Source: Planctomycetota bacterium | GTDB taxonomy: Bacteria; Planctomycetota; UBA1135 | Assembly (NCBI GenBank): GCA_029941685.1 | Contig: JAPYTC010000004.1 | Span: forward strand, 1-44,389 | Reading direction: 5' to 3' | DNA: 44,389 nucleotides | Shown: piece after piece, positions 1 through 44,389 of the stretch | Layout of the letters: every line of letters starts with the position of its first letter | Numbering within the stretch: the first letter of the stretch is position 1 | Made by a program: the position numbers and the translations under genes | Notes under the pieces: model-generated | What the model saw: the letters and a program-made list of their open reading frames with translations, nothing else | Databases searched by the model: none | Told to the model about the DNA's origin: nothing

Positions 1-427
1 GCAACATACCGCCCGGCTTCAGCACCCGCCACGCCTCACTCAGAAAATCTATGGGCTCGGGGATGTGATGCAAAATCGAATTGGAAAATACGCTGTCAAA
101 AAAATCATCTTCGGCACCAATACCTTTAGCGTCGGCAAGTACAAATTCGACTTGTTCGCCATTCTCACACTCTTCTTGATGTTTGAGTGCAACCAACAAC
201 ATGTTCTTAGAAAGATCGAGCGCCACCACATCTACGTTTGGGCATTCGGTGACTAATTGCAAAGGGATGTGCCCCGGGCCACATCCAATATCAAGACACA
301 AGCCATTAACCCCAAGAGTTTTCAAGCGCGCGATGAACGAATCGTTCACCGAACTGTGGTCCATGGCGTCGTAGGTCGCGGCCTCTTCAGCAGTATCCAT
401 CACTTCGGGTTCAAGTACGCGTTGCAT
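1..427 (-). CDS. Class I SAM-dependent methyltransferase (3' end runs off the window; absent from the ORF track)
   Basis: Manual translation from ATG 427: MQRVLEPEVMDTAEEAATYDAMDH...CLDIGCGPG (motif I)...ALDLSKNML...FDSVFSNSILHH...RVLKPGG. Frame is open to the window edge. Confidence 0.9.
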   Translation of the reverse strand, partial: MQRVLEPEVMDTAEEAATYDAMDHSSVNDSFIARLKTLGVNGLCLDIGCGPGHIPLQLVTECPNVDVVALDLSKNMLLVALKHQEECENGEQVEFVLADAKGIGAEDDFFDSVFSNSILHHIPEPIDFLSEAWRVLKPGGML

Positions 428-461
428 AAGCATAGAATACTGTGGCCCAACATCTAGAACG

Positions 462-1172
462 ATGAAACTCATTACCATCTCGCGCCAACTCGCCGCCGCC
501 TGCGATCAACTCAGTTTTCCGCAACCGGTCACTCATGTTTACAATCCGCTGCAATACGCACGCACGCCGCACGAAAAATATTTACGTAAATACGGGCGCA
601 AGGAGCCGTCCGCGATTTTGTTGGGGATGAACCCTGGTCCTTGGGGCATGGCGCAAACTGGAGTACCCTTCGGCGAGATAGCAGCCGCCCGCGATTTTTT
701 AGACGTCGCCGGGCGCGTCAAACGACCTGCTGTGATTCACCCCAAACGCCCTATCGACGGTTTTGATTGCCAACGCAGCGAAATAAGTGGCCGACGCATG
801 TGGGGATGGGTTGCCGACCGCTTCGAATCGGCCGACGCCTTTGCCGATTACTATTATGTTTGCAATTACTGTCCATTGGTCTTCATGGAAGAAGGCGGGC
901 GCAATTTCACTCCTGACAAATTTAAAGCCGCCAAGCGCGACGAGTTGTTTGCGATCTGCGACGATTACTTACGCCAAACCGTTGATTACTTAAAGCCTGA
1001 ATGGGTAATCGGCATTGGTAAATTCGCCGAATCACGTGCCGCCAAGGCCTTGGTTGATTACGATGTAAAAATCGCTACTATCTTGCATCCTTCACCGGCC
1101 AGCCCCATGGCTAATCGCGGATGGCAACCGCACATCCAAAAGCAACTCACTGCACTCGACCTCCCTAATTAA
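462..1172 (+). CDS. SMUG1-type (family 3) uracil-DNA glycosylase
   Basis: Motifs GMNPGPWGMAQTGVPFG and HPSPASP; also VYNPL and SEISG. Confidence 0.93.
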   Translation: MKLITISRQLAAACDQLSFPQPVTHVYNPLQYARTPHEKYLRKYGRKEPSAILLGMNPGPWGMAQTGVPFGEIAAARDFLDVAGRVKRPAVIHPKRPIDGFDCQRSEISGRRMWGWVADRFESADAFADYYYVCNYCPLVFMEEGGRNFTPDKFKAAKRDELFAICDDYLRQTVDYLKPEWVIGIGKFAESRAAKALVDYDVKIATILHPSPASPMANRGWQPHIQKQLTALDLPN

Positions 1173-1946
1173 ATGCGCATTATTTCTTTAAACATGAATG
1201 GCATTCGTGCCGCCGACCGCAAAGGCTTTTACCCGTGGCTCGAACAGCAAGATGCCGATGTCGTGTGCTTGCAAGAAACGCGCATTCAGCAACACCAACT
1301 TACCGAGCAAATGCTCAAACCTAATGGTATGCACAGTTTTTTCCATTGTGCCAAGCGCCCCGGATATTCAGGGGTTGCCATTTACAGCAAACAAAAACCG
1401 ACCCGCGTGCATGTCGGACTAGATTGGGAGCCGTTCGATAATGAAGGCAGGATGCTGCGCGTCGACTTCGGCCAAACCACGGTAATTTCACTCTATTTAC
1501 CATCGGGTTCGTCAAAAGAATCGCGTCAAGAATTCAAATATAAATGCATGAGCAAGGTCAAGGCGTACATGGACAAAATCGCCAAAACGCGGCGCAAGGT
1601 AATCATGTGCGGCGACTGGAACATCGCGCACACCGAAAAAGACCTCAAAAATTGGCGTGGCAACAAAAAGAACTCGGGATTTTTACCGGAAGAGCGCGAA
1701 TGGATGACGTCCCTATTTGCTCAATCTACATGGGTTGATAACTTCAGAAGCGTATATCCGGACGAGGAAGGTGGCGGCTACACCTGGTGGTCAAACCGCG
1801 GTAACGCCTTTGCCAACAACACCGGGTGGCGGATTGATTACCAGATTTGCACTTCCAATATCGCAAAAAAAGCGCTTAAAACATGGGTTTTCAAGAATAA
1901 AAGATTCTCAGACCATGCCCCTTTAATTGCAGATTATGCGTTATAG
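1173..1946 (+). CDS. xth: Exodeoxyribonuclease III (AP endonuclease)
   Basis: NMNGIRA, CLQE, GYSGVA, GDWNIAH, YTWWS, GWRIDY and SDHAP motifs. Confidence 0.96.
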   Translation: MRIISLNMNGIRAADRKGFYPWLEQQDADVVCLQETRIQQHQLTEQMLKPNGMHSFFHCAKRPGYSGVAIYSKQKPTRVHVGLDWEPFDNEGRMLRVDFGQTTVISLYLPSGSSKESRQEFKYKCMSKVKAYMDKIAKTRRKVIMCGDWNIAHTEKDLKNWRGNKKNSGFLPEEREWMTSLFAQSTWVDNFRSVYPDEEGGGYTWWSNRGNAFANNTGWRIDYQICTSNIAKKALKTWVFKNKRFSDHAPLIADYAL

Positions 1947-1954
1947 TAAAAATA

Positions 1955-2902
1955 ATGAAACTCTCCCTTCCACTCATCTTTGTTCTCGCAGCATCACCTC
2001 TTGCCGCGCAGAATGTTCAATTTTCCGGGCAATTAGACCAGCCAAACAATGTTATTAGCTGGGGTGTCACTTCGAGCATTGGCACCATTAATGTTTCACC
2101 TAGTACTTTTAAAATGGGCGGAACAATGGACTTTTTGCTAGATTCTGCTAATAGCCCATTCCAATCCGGAACTTTGAACGGGTCCCTTATTTATACAAGC
2201 CCTTCGACTTTATATGGAGAAGTTCCGAATCCACTCCCTTTTCTCCCGCCTTTGGCTGAATTTGAAATAAAAAATCTAGAAATGTCGCTGTCAGCTCCAA
2301 CCTGCGCAGTTGATCCAAATACTGGTGACTTTACGGCGATTGCTACTGTAACTGTGACGAAAGGCATCTTTGAGATGACCGGGCTACTAGGGAATTCTAC
2401 TGAATCTTTAGCGGGCGTAACAGGTGTACCAACGTCAATAGCAGGCGTAGTAAGCCAAAATGGAAACATCATAAGCCTGTGGTCAGATCTGACAATGTCT
2501 CTTACATATAGCGACCCAGGATCAGGAATATCCGTGGTAGTTACTTTCGCAGGCGATGTTGAAGCGTTCGTCTTAGCTTCAGAGGCCAATAGTATGCACA
2601 TTGATGTTCCTTACGGCCTGACCCCTGGCGCGACGAGCGTAATTGAGTTCAGCAACGCTACCCCAAACAGCACTGTATTCCTAGCCGGTTCAGGCTCAGG
2701 CCGCGGTGTGTTCTCTGTGCCTTCTCTTGGCGTCGACCTCGGCATGCGTAACCCACGGCACGCTGCTACCGCCTCTGCCGACATGAACGGCAATGGTGGT
2801 TTTAGCTTATTCGCTCCTACAAGCATGTCTGGCATTTCAGTGTTGCTACAAGCTATTCAAAATGGCAAAGTTTCAAACGTTGCTGGCACTTACATCGAGT
2901 AA
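1955..2902 (+). CDS. Secreted beta-rich hypothetical protein
   Basis: Signal peptide ending LAA-Q; S/T/G-rich sequence; followed by a terminator. Confidence 0.8.
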   Translation: MKLSLPLIFVLAASPLAAQNVQFSGQLDQPNNVISWGVTSSIGTINVSPSTFKMGGTMDFLLDSANSPFQSGTLNGSLIYTSPSTLYGEVPNPLPFLPPLAEFEIKNLEMSLSAPTCAVDPNTGDFTAIATVTVTKGIFEMTGLLGNSTESLAGVTGVPTSIAGVVSQNGNIISLWSDLTMSLTYSDPGSGISVVVTFAGDVEAFVLASEANSMHIDVPYGLTPGATSVIEFSNATPNSTVFLAGSGSGRGVFSVPSLGVDLGMRNPRHAATASADMNGNGGFSLFAPTSMSGISVLLQAIQNGKVSNVAGTYIE

Positions 2903-2919
2903 CTCCTGTGCTTTGATTT

Positions 2920-2959
2920 AAGGCTCTGCCAACTAGTTTGGCAGAGCCTTCTTTCTTTT
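2920..2959 (+). terminator. Rho-independent terminator
   Basis: 13-bp perfect stem AAGGCTCTGCCAA/TTGGCAGAGCCTT with a 5-nt loop, then CTTTCTTTT. Confidence 0.88.
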
Positions 2960-2972
2960 GTAAAATACCTTA

Positions 2973-3944
2973 ATGTTGCTTTCCTTAGCCCTTGTCTTAA
3001 GCGCACAGATCACTCCGTACGACCATGTAATTTTAATTAGCATCGATGGCTTGCGGTCTGACGCCTTACTTAATGATCATGCGCAGTCATTCAATCATTT
3101 CCAACGATTAATGGGTGGCGCTTCCACCAGCAATGCTCGCACCGACTGCGACTCTACGGTTACGTTGCCGAACCATGTCGGAATGCTTACCTCAAGGCTG
3201 GTGAATGGTGTACAAGGTCATCAATATACAGCGAATCGGACACCCCCTATCGATACTGTCCTACGCAACGTTGACGGCGATACTATCGATAGTGTTTTTA
3301 CACGCACATCTGCCGCCGAAGTGCATTCTTCACTTATTGCATCAAAGGATAAATTTGTACTATTCAAGCAAAGCTATGGTGAGTTAATGAATGATTATTT
3401 CATCGATGCAAATGGTGACAAAGAAATGGCGCACCTGCTTAACGATTTGCAACTGCACGCCCAGCAACGCACATTCAATTTTTTACACTTCTTGCACCCA
3501 GATGTGGCCGGCCATGGCTACGGGTGGAATCTGTCACCCGACTCTAAGTACATGCAATCTATTGCCGCGGTTGACGCTTTACTTGGTGAGCTATTTGCTT
3601 ACCTCGACGCCAACCCTGATTACTCCAAGCGCACCGCGATTGTATTAACTGCCGACCACGGTGGCGGTGCGCCGTATCAAAACCATCACGGGATTGGTCA
3701 CCTATGGATCAACTATGTTATCCCGTTCATCGTTTGGACTGGTGATGGCAAAGCACAGGGTGACTTAATAGAAATCAACTCGGCAACACATCGCGATCCA
3801 GGAATTGATGATCCGCACCCAACTGCCGGACGACTTCCGGTTATCCGCAACGCTGATGCCGGAAATTTGTGCCTCTCATTATTAGGCCTGCCTGCTATAA
3901 AAAATTCGACGCGTAACGTTCAACAAGACATCTTGATTAACTAA
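2973..3944 (+). CDS. Alkaline phosphatase superfamily (nucleotide pyrophosphatase/phosphodiesterase-type) protein, probably exported
   Basis: ISIDGLR, TVTLPNH (Thr nucleophile), DVAGH and TADHGG motifs; short hydrophobic N-terminus. Confidence 0.88.
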   Translation: MLLSLALVLSAQITPYDHVILISIDGLRSDALLNDHAQSFNHFQRLMGGASTSNARTDCDSTVTLPNHVGMLTSRLVNGVQGHQYTANRTPPIDTVLRNVDGDTIDSVFTRTSAAEVHSSLIASKDKFVLFKQSYGELMNDYFIDANGDKEMAHLLNDLQLHAQQRTFNFLHFLHPDVAGHGYGWNLSPDSKYMQSIAAVDALLGELFAYLDANPDYSKRTAIVLTADHGGGAPYQNHHGIGHLWINYVIPFIVWTGDGKAQGDLIEINSATHRDPGIDDPHPTAGRLPVIRNADAGNLCLSLLGLPAIKNSTRNVQQDILIN

Positions 3945-5407
3945 TGAAAAAAGTTATTCTTGCTATCGATCAAGGGACAACATCCTCACGGGTGATTCTT
4001 TTCGGATTTGACGGCGAAGTACTTAAAACTTTTCAGCGCGAGTTCGCGTGTAGCTATCCCAAGAGTGGTTGGGTTGAGCAAGATGCCAACCTAATTTGGG
4101 ATGACGTTTTTGAGTTGTGTACGGCTGCAATTGCTTATGCTAAAAAAGAGTCCTACACAATAGAATCGATTGGCATCGCCAACCAACGTGAGACAATTGT
4201 TTTTTTCGACAAAACCACTCAACGTGCCTTGGCGCCTTCAATCGTCTGGCAAGACCGACGGACTGCTGATATCTGCGATAAGTTAAATCGATCCGGCTAT
4301 GCAGATCTTGTTAAACAGCGCACCGGGCTAGTAATCGATCCGTATTTTTCGGCAACCAAAATTGCTTGGGGTATTCAAAACGATGACCTTGTTCGCCAAG
4401 CGTTATCCGCTAACAATTTATACGTCGGCACCATTGACAGCTGGTTACTCTACAAGCTAAGTGGCGGGAAAATGCACGCCACTGATTCGTCTAATGCATC
4501 ACGGACTATGTTGTTTGATATCGTGAAGCATCGATGGTGCGATGAATTACTAAGCCTGTTTGAAGTGCCGCGCGAAATACTGCCACAAGTCATGAACTCG
4601 ATTGACGATTACGGTAGCACCGCAGAAGGTTTATTCGACCTTTGTTTGCCGATTAGGGCGCTTATCGGCGACCAACAAGCTGCCACTATCGGGCAAGGAT
4701 GCCTGCATAAAGGAGACAGTAAATGCACTTTAGGCACGGGTGCTTTTGCCATGCAAAACATCGGCGATAGCTTCTCACCTAACGACAACGGATGGTTGAC
4801 GACGATCCTTTATAGTCAAAATTCGAGTATCGTTTACGCAACTGAAGGCAGCGTTTTTTCAAGCGGCAGCACCATGCAATGGCTACGCGACTCGCTAGGC
4901 ATCATTGACCAGACCAAAGACAGCGAAAAAATCGCTGCCTCCATCAGCAATACGGGTGGAGTCTATTTGGTGCCCGCTTTTAGTGGCCTAGCCGCGCCTC
5001 ATTGGCAAGCAAATGCGCGGGCGATGCTCGTCGGCATCAGCGGCCAGACCACAAAAAAAGAAATTATCCGCGCTGCACTCGAAGCGGTTAGTTACCAATG
5101 TAATGATTTGTTTGCCGGAGCCACGCCTGATGAATTAAAGGTTGATGGTGGCATGGCAGCGAATGACTGGTTGTTACAGCATCTTGCCGACATTCTGCAA
5201 TGTCGTGTTGTACGACCTTCCAATCTCGAGGTAACAGCATGGGGTGCGGCACGCTGTGCGGCATCGAGTCAAGGTTCATCGATAGATAGCAGCGACGTTA
5301 CAATGAGTGGCGAACAATTCATCCCAACGATGAACCCTGACGAGCGCCAGCAATTATTAGAGGGATGGCACGCTGCAGTTAATAGCTGCATTCAACTCAA
5401 TGCATAA
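3944..5407 (+). CDS. glpK: Glycerol kinase
   Basis: AIDQGTTSSR, NQRET, WQDRRT, DPYFSATK, GDQQAA and VDGG motifs of FGGY-family glycerol kinases. Confidence 0.93.
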   Translation: MKKVILAIDQGTTSSRVILFGFDGEVLKTFQREFACSYPKSGWVEQDANLIWDDVFELCTAAIAYAKKESYTIESIGIANQRETIVFFDKTTQRALAPSIVWQDRRTADICDKLNRSGYADLVKQRTGLVIDPYFSATKIAWGIQNDDLVRQALSANNLYVGTIDSWLLYKLSGGKMHATDSSNASRTMLFDIVKHRWCDELLSLFEVPREILPQVMNSIDDYGSTAEGLFDLCLPIRALIGDQQAATIGQGCLHKGDSKCTLGTGAFAMQNIGDSFSPNDNGWLTTILYSQNSSIVYATEGSVFSSGSTMQWLRDSLGIIDQTKDSEKIAASISNTGGVYLVPAFSGLAAPHWQANARAMLVGISGQTTKKEIIRAALEAVSYQCNDLFAGATPDELKVDGGMAANDWLLQHLADILQCRVVRPSNLEVTAWGAARCAASSQGSSIDSSDVTMSGEQFIPTMNPDERQQLLEGWHAAVNSCIQLNA

Positions 5408-7463
5408 GTCAATCCGTCCGCGTAATGCGTTATTGACCGCTATCAAACGTATTTGGTGGCTGATGGCAACCCTGTTGTTCATCATGAGTGGCTTTCGCTT
5501 TATTTTCGCTATTCAGTTTGCACACCCCGAGGTATTCACCGATTTCGTCAAAAACTTGCCGCCAGCATTTGCTTTCGGCGTCTTGCACGATCTACGCATT
5601 CTATTACTAATATCCCTTCCAACGACTCTATCATTGCTATGGATGCGACAGCGTTCTGCAAAGCGTTGGAGTGTTTGGCTATCCCGCACTACGCTTTACT
5701 GGACGTTCATTATTTCGTTCATCTTCATCGCTCTTGGTGCCGACCAAATTTACTATTCATACTTCCAAAGTCACTTTAATATTTTGGCATTTGGTGCCAT
5801 CGAAGACGACATTAGTGCGGTAATGATTAGTGCCTGGAAGACATACCCGCTAGTTCTTTACTTATTTATGATACTCGGCACAATGTATCTCCTTTATCGC
5901 GTGATACGCCGTGCCTTTCGCATCGCCAACTTTCTGCACATCGAAAAACAACCCGATGTAAAGAAAGTTGAAGTCTCGTTCAATTGGCACTTCAGTTCGC
6001 ATTTAATATGCACAATTTTACTTTGCTCAATTTCGCTCACCCCAGCATTTGTCGAACTAAATAGAAATTACCCGCAATCTAATTTCGTGCGAACAGTCAG
6101 TGAAAGCGGTGTAGAGAAACTCGCTGAAACCGTCTGGAATCGCCTCCAAGAAGACGACCTCACTACGGCTAACAATTTTGGCTATCCTAACCCCGAAAGT
6201 GCCCTCAACATCTTGTTTCCAGGATCTACTCTCGAAGGCGACACTTTGTTTGGCAAGATTCCATCTCAATATTTCAAACCTGTAATCCAAAGCGAAAGTA
6301 AGCCACACGTAGTTTTAGTGGTCATGGAAAGCTTCGCCACACACCTGCTGCGTTTCCAAAATGACGACTTCGATATACTCGGCCGTGCAAAGCAGCATTT
6401 TGAAAACGGTGTCCACTTCAAGCGATTTTTACCTGCCGACAACATTTCTGCTGGGAGCATTCTTGGATTATTCACCAACTTACCCTACCGACCGAACACT
6501 AAGCAACTGTCTCAAGGCACTAGCCAAGGCGCAACCTTCTTGACATCGTCGGCTTCGTTGTTTGCGGCACAGGGTTACGACACTGCTTTTTATTATGGAG
6601 GTGAAACAAATTGGCGTAATCTTGACCAGTTCTTGCCAATACAAAACTACAAAGAGTTAGTCGGCCAGCAAGAAATTGCCGAGCGCTACCATCTCGATCT
6701 CGAGAAAGATGCCGCACCATGGGGAGTATGGGATGAACATTTGTTCCGAGCAGTCGCCGACCGTTTAAAAGAAGCACAACGACCGACATTCATGGTGGTG
6801 TTTACTACGACTAACCATCCGCCAAACCAACTGCCCCCTGATAACAATTTACCTAGCTTAAACCCGAGTGAACTTTTCTTGCAGCTTGCCACTTCCGATC
6901 ACAACCTAAGCTCCACCCAAAAGCAACAATTACTAACGTACCAATACTCCAACCATCAGCTTGGCATCTTTCTAGACGACCTAGAAGCGAGTGGCGTATT
7001 GGAGAACTCCGTGATTGGCATTACCGGCGATCACACTGCTGGCATGGGCATCCCGTTTGCACAAAGTGAATTGATATTAAAGCGCGCCGTTCCATTTGTA
7101 TTGTTAACGCCAACATCAATCAGCAACCAATACACCGCTGACCCACTGACCCCGGGCAGCCACAAAGATATCATCCCGACTTTATTTCACGCTGCTGGCC
7201 TTGCAGACAAAGGATACAAAGGGCTAGGCACAAGCATGCTCGACAACAGTATTTATCATTTTGGATGCAATGCTGATGGCTTCGTCATCCATAGTAGCGG
7301 CCTAGCCAATATCCGTAAAAAGGGCTTTGACAGCTATAAATGGGTGCCGGGCGAGACATTGATATCCACTGAATCAGACAGCGAAAATGCCGAAATAGCT
7401 GTAAATCGCTATAAGGCACTAGTTTCCCTTTGTGATTGGCTAATTTTTTCATTTTCTGAATAA
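5400..7463 (+). CDS. LTA synthase/phosphoglycerol transferase (LtaS/OpgB-like) membrane protein
   Basis: About 5 N-terminal TM helices, then a sulfatase-like domain with VVMESF, WGVWDE, TTTNHPP and TGDH. Confidence 0.85.
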   Translation: MHKSIRPRNALLTAIKRIWWLMATLLFIMSGFRFIFAIQFAHPEVFTDFVKNLPPAFAFGVLHDLRILLLISLPTTLSLLWMRQRSAKRWSVWLSRTTLYWTFIISFIFIALGADQIYYSYFQSHFNILAFGAIEDDISAVMISAWKTYPLVLYLFMILGTMYLLYRVIRRAFRIANFLHIEKQPDVKKVEVSFNWHFSSHLICTILLCSISLTPAFVELNRNYPQSNFVRTVSESGVEKLAETVWNRLQEDDLTTANNFGYPNPESALNILFPGSTLEGDTLFGKIPSQYFKPVIQSESKPHVVLVVMESFATHLLRFQNDDFDILGRAKQHFENGVHFKRFLPADNISAGSILGLFTNLPYRPNTKQLSQGTSQGATFLTSSASLFAAQGYDTAFYYGGETNWRNLDQFLPIQNYKELVGQQEIAERYHLDLEKDAAPWGVWDEHLFRAVADRLKEAQRPTFMVVFTTTNHPPNQLPPDNNLPSLNPSELFLQLATSDHNLSSTQKQQLLTYQYSNHQLGIFLDDLEASGVLENSVIGITGDHTAGMGIPFAQSELILKRAVPFVLLTPTSISNQYTADPLTPGSHKDIIPTLFHAAGLADKGYKGLGTSMLDNSIYHFGCNADGFVIHSSGLANIRKKGFDSYKWVPGETLISTESDSENAEIAVNRYKALVSLCDWLIFSFSE

Positions 7464-7515
7464 TTATTAGCATAATTGAGTTACCATAAGGCTATACCAG
7501 AAATAGGTAATACCA

Positions 7516-8550
7516 ATGAAACAAATACTAAGCATAACATTAGCTTTCGTCGGCATAGCTGTTTTCAGCTCTCCGGCATTTGGCGCGCTTCAATGATGAG
7601 GCGGCGGCGGCCCTCGCGGCGGCGCTGGTTACTCGGGTCCGGGTGACACATCAAATCCAGGAGGCGCAGGCCCTGCTGCTCCATCTACTCCTACCGGTGG
7701 CGGCGCTCCAGGCGCGCCTCCAACACCAGGTGGTGGCGCAGGTCCAATGACCCCCGCAGGTGGTGGCGCAGCAATGCCATTACCGCCGCACGGTCAAACG
7801 GCTAAAGATGTCATGAAGCTAAAGTGGGATTTTCCTACTCATAACATCTACAAGCGCGAAGAGGCCAAAGGTGCCAACGCAACTATTGCAACAAAAATAG
7901 AAGCTGCTCTTCCAGAGCAAGAAGCTTACTACACAATTGCAGGCGACGATCGCCGCCCGTTGCTAGTGCTTCGCGAATGTTTGTTATGTAACGGCACTGA
8001 TGACGCGTTACTTTCAAGTTATGAAAACAATGAAGCCGTCTTGATAGTTACTCGTTGGTTCCATTGCGTTAAGTTGCCTACAGACATTCTTAACGACGAG
8101 CATTCATTCCATACTTTGTTCGAGGGTGACCACCCGCCGCACTTATTCGTGTCGCGCTGGGATGGCAGTAATCCAATTGCATTGCGCGGAGATTTGTCTC
8201 GTAGCGAATTGTTGGGCAACATGTACGCAACCTTGAAGGCGGAATACAAAAAAGACGCAAAAAAGGCGGGCAAGGAAATAACTAAGCTCATGTATGTTTA
8301 CGACATGCTTGATGAAAAGATTCAACGTCTTGAAATCACAATCGACGACGAGCTAGAAAAACGTGGTCCTAAGTCTAAAAAGCTTAAGAAGTACCGCAGG
8401 CAGCTCGAAGACGCACAAAAAGCAATGGCAGCAGCTAAAGAAAAGGAAGCCGTGCTTTCTAACCTTCAGCTAAGGAACCCTGACGAAGCGCCAAACGCAC
8501 TAGAAGAACTTCTAGAGTCGCGCAAAAACGGCCTACCGGCTGGTCAGTAA
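7516..8550 (+). CDS. Secreted CxxC protein with a Gly/Pro linker; contains in-frame TGA-TGA at codons 27-28 (candidate Sec-Sec); the ORF track shows only 7747-8550
   Basis: ATG 7516 with AGGT 7 nt upstream encodes MKQILSITLAFVGIAVFSSPAFGALQ, then TGA TGA (7594-7599), then the open frame GGGGPRGGAGYSGPGDTSNPGG..., continuous with ORF 7747. ECLLC lies at about 7975-7989. The C-terminus looks coiled-coil. Confidence 0.7.
7628..7647 (+). promoter_or_regulatory. Candidate bacterial SECIS hairpin
   Basis: GTTACTCG-GGTC-CGGGTGAC: 8-bp stem with 2 GU pairs and a GGUC loop starting 36 nt after the second TGA. Confidence 0.5.
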
Positions 8551-8568
8551 ATTTATTACAATTAGGGA

Positions 8569-9807
8569 ATGACTCGTCACTCCCTAATTGTACGTCTCTC
8601 TCTTTCGTGCCTAGCATTAGTCCTATGCACTTCATTTGTTAGTGCACAAAAGAGTAAAGACGACGACAAAGACAATAAATATAAAGAAGACCCATACACC
8701 GAAAATGTCGAAGATGTATGGCGTGCTGCTGGCTACGAAGTCATGGGAGATTTTGCTTGGGCCGATGGCCATGGTTCTATCAACATCGAAGATGCAGTTG
8801 GCGAAGAGCACCTAATCTTCATCGAGACAAAGCACTTCAAAATTGGCTGCTGCTTGCCAAATTACAAGATTTCTCGCGAAGACAAGATCGAGAAGAAAAA
8901 AATTGAAGACGAACTCAATGAGCTGCGTGAGATCATCCCCAATATTCCTAGACGAGTAAAGGTACTCGACAAATGGTTACGCTTGCACCTATTTGCGATG
9001 CGCGCCGAAAAACTTTACGCAAACATCCAAAGCATTCTGCAGATTAGCGACGACGACTTCCCTACCGGGCCTGGCCAATTAAAAGATGGCAAGTATATGG
9101 GCGAAGGTCCTTATCTAGGCATGAAGTCTAAATTTACTCTTTTGTTCTTTGATAAAGAAAGTAGCATCGGTCGATACCGTACTGCTTTTATGGGACAAAC
9201 TGGTATTGTGCCTATTCGTCATTTGTTCCCGAATGATGACACTCTGCTATATGCATGTGCCGCGCAAAATGATGGTCTTGCTTCTGACACGACCATGCAC
9301 TGCGCGATGGTTTACGCAGTGACGCAAAATCTACTTAATGGTTTCCGCCATTACAGTCATGCGATGCCAGTTTGGTTGCCGTTAGGCCTCGCGCACTCGC
9401 TGGCGCGTGATATTGACCAAAAGCGGAATTACTTTACCGACAAACGCCTCTATGACTCAGAAGACAAGAATATCTGGAAATGGGACACCAAAACGCGCAA
9501 GCGGGTCGACTACGACATTGCAGTAACTTATGATGAAATGACCACGTGGAGAAATTCTTCCGCACTGGCTTACAATGACCACGTTATGGCTTGGGCGAAG
9601 GTTGACTACCTGTTAAATGAGCACCCTGACTGGGTTGCACAGTGGCTGTACCGCATGCAAGACAGCTATGCCGGAACACTTGCCCCCTCACCAGAGCAGC
9701 AAGCAACGCGCGATAAAGAACTCGTAGCAGAAATTTTTGTCTTCGACCAAGGTGATTTCGAATCGAATTGGCAAAAATGGGTTAAAAAGAATTATAAGAA
9801 AAAATAG
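8569..9807 (+). CDS. Secreted hypothetical protein
   Basis: Signal peptide ending VSA-Q; 412-aa ORF 18 nt after the previous gene, with AGGG just upstream. Confidence 0.8.
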   Translation: MTRHSLIVRLSLSCLALVLCTSFVSAQKSKDDDKDNKYKEDPYTENVEDVWRAAGYEVMGDFAWADGHGSINIEDAVGEEHLIFIETKHFKIGCCLPNYKISREDKIEKKKIEDELNELREIIPNIPRRVKVLDKWLRLHLFAMRAEKLYANIQSILQISDDDFPTGPGQLKDGKYMGEGPYLGMKSKFTLLFFDKESSIGRYRTAFMGQTGIVPIRHLFPNDDTLLYACAAQNDGLASDTTMHCAMVYAVTQNLLNGFRHYSHAMPVWLPLGLAHSLARDIDQKRNYFTDKRLYDSEDKNIWKWDTKTRKRVDYDIAVTYDEMTTWRNSSALAYNDHVMAWAKVDYLLNEHPDWVAQWLYRMQDSYAGTLAPSPEQQATRDKELVAEIFVFDQGDFESNWQKWVKKNYKKK

Positions 9808-9871
9808 CGGTTTTTACTTTAGTAAAAGGCTCTAGAGCCGCTGATGTGTGTGAGGAAATCCTCATCACATC

Positions 9872-11815
9872 ATGCGTCTCCAAAAATCCCTCTTAATCGT
9901 ACTGCTAGCTTCTTTACTTGCAGCCTGTGGGGCCGCCGGTGAAGATTCGCCTAATGGCCCGTCAAATGGTGGAGATGATCGAGGTGCCGGCGGCGGAGGT
10001 GCTGATGAGCCAGCCTACGAGCCAGAGCCGCCCCCAGGAACGGCGACTTTTTACGTAAATCACAATAGCGGCGCGAATGACGTACCGCCTGGAAACACTG
10101 CCAAGGGCTTTGCTAGTTCGCACAGTTCGGAAGGTCTCATGCTCGAATTAGCTAACACCGGTGCTGCTGGTGGCCTTCTACGCCACAATTTGCATATCAA
10201 CGCCCCGCGCGGCAACGTGCCTACTTCGTTGATGGAAGGAGAACAAATCGGCCTAAAGACATGGGTCACTGTTATGGGCACGCCATTAAATCAGTCGCCG
10301 TCAACAGACGGTGAGATATACGACTCGAGCCTGCCACCCTACGCACGGTGGACACCAATGAGCGCCGACGTTTGGGCTAACACGGTCATCACTCAGCTAG
10401 AGCATTACGAATCTTTCTATGGTTTCGTGCCGGACTGTGTTGAAATCTGGAATGAACCCGATCGTGTTGAATTTTATAACGGCGACATCGATGATTACTT
10501 GAAACTATATACTGTGACTGCACCGAAAATAAAAAATCGCTGGCCACAAATTCATATTGGCGGGATGGGGCTTGCGGGATATCGATCGAGCATGGGCGGC
10601 TCCGAATCTGCGATTCTCGCATTGATAGACCACGCAGCGGCCAACAACCTCCCGTTAGATTTCGTGTCATGGCATCACTACACAATCGGCAACGGCTTGC
10701 AGTACTCAGGCTTCTTGGAGGATTTGCAACTGCGCTTGGACAGCTACAGTATGTCAAATGTACAACTGGTGGTATCGGAATGGAACATCTACCCATCAAC
10801 AAGTGGACACGGAACCGAATTCGATAGCTCACATAGTGCTGCGAACTACGCTGGATTCCAAACCACCGCTCGCGAACTAGGATTGGACGGCAACAGTATG
10901 TTCTTGCTCCAAGATCCTTCAACAGGCAGTGGAGCCATTGACGACTTTACAGGAAACGGAATGGGTGCGATTACCACACATGGCATCAAGAAACCTGTAT
11001 TTCATGTTATAGAAACAGTCCAGGCAATGGCGGATGAACCGATGCTAACTACAGTGCGCCCCGACGAGGAGCTTAGCGTTAATGTTTATGCAACCAAAAT
11101 GGGCAATCGTGTGCGCTACGTTGTCAGCAATGATGTTGTGCCTGGGGACTGGGTATGGGCGAACCGTTTACGTGATGAGGGGTTAGCTCCAGGTTATTTG
11201 TGGCCCCTTTACTACCACGCCGCAAAGATAGGTCGGCCACATAAACCAACGGACACCGAATTGCTTGCAGAAGGCATGACTACTGCAGAAGTCACTGCGA
11301 TTAGGGACCTAGAAGACGAGTTGAATTTAGCATGGCAGTTTAAAGACGAGAACCGCCCTGTTGAAATAATCTTTGGGGGCAACGAATTGCCGAATATCGC
11401 AAACGTGCATCGCTTCGATAGCCAGCACAACAACTTCGTCGATCATATTGACGAGATCATGCCTTTCTTAGAACAAACCGAAGAAAATGCAAAATGGTTT
11501 GCCTTGCAAGCCGCGGCCGACTACTTTTTCTCACACGGCATCGTGGTCAGTCCTGAAGATTTGTCTAATTACGCTGACATGCATGAGTGGGCAATAGAAA
11601 ACGATGTCCCATACAACATCGCTAGTGCTTCGATAACAATCTACCAAAAAGCGATGGCGGAAGGGCGGTTGTTCGATGTGGGATTATTGAATAGCTTGCC
11701 ACAAATGAGTGTCACACCAATGACTGCAGAAAATGCAGAAGTTATCGCTGCTTCCGGCTCGGTCCACTTCTTTATGGAGCCGAACTCTGTTGTCATCTTT
11801 GACATATATCTATAA
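9872..11815 (+). CDS. Glycoside hydrolase family 39-like lipoprotein
   Basis: Lipobox LAAC; clan GH-A motifs EIWNEPD, DFVSWHHY and VSEWN; GIKKPVF. Confidence 0.78.
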   Translation: MRLQKSLLIVLLASLLAACGAAGEDSPNGPSNGGDDRGAGGGGADEPAYEPEPPPGTATFYVNHNSGANDVPPGNTAKGFASSHSSEGLMLELANTGAAGGLLRHNLHINAPRGNVPTSLMEGEQIGLKTWVTVMGTPLNQSPSTDGEIYDSSLPPYARWTPMSADVWANTVITQLEHYESFYGFVPDCVEIWNEPDRVEFYNGDIDDYLKLYTVTAPKIKNRWPQIHIGGMGLAGYRSSMGGSESAILALIDHAAANNLPLDFVSWHHYTIGNGLQYSGFLEDLQLRLDSYSMSNVQLVVSEWNIYPSTSGHGTEFDSSHSAANYAGFQTTARELGLDGNSMFLLQDPSTGSGAIDDFTGNGMGAITTHGIKKPVFHVIETVQAMADEPMLTTVRPDEELSVNVYATKMGNRVRYVVSNDVVPGDWVWANRLRDEGLAPGYLWPLYYHAAKIGRPHKPTDTELLAEGMTTAEVTAIRDLEDELNLAWQFKDENRPVEIIFGGNELPNIANVHRFDSQHNNFVDHIDEIMPFLEQTEENAKWFALQAAADYFFSHGIVVSPEDLSNYADMHEWAIENDVPYNIASASITIYQKAMAEGRLFDVGLLNSLPQMSVTPMTAENAEVIAASGSVHFFMEPNSVVIFDIYL

Positions 11816-12310
11816 TCAATCGGCGGTGTAATACCAAACACCGCGTTGCCCTTGGGTTTCTTCAACCGCCATACGCATCGAATGAACCTCCACATCGGAG
11901 AAGTTCAGCTGCAATTTTTCGAGTAACCGGCGGCCAATGTATGTCGCTAAGTTTTCTGCAGAAGTGTTGTTAACCGGCAAAACGATAACGTCTTCTCTGG
12001 GTGCGGCATAATAACGTTCGCGATAACGTACTTCGATGACATCATCTTCACGGATGTTACATGTTAGCTCGTGATGCTCTCCGGGTATCAACCAACGCTC
12101 GTCTAAAGCATCTACGATCTCACGGATTAACGGTTTAACTTGTGTGAAGTCAATGACTAATCCGTACTGCGACAAGCTACCGGACACTTCGCAGTACACA
12201 CGGTAGTTGTGTCCGTGCAAACGTTCGGCGGTGCCATCAGGAAATATCAAAAAGTGCGCCGCAGAGAACTTTAAATATTCTTTCTTGATTTCGATTGACC
12301 AGCGTTCCAT
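11816..12310 (-). CDS. queD: 6-pyruvoyl-tetrahydropterin synthase / QueD family
   Basis: FSAAHF, ERLHGHNY, VIDF and TSAENLA motifs. Confidence 0.85.
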   Translation of the reverse strand: MERWSIEIKKEYLKFSAAHFLIFPDGTAERLHGHNYRVYCEVSGSLSQYGLVIDFTQVKPLIREIVDALDERWLIPGEHHELTCNIREDDVIEVRYRERYYAAPREDVIVLPVNNTSAENLATYIGRRLLEKLQLNFSDVEVHSMRMAVEETQGQRGVWYYTAD

Positions 12311-12313
12311 TTT

Positions 12314-13138
12314 TTATATTGAGATGTCTGCTAGAGAAAAGACTGGGCCCTCAGTGCAAGTTTTCGCATAAGGCCAATCAGTAAATTTACCATCAACACT
12401 AGTCGGCACCGGACATGCATTACATACGCCAAAACCACAACCCATGTATGTTTCGAGGCTTAAGTAGGCGTTGAGGTTGCGCAAGCGAGCAAAGTCAGCG
12501 AAAGCATGTAGTAAGCCAGCTGGCCCGCAGGCGACAATCACTGATTTTTTTGAAATGCGCTTTTTATCGAGCTCGGTGGCGAGACAAGCGATGACGTTTC
12601 CTTTGAACCCATGACTGCCGTCATCGGTTGAGTAATGCATGTTAATGCCTAATGCATCAAATGACTGATGATCGAAAAGGTGGCGCTGCGTGCGCCCGCC
12701 AAAAAACATGTGAGTGTTTTCTCTGGCACCAAGGGCGATGCGTTGTTGCGCATAAATTAAAAATGGTGCCGAACCGACACCGCCAGCAACCATGACCACA
12801 TCTTGTTCGACAGCTGCGACGTCGAAGCCGTTGCCTAACGGCAGTAAGCAGCGCAACATAGTACCTATGGGTGCATCAACTAGAGCAGCAGTGCCCTTGC
12901 CCATTTTTTGAATGAGAAAAGTAAACCTATTGGGTGCTGGCCGCTCGTACAACGAAAATGGGCGAGCAATGACCGTCGGCGAGTTCTCTGCCAATGACAA
13001 CATCGCAAACTGCCCGGGGCCAAAATCGCTAGTGATGTCCTCTATCTCGACGTCGATAACCCAAGTTTGCTCGCCAACTTCGCGGGTGGCGACAATTGGA
13101 GCTAAAACGGCTTGAGTGCTATCTAAGGACAGTGACAT
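12314..13138 (-). CDS. pyrK: Dihydroorotate dehydrogenase B electron transfer subunit
   Basis: PGQF, RPFS, GGVGSAP, ACGP and the 2Fe-2S motif MGCGFGVCNAC...CTEGPVF. Confidence 0.9.
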   Translation of the reverse strand: MSLSLDSTQAVLAPIVATREVGEQTWVIDVEIEDITSDFGPGQFAMLSLAENSPTVIARPFSLYERPAPNRFTFLIQKMGKGTAALVDAPIGTMLRCLLPLGNGFDVAAVEQDVVMVAGGVGSAPFLIYAQQRIALGARENTHMFFGGRTQRHLFDHQSFDALGINMHYSTDDGSHGFKGNVIACLATELDKKRISKKSVIVACGPAGLLHAFADFARLRNLNAYLSLETYMGCGFGVCNACPVPTSVDGKFTDWPYAKTCTEGPVFSLADISI

Positions 13139-13176
13139 GCCCTAATTGTAGCCTCGCGCAGGATTACAATATAGCT

Positions 13177-13614
13177 GTGATTTCTAACGACAATCCGGTG
13201 ACCGCAAGTGGTGTGGTGCTTTACTCTTTAGAGGAAGGTAAAGTAAAGTTTTTGCTACTGCAAAGTGCTCGCCACCAAACTTGGGGCTTCGCCAAGGGTC
13301 ATGTTGACAGTAACGAAACACTAATGGAGTGTGCTTTGCGCGAAGTATCTGAAGAAACTGGATACAACTTAACGACAGACGATGTGTTCGAAGTATTCAA
13401 TGATTGCGCAACATACCTATTGCCAGGCACGAGCACACTTAAGCGCACTGTGATGTTTCTTGCGACTAAGCCCGTTGCTGCCAACGGATTACGAGTATCC
13501 GGCGAGCATCAACAATTTAAATGGTGCGATTTAAGTGCCGCACTCAAATTACTTGGGCACCAACAATCGAAAACATGTTTGCTGCGCGCGTCTGATTGGG
13601 TAGAAAACAACTAA
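13177..13614 (+). CDS. NUDIX hydrolase, Ap4A hydrolase (NUDT2)-like
   Basis: WGFAKGHVDSNETLMECALREVSEETG Nudix box and SGEH..FKW. Start placed at GTG 13177 to avoid overlapping pyrK. Confidence 0.82.
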   Translation: MISNDNPVTASGVVLYSLEEGKVKFLLLQSARHQTWGFAKGHVDSNETLMECALREVSEETGYNLTTDDVFEVFNDCATYLLPGTSTLKRTVMFLATKPVAANGLRVSGEHQQFKWCDLSAALKLLGHQQSKTCLLRASDWVENN

Positions 13615-14207
13615 TGGATGTTGCCGCAGCACATGACATCCTTAACCACGTTGATACGCATGGTGAATCTTGGCCTCAACACTGTAGGCAAGTTGCGCGA
13701 GTGGCAAGCCGTTTGGCCACCGCGTTAAATGAAAATGGGGCCGAGCTCGATGCCGGATTATGCGAGCGGCAGGCGTTACTGCATGACATCGGCCGCAGCA
13801 AAACCCACGGGCCACTCCATGGTTGGAGCGGCTTCACCATCTTGCGGGGCATGGGACACCCCGCCGAAGCACGGGGCTGTCTTGCACATTGGACAAAAGG
13901 CCGTGGCCGCAAAGAATTAGAAGTCGTGCCCATCTGGAAACCGTCCTTTGTAGTCCGCGTGTTTGAAATTTTCGACAAGCAGCCATGGGATATTTACGAT
14001 TCGGTAGTTAGCGTTGCCGATTCTTCAGTACGCCATACCGAAATCGTGTCGATCGAATGCCGCCATCAAGATTTGTTCGACCGCTACGGAGATTCCATCT
14101 GGATGCGCCGCGCTGCCGAACTTGCCCATATTCACGCCACTGAGTTGAGCGATATATTAAAATCTCCCGTCGCTGAGCTGCTAAGCCCGCTCTACGGCAC
14201 TGAATAA
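13614..14207 (+). CDS. HD-domain (HDIG) phosphohydrolase
   Basis: H..V...ALLHDIGR...H...H...VAD pattern; TAATG coupling to both neighbours. Confidence 0.85.
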   Translation: MDVAAAHDILNHVDTHGESWPQHCRQVARVASRLATALNENGAELDAGLCERQALLHDIGRSKTHGPLHGWSGFTILRGMGHPAEARGCLAHWTKGRGRKELEVVPIWKPSFVVRVFEIFDKQPWDIYDSVVSVADSSVRHTEIVSIECRHQDLFDRYGDSIWMRRAAELAHIHATELSDILKSPVAELLSPLYGTE

Positions 14208-15916
14208 TGACTACTACCCCGCCACTTCACGGCCTCGACACCTTTGCCTTGACAATTCGTCAAGCAGTGTCTTCTGCCATCGACGTCAAGATTGATTTAA
14301 TTTCGCTAGAGCGCCCACGCCAAGAAAGCTTAGGTGAATTTGCATTGCCATGTTTTCGCTTCGCCAAGCAGGCGAAATTAGCGCCTCCAGCTTTAGCGTC
14401 TAAGCTTGCCGACGAACTTGCTATCGAAAATGTTAACTGCGAAGCAGTGGGGCCGTTTTTGAACTTTCGAATCGATGCTAACTCGTTAGCGCGGTCGATT
14501 GTAACTTCAGCACAAAACGACAACTATGCAGGAGATAACCAAGACTTGACCACCTTGGTTGAGTTCTCTTCGCCAAACATCGCAAAGCCAATGCATATTG
14601 GCCATATGCGGACTACTGTAATCGGTGCAGCTCTCAGTCGTATTTACTCACACCTCGGTCATGATGTAAAACGCATTAACCACCTCGGTGATTGGGGCTC
14701 TCAATTTGGCAAATTAGTTGCAGCGTGGCAGCGCTGGGGTTCTGAAGACAAGCTCAACGAACTACCTATTGCACATTTGCTCGAGCTATACGTGCGTTAC
14801 CACGAAGAAGAAAAAAACGACAAAACTTTAGCTGTCGATGCAAAAAAATATTTTCAACAGCTAGAATCCGGGGAGGACAATCAAACACGAGCCACCTGGA
14901 AGCAATTCACTGCGCTATCTCTAACCGAATTTGACAAAGTCTATGCACGCTTTGGCATTGAGTTTGATTATGTGCGCGGCGAATCATGGTACGAAGATCA
15001 ACTCGACGACATGATTACTTGGCTTGACGAATGCGGTGTTACCGAATTGTCCGATGGCGCAACCATTGTTAATCTTGAAGAACAAGGGATTAAAACTCCC
15101 AGCTTAGTAAAGACGGCGCACGGCACGACTCTTTATGCCACGCGCGACTTAGCAGCTGCAAAGTCTCGCTGGGAGGAATTCAAGTTTGATCATTCTTTGT
15201 ATGTAGTTGGCGCCGAGCAAACGCTTCATTTTCAACAATTAAAGGCCGTATTGTCGCGATGTGGTGTTGAATGGGAAAAACGTATGGAGCATATTCCGTT
15301 TGGACTGATTCGTCTTACCGAAGGCAAGTTGTCTACACGCGAAGGACGAGTAATCGCACTCGTGGATGTGCTCAATCGCTCAGTCGAATTAGCTGCTAAG
15401 TCTATTGAACAAAAAAACCCCGATTTGCCGAACAAAGAGACCGTCGCCGAACAAGTTGGCTTGGGCGCGATTGTGTTCCACGATCTCAAGCACCAACGTC
15501 AAAAAGATGTGGTGTTTGACTGGAAAGAAGTTTTGTCTTTCGAAGGCGATACCGGCCCTTACCTGCAATACACCCATGCACGCTGCTGTTCTATTTTACG
15601 CCGCGCCGAAAAAGATGTGCCGCAGCTTGACGACATTGATTTTTCAGTGCTCGAAGGGGGGCGCGAATTATGGGTAGCCATCGGACGTCTCCCGCAGGCT
15701 GTCCGCGAGGCTGCTGCAAAACGCGAACCCATGTTGATTGCAAATGCTCTGCTTAAAGTTGCAGCTGCCGGTAATGGGTTTTATCGTGACAATCAAGTGT
15801 TGGGCACTAACGACGACAATCTAGAAAAAGCACGCTTAGTTGCGATTGACACGTTGCGCAAAACCTTAGCGCTGGGCATGAAATTACTTGGCGTTCCGAC
15901 TCCGCAAGAAATGTAA
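14207..15916 (+). CDS. argS: Arginine--tRNA ligase
   Basis: EFSSPNIAKPMHIGH, NHLGDWG, KLSTR and GDTGPYLQY motifs. Confidence 0.97.
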   Translation: MTTTPPLHGLDTFALTIRQAVSSAIDVKIDLISLERPRQESLGEFALPCFRFAKQAKLAPPALASKLADELAIENVNCEAVGPFLNFRIDANSLARSIVTSAQNDNYAGDNQDLTTLVEFSSPNIAKPMHIGHMRTTVIGAALSRIYSHLGHDVKRINHLGDWGSQFGKLVAAWQRWGSEDKLNELPIAHLLELYVRYHEEEKNDKTLAVDAKKYFQQLESGEDNQTRATWKQFTALSLTEFDKVYARFGIEFDYVRGESWYEDQLDDMITWLDECGVTELSDGATIVNLEEQGIKTPSLVKTAHGTTLYATRDLAAAKSRWEEFKFDHSLYVVGAEQTLHFQQLKAVLSRCGVEWEKRMEHIPFGLIRLTEGKLSTREGRVIALVDVLNRSVELAAKSIEQKNPDLPNKETVAEQVGLGAIVFHDLKHQRQKDVVFDWKEVLSFEGDTGPYLQYTHARCCSILRRAEKDVPQLDDIDFSVLEGGRELWVAIGRLPQAVREAAAKREPMLIANALLKVAAAGNGFYRDNQVLGTNDDNLEKARLVAIDTLRKTLALGMKLLGVPTPQEM

Positions 15917-15917
15917 T

Positions 15918-16439
15918 ATGGCAATCGACCTAAACAAATTTATCCGCGACATTCCCGATTACCCTAAACCGGGTATTATCTTCAAAGACATCACCCCGCT
16001 GTTGCAAGATGCTGATGCACTGCGCCAATCGATTCTAGACATGGCCGTCATCGCTAAACGATATGACGTCACGCACATCGCTGGCATTGAATCACGCGGA
16101 TTTATTTTTGGTACTGCCCTCGCTGTCGAACTGGGTTTAGGGTTTTTACCGATTCGCAAGCCAGGCAAGCTACCCTGGAAAACCTTCGCCGAGGCTTACG
16201 AGCTTGAATACGGTAGCGACAAGCTAGAGATTCATGTTGACGCCTCTGCTGCTGGCGAGCGCGTGTTGCTAATTGACGATTTGTTAGCAACTGGCGGAAC
16301 TGCCGAAGCTTCTGTCAAGCTCATTCGCCATACAGGCGCCGAAGTTATGGCGTGCTGCGTGCTGCTCGAGCTAGAATTCTTGCACGGGCGCGAAAAGCTG
16401 CACGGTGTGCCGATGCATTCATTGATAAAAATTAAGTGA
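15918..16439 (+). CDS. apt: Adenine phosphoribosyltransferase
   Basis: PDYPKPGIIFKDITPLL, ESRGF, RKPGKLP and IDDLLATGGT motifs. Confidence 0.97.
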   Translation: MAIDLNKFIRDIPDYPKPGIIFKDITPLLQDADALRQSILDMAVIAKRYDVTHIAGIESRGFIFGTALAVELGLGFLPIRKPGKLPWKTFAEAYELEYGSDKLEIHVDASAAGERVLLIDDLLATGGTAEASVKLIRHTGAEVMACCVLLELEFLHGREKLHGVPMHSLIKIK

Positions 16440-16482
16440 GCTAAGTGTAGAGTCTGACCACTGCCTACAATAGACTTTGTCT

Positions 16483-17265
16483 ATGGCTGATGCCACTACC
16501 AACCCCGCAGGCTCTCCCCAAGTTTCTACCGAAGATCTTTGGACTGAGTTAAGAAAGACTAATGACGAAGATATTCGCCATGAAATCGTGCGTCGTCATC
16601 AACCTTTGGTGCGTTTCCTTGCCGAACATATGGCGCGCAAATTGCCTCGTTCTGTCGACGTAGACGACTTGGCCCAAGAAGGTTCTTTCGGATTGATGGA
16701 CGCCATCAACAAGTTCGACCCCGAACGTGGCATCAAATTCAAAACCTATTGCTCAACCAGAATTCGTGGCGCGATTTTAGATTCGCTGCGCTCTCAAGAT
16801 TGGGTGCCGCGTCTGACTCGCCAGCGCGCAGTAAAAATTCAAAACTTCACCGCCGATTTTCTAGAAGATCAGGGGCGCGAGCCGTCTCTCGAAGAGATTT
16901 CTACGGCGCTTGAGATTCCGATGAAGGCCGTAAAAAATGCGCAGCCATTGGCAATGAATCAAGTATCGGATCGTCGTCCACAACCTAACGAAGACTACGA
17001 TAACAGCCTAGACAGCATCAGTGAATCAAAAGAAGACAACCCTTTTGATGCTGCCAATCGCAAAGATTTAGTGGCCGTCATTACCGACCAACTCGGAGAG
17101 AAAGAGCGTTCGATTCTGCAGATGTACTACATTCAAGGATTGACCTTACGCGAAATTGGCAGCGCACTTTCAATCACTGAATCGCGTGTGTGCCAAATTC
17201 ACTCTAACGTGATTAAACGCCTGCGCACCAAGCTAAAAGGTGATGCTGACAAGTTCTCGGCTTAA
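16483..17265 (+). CDS. FliA/WhiG (sigma-28 family) RNA polymerase sigma factor
   Basis: DDLAQEG, KFDPERGIKFKTY, RIRGAILDSLRSQDWVPR and ITESRVCQIH motifs. Confidence 0.92.
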   Translation: MADATTNPAGSPQVSTEDLWTELRKTNDEDIRHEIVRRHQPLVRFLAEHMARKLPRSVDVDDLAQEGSFGLMDAINKFDPERGIKFKTYCSTRIRGAILDSLRSQDWVPRLTRQRAVKIQNFTADFLEDQGREPSLEEISTALEIPMKAVKNAQPLAMNQVSDRRPQPNEDYDNSLDSISESKEDNPFDAANRKDLVAVITDQLGEKERSILQMYYIQGLTLREIGSALSITESRVCQIHSNVIKRLRTKLKGDADKFSA

Positions 17266-18037
17266 ACGGTTACATGCCAAATTGCCTGCGCGGCGGTTAT
17301 TTGCCCGCAACATTGAAATCGTTGAACAGTGCCAATCAACCAACGACGAATTAAAAGAGCGCATTGCTGCAGGCGAAAATGTTAGCAATACTTTATTGGT
17401 AGCAAACGACCAACAATCTGGACGCGGACGCTCAGCGCGCGATTGGTGGTCGGGAGATGCGGGCGACAATTTATGTTTCAGCTTAGGATTGAGAAATGAA
17501 AACATGGCACCACACATTGTTGGCTTGGTCGGAGCCGTCGCATTAGCTGATGTTTGTCAGCAGCTGTTGCCAAATGAGCGGCTTGCCATTAAATGGCCCA
17601 ATGACATACTGCTCAATGGCTCAAAACTGGCCGGGTTTTTATGTGAGCTTCCAGCTGGTGGCGACACACTCATTCTAGGGCTAGGGGTGAACGTAAACAC
17701 TAAACCACCCTCCGATGAGGTCCCCTATTCGGTTGCTTGCCTGAACGAGCACAATCTCAAGATTACTCCACTAGAATTACTGGCACTAGTCATGCACCGC
17801 TTCGAATCACTGATAGTGCGTTATCAGCGCCACGGCAGCAGCGATTTTGAAGATGGCTTTCTGAATTATTTACAATTATGGGCGCCAAATGGTGTAAGAA
17901 ATCCTACTAACCAAAAGGCGGGCGCGTTGTTAAAATTTTCGGTCGCAAATGGCTTAACCCTCGATGTTGACGGCGAACAGTTCACCCAAGCGATGGAAGC
18001 CATTAATTGCCTCGAAAAGATTAATAATGTCACGTAA
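17240..18037 (+). CDS. birA: Biotin--[acetyl-CoA carboxylase] ligase, no HTH domain
   Basis: STN, QQSGRGR, IKWPND, KLAG and GLGVNV motifs. Exact start uncertain. Confidence 0.9.
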   Translation: MMLTSSRLKRLHAKLPARRLFARNIEIVEQCQSTNDELKERIAAGENVSNTLLVANDQQSGRGRSARDWWSGDAGDNLCFSLGLRNENMAPHIVGLVGAVALADVCQQLLPNERLAIKWPNDILLNGSKLAGFLCELPAGGDTLILGLGVNVNTKPPSDEVPYSVACLNEHNLKITPLELLALVMHRFESLIVRYQRHGSSDFEDGFLNYLQLWAPNGVRNPTNQKAGALLKFSVANGLTLDVDGEQFTQAMEAINCLEKINNVT

Positions 18038-18752
18038 CGACTCTCGTACTCCTACCGACTTACGCCCGCTTAAATTCAGGCGCAAGTTTACCAATCACCC
18101 TGCTGGCTCAGTTTTAGTAGAAGCTGGTCAAACCCGTGTTTTATGCACGGTGACAGTCACCGATAGTGTGCCACGTTGGCGCCAAGGTTCTGGCAAGGGT
18201 TGGCTGACGGCCGAATACGCGATGCTACCTGGCTCAGTCGTTGGCCGCAAACAACGCGAACACAATCATCGCGATGGGCGCTCAGTCGAAATCCAACGCT
18301 TGATTGGTCGTGCTCTACGCGCTGCTGTTGACATGCGATCTTTTCCGAATGTCACCCTGCAAGTTGATTGCGATGTGTTGCAAGCCGACGGTGGCACCCG
18401 CTGCGCTGCAGTTTGCGGTGCGATGATGGCGCTTCACGATGCTGCTCATTACTTAAACGATAATGACAAGCTAAAGTCATGGCCTATCAAAAACTGGATT
18501 GCGGCTGTTTCTGTTGGTCATGTTGGCGGCCGTTCGCTACTCGATTTAGATTACAGCGAAGATTCAACCGCTGACGTCGACATGAATGTCATTGCCACTG
18601 AAAACAATGAGATTATTGAAGTGCAAGGCACTGCCGAGGGCTCACCGTTTTCTTTAGACACTCATCACGAGTTGTTAACGCTTGCCATGCAGGGCACCGG
18701 CGACATTATCGCGCAAATGAAAGAAATCTCTGCCGAAAAAATCCAAGCATGA
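18027..18752 (+). CDS. rph: Ribonuclease PH
   Basis: GWLTAEYAMLP, EIQRLIGRALR, DVLQADGGTRCA and EVQGTAE motifs. Confidence 0.97.
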   Translation: MSRNDSRTPTDLRPLKFRRKFTNHPAGSVLVEAGQTRVLCTVTVTDSVPRWRQGSGKGWLTAEYAMLPGSVVGRKQREHNHRDGRSVEIQRLIGRALRAAVDMRSFPNVTLQVDCDVLQADGGTRCAAVCGAMMALHDAAHYLNDNDKLKSWPIKNWIAAVSVGHVGGRSLLDLDYSEDSTADVDMNVIATENNEIIEVQGTAEGSPFSLDTHHELLTLAMQGTGDIIAQMKEISAEKIQA

Positions 18753-19372
18753 GTCAAAGAATTTTACTAGCCTCGGGTAATCCCAAAAAATTAGCCGAAC
18801 TAGAATCGCTGTGCGCTGACCTCAACGTCGAGATATTAGCGCCGAGCGATATTGATGCTCCCCTGCCTGACGTTATCGAAGACGGTGGTGATTTTCTGAG
18901 CAACGCTAGTAAAAAAGCAATCGAGTTTGCCGAATTTGCTAAAGAGCACCTTGGCGACGATGTTTGGGCATTGGCTGACGACTCCGGGTTATGCGTCGAT
19001 TACTTAAACGGGGCGCCAGGGGTTTACTCGGCACGTTACGCTGGCGACGACGGTCCAAACCGTGATCAATCAAATAACAGCAAGCTGTTGGCCGATATGA
19101 GCAAAGCTGTTGGCGACGATCGCAGTGCAGCATTTTGGTGTGTCATTGCAGTTGCCCATCAAGGAGAGGTTCTTTTTGCGGTCGAAGGTAGCGTTAATGG
19201 CACAATATTGACGAAAGCCGATGGCGATGGCGGATTTGGCTACGACCCACTGTTCTTTCATGTAGAATCTGCATCAAGCTTCGCCAAGCTCCCCCCCGAG
19301 CAAAAAGCGCAAGTCAGCCACCGCGGACAGGCTATTGCACGCCTTCGCAACGCTTTAGAATCGGTGGCCTAA
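18749..19372 (+). CDS. rdgB: Non-canonical purine NTP pyrophosphatase (Ham1 family)
   Basis: ADDSGL, GAPGVYSARY, GFGYDPLF and SHRG motifs; usual rph-rdgB pairing. Confidence 0.95.
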   Translation: MSQRILLASGNPKKLAELESLCADLNVEILAPSDIDAPLPDVIEDGGDFLSNASKKAIEFAEFAKEHLGDDVWALADDSGLCVDYLNGAPGVYSARYAGDDGPNRDQSNNSKLLADMSKAVGDDRSAAFWCVIAVAHQGEVLFAVEGSVNGTILTKADGDGGFGYDPLFFHVESASSFAKLPPEQKAQVSHRGQAIARLRNALESVA

Positions 19373-19378
19373 TAAATC

Positions 19379-21187
19379 ATGAGTAAGTCATTCCCGGCAG
19401 AGCGCATCCGCAATTTTTCGATTATCGCGCATATCGACCATGGCAAATCTACGCTTGCCGACCGCTTTCTCGAAATTACTGGTGCGGTGGATACGCGCAA
19501 CAAGCAAGCGCAGCAGCTCGACTCCATGGATATCGAGCGCGAACGTGGCATCACGATTAAGGCGGCGGCGGTTTCGCTCACAACCCACGTTAATGGCGTA
19601 GAGTATTTGTTAAATCTCATTGATACTCCCGGCCACGTAGATTTCGCTTACGAAGTTGAAAAATCTCTGCAAGCGTGCGAGGGTGCGTTGCTATTGATTG
19701 ATGCTGCACAAGGCATTCAGGCGCAAACAGTCGCCAATGCTATGCTAGCGATGGAGCAAGACATGACCATCATCCCTGTTTTTAACAAGGTAGATTTGCC
19801 GCACGCGCGTCCAGAAGAATTTGCGGGTGAGCTCGAGAACACCTTGCTACTCGAACCAGAATTAGCTTTGCATTGTTCTGCGAAAACAGGCGAAGGCGTA
19901 GAAGCCATCATCGAAGCGTTAGTCGCACGCGTCGAAGCACCGCAGGGAGACCCTCATGCACCCCTGCAGGCATTAATTTTCGATGCCAAATACGACGAGT
20001 ATCGTGGCATTGTGGTTTGCGTCAGAATTATTAATGGCACCTTACACAAAGGTGATACTGCGCACATGATTGGCGTTGGCGCCGATTACGAAGCTGTTGA
20101 TATCGGCAAGTTCATGCCAAAAATGGTGACGCACGACTCATTGTCAGTTGGCGAAGTGGGTTACTTCATTTCAAACATCAAGAATCTAGAGGACGTCCGT
20201 GTTGGTGACACCATGACTATTTCTAAAGGTGAGCGAGCCGAAGCACTCAAAGGCTATCGCGAACCACAGCCCATGGTTTGGTGTGGTGTATTCCCCGTTA
20301 GCTCTGGCGACTTCGAAGATCTACGCGCGGCATTGAAGCAGCTAAAACTGAATGACTCATCGATTATATTTGAACCCGAATCTTCTGAGGCTCTAGGCTT
20401 TGGTTTTCGCTGTGGATTCCTTGGCTTGCTGCACATGGAAATCGTGCAAGAGCGTCTCGAACGCGAGTCTGATTTAAGCGTTGTGCAAACTGCACCCTCA
20501 GTGCCTTACCAAATCGTGCTGAAAGACGGCTCAGTAAAAGACATCCATGCGCCAGGCATGTTGCCTGACCCAAACTTGTTCGAAGAGATTCAAGAGCCAA
20601 TTGTTACGACTCACATCTTGATTCCCGTCGAATCAATTGGCGCGATAATGTCGCTATGTGCCGAACGCCGGGGCACCTTCTTACGACAAGAACATTTGTC
20701 TGCCAACCGCGTCATGCTCACCTGGGATTTACCCCTCGCCGAAATCATTTACGACTTTTACGACAAGCTCAAGTCTGGGACAAAGGGTTACGGCACGATG
20801 AACCTCGAATCGCCGCGTTTCGAATCAGCTAACTTGGTGAAGTTACGCATTTTGGTGGCTGGCAACGACGCCGACGCACTATCTACCATTTGTCACGCCG
20901 ACAATGCCCAGCGCCGCGGACGTGCCGTACTGAAAGTATTGCGTAAAGAAATTCCGCGTCACCAATTTGAGATAGCCCTGCAAGCTGCTGTTGGCGGAAA
21001 AATTTTGGCGCGCGAAAACATTCGTGCATTGTCAAAGAATGTGACTGCTAAATGTTATGGCGGTGACATCACTCGTAAACGTAAACTATTGGCTAAGCAG
21101 AAAGAAGGTAAGAAGCGCATGAAGAGCATCGGCAATGTCGAAGTTCCGCAAAAAGCATTCTTGTCTGTACTAACTACCGACGAATAA
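19379..21187 (+). CDS. lepA: Elongation factor 4
   Basis: IRNFSIIAHIDHGKSTLADR, GFRCGFLGLLH and KCYGGDITRKRKLL motifs. Confidence 0.98.
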   Translation: MSKSFPAERIRNFSIIAHIDHGKSTLADRFLEITGAVDTRNKQAQQLDSMDIERERGITIKAAAVSLTTHVNGVEYLLNLIDTPGHVDFAYEVEKSLQACEGALLLIDAAQGIQAQTVANAMLAMEQDMTIIPVFNKVDLPHARPEEFAGELENTLLLEPELALHCSAKTGEGVEAIIEALVARVEAPQGDPHAPLQALIFDAKYDEYRGIVVCVRIINGTLHKGDTAHMIGVGADYEAVDIGKFMPKMVTHDSLSVGEVGYFISNIKNLEDVRVGDTMTISKGERAEALKGYREPQPMVWCGVFPVSSGDFEDLRAALKQLKLNDSSIIFEPESSEALGFGFRCGFLGLLHMEIVQERLERESDLSVVQTAPSVPYQIVLKDGSVKDIHAPGMLPDPNLFEEIQEPIVTTHILIPVESIGAIMSLCAERRGTFLRQEHLSANRVMLTWDLPLAEIIYDFYDKLKSGTKGYGTMNLESPRFESANLVKLRILVAGNDADALSTICHADNAQRRGRAVLKVLRKEIPRHQFEIALQAAVGGKILARENIRALSKNVTAKCYGGDITRKRKLLAKQKEGKKRMKSIGNVEVPQKAFLSVLTTDE

Positions 21188-21192
21188 TCTTC

Positions 21193-22599
21193 ATGTCTGA
21201 CAAGAAAGAAAAATCCAAACATCCTTTTCGTGAAAACATCGAAGTGGTGCTGTTTGCGATTGTGATGGCTATGGGCCTCAAGGTATTTGCTGTTGAGGCG
21301 TATCAAATCCCTACCGGTTCAATGCAGCCCACATTGATGGGCACCGAATTGCTCGATCCCGCCACCAAGCGTCCAAATGGTGCGCTTAACGACCGCGTGT
21401 TGGTAGACAAGATTTCTTATTTTTTCAGAGATCCGCAGCGCTGGGAGGTCGTGGTATTTCGCTATCCTCTTCTTACACATAACAATTACGTCAAGCGCCT
21501 GGTCGGAATGCCCAACGAAGAGCTCTGGATTGACGGTGGTGATTTGTATGCCCGCGAACTAGACACCGATGATGATTTCGTAGTGCTAACCAAGCCATGG
21601 AAAGTCATGCAAAATATCTGGAAGCAAGTGTTACCCGGAGTCGGTGACGACCCCGCGCAGTGGCATGGTTGGCGAATCACTGGCAAAGCCACAAAAAACG
21701 ATGATGGCTATGTTGTGTTTATCGGCGACGGAAAATGTGATTATTCCTCCAGCATCCGCAATGGCTATTTGCACGGCTACCCCGAAGAAGTTTATTTTTC
21801 GGTGCCTAATGTTTCGTCACGTTCACGCGAAGTCGTCGGCGATTTGCGTTTGCAGTTTCATCTAGACGGAATTCAAGCGAGTGGTTTTATCGAAGCTGGC
21901 TTAGAGCTCGGCAACAACTTGATTAACGCAAAACTCGATGCCTCTGGATCGTTGAGCTTGTCATTACCTGACGGCGAACAACGCATCATTGAAATCCCCG
22001 CTAACTTTAGTGGTGATGTCGACCTCGCATTCTGGGACCACCACTTGCGTGTGTCCTTAGCTGGAGATGTTGTGTTCAACGAAAAGCTAGATGTTGAGCC
22101 ACATAAGCCTCGCCGCAATCGCATGCGATTCACCGTTAAAGGCAGCGGGTGGGTTTTGAGTCCGGTTACTGTGTCACGCGACATTCACTATTTACCGCCC
22201 CGCCAAAACGCTGCGCCAATCTTTGAAATTAGTGACGGCCACTATTTCATGATGGGCGACAATACACAAAACTCGTTAGATAGTCGTGATTGGCAACGCG
22301 AAACGTTCAGTTACGACAATGGCATTGATGCGCCTTTGAAAATAGCCGGCGATCATCTGCAGCATGGTTCTGACCCGATGTACAACAATCCACGCTGGAA
22401 CATGTCGCACGACATCATGACGGTTCGCGATGAGTTCGGCAACATTCACACCCTCGACGAAAACACTGTCAAGCAAAGTGCCGACGTCTTGCAGCACGCA
22501 CCATTAGTGCCACGCGAATATTTGCTCGGACGTGCGCTAGCAGTATTCATGCCACTGAAACCTATCGCTCCAACCAACCGCTTTAACCTAGTACAGTAA
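21193..22599 (+). CDS. lepB: Signal peptidase I with a large insertion
   Basis: IPTGSM (Ser), YVKRL (Lys) and GDNTQNSLDSR motifs; follows lepA. Confidence 0.92.
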   Translation: MSDKKEKSKHPFRENIEVVLFAIVMAMGLKVFAVEAYQIPTGSMQPTLMGTELLDPATKRPNGALNDRVLVDKISYFFRDPQRWEVVVFRYPLLTHNNYVKRLVGMPNEELWIDGGDLYARELDTDDDFVVLTKPWKVMQNIWKQVLPGVGDDPAQWHGWRITGKATKNDDGYVVFIGDGKCDYSSSIRNGYLHGYPEEVYFSVPNVSSRSREVVGDLRLQFHLDGIQASGFIEAGLELGNNLINAKLDASGSLSLSLPDGEQRIIEIPANFSGDVDLAFWDHHLRVSLAGDVVFNEKLDVEPHKPRRNRMRFTVKGSGWVLSPVTVSRDIHYLPPRQNAAPIFEISDGHYFMMGDNTQNSLDSRDWQRETFSYDNGIDAPLKIAGDHLQHGSDPMYNNPRWNMSHDIMTVRDEFGNIHTLDENTVKQSADVLQHAPLVPREYLLGRALAVFMPLKPIAPTNRFNLVQ

Positions 22600-22600
22600 C

Positions 22601-23329
22601 ATGAGCATTATCCTCGAGACTAAAAACATTAGTAAGGCGTTCAAAGGACGCGCCGTAGTTAAAAGTGTCGATCTCCATGTCAAATCTGGAGAAATTGTCG
22701 GCTTACTTGGCCCGAACGGCGCGGGCAAGACCACGACATTTCGCATGTGCATGGGAATGATTGCTCCAGGTAGCGGACAAATATTTTTGCATAACGAAGA
22801 TGTCACTGCGATGCCAATTTACCAGCGAGCTCGTCGCGGATTAGGTTACCTAGCGCAAGAGGCATCGGTATTTCGCAAGTTATCCGTTGCGGACAACATC
22901 CTCGCTGTTCTTGAGACGCTTAAGTTAGATAAAAACGAACGCGCTCAACAATGCGATGCCCTACTCGAAGAATTTGGCCTGACACATTTGCGCGATAGCA
23001 TGGGCGAAGTTCTATCTGGCGGTGAACGGCGTCGTGTTGAAATTGCACGGGCATTGGCGACCAACCCAAAGCTGATTTTACTTGACGAACCATTTAGTGG
23101 TGTTGACCCGATTGCGGTTGAAGATATTCAGGCGATATTGATGCAACTGCAGAAAAAAGGTATCGCTATTCTGCTTACCGATCACAACGTGCGCGAAACG
23201 CTGAGCATAACGACTCGTTCTTACATTTTGTCTACTGGAACTGTGCTTGCCGAAGGTACCGCCGAAGAATTAGTGCATAATAGTTCCGTGCGTAAAGTTT
23301 ATTTGGGCGAAAATTTCGAGTTAAGTTAA
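22601..23329 (+). CDS. lptB: LPS export ABC transporter ATPase
   Basis: GPNGAGKTT, YLAQEASVFRKL, LSGGERRR, DEPFSGVDP and TDHNVRETL motifs. Confidence 0.96.
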   Translation: MSIILETKNISKAFKGRAVVKSVDLHVKSGEIVGLLGPNGAGKTTTFRMCMGMIAPGSGQIFLHNEDVTAMPIYQRARRGLGYLAQEASVFRKLSVADNILAVLETLKLDKNERAQQCDALLEEFGLTHLRDSMGEVLSGGERRRVEIARALATNPKLILLDEPFSGVDPIAVEDIQAILMQLQKKGIAILLTDHNVRETLSITTRSYILSTGTVLAEGTAEELVHNSSVRKVYLGENFELS

Positions 23330-23398
23330 AGCAGGGCGTCCGCGAAATTGGTGGCGAGGGTAGAATATCGCGCCCCCATTCACACGATACACCTTGTC

Positions 23399-24136
23399 AT
23401 GGAAATCTTTAGCTTCGTTAAACGCGTTCCTTCCACAACCGCTAATGTGGAAATAAAAGACCAACAGCTCGACACTTCGGGTTGCGAGTTCGAAATCAAC
23501 CCATACGACCTCTTCGCTGTAGAAGAGGGCTTGCGTCAAAAAGAAGCCGCTGGCGACGGCAATGTCACTTCAGTCAGCTTTGGCAGCGACGCTTCGCAAA
23601 AAGATTTGCGCACAACTTTAGCGATGGGTGCCGACGCAGCTTTGTTGCTGAGAAACGATGCCGCCGACACTGCTGATGCTGCCACTACCGCCAAGGTCAT
23701 TGCGGCTGCAATGGACGGGCGCAGTTTCGACTTGTTGCTGTTCGGCAAGCAAGCCGTTGACCGCGATCAGCATGGTGTTGGTCCAGGTGTAGCAACTCGC
23801 TTGGGTATTCCTTGTATCACCGAGGTCATCTCTTTAACTATCGACGACGGCAAGGTTACTGCCATGCGTGAGGTTGAAGGAGCCACAGAAACTATTACCA
23901 CAAGCGTGCCTTGCGCAATTACTTGTCAGAAAGGTTTGAACGAGCCACGCCTTGCTTCATTGAAAGGCATCATGGCCGCCAAGAGAAAGCCTCTCGAATC
24001 CATCGATACTGAAATGCCCGCAATGGCACTTACTGTCGAGTCTACTCAACCACCAGATGTTCGCCCTGCTGGTCGTATCGTTGCCAATGCTGCTGAATTG
24101 GTCGACGCACTTCGCAACGAAGCAAAAGTTCTATAA
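23399..24136 (+). CDS. etfB: Electron transfer flavoprotein beta subunit
   Basis: VKRVP, INPYD, AMGAD, GKQAVD and NEPR motifs. Confidence 0.95.
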   Translation: MEIFSFVKRVPSTTANVEIKDQQLDTSGCEFEINPYDLFAVEEGLRQKEAAGDGNVTSVSFGSDASQKDLRTTLAMGADAALLLRNDAADTADAATTAKVIAAAMDGRSFDLLLFGKQAVDRDQHGVGPGVATRLGIPCITEVISLTIDDGKVTAMREVEGATETITTSVPCAITCQKGLNEPRLASLKGIMAAKRKPLESIDTEMPAMALTVESTQPPDVRPAGRIVANAAELVDALRNEAKVL

Positions 24137-24148
24137 AAGGTAAATAAA

Positions 24149-25087
24149 ATGTCATCTGTACTAGTCATTCTTGAAACTCGCAGCGGTGAACTTCGCTCTG
24201 CATGCCTTGAAACTGTTGGTGCTGCCCGCACAATTGCCGACGCTAAAGGTTGTAATGTAGTTGCTCTCGCAACCGAAACCGCAAACATCGATGCTGCTGT
24301 AGTTGGTGGCGCTGGCGCTGATCAATTAATGATTGCAACGGCCGATGCGCACTCTGCCGATGCGGCAGCAACAACTATTGCGCGCGTCGCTAAAGAAGTT
24401 GGCGCCGATGTAGTGTTACTTTCCGCCACCGTTCGCGGCCGCGACATCACCCCGCGCGTTGCTGCCCTACTCGACACTGGTTTTGCTGCCGACTGCACTG
24501 CAGTTGACTCAAACACCATGCTCTTCACTCGCCCAATATGTGGTGGTAAGGCTTTCAACAACGTAACAGTGAACGGTGATGTTGTAGTTGCCAGCCTTCG
24601 CCCTAACTTCTTTGCAAGTGCTGGGCGCGACCACACTGCTGAGATAAGCGAGGTGGCTAGTGAAACCGCTCTTGCACAAGTTGTTGAAGTGGCTGCACAA
24701 AGCGGCGGTCGTCCTGATGTAGCCGAATCCACCATCGTAGTTTCAGGTGGTCGCGGAATGGCAAGCCCTGATAACTGGAATCTAATCGAAGCAATTGCTG
24801 ATGCAATCCCTGGCGCAGGACTTGGCGCATCTCGTGCAGTAGTCGATGCCGGCTGGCGCCCGCATAGCGAGCAGGTTGGACAAACTGGTAAAACAGTTTC
24901 ACCTGAACTGTACATCGCCATCGGCATTTCTGGCGCGATTCAACATCTTGCCGGCATGAGATCTTCGAAGGTGATTGTGGCAATCAACAAAGATGCCGAT
25001 GCGCCGATATTCAAGCATGCTACTTATGGCATTGTTGGCGATGTATTCGAAGTACTGCCAGAATTGGCCGCTGAGTTGGCGAAGTAA
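24149..25087 (+). CDS. etfA: Electron transfer flavoprotein alpha subunit
   Basis: SGGRG, GASRAVVDAGW and QVGQTGKTVSPELYIAIGISGAIQH motifs. Confidence 0.96.
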   Translation: MSSVLVILETRSGELRSACLETVGAARTIADAKGCNVVALATETANIDAAVVGGAGADQLMIATADAHSADAAATTIARVAKEVGADVVLLSATVRGRDITPRVAALLDTGFAADCTAVDSNTMLFTRPICGGKAFNNVTVNGDVVVASLRPNFFASAGRDHTAEISEVASETALAQVVEVAAQSGGRPDVAESTIVVSGGRGMASPDNWNLIEAIADAIPGAGLGASRAVVDAGWRPHSEQVGQTGKTVSPELYIAIGISGAIQHLAGMRSSKVIVAINKDADAPIFKHATYGIVGDVFEVLPELAAELAK

Positions 25088-25091
25088 TTTA

Positions 25092-26087
25092 TCAGCAGTG
25101 ATAGTCGGCCAATAAAGCCTCAACCAAATACTGGCGCCGAATTAAATCTTCATCGATAGCAACCGAAGCGCGGGAATCTTTTATTAGGTTCACGCGCTTT
25201 AAGAATTGGTGCAAGCTTTGCTCCATAGGGTCGCCAATACTCACTGCGTCTTGTGCCTCATCAGCATGTGCAGCAAATTGCATTTGATAGTTTGCGCCGA
25301 TTATACGGTGACACAATTTGTCATCAATGGAGTACTCTGCAGGTGATGGGAACACACCAATATCTTCAAGGATAATCTCGCACTGTAACACGCGAGAATG
25401 GGTGCAATACTCAAAGCGCAATGCCGAATCAGGCGAATCTTTCGCGCGTTCGGTGTACTCAACTTTCTTTAGATACGCAGGCCCCGGGGATATTCTTTGA
25501 ATTAAGCTTAATGGGTGCGATAGCACCTCCTGCCAGCGTTTTTTCCCACGCAGTTTCGGCGACAACAGCATCGAAAACTTTCGCGCCTGCGACATATCGT
25601 GCTGCGGGTGTAGCTGATGCCACGCCTCTAAGGTGAATGGCCATTGGCAGTTTTCACTAATCAGCAACTCGTTTGCACTAAAGTTAAGAATTAAATCGTC
25701 GCAATGTTTTGCGCCAGACACGCACAACGGCTTTTCACAAAACACATGCGCATGAGAATCTAAACACTGCTGAATCCAGTCAATATGTGTGGTAGTTGGC
25801 GAAGCAATAATTACTGCTTCGGGATTGGTCTCAGCCAACATGTCTTCCTCTTCGGCATATACCTCTGGACGCAAGCCGCTGCCCAGCAATTCTTCGCTAG
25901 CTGCACGAGCTGAGTCGTAACTCCCACCAACAATTGCCACCACCTCGGCGCCGGCAGCATGGGCTTGCAGCGCCAATAATCCACCTGTGCCCATATTGGT
26001 GCGCCGCGCACCAACAATCGCCACCCGCAAACCATTAGCTATTGCTTGGGGTTTGCCCGGAGTTGGCTGAGAAGATGGCGACGTCAT
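25092..26087 (-). CDS. Gfo/Idh/MocA family oxidoreductase
   Basis: Rossmann N-terminus, IASPTTTH and HVFCEKP. Confidence 0.85.
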   Translation of the reverse strand: MTSPSSQPTPGKPQAIANGLRVAIVGARRTNMGTGGLLALQAHAAGAEVVAIVGGSYDSARAASEELLGSGLRPEVYAEEEDMLAETNPEAVIIASPTTTHIDWIQQCLDSHAHVFCEKPLCVSGAKHCDDLILNFSANELLISENCQWPFTLEAWHQLHPQHDMSQARKFSMLLSPKLRGKKRWQEVLSHPLSLIQRISPGPAYLKKVEYTERAKDSPDSALRFEYCTHSRVLQCEIILEDIGVFPSPAEYSIDDKLCHRIIGANYQMQFAAHADEAQDAVSIGDPMEQSLHQFLKRVNLIKDSRASVAIDEDLIRRQYLVEALLADYHC

Positions 26088-26117
26088 GCTGAATTGTGGT
26101 TATCCTAGAGTAGCGAA

Positions 26118-27104
26118 ATGCCTGCGTCACCTCCATCATCTTTAATGGTGCGTTTGCCGAATCCTCTCGGCGACGCCGTGATGGCATTGCCGCTACTTTC
26201 TAATATTAAACAACGCTTTCCTGACTGTCGCCTAAGCCTGGTAGGTAATCCAGAATATGAATCTTTATTCAGTGGTCTAAGCCATATAGACCAATTCGTT
26301 GCTCTTGATAATTCGCTTAGCATCGCCGAGCAATCCAAAATTTTAGAAGAGCAGCAATGCGACACAATTATTTTGTGCCCCAACTCGTGGTCGTCCGCAT
26401 TGGTTGCGCGGAAGGCCGGAATCAAGCAACGCATCGGTCGCACTAAACATTTGCGCTCGTTTCTGCTCACTCATTCTTTGCCAGCGATTGACAAACCGCG
26501 CTTAATGCCAGAACTGTATTGTGAATTAATTACTGCATTCGGCGTTGGCTTCTCTGTTGACCCAGCATATTTGCCTGCGCCCGAAATTGCAGTCAGTTGG
26601 GCGCCGCCAAAACTGGGATACTTCATGGTGGCACCTGGTGCCGCATTTGGTTCTAGCAAACAATACCCCGCACACTTAATGGCTACGGCCCTGAACGGAA
26701 TTCATGCAAAACACCAATTGTTGCCGGTGCTTTTTGGAGCGCCTAGCGAACATCAATCGCTAATTGAATTGTCGAAACTGCTCGATCATCCATTCATTGT
26801 CGCTAAACAATATGCTGACTTCAACGAAATCAAACACGTGATGAAAAAAGCAAGTTTCGTGTTATCTATGGATAGCGGTGCACGCCACATTGCAGTCGCA
26901 GTCGGCACTCCACAACTTGCAATCTTCGGCCCTACTGACCCAAGTTGGACTGCACACGCCATGGACGGCGCGGTATTCGTCGCAAATGACAAGCTTGATT
27001 GTCTTGGCTGTCACCACAAAACCTGTCCGCTCAAAGGTCACCCTTGCATGAATGACCTAGACCCGCAAATCATTATCGATGCCAGCTCAAGATTTATCGC
27101 CTAG
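26118..27104 (+). CDS. GT9 glycosyltransferase, LPS heptosyltransferase II (WaaF)-like
   Basis: LGDAVM, APGAAFGSSK, DSGARH and IFGPT motifs; C-terminal C..C....CP....C. Confidence 0.88.
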   Translation: MPASPPSSLMVRLPNPLGDAVMALPLLSNIKQRFPDCRLSLVGNPEYESLFSGLSHIDQFVALDNSLSIAEQSKILEEQQCDTIILCPNSWSSALVARKAGIKQRIGRTKHLRSFLLTHSLPAIDKPRLMPELYCELITAFGVGFSVDPAYLPAPEIAVSWAPPKLGYFMVAPGAAFGSSKQYPAHLMATALNGIHAKHQLLPVLFGAPSEHQSLIELSKLLDHPFIVAKQYADFNEIKHVMKKASFVLSMDSGARHIAVAVGTPQLAIFGPTDPSWTAHAMDGAVFVANDKLDCLGCHHKTCPLKGHPCMNDLDPQIIIDASSRFIA

Positions 27105-28179
27105 CAACGAAATATTGTTTACCGAGGCGCATTCGACTTGGTCGCAGTTATTGAGTGATATTGCAGAGTCAAGTCAAAGCATATTGTTTGAGAACTACAT
27201 TTGGAATGACGGCGCCGCAAGTGATGCCTTGCTCGTAGCCATGCGCAACGCAAAATCCAATGGAGCGGACATCACTATTCATCTTGATGCTATTGGGTCA
27301 TTTCACGCGTCGAGTCAATTACTCTCCGAAATATCAAAAATCGCAAAACTAGTGATTTATAACAAGCCGCGTTTCGAGTTTCTTTATTCGCGATTCGTCA
27401 ATAGCGTAATGCGACGTACTCATCGTCGCATCATCGTTTGTGACGACAAAAATGCTTGGGTTGGCGGCTTAGCTATCGATGATTTCTGGTGGCATGAAAA
27501 CATAAATCCATGCCGTGAATCTATGCTACGAGTGAGCGGCGCTATCTGCCACGAACTTAGACGGATTTTTTTCAATCTCGAGGCCAAAGTGGAGCATCGC
27601 AATTCAATTACTCTTAAACCACTAAGCGCTAACAGCGCTCGCGTATGCAACTTTAGTCCCTTTGGGCGTCCAACTTTTTTGCGGCTGTTACTACAACGAA
27701 TCGGTCGCGCACAAAACTCTATACACATAGCTACTGCTTATTTTATTCCGCCGCGCAAACTTCGCCGCGCCTTAATTAAGGCGCGACAACGTGGGGTCGA
27801 AGTGTATCTACAACTGCCTTCTGCAAAGTTACATGACCATCCAATGGTGAGAATGGCGGCACGCCGTCACTACGCGAAATTACTGAAACGCGGTGTAGTG
27901 ATTTATGAATACACCCAGAGCTTTCAGCATAGCAAAACGGCATTATTTGACAACTGTGACTGCCTAGTCGGGTCACCAAACATTGACCGCTGGTCATTCT
28001 TCAGGAATCACGAACTTTTAATTGAAAGCACTGATCCTAGTTTATGTGAACAGCTCAAACAGTCCTTTGACGCTGACATGCGCCGCTCGGTGCAGATTGA
28101 TCCGCAACTCTGGGAGAGACGCAGCACCAAAACCCGTTTACTCGAGAACTTCGCCGGAATTTTTGACCCCATTTTATGA
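27079..28179 (+). CDS. Phospholipase D family cardiolipin synthase (ClsB-like)
   Basis: Two HKD-type motifs (HRRIIVCD and HSKTALFD..GSPNID); TAYFIP. Confidence 0.85.
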   Translation: MPAQDLSPSNEILFTEAHSTWSQLLSDIAESSQSILFENYIWNDGAASDALLVAMRNAKSNGADITIHLDAIGSFHASSQLLSEISKIAKLVIYNKPRFEFLYSRFVNSVMRRTHRRIIVCDDKNAWVGGLAIDDFWWHENINPCRESMLRVSGAICHELRRIFFNLEAKVEHRNSITLKPLSANSARVCNFSPFGRPTFLRLLLQRIGRAQNSIHIATAYFIPPRKLRRALIKARQRGVEVYLQLPSAKLHDHPMVRMAARRHYAKLLKRGVVIYEYTQSFQHSKTALFDNCDCLVGSPNIDRWSFFRNHELLIESTDPSLCEQLKQSFDADMRRSVQIDPQLWERRSTKTRLLENFAGIFDPIL

Positions 28180-28907
28180 TGAAAGTTCGCGTAATGAGTT
28201 GGAACATCCATCGCTGCATCGGAGTTGACCGCCGCTTCAAGCCAGAACGGATAGCACAGTGCATCGGCCATTATTCGCCTGACATTTTATGCCTACAAGA
28301 AGTTGATCGTGGTGTGCCGCGCTCACGCAACCTATATTTAGACCATTATCTAGCTGACCAACTTGACTACGGCTATCACACTTGGGCACAGGCCCATGCC
28401 TTAACAACCGGCGCATATGGCAATGCCACCCTATCGCGTTTTCCAATCATCAAGCGTCGTGCTATCGACTTAACTATCGCCAACAAAAAGAAACGCAACA
28501 ATCTTTACACTCGAATAAAAATTGAGCGACGTAGCCTGCACCTATTCAATTGGCATCTCGGATTATCAGCCAAAGAGCGCGGCCTCCAAGTACAACGCTT
28601 ACTGCGTTGTAACACGCACGGCGACTTGCCAAGCAGCAGCCGCATCATTCTCGCAGGCGACACCAATGATTGGCGCAACTTGCTTTACAACAGTGCCGGC
28701 ATAGCTGATTCAAATTACCATGCCTGGAGCGAACACGGTCGTCGCAAACCCATCCGCACTTTTCCTAGCACGCAGCCTATTGGTGCACTTGATAAGTTTT
28801 TTTGGAAAGGGAAAATTGATGCTGAACATATTTACCCTGGGCATACTAAGCAAACACGCGTCGCCAGCGATCACTTGCCATTAGTCGCCGATTTTACATT
28901 AAGCTAG
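28176..28907 (+). CDS. Endonuclease/exonuclease/phosphatase family protein (YbhP-like)
   Basis: SWNIH, LQEVD, YGNATLSR, HLGL, GDTN and SDHLP motifs; coupled to the cls gene. Confidence 0.9.
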   Translation: MMKVRVMSWNIHRCIGVDRRFKPERIAQCIGHYSPDILCLQEVDRGVPRSRNLYLDHYLADQLDYGYHTWAQAHALTTGAYGNATLSRFPIIKRRAIDLTIANKKKRNNLYTRIKIERRSLHLFNWHLGLSAKERGLQVQRLLRCNTHGDLPSSSRIILAGDTNDWRNLLYNSAGIADSNYHAWSEHGRRKPIRTFPSTQPIGALDKFFWKGKIDAEHIYPGHTKQTRVASDHLPLVADFTLS

Positions 28908-30929
28908 CATTGCGCGCACTTGCTGTTCATTAAGGACTGCAACACCTAACTCTTGCGCCTTGGTTAATTTGCTGCCGGCTTTATCCCCAGCAACTAGATA
29001 ATCGGTTTTCTTCGACACCGTGCTAGTCACCTTGCCGCCAGCCGCCTCAATGATGGCCTTCATTTCTGGACGCGAGCAAGACAGCGACCCCGTCAACACA
29101 AAAACTTTCGACGCGACGCCATCTACATGGTCATCTTCGCTGAGCACTACACTTTGCGGACGCAATCCGTATCCGATCATTGCATTAAGTGCTGCTTGGT
29201 TCTTACTTGAACTAACAAATTGCAGTAATGAACCGGCAACCTCTTTGCCTACACCCTCGATTTCACTTAATCGCTCAACGGCTTGTTCGTATTCGTTGTC
29301 GGCCAAACTAAGTAATGCACCGATGCTATTAAACTTCGCACAAACCACACGCGAAGTTTCTGGCCCTACATCAGGAATACCCAAGCTAGATATAAACTTA
29401 TCTAGCTTGGGCTGCAAGGCTGCTTCAATACCATCGCGCATTGCAGCAACAGATTTTTCACCCCAACCGTCTAAGCTAGCGATGGCCTCGTAATCTAAAT
29501 TAAACAATTGTTCGACACTATTAAGCAACCCCTCGGCATGCAATTGCACTACTGCTTTATCGCCAATACCGTCGATATTAAGCGCCACGCGCGACACCAT
29601 ATATTGAACACGACGAATTAACTGCGCTGGGCAATCGATATTCACACAAAAACAGTGCTCGCCATTAGCCTTAGCAGCGCCACCACATTCGGGACACTCG
29701 CTAGGAAAAACGAACTCGCGCTCGCTGCCATCGCGCACACCTAAAACAGGGCCAACAATCTGCGGGATAACATCGCCGGCACGCCGCACAAGTACTTGAT
29801 CCCCTAGTTTGATGTCTAGATCAGAAATATACGCTGCATGATGCAAGGTTGCATGCTGTACTATCACACCGCCAATATTTACTGGATCGAGAACTGCGCG
29901 TGGAGTTAATCGTCCAGTGCGTCCGACTTGGATAAGAATATCAAGCAACTTAGTAGTTTCTTCACGCGGCGCAAATTTATGCGCACACACCCAGCGCGGT
30001 GTTCGAGCGCGCGAACCTAATAAATCACGCAACACCTGTGAATCAACTTTATAAACCACGCCGTCCATTTCGTATTCAATTTCGTCGCGCCGACTTTCGA
30101 TATCGTCGTGAAACTTAATCATGCCAACAGCGTCAGAAACTAGTCCCGAGTATTTAGAGACTGCAAAGCCCCATTTTTTAGCACCCTGCATTGCATCAGC
30201 ATGAGTGGCGAACATGTCTTGCCCAACAACACGCACAACTTCATAACACATAAAACGCAGCGGCCTTGATGCCACCACCGCCGGGTCGAGACGCTTAAGG
30301 GTGCCTGCAGTAGCATTACGGGGGTTAGCAAAGACTTGCTCGCCGTTAGTCCGCAACTCGTCATTCATCGCATTGAAGCCTGCAATAGGCATCATCACTT
30401 CACCGCGCACTTCTAGCACCTCAGGTAAATCTTCGCCGAACAACCGCAATGGCACACCACCAACGGCGCGTAAATTACTTGTTAAATCTTCGCCGAATTG
30501 ACCATCACCACGCGATACACCACGGACCAGCAAACCATTTTCATAAATTAAGCTGGCGGAAACGCCATCCCATTTTGGCTCGCATAGAAAAGTAGGCAGG
30601 GTTTCTGTTTCGGAAACTAACCCTTTCAGCACGCGAGCCTCAAAATCAACAATCGCAGCATCGCTGGACAATGACTCGATAGAAATCATTGGCACCACGT
30701 GTTCGACTTTTTCAAAATCAGACCCCGTAGCTAGCGGTGCACCCACCCGCTGACTGGGACTCGACGAATCACACCACTGAGGATGCAACTTTTCAATTTC
30801 AATTAAGCGCTGAAATTTACGATCGTACTCGGCATCACTGATCAATGGCTGCGCATCAACGTAATAAGCATGATTATGCTGATGCAACTCAGCGCACAAC
30901 AAATCGTATTCGCCGCGCAAATCAGTCAT
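28899..30929 (-). CDS. ligA: NAD-dependent DNA ligase
   Basis: EPKWDG (KxDG), FANPRN, QVGRTG, RAGDVIP, Zn finger and BRCT domain. Confidence 0.98.
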   Translation of the reverse strand: MTDLRGEYDLLCAELHQHNHAYYVDAQPLISDAEYDRKFQRLIEIEKLHPQWCDSSSPSQRVGAPLATGSDFEKVEHVVPMISIESLSSDAAIVDFEARVLKGLVSETETLPTFLCEPKWDGVSASLIYENGLLVRGVSRGDGQFGEDLTSNLRAVGGVPLRLFGEDLPEVLEVRGEVMMPIAGFNAMNDELRTNGEQVFANPRNATAGTLKRLDPAVVASRPLRFMCYEVVRVVGQDMFATHADAMQGAKKWGFAVSKYSGLVSDAVGMIKFHDDIESRRDEIEYEMDGVVYKVDSQVLRDLLGSRARTPRWVCAHKFAPREETTKLLDILIQVGRTGRLTPRAVLDPVNIGGVIVQHATLHHAAYISDLDIKLGDQVLVRRAGDVIPQIVGPVLGVRDGSEREFVFPSECPECGGAAKANGEHCFCVNIDCPAQLIRRVQYMVSRVALNIDGIGDKAVVQLHAEGLLNSVEQLFNLDYEAIASLDGWGEKSVAAMRDGIEAALQPKLDKFISSLGIPDVGPETSRVVCAKFNSIGALLSLADNEYEQAVERLSEIEGVGKEVAGSLLQFVSSSKNQAALNAMIGYGLRPQSVVLSEDDHVDGVASKVFVLTGSLSCSRPEMKAIIEAAGGKVTSTVSKKTDYLVAGDKAGSKLTKAQELGVAVLNEQQVRAMLA

Positions 30930-31294
30930 TAAGTCAACAACTCACTAAGGGTGACAATTTTGCGGTCGCCAGCGCCTGATGACAAAATAAATGTAACTTC
31001 GCCAGTTGCACATTCGGCAACTTGCGCCAAAGCAACCTTAGACGGCACCGGCCAGCCATCGACTGGTGAATACATGCCAATACGTAATGGACGGTAAGAT
31101 CCATGCACTCGTCCGGCCGACAAAGCATTTGACACTGAATTTTGGTCGAGCGCAATGTCGTCATACTCGAGGCGACATCCCATCGCAACATGTCCGTCAT
31201 CAAACAAAATAGTGCAGCCCTCGATAGGATTGCGTTGTACTCTAGATGTTGCTGCAGCTTGCTCAGCAACGGCGGTTAAATTGCGGTCGTCCAT
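30929..31294 (-). CDS. Cytidine deaminase-fold protein lacking the catalytic/Zn residues
   Basis: End-to-end similarity to tetrameric Cdd (DG...GC..E...TLSELL), but CAE is replaced by NSV and PCGAC by PSKVA. Confidence 0.65.
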   Translation of the reverse strand: MDDRNLTAVAEQAAATSRVQRNPIEGCTILFDDGHVAMGCRLEYDDIALDQNSVSNALSAGRVHGSYRPLRIGMYSPVDGWPVPSKVALAQVAECATGEVTFILSSGAGDRKIVTLSELLT

Positions 31295-31303
31295 TGTCCT
31301 ATT

Positions 31304-31744
31304 CTAACGCACTACCTGCATAATCAAATCGCCTTTGCGCGTCGATAACCAAATAGCGTTTTTGTTTTTCAGTTCAATGACCACGCCTGGACCTTTGCCG
31401 GTGAAGTAAACCGTTACCCCGGGTGACTTTTTATAGCCCCAGCCTCGCTTGCCTATCGCCCACGGGTAAGTCATGTGCTCGTGAATCGCCATTATTGACT
31501 TGAACGGCACATACTGCTTAGGAAAAGGTGCCATTTGTAGCACTATTTCATCGTCGCCCATCCAAACCTTCATGCTCGACTGCCACATGAACCAAAGAAA
31601 CAATAACGGCAGCAACAGCAGTAAAATTAGTGCGCTCAATGGCACATCAACCACCAACAAAATAATTATCGGGATCATCACAATGATGGCCCCGACAACT
31701 TTTATCACCGTTGTAGACGGTTTACGTTGTTCTAGCAACTGCAT
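31304..31744 (-). CDS. Small membrane protein (2 TM helices plus a PH-like beta domain)
   Basis: Two hydrophobic helices; GWG motif; GVVIELK..IWLSTR. Confidence 0.75.
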   Translation of the reverse strand: MQLLEQRKPSTTVIKVVGAIIVMIPIIILLVVDVPLSALILLLLLPLLFLWFMWQSSMKVWMGDDEIVLQMAPFPKQYVPFKSIMAIHEHMTYPWAIGKRGWGYKKSPGVTVYFTGKGPGVVIELKNKNAIWLSTRKGDLIMQVVR

Positions 31745-31753
31745 CTAGCATAA

Positions 31754-32152
31754 TTATACCTCAACAGCAGCGTAACCGGTAAATGGTACGCGGTTTTGCA
31801 GACGGCGTACGCCAGTGATTGGATCTTCGCGCTCTTCTGGGCGCACTTCGACGATGGCTTCGATATCTGACAGCTCGTCAGGCGAAATTTGCAATTCGCC
31901 ATCTGCAGCAATACCAAGAACCTGTAGCACAAACTTTACGCGCGGCAACCCCCGCTCAGACCAGTGAAGGCTGTCCCAGCAGGCGGTACGCCCCTGAAAC
32001 TCGCCTTTTGTAACTTCCCAGCGGATACCCCAACGTGTGTGACCTGCTGGAGATAGACTTTCGCGTACTTCAGCCACTTTGCAGTGGTAGTCGCCCGGAG
32101 GCACAGAACGCATGTCTTCGATGTTTTCAATTGTAGAGAGATTTATCTTCAT
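31754..32152 (-). CDS. DUF669 family protein (similar to phage ssDNA-binding proteins)
   Basis: From ATG 32152: VPPGDYHCKV.EV....S..G...W...GEFQGR..WD.L...N.V pattern. The track's longer start (32398) overlaps the divergent gene. Confidence 0.75.
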   Translation of the reverse strand: MKINLSTIENIEDMRSVPPGDYHCKVAEVRESLSPAGHTRWGIRWEVTKGEFQGRTACWDSLHWSERGLPRVKFVLQVLGIAADGELQISPDELSDIEAIVEVRPEEREDPITGVRRLQNRVPFTGYAAVEV

Positions 32153-32207
32153 GTTACCCTGTAGACGGACAGTGTATATCATCGACACTTCTTTTATACT
32201 GCACCCC

Positions 32208-34292
32208 ATGATGAACCGCTTCGTCCTTAGTCTCACACGATCTGTTTGCCTTAAGCAAATAACCCTACTATTGTTTTTTGCAATTTCTTCGGTGTCTATT
32301 TCGGCACAGCAAGAAGTTACCCACAATAAAATTGATACCAAAGGCCCATTCGAGTATTTACTAGAGCCTGAAGTTGGCCCAGGAACATTCGATTTCATCG
32401 ACGAAGGCGCCGGAACTGTAGTGGGTGTCCTTGGCGCAGTAATGTTTTACGACCTCGGTGCTGATTACTACGATTTCGAAAAAAGTATCTCATCATCAGG
32501 CACAACAGCGGCCGAACTCGCTGCGATAGTTGACCGCATCAATAAGCTAAATGGCAAGGATGCCACAAGCGTTGATTACGACTTAATGTGGCCACTGATT
32601 GAAGAGCTACGCAACACGGCACAAGCTAGTTTTGCTGCATCAAAGGATACTATCCATGAACTGCTTCAAGAATGCGCAGCAGAGGCAGACTTCACTCTAG
32701 AAGAAGCGGTCGAACTAACTCTAACCATACCCACTGGGTTTGCGATTGGCAGCATCAACCTTGACTCAGACGAGTTAAAGAGCAAAACGACAAACGATCT
32801 GCAAAACATTTTTGCCAAAGCCGTAAACGAAATCGTTGAAGGGGAAAAGCTCAAGCTCAGCATAAAGTTTTCGGACGACGCGGATACCGCCACGCTTAAG
32901 GTAACCAGACACGGTGTACCCATTGTGGTGTTATGGTTAGTGCTCGGCGCCATCTTCTTCACCTTCCGCATGGGTTTCATTAACCTGCGTGGCCTAGGGC
33001 ACTCAATAAAAGTTGTAAGCGGCCGCTTTACCAACCCTAACTCACACGGCATTGGCGAAGTCACCCACTTCCAAGCACTAGCATCAGCGTTATCGGCAAC
33101 GGTAGGACTCGGTAACATCGCTGGCGTTGCAATTGCGGTTTCAATGGGCGGGCCCGGTGCAATCTTTTGGATGGTGGTGGCCGGATTCCTCGGCATGTCG
33201 TCCAAATTCGTTGAATGTACTTTGGGTCAAAAATACCGCGAAGTACGGCCAAACGGTGAAGTGATGGGTGGTGCGATGTTCTACCTATCCAAAGGCCTCA
33301 AAGAAATGAAGATGCCTATCTTGGGCAAAGTCCTAGCAGTCATGTTCGCGGTGCTTTGTATCGGTGGTTCTTTCGGCGGCGGCAATACCTTTCAGGTAAA
33401 TCAATCGCTAAATGCGATCCAAGAGACCGTGCCTTTCTTCGGCGAGCATCGCTGGGTTTACGGCTTAATCATGACTATCGTGGTAGGTGTGGTCATCATC
33501 GGCGGCATCAAACGTATCGCTTCGACCGCTGAAAAAATCGTGCCGGCCATGTGCGGAGTCTACGTTGCTGCGTGTTTAGCCGTGTTGTTCAACAATTTTG
33601 ATCAGATTCTGCCGGCATTCAGCACCATCTGGGATAGCGCCATTAACCCCGACGCCGCTTACGGTGGATTTATCGGCGTACTCGTCATGGGGTTCAAACG
33701 AGCGGCTTTCTCTAACGAAGCTGGCGTTGGTTCGGCCGCCATCGCGCACTCGGCAGCGAAAACGGATTACCCGGTTCGTGAAGGTATCGTGGCTTTGCTC
33801 GAACCATTCATTGACACGATTATTGTTTGTACGATGACCGGTTTGGTAATAGTCATTACTGGCGCTTACGACGCAACCACTATGGTTGACGGCGTCGCCG
33901 TTTATGCACCATACCTAACAGACGCAAACGGTGCCGGCTTAACCTCGCAAGCATTTGCTAGCCAATTCAGTTGGTTCCCAATGATTCTCGGTGTCGCCGT
34001 TGCTCTCTTCGCCTTCTCAACCATGATCTCATGGTCATACTACGGCGAACGGTGCTGGGCTTACCTCTTCGGTGACAACGCCTCGATGTCTTACAAGATT
34101 ACTTTCTTGACCTTCACGTTTTTAGGTTCGGTAATTACATCAAAAAATGTTTTGGACTTCGGCGACTTAATGATTCTCGGCATGGCTTTCCCCAACGTGT
34201 TAGGTGTCGTGTTGTTGTCCGGAAAAGTTAAACGCGATCTAAATACTTACTGGAAGCTCTTGAAATCAGGTGCCTTTAAAGAGTACAAATAA
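32208..34292 (+). CDS. Alanine/glycine:cation symporter (AGCS) with a signal-like N-terminus and a large loop insertion
   Basis: FQALASALSATVGLGNIAGVA, GGPGAIFWM, FSNEAGVGSA, EPFIDTIIVCTMT and FSTMISWSYYG motifs. Confidence 0.93.
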   Translation: MMNRFVLSLTRSVCLKQITLLLFFAISSVSISAQQEVTHNKIDTKGPFEYLLEPEVGPGTFDFIDEGAGTVVGVLGAVMFYDLGADYYDFEKSISSSGTTAAELAAIVDRINKLNGKDATSVDYDLMWPLIEELRNTAQASFAASKDTIHELLQECAAEADFTLEEAVELTLTIPTGFAIGSINLDSDELKSKTTNDLQNIFAKAVNEIVEGEKLKLSIKFSDDADTATLKVTRHGVPIVVLWLVLGAIFFTFRMGFINLRGLGHSIKVVSGRFTNPNSHGIGEVTHFQALASALSATVGLGNIAGVAIAVSMGGPGAIFWMVVAGFLGMSSKFVECTLGQKYREVRPNGEVMGGAMFYLSKGLKEMKMPILGKVLAVMFAVLCIGGSFGGGNTFQVNQSLNAIQETVPFFGEHRWVYGLIMTIVVGVVIIGGIKRIASTAEKIVPAMCGVYVAACLAVLFNNFDQILPAFSTIWDSAINPDAAYGGFIGVLVMGFKRAAFSNEAGVGSAAIAHSAAKTDYPVREGIVALLEPFIDTIIVCTMTGLVIVITGAYDATTMVDGVAVYAPYLTDANGAGLTSQAFASQFSWFPMILGVAVALFAFSTMISWSYYGERCWAYLFGDNASMSYKITFLTFTFLGSVITSKNVLDFGDLMILGMAFPNVLGVVLLSGKVKRDLNTYWKLLKSGAFKEYK

Positions 34293-34295
34293 GGG

Positions 34296-34484
34296 GTGGC
34301 CCGCGCAGGCCCCCCCTTACTCTTGATTACCCTACTGTCCAGCGGCTCAACTGAAACCACCCGTGAACTCATCGAGCTCAACTCGCTCGGTGTTACGGTG
34401 GCACTTCTAGTGTGGCTAACGCTGTTCGCAGTCAACGGTTACTGCTTCTACCGAATCTGCTGTAAACCTAGACTAGAAATCTAG
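34296..34484 (+). CDS. Putative small single-TM protein downstream of the transporter
   Basis: Fills the gap after the AGCS gene; one TM helix followed by CFYRI and a basic tail. Start uncertain. Confidence 0.5.
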   Translation: MARAGPPLLLITLLSSGSTETTRELIELNSLGVTVALLVWLTLFAVNGYCFYRICCKPRLEI

Positions 34485-34555
34485 TTACAAAGTCGTTTTT
34501 TTCACTAAAGAAGCTGTGGATGGCGTCCGTAAATGGTGTAGCTCAATACTACACC

Positions 34556-34909
34556 ATGAACCAAGACCCATCTTTTGACCATCTGCGCATCCGCTCCTTA
34601 ACCGAGTTGTTCGGCAACTCCGAATCGGTGCGAGACTTATACATTGAATTTTTAGACTCATGCCCCGAACGTGTGGCTGTAATCAAACAAGGAATTCTCG
34701 AGCACCGCGCTGACTTAATCGAGTTTGCAGCTCACGCTATTCACGGCACGAGCGCCAACATCGGTGTCGCTAACATTGAAGCAACGTCTTCGGTAATCGA
34801 GGACATGGCTCACAATAACCAATTTGAGCTAGTCGACGCTTGCGTAGGTGAACTCGAAGATCAAATCGCTGGACTGCGCCAACATATCGATATGCGCCGC
34901 GCGATTTAG
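34556..34909 (+). CDS. Stand-alone Hpt (histidine phosphotransfer) domain protein
   Basis: All-helical; AAHAIHGTSANIG matches the Hpt H-x-x-(K)-G-x-S pattern. Alternative start at 34520. Confidence 0.88.
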   Translation: MNQDPSFDHLRIRSLTELFGNSESVRDLYIEFLDSCPERVAVIKQGILEHRADLIEFAAHAIHGTSANIGVANIEATSSVIEDMAHNNQFELVDACVGELEDQIAGLRQHIDMRRAI

Positions 34910-34911
34910 AG

Positions 34912-35622
34912 CTAAGCCGTCGCGCCGTTTGGTGAATCGAGCGTCCAGCTGCAGAGCTTGAAAAAATCTGCGAGACTGAGCAGCTCTTGCTTGACAGTAG
35001 ATGCAAAATCTTCACCAAGCCCTATGACATCTGTCGATTGCATGCGGTGCACAATTTCGACTGCATTCTCGCCGGGGTTAACCGTACCGGCAATATCGCG
35101 CCAATCGCGGTTGCTCATGTCTGATAATGAACGCGCACCTCCATTATTAAGTTCGAAATTAAAATTGCTTGATGCTTTCTGAGCAGCGGCAACAATCTCA
35201 TCACGTGAATAGTCCTCTTCGGCACGCTTAATTAGCACATTCAGGTCATACCAAGCCGTTTCATCAATACGGACTCCCCACCAACATTGCTTATCGTCGA
35301 TGCAAATTTGCATATGCACATTGTTACGCGCTGAATTTAAATCTTTCCCCAACTCTTTGCCCAAAAATGACTGAAGCTTCTTACGGGATTTTTTGTCGCG
35401 AAATATCATGGTGCGCTGGCGACGCACACGCTTACGGTTAGTGTGGTGCGGATGATGCAGAGACTCGCGGCGGTCCAAGGCTATGCCAACTTCGGCAAAC
35501 TGCTCACACACCTCGTTACCTAAAGCCTGCAAGCGGCGGCGCACCTCTAAACGGCGGCCGTTCCATTGGTCGTCGCCCTGAAAGCGAGAACTAAACAATT
35601 CAAAGTCGGATTCGAAAAACAT
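34912..35622 (-). CDS. Hypothetical protein (possibly DUF1054-like)
   Basis: Long ORF. ATG 35622 (MFFESDFELF) preferred because the track's start at 35658 lies inside a terminator hairpin. Confidence 0.75.
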   Translation of the reverse strand: MFFESDFELFSSRFQGDDQWNGRRLEVRRRLQALGNEVCEQFAEVGIALDRRESLHHPHHTNRKRVRRQRTMIFRDKKSRKKLQSFLGKELGKDLNSARNNVHMQICIDDKQCWWGVRIDETAWYDLNVLIKRAEEDYSRDEIVAAAQKASSNFNFELNNGGARSLSDMSNRDWRDIAGTVNPGENAVEIVHRMQSTDVIGLGEDFASTVKQELLSLADFFKLCSWTLDSPNGATA

Positions 35623-35634
35623 GGGACATATCAT

Positions 35635-35668
35635 AAAAAATGCGGCCCTAGTTTTCACTAAGACCGCA
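35635..35668 (-). terminator. Rho-independent terminator
   Basis: Minus strand TGCGGTCTTAGT-GAAA-ACTAGGGCCGCA-TTTTTT: 12-bp stem with 2 GU pairs, GNRA loop and U6 tail. Confidence 0.85.
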
Positions 35669-35705
35669 ACTCCATCCCCTCAGATGGCACCTTTCGGTGT
35701 TCGCC
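35635..35705 (-). ncRNA. Candidate ~70-nt structured RNA or leader
   Basis: TACTAT -10-like box at 35716-35711, then three tandem hairpins ending in the terminator. Confidence 0.4.
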
Positions 35706-35803
35706 AAATGATAGTATCTCTGTAACACAACTCAAATAACATTCGGCTGTTTATTATTTATTTAGAAAATAGATACGCAAAAGCTACTTCCTATTGAGCG
35801 CGA

Positions 35804-36076
35804 CTATTCTAGGCCTTGCTTATTTTCTACGGCTACTTCGTGCTCGCGGTCGCCCTGAGAACCGGCGCGACGGGATTCTAAGTTACGCAACATCGCAATT
35901 TTTCCGTAAACAATGATCTCGTCGCCATCAGCGCTAATCGCCGTACCCTTCGTCACCGAGACGTAAATCCATTAGCGAGCGATTGAGCATCCAGTCGAGT
36001 GAAGCGCCACTGTGCTAATACGCACAATGAATAACGACAGAGACAATACCATCAGGACGGCGATGAGGGACATCAT
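35804..36076 (-). pseudogene. Fragmented relic of a TrkA-C (RCK-C) domain membrane protein
   Basis: Three collinear fragments: MMSLIAVLMVLSLSLFIVRISTVALHSTG / DWMLNRSLMDLRLGDEG (shifted frame) / TAISADGDEIIVYG...RRAGSQGDREHEVAVE. Family assignment is from recalled sequence similarity, not a search. Confidence 0.65.
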
Positions 36077-36100
36077 GTTAGGTATGGTAAACTCCCCGCG

Positions 36101-38059
36101 ATGGAAACCCAATCCCCGCTTCTAAAAGGACTCAATTCTGAGCAGCTTCATGCGGTAACCAAGACTGAAGGTCCATTGTTGGTATTGGCAGGGGCAGGCA
36201 CCGGCAAAACGCGAGTGATTACGATTCGCACAGTGCATTTAATGAATGAGGGTGTGGCACCAGAAAACATTTTGCTGGTCACTTTTACCAACAAAGCAGC
36301 CCGTGAAATGCGCGAGCGACTGCGCAAGCTTTGTGGTGACAAAGCTAAACAGGTTACGTGCGGCACATTCCATAGCTTTTGTATTCGTATGATTCGTGAG
36401 CACCACCAGAAACTGAATCTTCCCAAAACGTTCGGCATCTGTGATTCCTCTGACCAGCTCAACGCCATCAAAGCGCAATTGCGTGAATTGCGCATCGCCG
36501 AGACAACGGTTAACCCACGTGCGGCACAGTCGCGAATCTCGTTGTTCAAAAACTCATTGATTTTGCCCGAGCAAGCCTTCGAAGAAGCTGAAGACGATTA
36601 TGACTTCATAATCGCGCGGTGCTATGAGAAGTATCAAGAGTATTTACGTCGTTCACGCGTACTCGACTTCGACGATTTCTTACTATACACGCACGAACTG
36701 CTACGCGACAACGAAGATGTACGTACCCAACTAGAGAAGCAGTTCAAATATGTAATGATCGATGAGTATCAAGACACAAATACTCCTCAGTACGAGATCG
36801 TTCGCGCAATCGTCAAAAACCACCGTAATATTTGTGTAGTAGGCGACGACGACCAGTCCATTTACGGCTGGCGTGGTGCTGACATCCAAAAGATTTTGGG
36901 CTTCGAGAAAGACTTTCCTGGTGCTGACAAAGTTTATCTCGGTATCAATTATCGCTCAACGCAAGAGATTGTTGATGCGGCGAATATGGTGATTAGAAAC
37001 AACAGCTCGCGTCACGAAAAAGAATTGCGCTCATCCTACGGCCCTGGAGAGTCCGTGGCGATTATGCGTGTCGAAGACGAAAACCATGAAGCAAGTCACA
37101 TTTGCGGCGACATTAAATACCAGGTCGGTCGTGAGCAGGCCCACTATCGTGATTTTGCGATTTTATGTCGCACGGCGCAGCAACCGCGAGCCTTCGAAGC
37201 CGAATTGCGTGGCGCAAATATCCCTTATAAGTTAGTGGGTGGTCAAAGTTTTTTCGATCGTAAAGAGGTGCGGGACATTTTGTCTTATTTACGCGTCATT
37301 GACAACCCTGCCGACGAAACATCATTTTTGCGCATTGTTAATACCCCGCCGCGCGGCATTGGCAAAGGCACTATCGACAAAGCTTTAGCGCAAGCGACCG
37401 AGCAAGGCAAAGGTGCGTATGAGATGTTTAAAGAGATGCATCAGGCAAAAGAGCTGGCGTCCGCAGCTAGTAAGGGTTTTGATCGTTTGAGTAATGCATT
37501 ACGCGCTGCTTACGTCAGCGCCCAGGCCAATGAAGATTTGGTTTCTACATTGCGCAAGTTGATCAGTGACATCGATTACCACCAAGAGGTCGCACGCTGT
37601 TACCCCGATCCTGATACTGCGCAAACGCGATGGGCCGGAGTCGATGAGATTTTAAACTTCGCAGAAAACTATCAACGCAAAAACAAGGATGCCGACCTTA
37701 ATGGGTTTTTGCAAGAGCTGATGCTTGATGAAAGCGACAAAGATGACGATGACAATTCGAATCAAGTCACGTTAATGACATTACACGCAGCGAAAGGACT
37801 AGAGTTTCGCAACGTTTATTTAGTCGGACTCGAAGAAGGTATCTTACCGCACAAACGTTCGGCAGTCGAAGGTACCATCGAAGAAGAACGCCGCCTGATG
37901 TATGTCGGCGTCACTCGTGCGCAGCGCTTGTTAGTAATGACGTTCTGCACCGCACGCGCTAAATTCGGAAAACTACAAGCATGTCATCCGTCACGTTTTT
38001 TGTTTGAAATAAAAGGGAAAACTCCACCTGACGATTGGGTGCCTGCTAGCGAAGTGTAG
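36101..38059 (+). CDS. ATP-dependent DNA helicase, UvrD/PcrA/Rep family
   Basis: AGAGTGKT, TFTNKAA, DEYQDTN, VGDDDQSIYGWRGA, HAAKGLEF and EEERRLMYVGVTRA motifs. Confidence 0.96.
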   Translation: METQSPLLKGLNSEQLHAVTKTEGPLLVLAGAGTGKTRVITIRTVHLMNEGVAPENILLVTFTNKAAREMRERLRKLCGDKAKQVTCGTFHSFCIRMIREHHQKLNLPKTFGICDSSDQLNAIKAQLRELRIAETTVNPRAAQSRISLFKNSLILPEQAFEEAEDDYDFIIARCYEKYQEYLRRSRVLDFDDFLLYTHELLRDNEDVRTQLEKQFKYVMIDEYQDTNTPQYEIVRAIVKNHRNICVVGDDDQSIYGWRGADIQKILGFEKDFPGADKVYLGINYRSTQEIVDAANMVIRNNSSRHEKELRSSYGPGESVAIMRVEDENHEASHICGDIKYQVGREQAHYRDFAILCRTAQQPRAFEAELRGANIPYKLVGGQSFFDRKEVRDILSYLRVIDNPADETSFLRIVNTPPRGIGKGTIDKALAQATEQGKGAYEMFKEMHQAKELASAASKGFDRLSNALRAAYVSAQANEDLVSTLRKLISDIDYHQEVARCYPDPDTAQTRWAGVDEILNFAENYQRKNKDADLNGFLQELMLDESDKDDDDNSNQVTLMTLHAAKGLEFRNVYLVGLEEGILPHKRSAVEGTIEEERRLMYVGVTRAQRLLVMTFCTARAKFGKLQACHPSRFLFEIKGKTPPDDWVPASEV

Positions 38060-39401
38060 GCACGGTGTCGTGGTCGGTGTAGTGAATACGCACGACATTC
38101 TTGTCGCTATTACCCGACGCCAAAGACTGTGGCAAAACAAGGTCTTTGTTCAATTCGCGGCGCAACAAATAGCGTAAGCGCGCTAACCCGCCTCCATGCT
38201 CGAGGAAATTTGTTGCTTGTTCTTCATCAACACCAGCAACATCAACGACTAGCGTTGTATTTTCGTCGACTGTTATCTCAAGCAGTTGCACGAACTGAAC
38301 ACAGTTCTGATCACTGATAGTCTTGTAAGGCTGATTAATGTCTTTAAGAATTCCGCCGGTGATGAACAGCAACATGGCGATGACAACAACCGCTGTTGCG
38401 CGTGGTGACGGCAACAAGCGCTCGAGACCAACAGCGGCGCAAATGCAAATAGCTGGCGCCAAAAATATCGCGACACGCACGCTACCGCCGTATGGATAAG
38501 CTTGAATAGCTGCAGCGATGAACAAGAACGGCAAGCTGCCGTAGAGAAGCGCTAGCTGTGATTTGCGCTGCTGGCGCCATAACACTAGCACGCCTAGTAT
38601 TTGCAACAGCAGTGTGGCGGATGAACCGAAATGACGTCCACCAGTGGGATAGGCTGACATGTAACCGGCATGGCGCTCGATTAACCAGGAAGGTACCGTC
38701 CACCATTCGCTGATTGGCGGGAAAGCGGTAACCCACATATCCATTTCGTGTAACCATGATGCAGCTTCAGCATGTGGTGAGGTGAAACTAATAGTCATCC
38801 ATGTGTATTCAGCAATGAGCAGCACACCGCCAATGAATAGCAAGTTACGTTGAGCTGACAAGTTGTAATACAAATACAAACCACACCCAGCGACAACGAA
38901 CATTGATGGCAGGCTAAAGAAAATGCCCAGCGCGGCAACTACAATAAACTTTTTGGGTGCCGAGCTTAACGCTGATTCAATTAACAATAGAGCAATCAAT
39001 AAATCGAAAGCATAGGGTTTTACTTCGATGCTGTAACGCATCGGATAATACGACGCACAAAAAATCGCTAGAGAAAACAAGGCTGCGCGTGGCTCGACCA
39101 CTTTTTGAGCCACTCGCCAAAACACTAATACGCTCACAGCACCAGCAACAAAGGAAGGCAAGCGCAGCATAAACAAACTGCCGCCGCCGATATCGAACAT
39201 TAACTTTTCTAGCCATAGCCAACCTAATGGACCAATTTGCCCGTATTCAAGCGGTTGGAACAAATCGGCATAGCTAGCATCAAAAAAGTTGATTGCCACC
39301 ATCGCTTCGTCGCCCCAAATTGGAAAATCAAGGAAGAGGCGCGTAAGTCGCCACACAAGGCACAGCCCAATTAAAGCAAATGCCCAACGGTTTTTTACCA
39401 T
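38046..39401 (-). CDS. GT-C membrane glycosyltransferase (PMT-2/ArnT-like)
   Basis: IWGDE after TM1, LRLPS, YSIEVKPY and multiple TM helices. ATG 39401 overlaps the end of fabH. Confidence 0.82.
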   Translation of the reverse strand: MVKNRWAFALIGLCLVWRLTRLFLDFPIWGDEAMVAINFFDASYADLFQPLEYGQIGPLGWLWLEKLMFDIGGGSLFMLRLPSFVAGAVSVLVFWRVAQKVVEPRAALFSLAIFCASYYPMRYSIEVKPYAFDLLIALLLIESALSSAPKKFIVVAALGIFFSLPSMFVVAGCGLYLYYNLSAQRNLLFIGGVLLIAEYTWMTISFTSPHAEAASWLHEMDMWVTAFPPISEWWTVPSWLIERHAGYMSAYPTGGRHFGSSATLLLQILGVLVLWRQQRKSQLALLYGSLPFLFIAAAIQAYPYGGSVRVAIFLAPAICICAAVGLERLLPSPRATAVVVIAMLLFITGGILKDINQPYKTISDQNCVQFVQLLEITVDENTTLVVDVAGVDEEQATNFLEHGGGLARLRYLLRRELNKDLVLPQSLASGNSDKNVVRIHYTDHDTVPTLR

Positions 39402-40387
39402 AAAATGCGTGCGCCAGACCAAGTGAGGCCAGCACCGAATGCACCAAGCACTAAGTACTTATCTTTTTCGAACAAGCCTTTGTGGTAACCCTCCGACAAC
39501 AATAACGGCACCGATGCAGATGAAGTGTTGCCGTACTTTGCAATGTTATGCAAAACTTTATGTGGTGGAATACCCAAATGCGCAGTCGCCTGCTCGAGAA
39601 TACGACGATTCATTTGGTGCGGGATCATCCAGCCTAGCTTGGCAGGGTCTTGACCTGTCATCGCCCAGTCGAGTAACCAAATCATTTTGGTTGCCGCGAA
39701 ACGATATACCGGGCGGCCGTCCATGAAAATGAAGTGCGACTTTTCGTCGAGGATTTCGTGCGATATCGGATCTGCTCCGCCACCACGCTTACGAATGATG
39801 TACTTGGCGCCGGCACCTTGCGCACCAATGGTGATGTCTTCGATGAGTCCGCGCTTACAAACTGAATGCGGTTGTAGAACCATCGCGCCTGATGCGTCAC
39901 CGAATAGTACCGCTGTTGAGCGATCTTCTTTGTTGATCATACGTGACATTGCATCGCCACCAACGACCAACACGTTTTTGTATTTCCCGGTTTCGACGAA
40001 TTGCGTGCCAACTGCAAGCGCATACATAAAACCAGAACACGCAGCAGCCACATCGAATGCGCCACAGTCGTTAGTGATGCCGAGACGGTCTTGCAAAATA
40101 CAAGCCGCAGAAGGCGCGGTGTAGTCGCCCGAAACCGAACCAACCACAATCATGTCGATGTCGTTGGCATCAATACCGGCATCTTTGATCGCCATTTCAG
40201 AGGCGCCCTTAAACATATCGGTCGGCACCTCATCGTCGGTCAACCAACGGCGTTCCGCAATACCTGTTCGCTTGGTGATCCATTCATCGGACGTGTCGAG
40301 GTATTTGGCAAACCACTGATTAGTGATTACTTGGCTTGGCACCCAGTGCCCAATGCCAGCGACGCCGGCGGGAATTAGCTGTTTCAT
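39395..40387 (-). CDS. fabH: Beta-ketoacyl-ACP synthase III
   Basis: Catalytic Cys-His-Asn triad in AACSG, PHQMN and GNTSSAS; also LFGD and FGAGLTW. Confidence 0.95.
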   Translation of the reverse strand: MKQLIPAGVAGIGHWVPSQVITNQWFAKYLDTSDEWITKRTGIAERRWLTDDEVPTDMFKGASEMAIKDAGIDANDIDMIVVGSVSGDYTAPSAACILQDRLGITNDCGAFDVAAACSGFMYALAVGTQFVETGKYKNVLVVGGDAMSRMINKEDRSTAVLFGDASGAMVLQPHSVCKRGLIEDITIGAQGAGAKYIIRKRGGGADPISHEILDEKSHFIFMDGRPVYRFAATKMIWLLDWAMTGQDPAKLGWMIPHQMNRRILEQATAHLGIPPHKVLHNIAKYGNTSSASVPLLLSEGYHKGLFEKDKYLVLGAFGAGLTWSGARILW

Positions 40388-40471
40388 TGCTTATTACGGT
40401 TATTGGCGGGGACCAATGTCCTCGATTATACCTTATCGGCTATCAGGGGGAAAAGACTGCATTAATCTTAT

Positions 40472-43400
40472 CTAAAAATCAGAGCGGCCTTCCCATTCGA
40501 GGATGGTCTGCTTTAGCTTGGAGTAAGTGGGCACATAAAAATCGGCGAACACCACGCGTCCTTGGTCGTCAATGACGATTGTGGTTGGGGTGATTTGCGA
40601 AGCTGGGAGGTCTTCGTATTTTTCGGTGATAATTCGATCTTGCTCGATTTTAAAAGCATCTATGTCGTCGTCGGTGCGATCGCTCAACATGATGTACGCG
40701 GGCTTGTAAACCTTCGCGTATTTCTCCATGTCACTTTTGCTATCACCCAACATGCCGCCGGCATTATTAAAGCCAAGAACTTGTAGCTCGGCGTCATCGA
40801 AATGCAAACTAATCGCATCGATCAGCGGAGATGCTGCCTTGCATGAGGTGCATGTAGAGAACCAAGTTGTAAACATTCGATATTTCGCCTTGGTGTGAGG
40901 CTTACTCATATCTAGAAACAACTTACTGACTTTAGCGTCGTCATGAGTTTTGGTGGTTAGTGTTTCTTGAGCAATTCCTTTACTGACTTTAGCAATCGAA
41001 CTTACTGAGTAACCACTGCCATTCGGCGAATCAGCAGGATTTTCGTAAACAGTAATCAATTGTCCCGGCAACGCCTCAGCCACAACAGTAGTCGCGCCCT
41101 TTGGCCATTGCACAATAAAGCTTGCGGATTCGTTTGCACCAATACCTATCGGCATGGTGCGCGAATTCTGCGCCGCCAATCCTTCGCCACAACGCAACTC
41201 ACGACTGATGTTTAAATCACCAGACTTCAGCAAAACTTTAGCGCCAATACCATCGCGCGCGCCCCACTTATCCGAAGCGGACGCAGTCTTATTGCCTCCT
41301 TCCAAACGAATATAAATCGGCTGATAGGTGGTCTCTGCTGGCATCAAATCGCCAATCTTGTTCCGGTATAACTGAACGTACGGGCGGTTACCGCTGACAA
41401 GGACGAAGTCTTGGTAACCATCGCGGTCGTAGTCGAATAGCGCAATGGCACGCGCATCACCCTTGTGGTCAGCACCCGAAATGCCTGACTGTGTCGAGAA
41501 TTCTTTACCACCGATGTTCAACCAAAAGTGGTTAGGCTCGCTACCCGAAAATGATGCGCCCGAACCGACTTGACCTGGGTCAATGACAACACCAACATCT
41601 TTCCCTTGTTTGATATTTGCATTTTTGTCTCCGCGAACCACGGAGCGCCAAAAATCACTTCACAAATCAACATTGCGTTTTTGATCTTGCGGTGCGGTGT
41701 AATACCCCGCTGGGCCGTACAAGTCGAGATAGCCATCGTTATTAAAGTCAGCAAATTGCGCACCCCATCCCCAGCCACCAAACTCGGTTGAATGCATCGC
41801 TTCGCCCTCAGCAGAGACTTTGGACCACTCGCCATTATCGTTGTTGTGGTACATTGAGTTACCACGTCCAAGTTGCTCGAATAGCGGGTCGATACCCTCA
41901 CCATTAAGCAAGTCGGCGTCGTAATTGACGCGACCTGGCGTGAAGAATGATGTTACGCGGCGTGCTGCTTTCGAAAACATGTTCGTCACGTATAAATCTT
42001 GCAGGCCATCGTTGTCGTAATCACCAAATGCAACACCCATGCCGAAACCTACGTCAGCGACATTCGCCTCTTCGGTAATATCGGTAAATTTACCTCCTCC
42101 ATCATTACGAATTAGGTAATTCGGCGCAAAGTCGTTTGCTGAGTAGAAGTCGAAGTCTCCATCGTTGTCGATATCACTCCACGTGGTCTGGAAAGTATTG
42201 TGAAAAATCCGCAACGCATCTGGCAGAACATGCTCTTCGAATTTGCCATTACCTGTATTGCGTAACAACAAATTAGGTGGCCCCGGACGACTACGGTACA
42301 ACGTCGACCCCTCAGCAGTCTCCACATAAAGCGGCATCAGTTTGTTGAAATCTTCTTCGCGCATAAAAGCCTTCAGCTCATTCACTGCGAAGTCGGTTGT
42401 GGTCATGATCTGCTCATCGCCTTCACCGGATGACTTCACCGCAGCATCGCCTTGCAACGCCTTAATCGCGCGCTGTGCGAAGTAAGCAGCATATGTCGAA
42501 ATGTAAATGTCGTTAAGACCATCGCCATCGAAATCAACCACAGTTGCACCACCCGTGTTGAATGGCAGGTTGTCTTCGGCGATCCAATCACCAGAACGAT
42601 TTACAAAATGGCCATCAACGTTCTCCATGATGATGCTGCGTCGCAGTGAGCCACCGATGAAAACATCTTTGTCACCATCGTTATCAAAGTCAGAGAACAT
42701 CGCAGACGAAGTCTGGCCGTTGAAATCTAAACCTAACTCGCGGCCGATTTCTTTAAATGTTCCATTGCCGTTGTTATGAAAGAACAAGTTGCGGCCATGA
42801 CGCTCTTGCACGTAAAAATCGTCGAAGCCATCGTCATCGAGGTCGACAATCGAAACTGTAGGGTGACGTTCGCCGGCCGCTACCTGCCACTGTGGATATG
42901 GCTTTTCGAATTTTTTGCCTGCCTTGCGTGACTTTAAGAACTCGCGCACTTGGTTTTCGTGAATAGATTGACGTGCGAGCTCGAGGTCGTCGGTGTTCTC
43001 AATCACGTTGTCGAGCACTTCTTCGAATAACCAATCATCTGTTTCGATAGTAGTAAGCGAATTGATTTTCCACGACACAATTTTCCAGACTTGCTTTCCA
43101 GGATCAATCTCGTCACGCGTTGATAGGTCGTGTTCCCAGATGACGTCTTGCCAACCTTTTATTTCAGCAAGGCGGCCATTTTTCATCTTAGCCTTGGCTG
43201 TGAATTTAAAACCCACTTGCCATTGAGTCATCGTTTCGGGATCGATCCAACGTGGCACAGGTAAGTTAACTTTAAACTCGGCAAACTTAAAGTAATCTAC
43301 TTCGGCAAACAGGCTGCTGTACAAATTGAACTCTGACCAGTCTTTAGTCCCAGCTGGAGCTTCATCGGCACCGTTGTAAAAAGTGGCAACCTGCTCGCTG

Positions 43401-43738
43401 AGGTTCCAGTGGCGCTTGCCTGCTGTACCCCCATTCATTACGGTGTCATACTCAGGGAAGAGCTCGACGATGCCGCTGAATTCAAATGTCTCGGCAAAAT
43501 ATTTTGCACAGCCATTGTCGGGAAACTTTTTACCTTGCAGTGCTTCGGCTAGCCCATCTAGGTAACCCGTTTTTCCCCAAGCAATATGCAGTGCCTCAGA
43601 GCGTGTCATACGCTCTGTTTGAATCTCCATTGGTGTCGTTGGAGCCTTTCTTTTAGGCTCATCATTGCATGTTGCAAATGTCATCGCCACCAAGAAGGCA
43701 AGCAACAACGGGGAGTAGTTTCGGGGTGATTTACTCAT
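40472..43738 (-). CDS. FG-GAP/VCBS beta-propeller + ASPIC/UnbV + C-terminal thioredoxin-like (CxxC) protein, probable lipoprotein; in-frame TGA at codon 693 (candidate selenocysteine); split into two ORFs in the track
   Basis: ORFs 43738-41660 and 41641-40472 share a frame and join as ...RNVDL-TGA-SDFWRSVVRG.... Six DxDxDG-type repeats precede the TGA and a seventh follows it. Lipobox-like FATC; WFSTCTSC near the C-terminus. Confidence 0.82.
41621..41655 (-). promoter_or_regulatory. Bacterial SECIS-like stem-loop
   Basis: Minus strand: TGA AGTG ATTTTTG GCG CTCCGTG GTT CGCGGAG A CAAAAAT. 7-bp lower stem, internal loop, 7-bp upper stem, and a G(G)UU apical loop about 20 nt from the UGA. Confidence 0.75.
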
Positions 43739-43832
43739 AGCGGTAACTGTTGACCATTTAGGCCTTAATTACAGAAGAAAGTACTCTTTTTTCTGCGCCT
43801 ATAGGGTATCGTCTCCGTACTATCATTGCTTA

Positions 43833-44330
43833 ATGCCCAATTCGATAAAACTTTACGTCGCAGTCTCCTCCTGCCTGACAGGCGAAAAGGTACGCCACGA
43901 CGCTACATCTAAAACCTCTACTGCTGTTTTGGCACTAAGTAATAGCTTTGGTCTACTAAAGTTCTGTCCGGAGATGCTTATGGGTTTGGGAACCCCTCGC
44001 GAAACAATCTCCCTGCAGCAACAAAGTGGTGCATGGCAAATAATTGGCAATGAAAGTGCCCATAATTACACCCATCTAGCCGATATTGCTTTAGCAGAGA
44101 TTGACAAGATTTTCGGTGACAAGCGAATTGTCGCTTTTGTGATGAAGTCGCGATCTCCGAGCTGTGCCCTTGGCACTTACCCACCCCCACAAGATAAAGT
44201 CGCGCGTGACGGTTTAATCGCCGAACGATTGCGCTTAAAATTTCCATCGGCACTGTTCGTTGACGAGCAGCAGCTAGAAAACGACGTGGCATTTGCCGAA
44301 TTCGTCCACACTTTAAAACATGAAAGCTAA
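43833..44330 (+). CDS. DUF523 / 2-thiouracil desulfurase family Fe-S protein
   Basis: VSSCLTGEKVR, CPE...GLGTPRE and KSRSPSC motifs. Confidence 0.88.
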   Translation: MPNSIKLYVAVSSCLTGEKVRHDATSKTSTAVLALSNSFGLLKFCPEMLMGLGTPRETISLQQQSGAWQIIGNESAHNYTHLADIALAEIDKIFGDKRIVAFVMKSRSPSCALGTYPPPQDKVARDGLIAERLRLKFPSALFVDEQQLENDVAFAEFVHTLKHES

Positions 44331-44389
44331 AATCATCTCCCGCGAAGACCTAACCGACTCGTTATCCATCTTTCGTTTCGACGTTGATG
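44320..44389 (+). CDS. Start of a probable ferredoxin--NADP reductase-type FAD-binding protein (truncated by the window edge)
   Basis: MKAKIISREDLTDSLSIFRFDVD...; overlaps the end of the DUF523 gene. Only 23 codons are visible. Confidence 0.5.
   Translation, partial: MKAKIISREDLTDSLSIFRFDVD

Follow-up and report, generated by a model that had tools for sequence, protein, structure and literature searches.

Two in-frame TGA codons stand side by side directly behind a predicted signal peptide in contig JAPYTC010000004.1 of a Planctomycetota bacterium, analysed here over 44,389 nt (the window). The question raised by this locus is whether the TGAs disable a gene or whether both are decoded as selenocysteine (Sec, U), as the sequence-only reading of this DNA had suggested. 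That the gene is real and that both UGAs are Sec codons, as predicted from sequence comparison, is given a probability of roughly 0.8. The product would be exported and would belong to a selenoprotein family not described before, which, as far as searched, occurs only in Planctomycetota.

Layout of the gene and conservation of the TGA pair

The features of the locus are as follows.

5400..7463, + strand: upstream LtaS/sulfatase-family membrane protein (Pfam Sulfatase, 3.8e-26)
7505..7508, + strand: AGGT, weak RBS-like motif 8 nt 5' of the start codon (read directly)
7516..7584, + strand: ATG and Sec-type signal peptide MKQILSITLAFVGIAVFSSPAFG, with AFG before the predicted cleavage site
7585..7593, + strand: ALQ, first mature residues (ortholog comparison)
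7594..7599, + strand: TGA TGA, two adjacent predicted Sec codons, residues 27-28 (conservation, Sec/Cys alternation, Sec machinery)
7598..7634, + strand: GC-rich proximal structure with imperfect pairing and its loop some 20 nt beyond the first UGA (folding)
7600..7788, + strand: Gly/Pro/Ala/Thr-rich low-complexity linker, residues 29-91, presumed flexible tether (composition)
7628..7647, + strand: distal 8-bp hairpin GUUACUCG-GGUC-CGGGUGAC over the G-Y-S-G-P-G-D codons, the best SECIS candidate of the genus
7804..8310, + strand: core domain, roughly 169 aa, containing the motifs RPLLVLRE-CxxC, WFHC and PPHLF and probably thioredoxin-like in fold (family alignments)
8311..8550, + strand: C-terminal tail rich in Lys and Glu, helical or coiled-coil, ending in the TAA stop (weak coiled-coil matches)
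8569..9807, + strand: conserved partner gene, 412 aa, with a signal peptide and the block 'DT.MHC...LP.W..EGLAH'

Since the preceding ORF stops at 7463, a gap of 283 bp separates it from ATG 7747. The sequence-only reading had placed in this gap the AGGT motif, the signal peptide followed by ALQ, TGA TGA and 49 further codons leading towards an ECLLC motif, and all of these sequence statements were correct on re-reading. The 49 codons (7600-7746) are stop-free, Gly/Pro-rich and in frame with 7747-8550; ATG 7516, the signal peptide, TGA-TGA and the open frame to 8550 are one gene. ECLLC corresponds to residues 154-158, with Cys codons at 7978-7980 and 7987-7989. The AGGT motif was not conserved in the RBS regions of orthologs and was therefore given little weight. 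The cleavage site after AFG was assigned by the general -3/-1 rule of signal peptidase. Every ortholog with a 5' end showed a signal peptide with n-region, h-region and A-x-A-like motif before the site, and most had APQ where the window gene has ALQ. Flexibility of the linker is presumed from its composition.

A homolog was present in 50 of 61 related genomes. Thirty loci were fetched, 28 of which had an intact 5' end on the contig, and a signal peptide followed by TGA was found in all 28, a layout that is beyond chance because it is the same in each. The next codon was TGA in nine of these, TGY in 17 and another codon in two. Among 57 orthologous or paralogous loci from the same order as the window genome, 53 were informative and 46 of these had TGA at the site, counts that are inflated by kin, the five congeners not being independent. 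The pair states in the 53 loci were U-U (12), U-C (26), C-U (2), U alone (3), U-x4-C (3) and Cys only (7), so that Cys is aligned to UGA in the seven Cys-only loci and also, within mixed pairs, as the second residue in 26 loci and as the first in two. A second clade, comprising 20 loci from named MAGs, had TGA at the site in all of them, 19 being U-U and one U-C. Full-length Cys forms with A-x-A/Q-C were also found among 42 long representatives. In the genome G009, a Q-C paralog lies beside a U-U copy. On a quick tree, the U-U label required six changes, at least three of which were forced by well-supported branches; a U-C form (L021) nested within the U-U group and a U-U form was sister to the C-U pair. 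Inspection of the upstream frame, which the sequence-only reading had recommended, thus revealed a signal peptide followed by TGA-TGA, TGA-TGY, TGY-TGA or Cys alone. The ordinary non-Cys residues that it had named as the mark of a pseudogene or assembly error were not the pattern, as Sec and Cys alternate at both positions.

The region before ATG 7747 is under the same coding constraint as the rest of the gene, with dN/dS of 0.075 upstream of Met78 (ATG 7747) vs 0.072 downstream; for the signal peptide and linker against the congener L018 the value was 0.075 at dS 1.0. The view that the gap is coding is borne out by this upstream value. A start at ATG 7747, the other outcome that would have spoken against the proposal, was rejected, as Met78 is unconserved and is replaced by Ala in congeners and in RNA-library contigs. 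Contigs from RNA libraries of three studies cross 7594-7599 unchanged; their cover is absent at 7400-7487 and beyond 8653, and they are no proof of transcription because such libraries can contain DNA. A DNA run from a study other than that of the best holder was identical over 7400-7696, with 0 differences, so that the read check that had been proposed left TGA-TGA unchanged in both kinds of data. The sequencing runs containing the gene were labelled hydrothermal-vent and marine. The gene is real and widely conserved in uncultured marine Planctomycetota.

The genome possesses selA, selB, selC and selD, on whose presence the sequence-only reading had made its proposal depend; all protein matches were above the curated cut-offs and tRNA-Sec was called by ARAGORN. 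Its selD itself contains an in-frame TGA (Sec), with a hairpin loop at 36 nt, and three further Trx-like ORFs carry UxxC with hairpins 25-27 nt downstream. TGA terminates 116 of 743 long ORFs, and a reassignment of UGA (codes 4 or 25) was rejected since TGA is used as an ordinary stop. A 'tRNA-Pyl(CTA)' at 33675-33751, considered as a sign of recoding, was discarded as an ARAGORN false positive lying inside a coding region with no Rfam tRNA. Among cultured planctomycetes, Gemmata obscuriglobus and Isosphaera pallida are reported to possess complete gene sets for Sec insertion (PMC4807772).

The locus might instead be a pseudogene, an assembly error, two genes (a leader peptide and a gene from 7747) or a case of reassigned UGA. 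In favour of this group, the gene callers of every public source start the protein after the TGAs. Against it stand the TGA kept in 46 of 53 loci, the low upstream dN/dS, the lack of Met78 in congeners, the identical independent DNA run, the 116 of 743 long ORFs ending in TGA and the Sec machinery. Two adjacent nonsense mutations had been thought unlikely from the outset, and with pseudogene and assembly error ruled out by the orthologs, the DNA run and dN/dS, the whole group retains very little probability.

Hairpins downstream of the UGA codons

The SECIS of Escherichia coli fdhF has a GGUC loop at 11-nt spacing. The distal hairpin of the window gene, written as DNA GTTACTCG-GGTC-CGGGTGAC (7628-7647), has the same loop sequence, 8 bp and -8.6 kcal/mol, and its loop starts 36 nt after the second TGA. 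The bSECIS model in the available text of PMC13188914 specifies a loop of 3-9 nt with G in its first two positions, a stem of 4-16 bp, a spacing of 16-37 nt and an energy of <= -7.5 kcal/mol. Measured from the second UGA, the distal hairpin lies within these published limits; measured from the first UGA (39 nt), it is 2 nt outside the spacing range. All 21 nt of this hairpin were identical in the five congeners, synonymous sites included, and it beat synonymous-codon nulls in the genus (p=0.004-0.048). Synonymous identity at the hairpin was 0.73-0.78 vs 0.42 gene-wide, with three other windows of the gene attaining a similar level. In the congener L016, a 6-nt insertion moves the distal hairpin to 42 and 45 nt from the two UGAs without apparent harm.

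Across the family, it is the proximal hairpin that resembles a SECIS; its loop begins 21-25 nt after the UGA, and most orthologs conform to every parameter of the bSECIS model at these distances. Of 45 Sec forms, 31 had the loop of the best hairpin beginning 18-26 nt after the UGA, compared with 8 of 41 in a +66 nt control, and the synonymous-codon null was beaten (p<=0.05) by 22 of 46 Sec forms vs 0 of 7 Cys forms. Here we show that the hairpins are under RNA-level selection. The proximal structure of the window gene itself (-15.4 kcal/mol, interrupted stem, UCGC loop) was no better than its synonymous-codon null (p=0.75) and is a degenerate remnant of the usual SECIS position of the family; the congeners L015 and L018 retain a CCCC-CGYG-GGGG hairpin there. 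Folding of the whole 77-nt region was no better than that of dinucleotide shuffles (z=+1.08), and Rfam at the gathering threshold gave 0 matches in the window. The 21-nt GC-rich proximal hairpins were placed out of register by MAFFT.

The distal GGUC hairpin singled out by the sequence-only reading was therefore upheld as a constrained element in the genus of the window, and not as the element of the family at large, which mostly uses the proximal hairpin. The Y-x-GPGD motif beneath it is also a protein motif, being found in the Cys forms P0169, P0170, P0211 and P0254, and the idea that this motif is imposed by RNA alone was rejected on that ground.

Proposed decoding of two adjacent UGAs

In the textbook account of bacterial Sec insertion, a single UGA is decoded with the help of one hairpin lying close behind it. 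For the window gene it is postulated that SelB and tRNA-Sec would read both UGAs as Sec, guided by a hairpin within the coding sequence, and that the mature protein would begin A-L-Q-Sec-Sec after removal of the Sec-type signal peptide. The N-terminal tryptic peptide predicted for this genus is A-L/P-Q-U-U-G-G-G-G-P-R; other predicted forms in the family are A-P-Q-U-C-P... and A-P-Q-U-U-S-G-G-G-G-S-S-W-A-P-R. In most family members the loop of this hairpin, of (G)GU type, starts at a distance of either 21 or 24 nt from the UGA, values that differ by a single codon. As nature uses both spacings, two adjacent UGAs can share a hairpin that is within permitted reach of each, and this natural scatter would be what permits the doubling. 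In the second clade an AGUU loop lies at 24 and 21 nt from the two UGAs. In the genus of the window the proximal hairpin would have decayed, leaving the distal GGUC hairpin at 7628-7647 as the constrained element. A single in-ORF SECIS probably directs two successive SelB-mediated insertions, the second with the hairpin 3 nt closer, and the long N-terminal tether would then end in a genetically encoded vicinal diselenide.

Two departures from this scheme were weighed. In the genus, the role of SECIS may fall to the proximal, imperfectly paired GC-rich structure or to some larger composite fold; the conserved Y-S-G-P-G-D codons would then give rise to the distal hairpin as a by-product. The proximal position of the SECIS-like hairpin across the family, the presence of Y-x-GPGD in Cys forms, the apparently harmless displacement in L016 and an MFE fold that pairs UGAUG with CAUCA around both hairpins all speak for this. 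It is nevertheless unlikely, if not to be dismissed: the proximal codons drift without compensation in the genus (p=0.75, 0.41 and 0.70 in L014, L016 and L017), the distal hairpin needs specific synonymous choices that are the same in all five species, its GGUC loop obeys the published loop rule while the proximal UCGC loop does not, and SelD of the same genome uses a loop at 36 nt. Alternatively, only the first UGA would be Sec and the second would be read by a near-cognate Trp or Cys tRNA or would mostly terminate, which predicts Sec-X or a 27-residue abortive peptide and little full-length protein. Consistent with this, hairpins in the genus are spaced at the limit of the published range or outside it, and no bacterial precedent for decoding adjacent UGAs was found in the text available from the sources searched. 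The sequence-only reading had called such decoding from one bacterial SECIS mechanistically unusual. This alternative appears quite improbable, however, as close relatives have specifically Cys codons in exchange for the second TGA (L021 inside the U-U group), and this TGA persists in 12 of 53 loci of the order and in 19 of 20 of the second clade, spanning three GTDB families. Purifying selection is equal downstream and upstream, and frequent termination would leave the 317 conserved downstream codons pointless.

If both UGAs are decoded as proposed for this family, this would be the first Sec-Sec from bacteria in nature, and the proteins would constitute a new family of extracytoplasmic selenoproteins accompanied by a conserved partner of their own. 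The adjacent UGA-UGA maintained in dozens of genomes would be a natural test of the spacing tolerance of SelB and the ribosome, of SelB reloading on the same hairpin after a 3-nt translocation, and of how termination is avoided twice in a row. The compact cassette could also serve selenoprotein engineering. In the literature searched, as far as its text was available, neither a bacterial adjacent Sec-Sec nor a description of the family was found; the family could be listed in BSepDB, in Table S9 of PMC4807772 (candidates, two Planctomycetes) or in Table S2 of PMC12013277. The string 'Planctomycet' had 0 occurrences in the available text of PMC13188914, PMC13326102, PMC12013277 and PMC2398784. 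All public gene calls of the family that were seen begin after the TGAs and are named 'hypothetical protein'; counts of selenoproteins in marine Planctomycetota are accordingly too low, and current selenoprotein lists lack the family, which comprised 268 clusters at 50% identity in an exhaustive profile search.

Among the known proteins with several Sec residues is an algal PDI_e selenoprotein with GUGUU, described in the available part of PMC7539508 as the first with two consecutive Sec residues. According to the same text it shares with the window gene the consecutive Sec-Sec and a thioredoxin-fold context. Unlike the window gene, it has its SECIS in the 3'-UTR, because it is eukaryotic, without constraint on UGA spacing, and its Sec residues are in the active-site region rather than at the mature N-terminus. 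The bacterial cases in Table 1 of PMC13188914, as available, are UxxU Prx-like and metal-binding proteins, UxxxxU TsoB and double-domain fusions, with two to three Sec and, as proposed here, an in-ORF SECIS; their Sec residues are at least two residues apart or in separate domains, whereas here they are adjacent. No 'UU' motif occurs among the 119 families of that table. The window protein matched none of the Pfam or NCBIfam models of its multi-Sec families, and neither these models nor motifs connected it to any of the 119 prokaryotic families of this 2026 review in the available text, the model comparison being confined to families with a Pfam, NCBIfam or TIGRFAM model rather than a cd or PTHR model alone.

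Core domain, partner gene and possible function

The window protein (P0001) matched 0 Pfam and 0 NCBIfam families, no recurrent non-coiled-coil Pfam family was found among 38 members, and the core domain had no sequence match in PDB. The C-terminal tail (8311..8550) gave weak coiled-coil matches only, in PDB and Pfam. The best 150 of the 268 matches in the profile search comprised only the selenoprotein family itself and so formed no bridge to a known fold. Comparison of the family alignment with that of Thioredoxin_7 by hhalign gave a probability of 32.5% (E=4.7e-4, 105 columns), with CxxC on CxxC and PPH on the cis-Pro; against a single Trx selenoprotein sequence from the same genome the probability was 0.3%. 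Atlas neighbours of the core were found at 0.79-0.82 and were taken as leads only. A thioredoxin-like fold of the core is suggested by the Thioredoxin_7 comparison. The three periplasmic UxxC thioredoxin-like selenoproteins of the genome resemble the family in signal peptide, in this probable fold and in the predicted use of SelB together with a (G)GU-loop hairpin some 25 nt further on. They differ in that Sec replaces the first Cys of CxxC, whereas here CxxC stays Cys-Cys and Sec is about 125 residues away.

Two other class assignments were rejected. In a lipobox, Cys stands at +1 directly after the cleavage site, and here Gln always intervenes (Cys forms A-x-A/Q-C, Sec forms A-x-A/A-P-Q-U), which excludes a bacterial lipoprotein. 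A thioredoxin reductase-like selenoenzyme was excluded as there is no FAD/NADPH pyridine-nucleotide-disulfide oxidoreductase Pfam domain. Mammalian thioredoxin reductase carries a C-terminal Gly-Cys-Sec-Gly (GCUG) arm. Like this arm, the pair here is an adjacent chalcogen pair at a terminus on a presumably flexible segment, and it could form a Se-S or Se-Se bond in an eight-membered ring and shuttle electrons. Unlike it, the arm here is N-terminal, on a tether of about 60-100 residues with no FAD/NADPH domain, and the protein is bacterial and exported with the SECIS inside the ORF. The likeness would be a purely functional analogy, extending no further than a vicinal pair carried by a terminal arm.

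In 41 of 57 loci the partner gene follows immediately, in the same orientation; in nine it precedes paralogs. Its 412-aa product had no Pfam or NCBIfam match, and PDB sequence and profile searches were likewise negative. It has invariant His244 and His276 and the conserved 'MHC' block. HExxH is the motif of MA peptidases; one of 16 partner members touches Peptidase_MA_2 at E=0.016.

Tentatively, the protein may act through a tethered N-terminal selenol/diselenide working with the probable thioredoxin-like CxxC domain and the 412-aa partner. A vicinal diselenide would join the two selenols, with a selenenylsulfide in its place in U-C forms; carried at the tip of a flexible Gly/Pro tether of about 60 residues, the pair would exchange redox equivalents with the core CxxC or the secreted partner in the cell envelope. 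Such an encoded vicinal diselenide on an N-terminal envelope tether would be a kind of redox or metal-binding centre of which no description was found in the searched sources. The 'swinging redox arm' of the sequence-only reading appears compatible with this, and a strict relay from arm to CxxC is weakened since 4 of 34 aligned members have kept the N-terminal Sec or Cys but no longer have the second Cys of CxxC. That dispensability also fits a different role, in which N-terminal Sec-Sec or Sec-Cys would be a soft-metal or metalloid hook (Cu(I), Hg, As or Se) rather than a redox relay, with cargo delivered to or taken from the His/Cys-bearing partner. Vicinal CU/UC motifs in metal-handling selenoproteins (MerB-like SaoL, HgcA, MbdU and CopZ-like, in the available text of PMC13188914), the invariant His residues and 'MHC' block of the partner and the hydrothermal-vent and marine labels of the runs point the same way. 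Yet Pfam and NCBIfam searches detected no metal-binding domain, most members retain CxxC in register with the thioredoxin active site, and no metal transporter or resistance gene is nearby; a metal hook is accordingly regarded as doubtful.

No pathway was apparent from the gene neighbourhood in the window. For the upstream membrane protein, NCBIfam LtaS-like matches were far below the cut-off; an LtaS/sulfatase-family gene was upstream in 10 of 57 loci and is linked to the pair of genes in the closer genera.

Reading frame across the two UGA codons

Downstream of an ORF that ends at 7463, the gene under study comprises the following features, in which U denotes predicted Sec.

7516-8550 (+), gene under study, starting at ATG 7516
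7516 onwards (+), signal-peptide-like segment of 26 codons, MKQILSITLAFVGIAVFSSPAFG/ALQ
7594-7599 (+), TGA TGA, in frame with ATG 7516
between TGA TGA and 7747 (+), 49 stop-free, Gly/Pro-rich codons
7628-7647 (+), distal hairpin GUUACUCG-GGUC-CGGGUGAC, loop beginning 36 nt past the second UGA
7747-7749 (+), ATG of Met78, the start annotated by gene callers; the frame stays open beyond it
residues 154-158, ECLLC, the CxxC motif
8548-8550 (+), TAA stop codon

All of these elements, from the ATG to ECLLC, had been claimed in a sequence-only reading and were confirmed. Comparison with the most diverged of the four congeners gave a dN/dS of 0.075 at dS ~1.0 for the signal peptide and linker, which precede Met78, and of 0.072 for the remainder of the gene. 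Met78 was strain-specific: the congeners have Ala here, and RNA-library contigs read GCG (Ala); a gene start at 7747 is therefore impossible and was rejected. Judged from these comparisons, 7516-8550 is one conserved gene, UGA included.

A DNA run belonging to a different study from that of the best-matching run was identical over 7400-7696, and 7594-7599 was unchanged in RNA-library contigs of three studies, one contig spanning 7515-8653. Such contigs attest presence in an RNA library, which does not prove transcription. Relative to the window, contigs of all three RNA-library runs lacked one nucleotide at 8549 and had an extra one after 8568; this strain difference lies in the short spacer between this gene and the next and keeps both frames.

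Sec/Cys alternation and Sec use in the genome

Homologs were found in 50 of the 61 related genomes searched. The upstream frame was read in 30 loci, two of which were cut by a contig end. In all 28 loci with an intact 5' end, a signal peptide was followed by TGA in the same place, and the next codon was TGA (9), TGT/TGC (17), CGG (1) or GGC (1); the first two groups are the TGA-TGA and TGA-TGY forms that the sequence-only reading had proposed to look for in orthologs. With 27 more distant homologs and paralogs added, the set comprised 57 loci, 53 of them informative.

Table. N-terminal motifs in the informative loci
U-U: 12/53
U-C: 26/53
C-U: 2/53
U alone: 3/53
U-GPGG-C: 3/53
Cys only: 7/53

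The sequence-only reading had named ordinary non-Cys residues here in orthologs as a ground for refutation; what was found across the 53 loci was Sec/Cys alternation. Both positions switch between TGA and a Cys codon among close relatives, which is a classical signature of Sec. An adjacent Sec or Cys was present in 40 of the 46 Sec forms, and the Cys forms nearly always had a single N-terminal Cys (A-x-A/Q-C-x). When a separate scan was seeded with a U-U form from a different GTDB family, it yielded 20 named MAG loci (one being the same place as locus L046), of which 19 read '...ARPAAPQ-U-U-...' and one U-C. The 42 long database representatives were mostly full-length Cys forms, with Q-C directly after the A-x-A signal-peptidase site. 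A quick ML tree built from 72 core domains required six changes of the U-U label, and well-supported branches force at least three of these. In this tree a U-C form was nested within U-U forms, and a U-U form was sister to both C-U forms. By sequence, the adjacent UGA-UGA is kept in at least three GTDB families within one Planctomycetota order.

The Gln preceding the reactive residue was almost invariant in all loci and in the long representatives. In the Cys forms it is the would-be mature N-terminus and could cyclise to pyroglutamate.

The window's genome (G000; 2.0 Mb, 83% complete) contains tRNA-Sec together with selA, selB and selD above curated cut-offs, selD itself having an in-frame TGA; an absence of selABCD, raised beforehand as a ground for refutation, does not apply. 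TGA terminates 116 of the 743 ORFs of at least 300 codons, including one gene of the window, so UGA is not reassigned and that explanation was rejected. Three more thioredoxin-like UxxC ORFs with a signal peptide were found.

Table. UxxC ORFs of G000 with an in-frame TGA
L071, C41:103-390, DWUSWC
L074, C87:6226-6486, DYUGWC
L076, C235:926-1171, SPUPPC

Their hairpins had the loops AGUU, GGUCU and CGUGUU, the distance from the UGA (counted from its U) to the loop start being 25-27 nt; in SelD the hairpin is long and its GUU loop lies at 36 nt. Including the Sec-containing SelD, at least five selenoprotein genes are predicted in this genome.

ARAGORN also called a tRNA-Pyl (anticodon CTA) at 33675-33751 of the window. 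The call falls within a coding region (...FSNEAGVGSAAIAH..., a motif of sodium:alanine symporters), where Rfam detected no tRNA. The call is spurious and does not represent a suppressor tRNA.

SECIS-like hairpins

Uninterrupted hairpins were scanned downstream of the first UGA, with a control scan anchored 66 nt further downstream. The loop of the most stable hairpin started at 18-26 nt in 31/45 Sec forms, most often at 24 nt (15 loci) or 21 nt (8 loci), compared with 8/41 in the control. Loops were GGU, GGUC, GUC, GUU, GUG or AGUU, and stem sequences were unrelated between genera. Against a null in which synonymous codons were resampled with the protein sequence fixed, the hairpin was stronger at p<=0.05 in 22 of the 46 Sec forms (~2.3 expected; median p 0.054) and in none of the seven Cys forms (median p 1.0). 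These proximal hairpins fit the published bacterial SECIS model (PMC13188914). In U-U forms outside the window's genus the loop lay 21, 24, 24, 24, 25, 27/28 and 28 nt from the first UGA, and in the second clade mostly at 24 nt. Among single-Sec relatives both 21 nt and 24 nt occur, distances that differ by one codon, and both are thus attested as acceptable. We propose this as the reason why one hairpin could serve two adjacent UGAs, 24 nt from the first being 21 nt from the second.

The window's genus is an exception. Its proximal codons drift uncompensated (CCT CGC GGC GGC in the window, CCC CGT GGG GGT in a congener), and against the synonymous null the proximal hairpin gave p=0.75 in the window; among the four congeners, p was 0.41, 0.70, 0.065 and 0.017. 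The GGUC hairpin singled out by the sequence-only reading is not the family-wide SECIS candidate, which is the proximal hairpin with its loop at 18-26 nt, but it is supported as the constrained element in this genus. Across all five species 21 nt were identical, synonymous sites included. Synonymous identity was 0.73-0.78 against 0.42 gene-wide, with three other windows of the gene reaching 0.75-0.8; synonymous nulls gave p=0.004-0.048, the five species being non-independent. Its spacing to the second UGA (36 nt) is within published criteria, and that to the first UGA, 39 nt, is 2 past the usual 16-37 range. A 6-nt insertion in the congener L016 moves the hairpin to 42 and 45 nt from the UGAs. 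In four short-linker orthologs it sits at the canonical 24 nt with a compensatory UCG/CGG to CAG/CUG change. The Y-x-G-P-G-D residues beneath it also occur in some Cys forms, and the motif therefore belongs to the protein level, its codons being tuned into a hairpin in some lineages only. In the MFE fold of 7594-7653, a stem between UGAUG, from the two predicted Sec codons, and CAUCA, immediately 3' of the distal hairpin, closes off a region containing both hairpins; all five congeners retain CAUCA, which is not conserved in other U-U genera.

The gene is a predicted selenoprotein gene by every computational criterion but one, the first-UGA hairpin spacing, which in this genus is just out of range, and its relatives form a genuine, conserved and unannotated predicted selenoprotein family. 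That both UGA codons are translated, at least the first as Sec, we hold to be very probable; that both are Sec is somewhat less sure (probability roughly 0.8). In the accessible text of a May 2026 review (PMC13188914), 119 prokaryotic selenoprotein families are tabulated, and the multi-Sec entries are UxxU, UxxxxU or in separate domains, with no 'UU'. Planctomycetota are unmentioned in the accessible parts of that review and of the selenoproteome papers PMC13326102, PMC12013277 and PMC2398784. The GUGUU motif of algal PDI_e, which PMC7539508 presented in 2020 as the first case of two successive Sec residues, was the only printed Sec-Sec found in the partly accessible literature searched; unlike the window's gene, it is eukaryotic and uses a 3'-UTR SECIS without spacing constraint. 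Both the family and its variant of bacterial Sec decoding would be new.

Core domain, partner and possible function

Pfam, NCBIfam and PDB sequence and profile searches did not recognise the protein. An exhaustive profile search delimited a compact family: 268 clusters at 50% identity, of which 195 scored E<=1e-10. The named relatives were all 'hypothetical protein' from Planctomycetota MAGs, few records being labelled otherwise, and every gene call began 3' of the TGA.

Table. Architecture of the family, N- to C-terminus
Signal peptide
Reactive Cys or Sec, mature position 2-5
Gly/Pro/Ser/Thr linker, 60-100 residues
Core, ~170 residues, with RPLLVLRE-CxxC-NGTDDALLS, WFHC and PPHLF
Lys/Glu-rich helical tail, weak coiled-coil matches only

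Profile-profile comparison with a Thioredoxin_7 alignment from the related genomes (probability 32.5%, E=4.7e-4) placed CxxC on the Trx CxxC and PPH on the cis-Pro loop; a single Trx sequence gave 0.3%, and ESM Atlas gave Trx-like clusters at 0.79-0.82, a lead only. A thioredoxin-like fold of the core is likely. The second Cys of CxxC was missing in 4/34 aligned members, and the N-terminal reactive residue is more conserved than CxxC. The most diverged members of the core alignment (L064, L067, L068, L069) have lost the second or both CxxC Cys, and three keep the N-terminal Sec.

By analogy, the protein may function as the Cys-Sec arm does in thioredoxin reductase, but its lack of flavoprotein domains places it outside that family. 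The adjacent Sec or Cys could keep the selenol in reserve, bonded intramolecularly as Se-S or Se-Se, in an oxidising compartment. Loss of CxxC Cys, and lone-Cys as against paired Sec forms, argue against too simple a relay model. A redox arm is a tentative proposal, to which we give somewhat less than even odds, and its main rival is metal handling.

A gene for a 412-aa secreted protein of unassigned family (8569-9807) begins 19 nt downstream, and gene and partner were adjacent on the same strand in 41/57 loci. His244 and His276 are invariant in the partner, which also contains a block 'DT.MHC...LP.W..EGLAH'; only one of 16 members touched Peptidase_MA_2 (E=0.016). The partner resembles an MA-clan metalloprotease core that has degenerated, the catalytic Glu being replaced by Cys. 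An LtaS/sulfatase-family membrane protein was upstream in 10 loci, and the remaining neighbourhood was uninformative. Short contigs that carry near-identical copies of this Planctomycetota gene (L081, L082, P0007) in MAGs labelled Luminiphilus, Brocadiaceae and Myxococcota were probably mis-binned. In nine loci the partner was upstream of paralogs, giving arrays. Tandem partner/Sec-or-Cys/partner arrays occurred in some genomes (L044/L023 on G009:C39, L027/L056 on G026:C69, and L020); there a U-U or U copy adjoins a paralog that has Cys only and a poly-Pro linker, and Sec and Cys versions thus share one genome.

Follow-up and report, generated by a model that had tools for sequence, protein, structure and literature searches.

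Two genes with in-frame UGA codons for exported CxxC proteins in a marine planctomycete and their probable reading as selenoprotein genes

A UGA codon inside an otherwise open frame can be a genuine stop, the trace of decay or sequencing error, a sense codon of an altered genetic code, or a site of selenocysteine (Sec) insertion, which is in itself textbook biology. This question is raised twice by a stretch of 44,389 nucleotides (hereafter the window) of contig JAPYTC010000004.1 from a Planctomycetota bacterium, in which two genes, gene 1 and gene 2, are interrupted by in-frame TGA. A preliminary description of the window considered both to encode exported, CxxC-bearing selenoproteins. From sequence comparison, we consider it very probable that both are intact selenoprotein genes, in which UGA is read as Sec via SelB and tRNA-Sec, and that selenium use in this genome is mostly extracytoplasmic. 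The features on which the argument is based are collected in Table 1.

Table 1. Features of the window, with positions counted from its first nucleotide
Feature	Position	Strand	Remarks
Gene 1	7516-8550	+	One open frame of 344 codons with TGA read as U
Signal-peptide-like N-terminus of gene 1	7516-7593	+	Codons 1-26; by eye, layout repeated in orthologs
Adjacent UGA codons of gene 1	7594-7599	+	Codons 27 and 28, read as Sec-Sec; frame, conservation
Hairpin of gene 1	7628-7647	+	8 bp, loop GGUC, -10.0 kcal/mol; only SECIS-like element past the UGAs
CxxC of gene 1	7978-7989	+	C155, C158, directly after first strand of thioredoxin-like core; alignment, model
Partner gene	8569-9807	+	412 aa, signal-peptide-like N-terminus; locus comparison
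PTPS/queD	11816-12310	-	Ends in TGA, Pfam domain complete before stop
Phosphoribosyltransferase (apt)	15888-16439	+	Ends in TGA, Pfam domain complete before stop
RNase PH (rph)	17964-18752	+	Ends in TGA, Pfam domain complete before stop
GFO_IDH_MocA	25092-26087	-	Ends in TGA, Pfam domain complete before stop
PLDc_2 (cls)	27079-28179	+	Ends in TGA, Pfam domain complete before stop
Gene 2	40472-43738	-	Single frame, 1088 codons long when TGA is read as U
CxxC of gene 2	40841-40852	-	C963, C966, in C-terminal AhpC/TSA-like domain; sequence
SECIS hairpin of gene 2	41629-41645	-	7 bp, loop GUU, -8.9 kcal/mol; loop starts 21 nt past UGA
UGA codon of gene 2	41660-41662	-	Codon 693, read as Sec; frame, conservation
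Lipoprotein-type signal of gene 2	43667-43738	-	Residues 1-24, ending in Cys; by eye

The two interrupted frames and their predicted products

Read through its UGA codons, gene 1 comprises, in this order, a signal peptide, the Sec-Sec pair, a Gly/Pro linker, a thioredoxin-like CxxC domain and a helical hairpin. The export signal and the separate CxxC motif described earlier were both found again, and the in-frame TGA is real, but it is a pair of adjacent codons and not a single one. Past the UGAs lies a Gly/Pro-rich stretch in which no ATG, GTG or TTG occurs for 49 codons. In the structure model (pLDDT 68.6) this linker of about 65 residues is disordered and a beta-alpha-beta core is placed at residues 134–243; the best fold matches in the PDB are thioredoxins, at weak scores (E 0.02–0.1). 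Both Cys columns of the CxxC motif are invariant in all 18 aligned sequences, and no model of Pfam or NCBIfam matches the protein. Of 98 loci with a gene 1 homolog, 91 also have a homolog of the partner gene beside it; the partner has no family in Pfam, and an Atlas search returned only Planctomycetota hypothetical proteins together with a weak lead to DUF1570/Peptidase_MA_2.

TGA is kept at the gene 1 site in all 26 matches from relatives that reach it, as two codons in nine and as one in 17, and TAA or TAG stands there in none. Among 69 distinct members of the family, all from Planctomycetota MAGs, the motif is UU in 39, UC in 22, CU in three and some other U-containing form in five; Sec and Cys thus alternate at the second position (39 UU vs 22 UC), and two loci beyond the 69, L092 and L093, have Cys only. 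In the Cys-only and UC forms the frame runs unbroken from the signal peptide through the domain. Comparison with the relative G002 gives dN/dS values of 0.149 for the signal peptide, 0.079 for the linker and 0.065 for the domain, which indicates purifying selection upstream as well as downstream of the TGA codons (0.06–0.15).

In gene 2, too, the export signal, the in-frame TGA and the separate CxxC motif described earlier were found again; the signal looks like that of a lipoprotein, and its orthologs carry clear lipobox-like motifs ahead of a Cys. Pfam recognizes FG-GAP_3 (131.3 bits) and UnbV_ASPIC (32.2 bits), whereas AhpC-TSA reaches 23.9 bits, below its cut-off of 26, with 27.8 and 27.0 bits in two paralogs; NCBIfam holds no matching model. 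The structure model (pLDDT 84.1, pTM 0.85) finds its best PDB fold match in murine CRTAC1 (9etn_A, E 2.7e-21, TM 0.68 on the target), and gene 2 is, as judged from its domain matches and predicted fold, a member of the CRTAC1 / ASPIC-UnbV propeller family. It differs from CRTAC1, with which it shares the FG-GAP repeats and UnbV_ASPIC, in its putative selenocysteine, its lipoprotein signal, an additional domain at the N-terminus and the fusion with a thioredoxin-like CxxC domain, as well as in the presence of several Sec paralogs per genome.

Among the 71 listed matches spanning the gene 2 site, 56 have one TGA, one has two and 14 have none, with TAA or TAG at zero; the TGA is common to orthologs and paralogs, and in 22 genes it was confirmed to fall in the same alignment column. 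Seven aligned relatives without TGA have E, D, E, N, H, H and N in this column, and database homologs have E in three, C in one (P0006), A in one, G in two and S in two, with a gap in 28 others. Since Cys is not conserved in the Sec column, the usual Sec/Cys criterion rests for gene 2 on one sequence, and a standard Sec/Cys-pair search would miss the propeller family. Within this family, the CxxC motif is kept in all 14 Sec forms and in the sole Cys form, and its first Cys is lost in three Glu forms; the apparent link between Sec and CxxC depends on these three closely similar sequences, which possibly represent a single evolutionary event.

UGA as a stop, as a sense codon and as a selenocysteine codon

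A genetic code that reads every UGA as Trp or Gly (tables 4 or 25) has nothing in its favor beyond the open frames themselves and a negligible probability in our assessment. All five genes for which TGA had been called a true stop (apt, rph, queD, the Gfo/Idh/MocA gene and cls) end at TGA after a complete Pfam domain, and genome-wide TGA terminates 273 of 1539 long coding ORFs. Among the tRNAs found, tRNA-Sec alone reads UGA, tRNA-Trp having the anticodon CCA, and the residues aligned with the gene 1 UGAs in homologs are neither Trp nor Gly. In addition, four of 14 TGA-joined pairs of frames are not single proteins: C5, C185 and C190 are neighboring unrelated genes according to Pfam, and C83 has no Pfam match in support. 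Candidates C6 and C39 were discarded by eye.

The same pairs allow a comparison with the other two stop codons, which had been proposed as a control. Of the 14 TGA-joined pairs obtained at one scan threshold, 10 are single proteins, compared with none of 16 TAA- or TAG-joined pairs, these being the ones with at least 100 downstream codons out of 31 and checked against Pfam in the same way. The underlying coding-potential scan, in which hexamers are scored on both sides of in-frame stops, yields by itself only an approximately two-fold TGA enrichment per gene end, since neighboring genes that share a frame make up most of the pairs for each of the three stops, and it became decisive only once the pairs were Pfam-checked. 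A scan for Cys motifs close to in-frame stops brought out a SelW-like gene, but loose thresholds made it too noisy (79 hits with TGA, 106 with TAA and 42 with TAG).

Pseudogenizing mutations, or assembly and sequencing errors, deserve consideration in a MAG of 299 contigs and 83% completeness, the more so as one candidate, an FtsH-like gene (G000:C96:4280) rejected here, has a TGA just upstream of its Walker A motif, at a position where FtsH has Leu, which suggests an error or a pseudogene. For genes 1 and 2 this explanation is very improbable, as independent assemblies from across the genus, family and order have TGA at the same sites, purifying selection acts on either side of the gene 1 UGAs, and comparable split genes joined by TAA or TAG number zero of 16.

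The machinery for selenocysteine insertion, of which the window holds no genes and for which a search for tRNA-Sec and SelB had been suggested, is present in the genome. tRNA-Sec scores 74.7 bits (cut-off 47), SelB 297.8 bits (cut-off 242) and SelA 413 bits, above its curated cut-off; SelD also exceeds its curated cut-off and has an in-frame TGA of its own, of the Sec type. Of 41 genomes of the order, 38 have a SelB that scores above the cut-off. Taken together, the recurrence of TGA and never of TAA or TAG, the machinery, the hairpins described below and the purifying selection support site-specific Sec recoding; the earlier claim that such recoding, and not code 4 or 25, operates here is thus sustained by the machinery, the five TGA-ended genes and the TAA/TAG control.

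SECIS-like hairpins downstream of the UGA codons

In bacterial SelB/SECIS recoding of the E. coli formate dehydrogenase type, as given in the available part of PMC13188914, UGA is followed by a hairpin within the coding sequence, the small apical loop of which starts with G and then G or U. Both window genes share this arrangement, as the preliminary description had noticed, in a genome with tRNA-Sec, SelA, SelB and SelD all present. The hairpin of gene 2 agrees with all four bSECIS constraints published in that part of the source (5 of 200 shuffles are as good). That of gene 1, which 5 of 200 shuffles match in folding, departs from the known system in its distance: its loop starts 39 nt past the first UGA and 36 nt past the second, the latter just inside and the former just outside the range of 16–37 nt stated there, while the family mode is about 21 nt. 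The proximal hairpin of most relatives is degenerate in the window's gene 1, in which a 67-nt segment folds no more stably than its shuffled versions (z = -0.38).

The families were examined by an explicit hairpin criterion with shuffles and by pair counts. Of the 69 members of family 1, 58 have a GU-loop hairpin (shuffled mean 20.0, maximum 29), as do all 22 TGA genes of family 2 (shuffled mean 2.2, maximum 6), but only two of seven non-TGA paralogs of gene 2. The stem covariation score is 0.343 vs 0.148 in shuffled data, and none of 500 shuffles reaches 0.343. In family 1 the loop G lies mostly 22–28 nt from the first UGA, UU genes favoring 25 and 28 nt and UC genes 22 and 25 nt, and a second departure from the known system is that a single hairpin appears to serve both of the adjacent UGAs. 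RNAalifold on 36 family 1 sequences returned a consensus of only 4 bp (-1.64 kcal/mol), which is short because runs of G and C let the register slip; pair counts for a 7-bp structure are clearer, with the register slid by +1 scoring higher (77.8% vs 66.7% paired), and the exact stem register in family 1 is not settled. Rfam returned nothing in the window at gathering scores and only chance-level matches around both UGAs.

Another reading is genuine termination, or SelB-independent, near-cognate read-through with an ordinary residue. Under termination, gene 1 would yield a 26-residue peptide and a separately started protein, and gene 2 a 692-aa propeller fragment and a 389-aa protein from a GTG six codons on. 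Such a reading draws on the position of that GTG, on the lack of a canonical-distance SECIS in the window's gene 1 and on the many residues tolerated in the gene 2 Sec column of homologs. We regard it as unlikely: dozens of genes have TGA, and never TAA or TAG, at these columns, the 49 codons without a start past the gene 1 UGAs are nevertheless held at a dN/dS of 0.079, the Cys-only and UC forms of family 1 are continuous ORFs, the gene 2 homologs without Sec are undivided proteins of 935–1111 aa, and the hairpin tracks the TGA (22/22 TGA genes vs 2/7 non-TGA paralogs). With selenocysteine as the preferred reading, the UGAs of both genes would be decoded by SelB and tRNA-Sec as directed by the hairpin just downstream in the coding sequence.

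Possible function, genome-wide set and relation to known systems

The mature N-terminus of the gene 1 product would then bear two adjacent selenocysteines (Sec-Cys in relatives) on the Gly/Pro tether, which would be joined to the thioredoxin-like CxxC domain, with the exported partner almost always encoded by the next gene. The gene 2 product would have one selenocysteine between propeller blades and a thioredoxin-like CxxC domain at its C-terminus. In both proteins, the selenol may serve as an outward-facing redox or metal-binding center recycled by the protein's own CxxC. As a more speculative proposal, which we hold only tentatively, one SECIS hairpin with about 3 nt of slack might serve two UGAs and so give an N-terminal, diselenide-capable Sec-Sec pair; in gene 1 this pair could act as a swinging redox or metal-capturing arm, recycled by the CxxC, with the 412-aa neighbor as client or partner, and together with the CRTAC1-like Sec lipoproteins (non-Cys site, fused CxxC) it might form a periplasmic selenium redox system of Planctomycetota.

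In mammalian thioredoxin reductase, Cys and Sec form a redox pair at the end of a flexible tail. Gene 1 would resemble this enzyme by analogy, in that a flexible terminal arm would carry two vicinal chalcogens near a dithiol; there is no homology, and the arm of gene 1 is N-terminal, exported and borne by a thioredoxin fold instead of a flavoenzyme, its pair being often Sec-Sec. Neighboring Cys and Sec with possible metal binding also occur in KCU-star, SaoC, MbdU and CopZ-like proteins (Table 1 of PMC13188914), although in other domains and positions than in genes 1 and 2. The UxxC thioredoxin-fold selenoproteins of the same table (Prx-like thiol:disulfide oxidoreductase, thiol:disulfide interchange protein, redoxin family and TlpA-like) are matched by five other genes of this genome, in which a Thioredoxin_2, Thioredoxin_7 or Redoxin domain spans the UGA with the motif UxxC. 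Both window genes likewise carry a thioredoxin-like CxxC, but this is all-Cys, and their Sec lies outside the thioredoxin-fold active site, at the mature N-terminus in gene 1 and inside the beta-propeller in gene 2.

Both families are absent from an inventory of prokaryotic selenoproteins published in 2026, which comprises 119 families and lists no UU motif, and from NCBIfam. Literature on adjacent or tandem Sec, on FG-GAP, CRTAC1 or VCBS proteins with selenocysteine and on Planctomycetota selenoproteins offered nothing relevant beyond PMC4807772, as far as its available part goes and its S9 candidate table aside. The Sec-Sec pair, the commonest state of family 1, bears on how strict bacterial SelB/SECIS spacing is, and the propeller family would carry Sec at a site where Cys is seldom found in homologs.

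The 2.0 Mb genome, at 83% completeness, gave a count of at least 12 selenoprotein genes. Nine look exported (the two window genes, two propeller paralogs and the five UxxC thioredoxin/redoxin-like proteins) and three look cytoplasmic (FdhA-like, SelD and the SelW-like gene); all export signals were judged by eye from the N-termini, eight directly and the ninth, in a truncated gene, by way of its paralogs. The 'extracytoplasmic' selenoproteome of the preliminary description therefore holds for these nine but does not extend to the other three, and the selenium use of this planctomycete appears to lie mostly outside the cytoplasm. The density of two genes per 44 kb is not sustained genome-wide, where it would imply about 90. 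The organism is nonetheless selenoprotein-rich by the threshold of six or more in the available part of Zhang et al. 2006 (PMC1794560). The selenoprotein-rich organisms in that part are mostly Deltaproteobacteria and Clostridia, anaerobic in the table rows, unlike this streamlined marine planctomycete of about 2 Mb with most of its selenoproteins outside the cytoplasm.

Such genes are both undercounted and split by gene callers in Planctomycetota MAGs, and the public records seen annotate the truncated piece. The splitting had been predicted, and it is evident for gene 2, as databases hold its 692-aa N-terminal piece as a separate 'VCBS repeat-containing protein'.

UGA codons within the window and across the genome

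The preliminary description reported two UGA-interrupted genes, and both are real as observed, each forming a single frame when TGA is read as selenocysteine (Sec, U): gene 1, with 344 codons, and gene 2, a CRTAC1-like propeller lipoprotein, with 1088 codons and the TGA at codon 693. The Sec reading of both genes is well supported. The five other genes of the window that had been cited as ending in TGA do so, and genome-wide the ends of long coding ORFs comprise 889 TAA, 377 TAG and 273 TGA codons. The control proposed at the same time, namely the comparison with pairs joined by TAA or TAG, sets TGA apart from the other two stop codons. With a coding score above 0.1 on each side and 5 codons or more ahead of the first downstream start, 14 pairs are joined by TGA, 20 by TAA and 11 by TAG. 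Single proteins account for 10 of the 14 TGA-joined pairs, whereas no domain extends across the stop in any of the 16 TAA/TAG pairs tested, which are those of the 31 whose downstream part reaches 100 codons or more; unrelated families lie on either side in 13 of them, and a family on one side only in three. Seven of these single proteins have a Pfam or NCBIfam match that runs across the TGA (an FdhA-like protein, SelD and five thioredoxin/redoxin-like proteins with UxxC), and the other three are the propeller genes. The remaining four TGA pairs consist of three cases of adjacent unrelated genes and one without a Pfam match. In an FtsH-like gene (G000:C96:4280, + strand), the TGA immediately precedes the Walker A motif, in a place occupied by Leu in FtsH; it seems to be an error, a polymorphism or the mark of a pseudogene, not Sec, and therefore some TGA-joined pairs are no selenoproteins.

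The genome, a MAG in which the window is contig C4 (2.0 Mb in 299 contigs, 83% complete), was searched for the tRNA-Sec and SelB that the recoding calls for, and both were found, the former by ARAGORN and by Rfam RF01852 (74.7 bits, cut-off 47) and the latter at 297.8 bits, together with SelA (413.4 bits) and a Sec-type SelD that has an in-frame TGA at codon 16 of its own gene. Of the 41 genomes of the order that were sampled, 38 also have a SelB score above the cut-off. SelD and SelA share a short contig (C180, 66–3532) on the same strand, and thus are possibly one operon. A tRNA-Pyl (anticodon CTA) called by ARAGORN in the window falls inside a long ORF and is most likely a false positive; across the whole window, every Rfam tRNA model stays below its gathering score.

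Together, the 10 single-protein pairs, gene 1 and a SelW-like CxxU gene, the last two missed by the scan thresholds and added separately, give 12 selenoprotein genes. The earlier suggestion of a selenoprotein-rich genome at the density of the window holds in part: 12 genes exceed the threshold of 6 or more by which Zhang et al. (2006; PMC1794560) called an organism selenoprotein-rich, but they are far below the approximately 90 that this density implied. Signal-peptide-like or lipoprotein-like N-termini, judged by eye, begin 8 of the 12 genes, and the propeller gene on contig C73, which is without its N-terminus, has exported paralogs. Selenoproteins in two planctomycetes are described in PMC4807772. 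Table 1 of PMC13188914 comprises 119 families, without an FG-GAP, VCBS or ASPIC entry and without a UU motif, and a literature search of incomplete coverage returned neither a paper on adjacent bacterial Sec residues nor one on FG-GAP/CRTAC1 proteins with Sec.

Coordinates of the features of the window
Feature	Position	Strand	Remark
Sulfatase-domain gene	5400–7463	+	upstream of gene 1
Gene 1	7516–8550	+	
Signal-peptide-like start of gene 1	N-terminal end	+	first part in order
Adjacent TGA codons 27 and 28 of gene 1	7594–7599	+	directly after signal peptide
Gly/Pro-rich stretch of gene 1	after TGAs	+	followed by conserved domain with CxxC
Remaining hairpin of gene 1	7628–7647		
Partner gene, 412 aa, exported-looking	8569–9807	+	adjoins gene 1 homolog in 91/98 loci across Planctomycetota
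Long ORF	32112–34292		contains tRNA-Pyl call
tRNA-Pyl call	33675–33751	+	
Gene 2	40472–43738	-	
Hairpin of gene 2	41629–41645		

Adjacent UGA codons in the gene 1 family

A match to gene 1 is present in 34 of 41 related genomes, and the translations of the relatives place TGA directly past the signal peptide, as PQ-U-U or PQ-U-C. Of the listed matches, 26 start no later than query residue 19, and every one of these has in-frame TGA (two in 9, one in 17), with TAA or TAG at the site in none of them. A scan with one genome per species yielded 189 encoding stretches, and 79 loci were retained from them. The motif in their 69 distinct N-termini is UU in 39, UC in 22, CU in 3 and another single-U form in 5; outside these, two loci are uncertain and five are without U (four truncated loci and L092). 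The Cys-only members of the family are L092 and L093. The second motif position therefore alternates between Sec and Cys, the classical signature. Between gene 1 and its ortholog in a related genome (G002; dS ~1.3), dN/dS is 0.149 in the signal peptide, 0.079 in the linker just past the TGAs and 0.065 in the domain, and therefore gene 1 is translated in the same frame on either side of the TGAs.

No NCBIfam model matches the protein of gene 1 or that of gene 2. In the structural model of gene 1 (pLDDT 68.6), residues 1–88 are disordered and residues 134–243 form a beta-alpha-beta core, with the CxxC immediately past the first strand and a long helical hairpin next; the matches in a PDB fold search are thioredoxins, weak at E 0.02–0.1. 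The partner gene belongs to no Pfam family, and a weak lead to DUF1570/Peptidase_MA_2 is all that the Atlas gives. The sulfatase gene recurs as a neighbour in only 21 of 98 loci, and is therefore a lineage-local neighbour outside the conserved pair of gene 1 and partner.

The Sec column of the gene 2 propellers

Gene 2 matches the Pfam models for FG-GAP repeats (131.3 bits) and UnbV_ASPIC (32.2 bits), together with a sub-threshold match to AhpC/TSA (23.9 bits, cut-off 26). Its structural model (pLDDT 84.1, pTM 0.85) has a loop of low confidence at about residues 689–691, and its top match in the PDB is murine CRTAC1 (9etn_A, E 2.7e-21). Orthologs start with lipoprotein-like signals, and the 692-aa N-terminal piece of gene 2 is a separate database entry, named 'VCBS repeat-containing protein'. 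Residue 693 lies within 71 of the listed matches; of these, 56 have a single TGA, one has two and 14 have none, and TAA or TAG occurs in none of the 71. The Sec column, DL-U-S.FWR, was verified in 22 genes, including two paralogs of the same genome (contigs C20 and C73). Seven aligned non-TGA paralogs, from 11 regions retrieved, have E, D, E, N, H, H and N in this column, and 37 aligned database homologs, picked from 120 listed, have E in 3, C in 1 (P0006), A in 1, G in 2, S in 2 and a gap in 28. Since Cys occurs in P0006 only, the Sec of gene 2 does not appear to replace a conserved Cys.

The C-terminal CxxC is kept in all 14 Sec forms and in the one Cys form, and its first Cys is lost in the three Glu forms; in this small sample, in which the Glu forms are related to one another, the pattern hints at a functional link between Sec and CxxC. 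For both gene products, we propose a selenol centre that would be recycled by the protein's own CxxC. Homologs with Acidobacteriota titles (P0026–P0047) are FG-GAP and UnbV_ASPIC propellers fused to TPR repeats and AhpC/TSA or Redoxin, without Sec, and therefore the fusion of propeller and thiol oxidoreductase recurs outside Planctomycetota.

Hairpins downstream of the UGA codons

Candidate SECIS hairpins were defined by 5 or more contiguous pairs, including 3 or more G-C pairs, with a GU-containing loop of 3–8 nt starting 12–45 nt from the U of UGA, and were compared with mononucleotide shuffles (200 per set).

Hairpins in native and shuffled sequences
Set	With hairpin	Shuffled mean	Shuffled maximum
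Family 1	58/69	20.0	29
Family 2, TGA genes	22/22	2.2	6
Family 2, non-TGA paralogs	2/7	1.3	4

Short G+C hairpins also occupy the corresponding codons of some Glu/Asp non-TGA paralogs of gene 2, such as L141 and L146; these could be relics of an earlier SECIS, or else a side effect of the W-R-x-V codons. The hairpin of gene 2 itself agrees with all four constraints of the bSECIS model published in PMC13188914. Across 36 family 1 sequences, the covariation score of a 7-bp stem is 0.343, versus 0.148 when shuffled, and 0 of 500 shuffles reach the native score; a register slid by +1 scores higher. The loop G lies 25 nt (16/33) or 28 nt (9/33) from the first UGA in UU genes, and 22 nt (7/20) or 25 nt (11/20) in UC genes; these distances thus fit one hairpin that serves both UGA codons with a slack of about 3 nt. 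Gene 1 of the window is a weak SECIS case, with a degenerate proximal hairpin, and the spacing of its remaining hairpin, whose loop lies at 36 and 39 nt from the UGA codons, is a weak point of the Sec reading. In family 1, the bases that encode the invariant peptide Y-x-G-P-G-D form a GU-loop hairpin (e.g., in L089, L097, L103, L107 and, as the remaining hairpin, in the window), and therefore this motif may be conserved partly at the RNA level; in loci with a short linker, the hairpin lies at the canonical SECIS distance.
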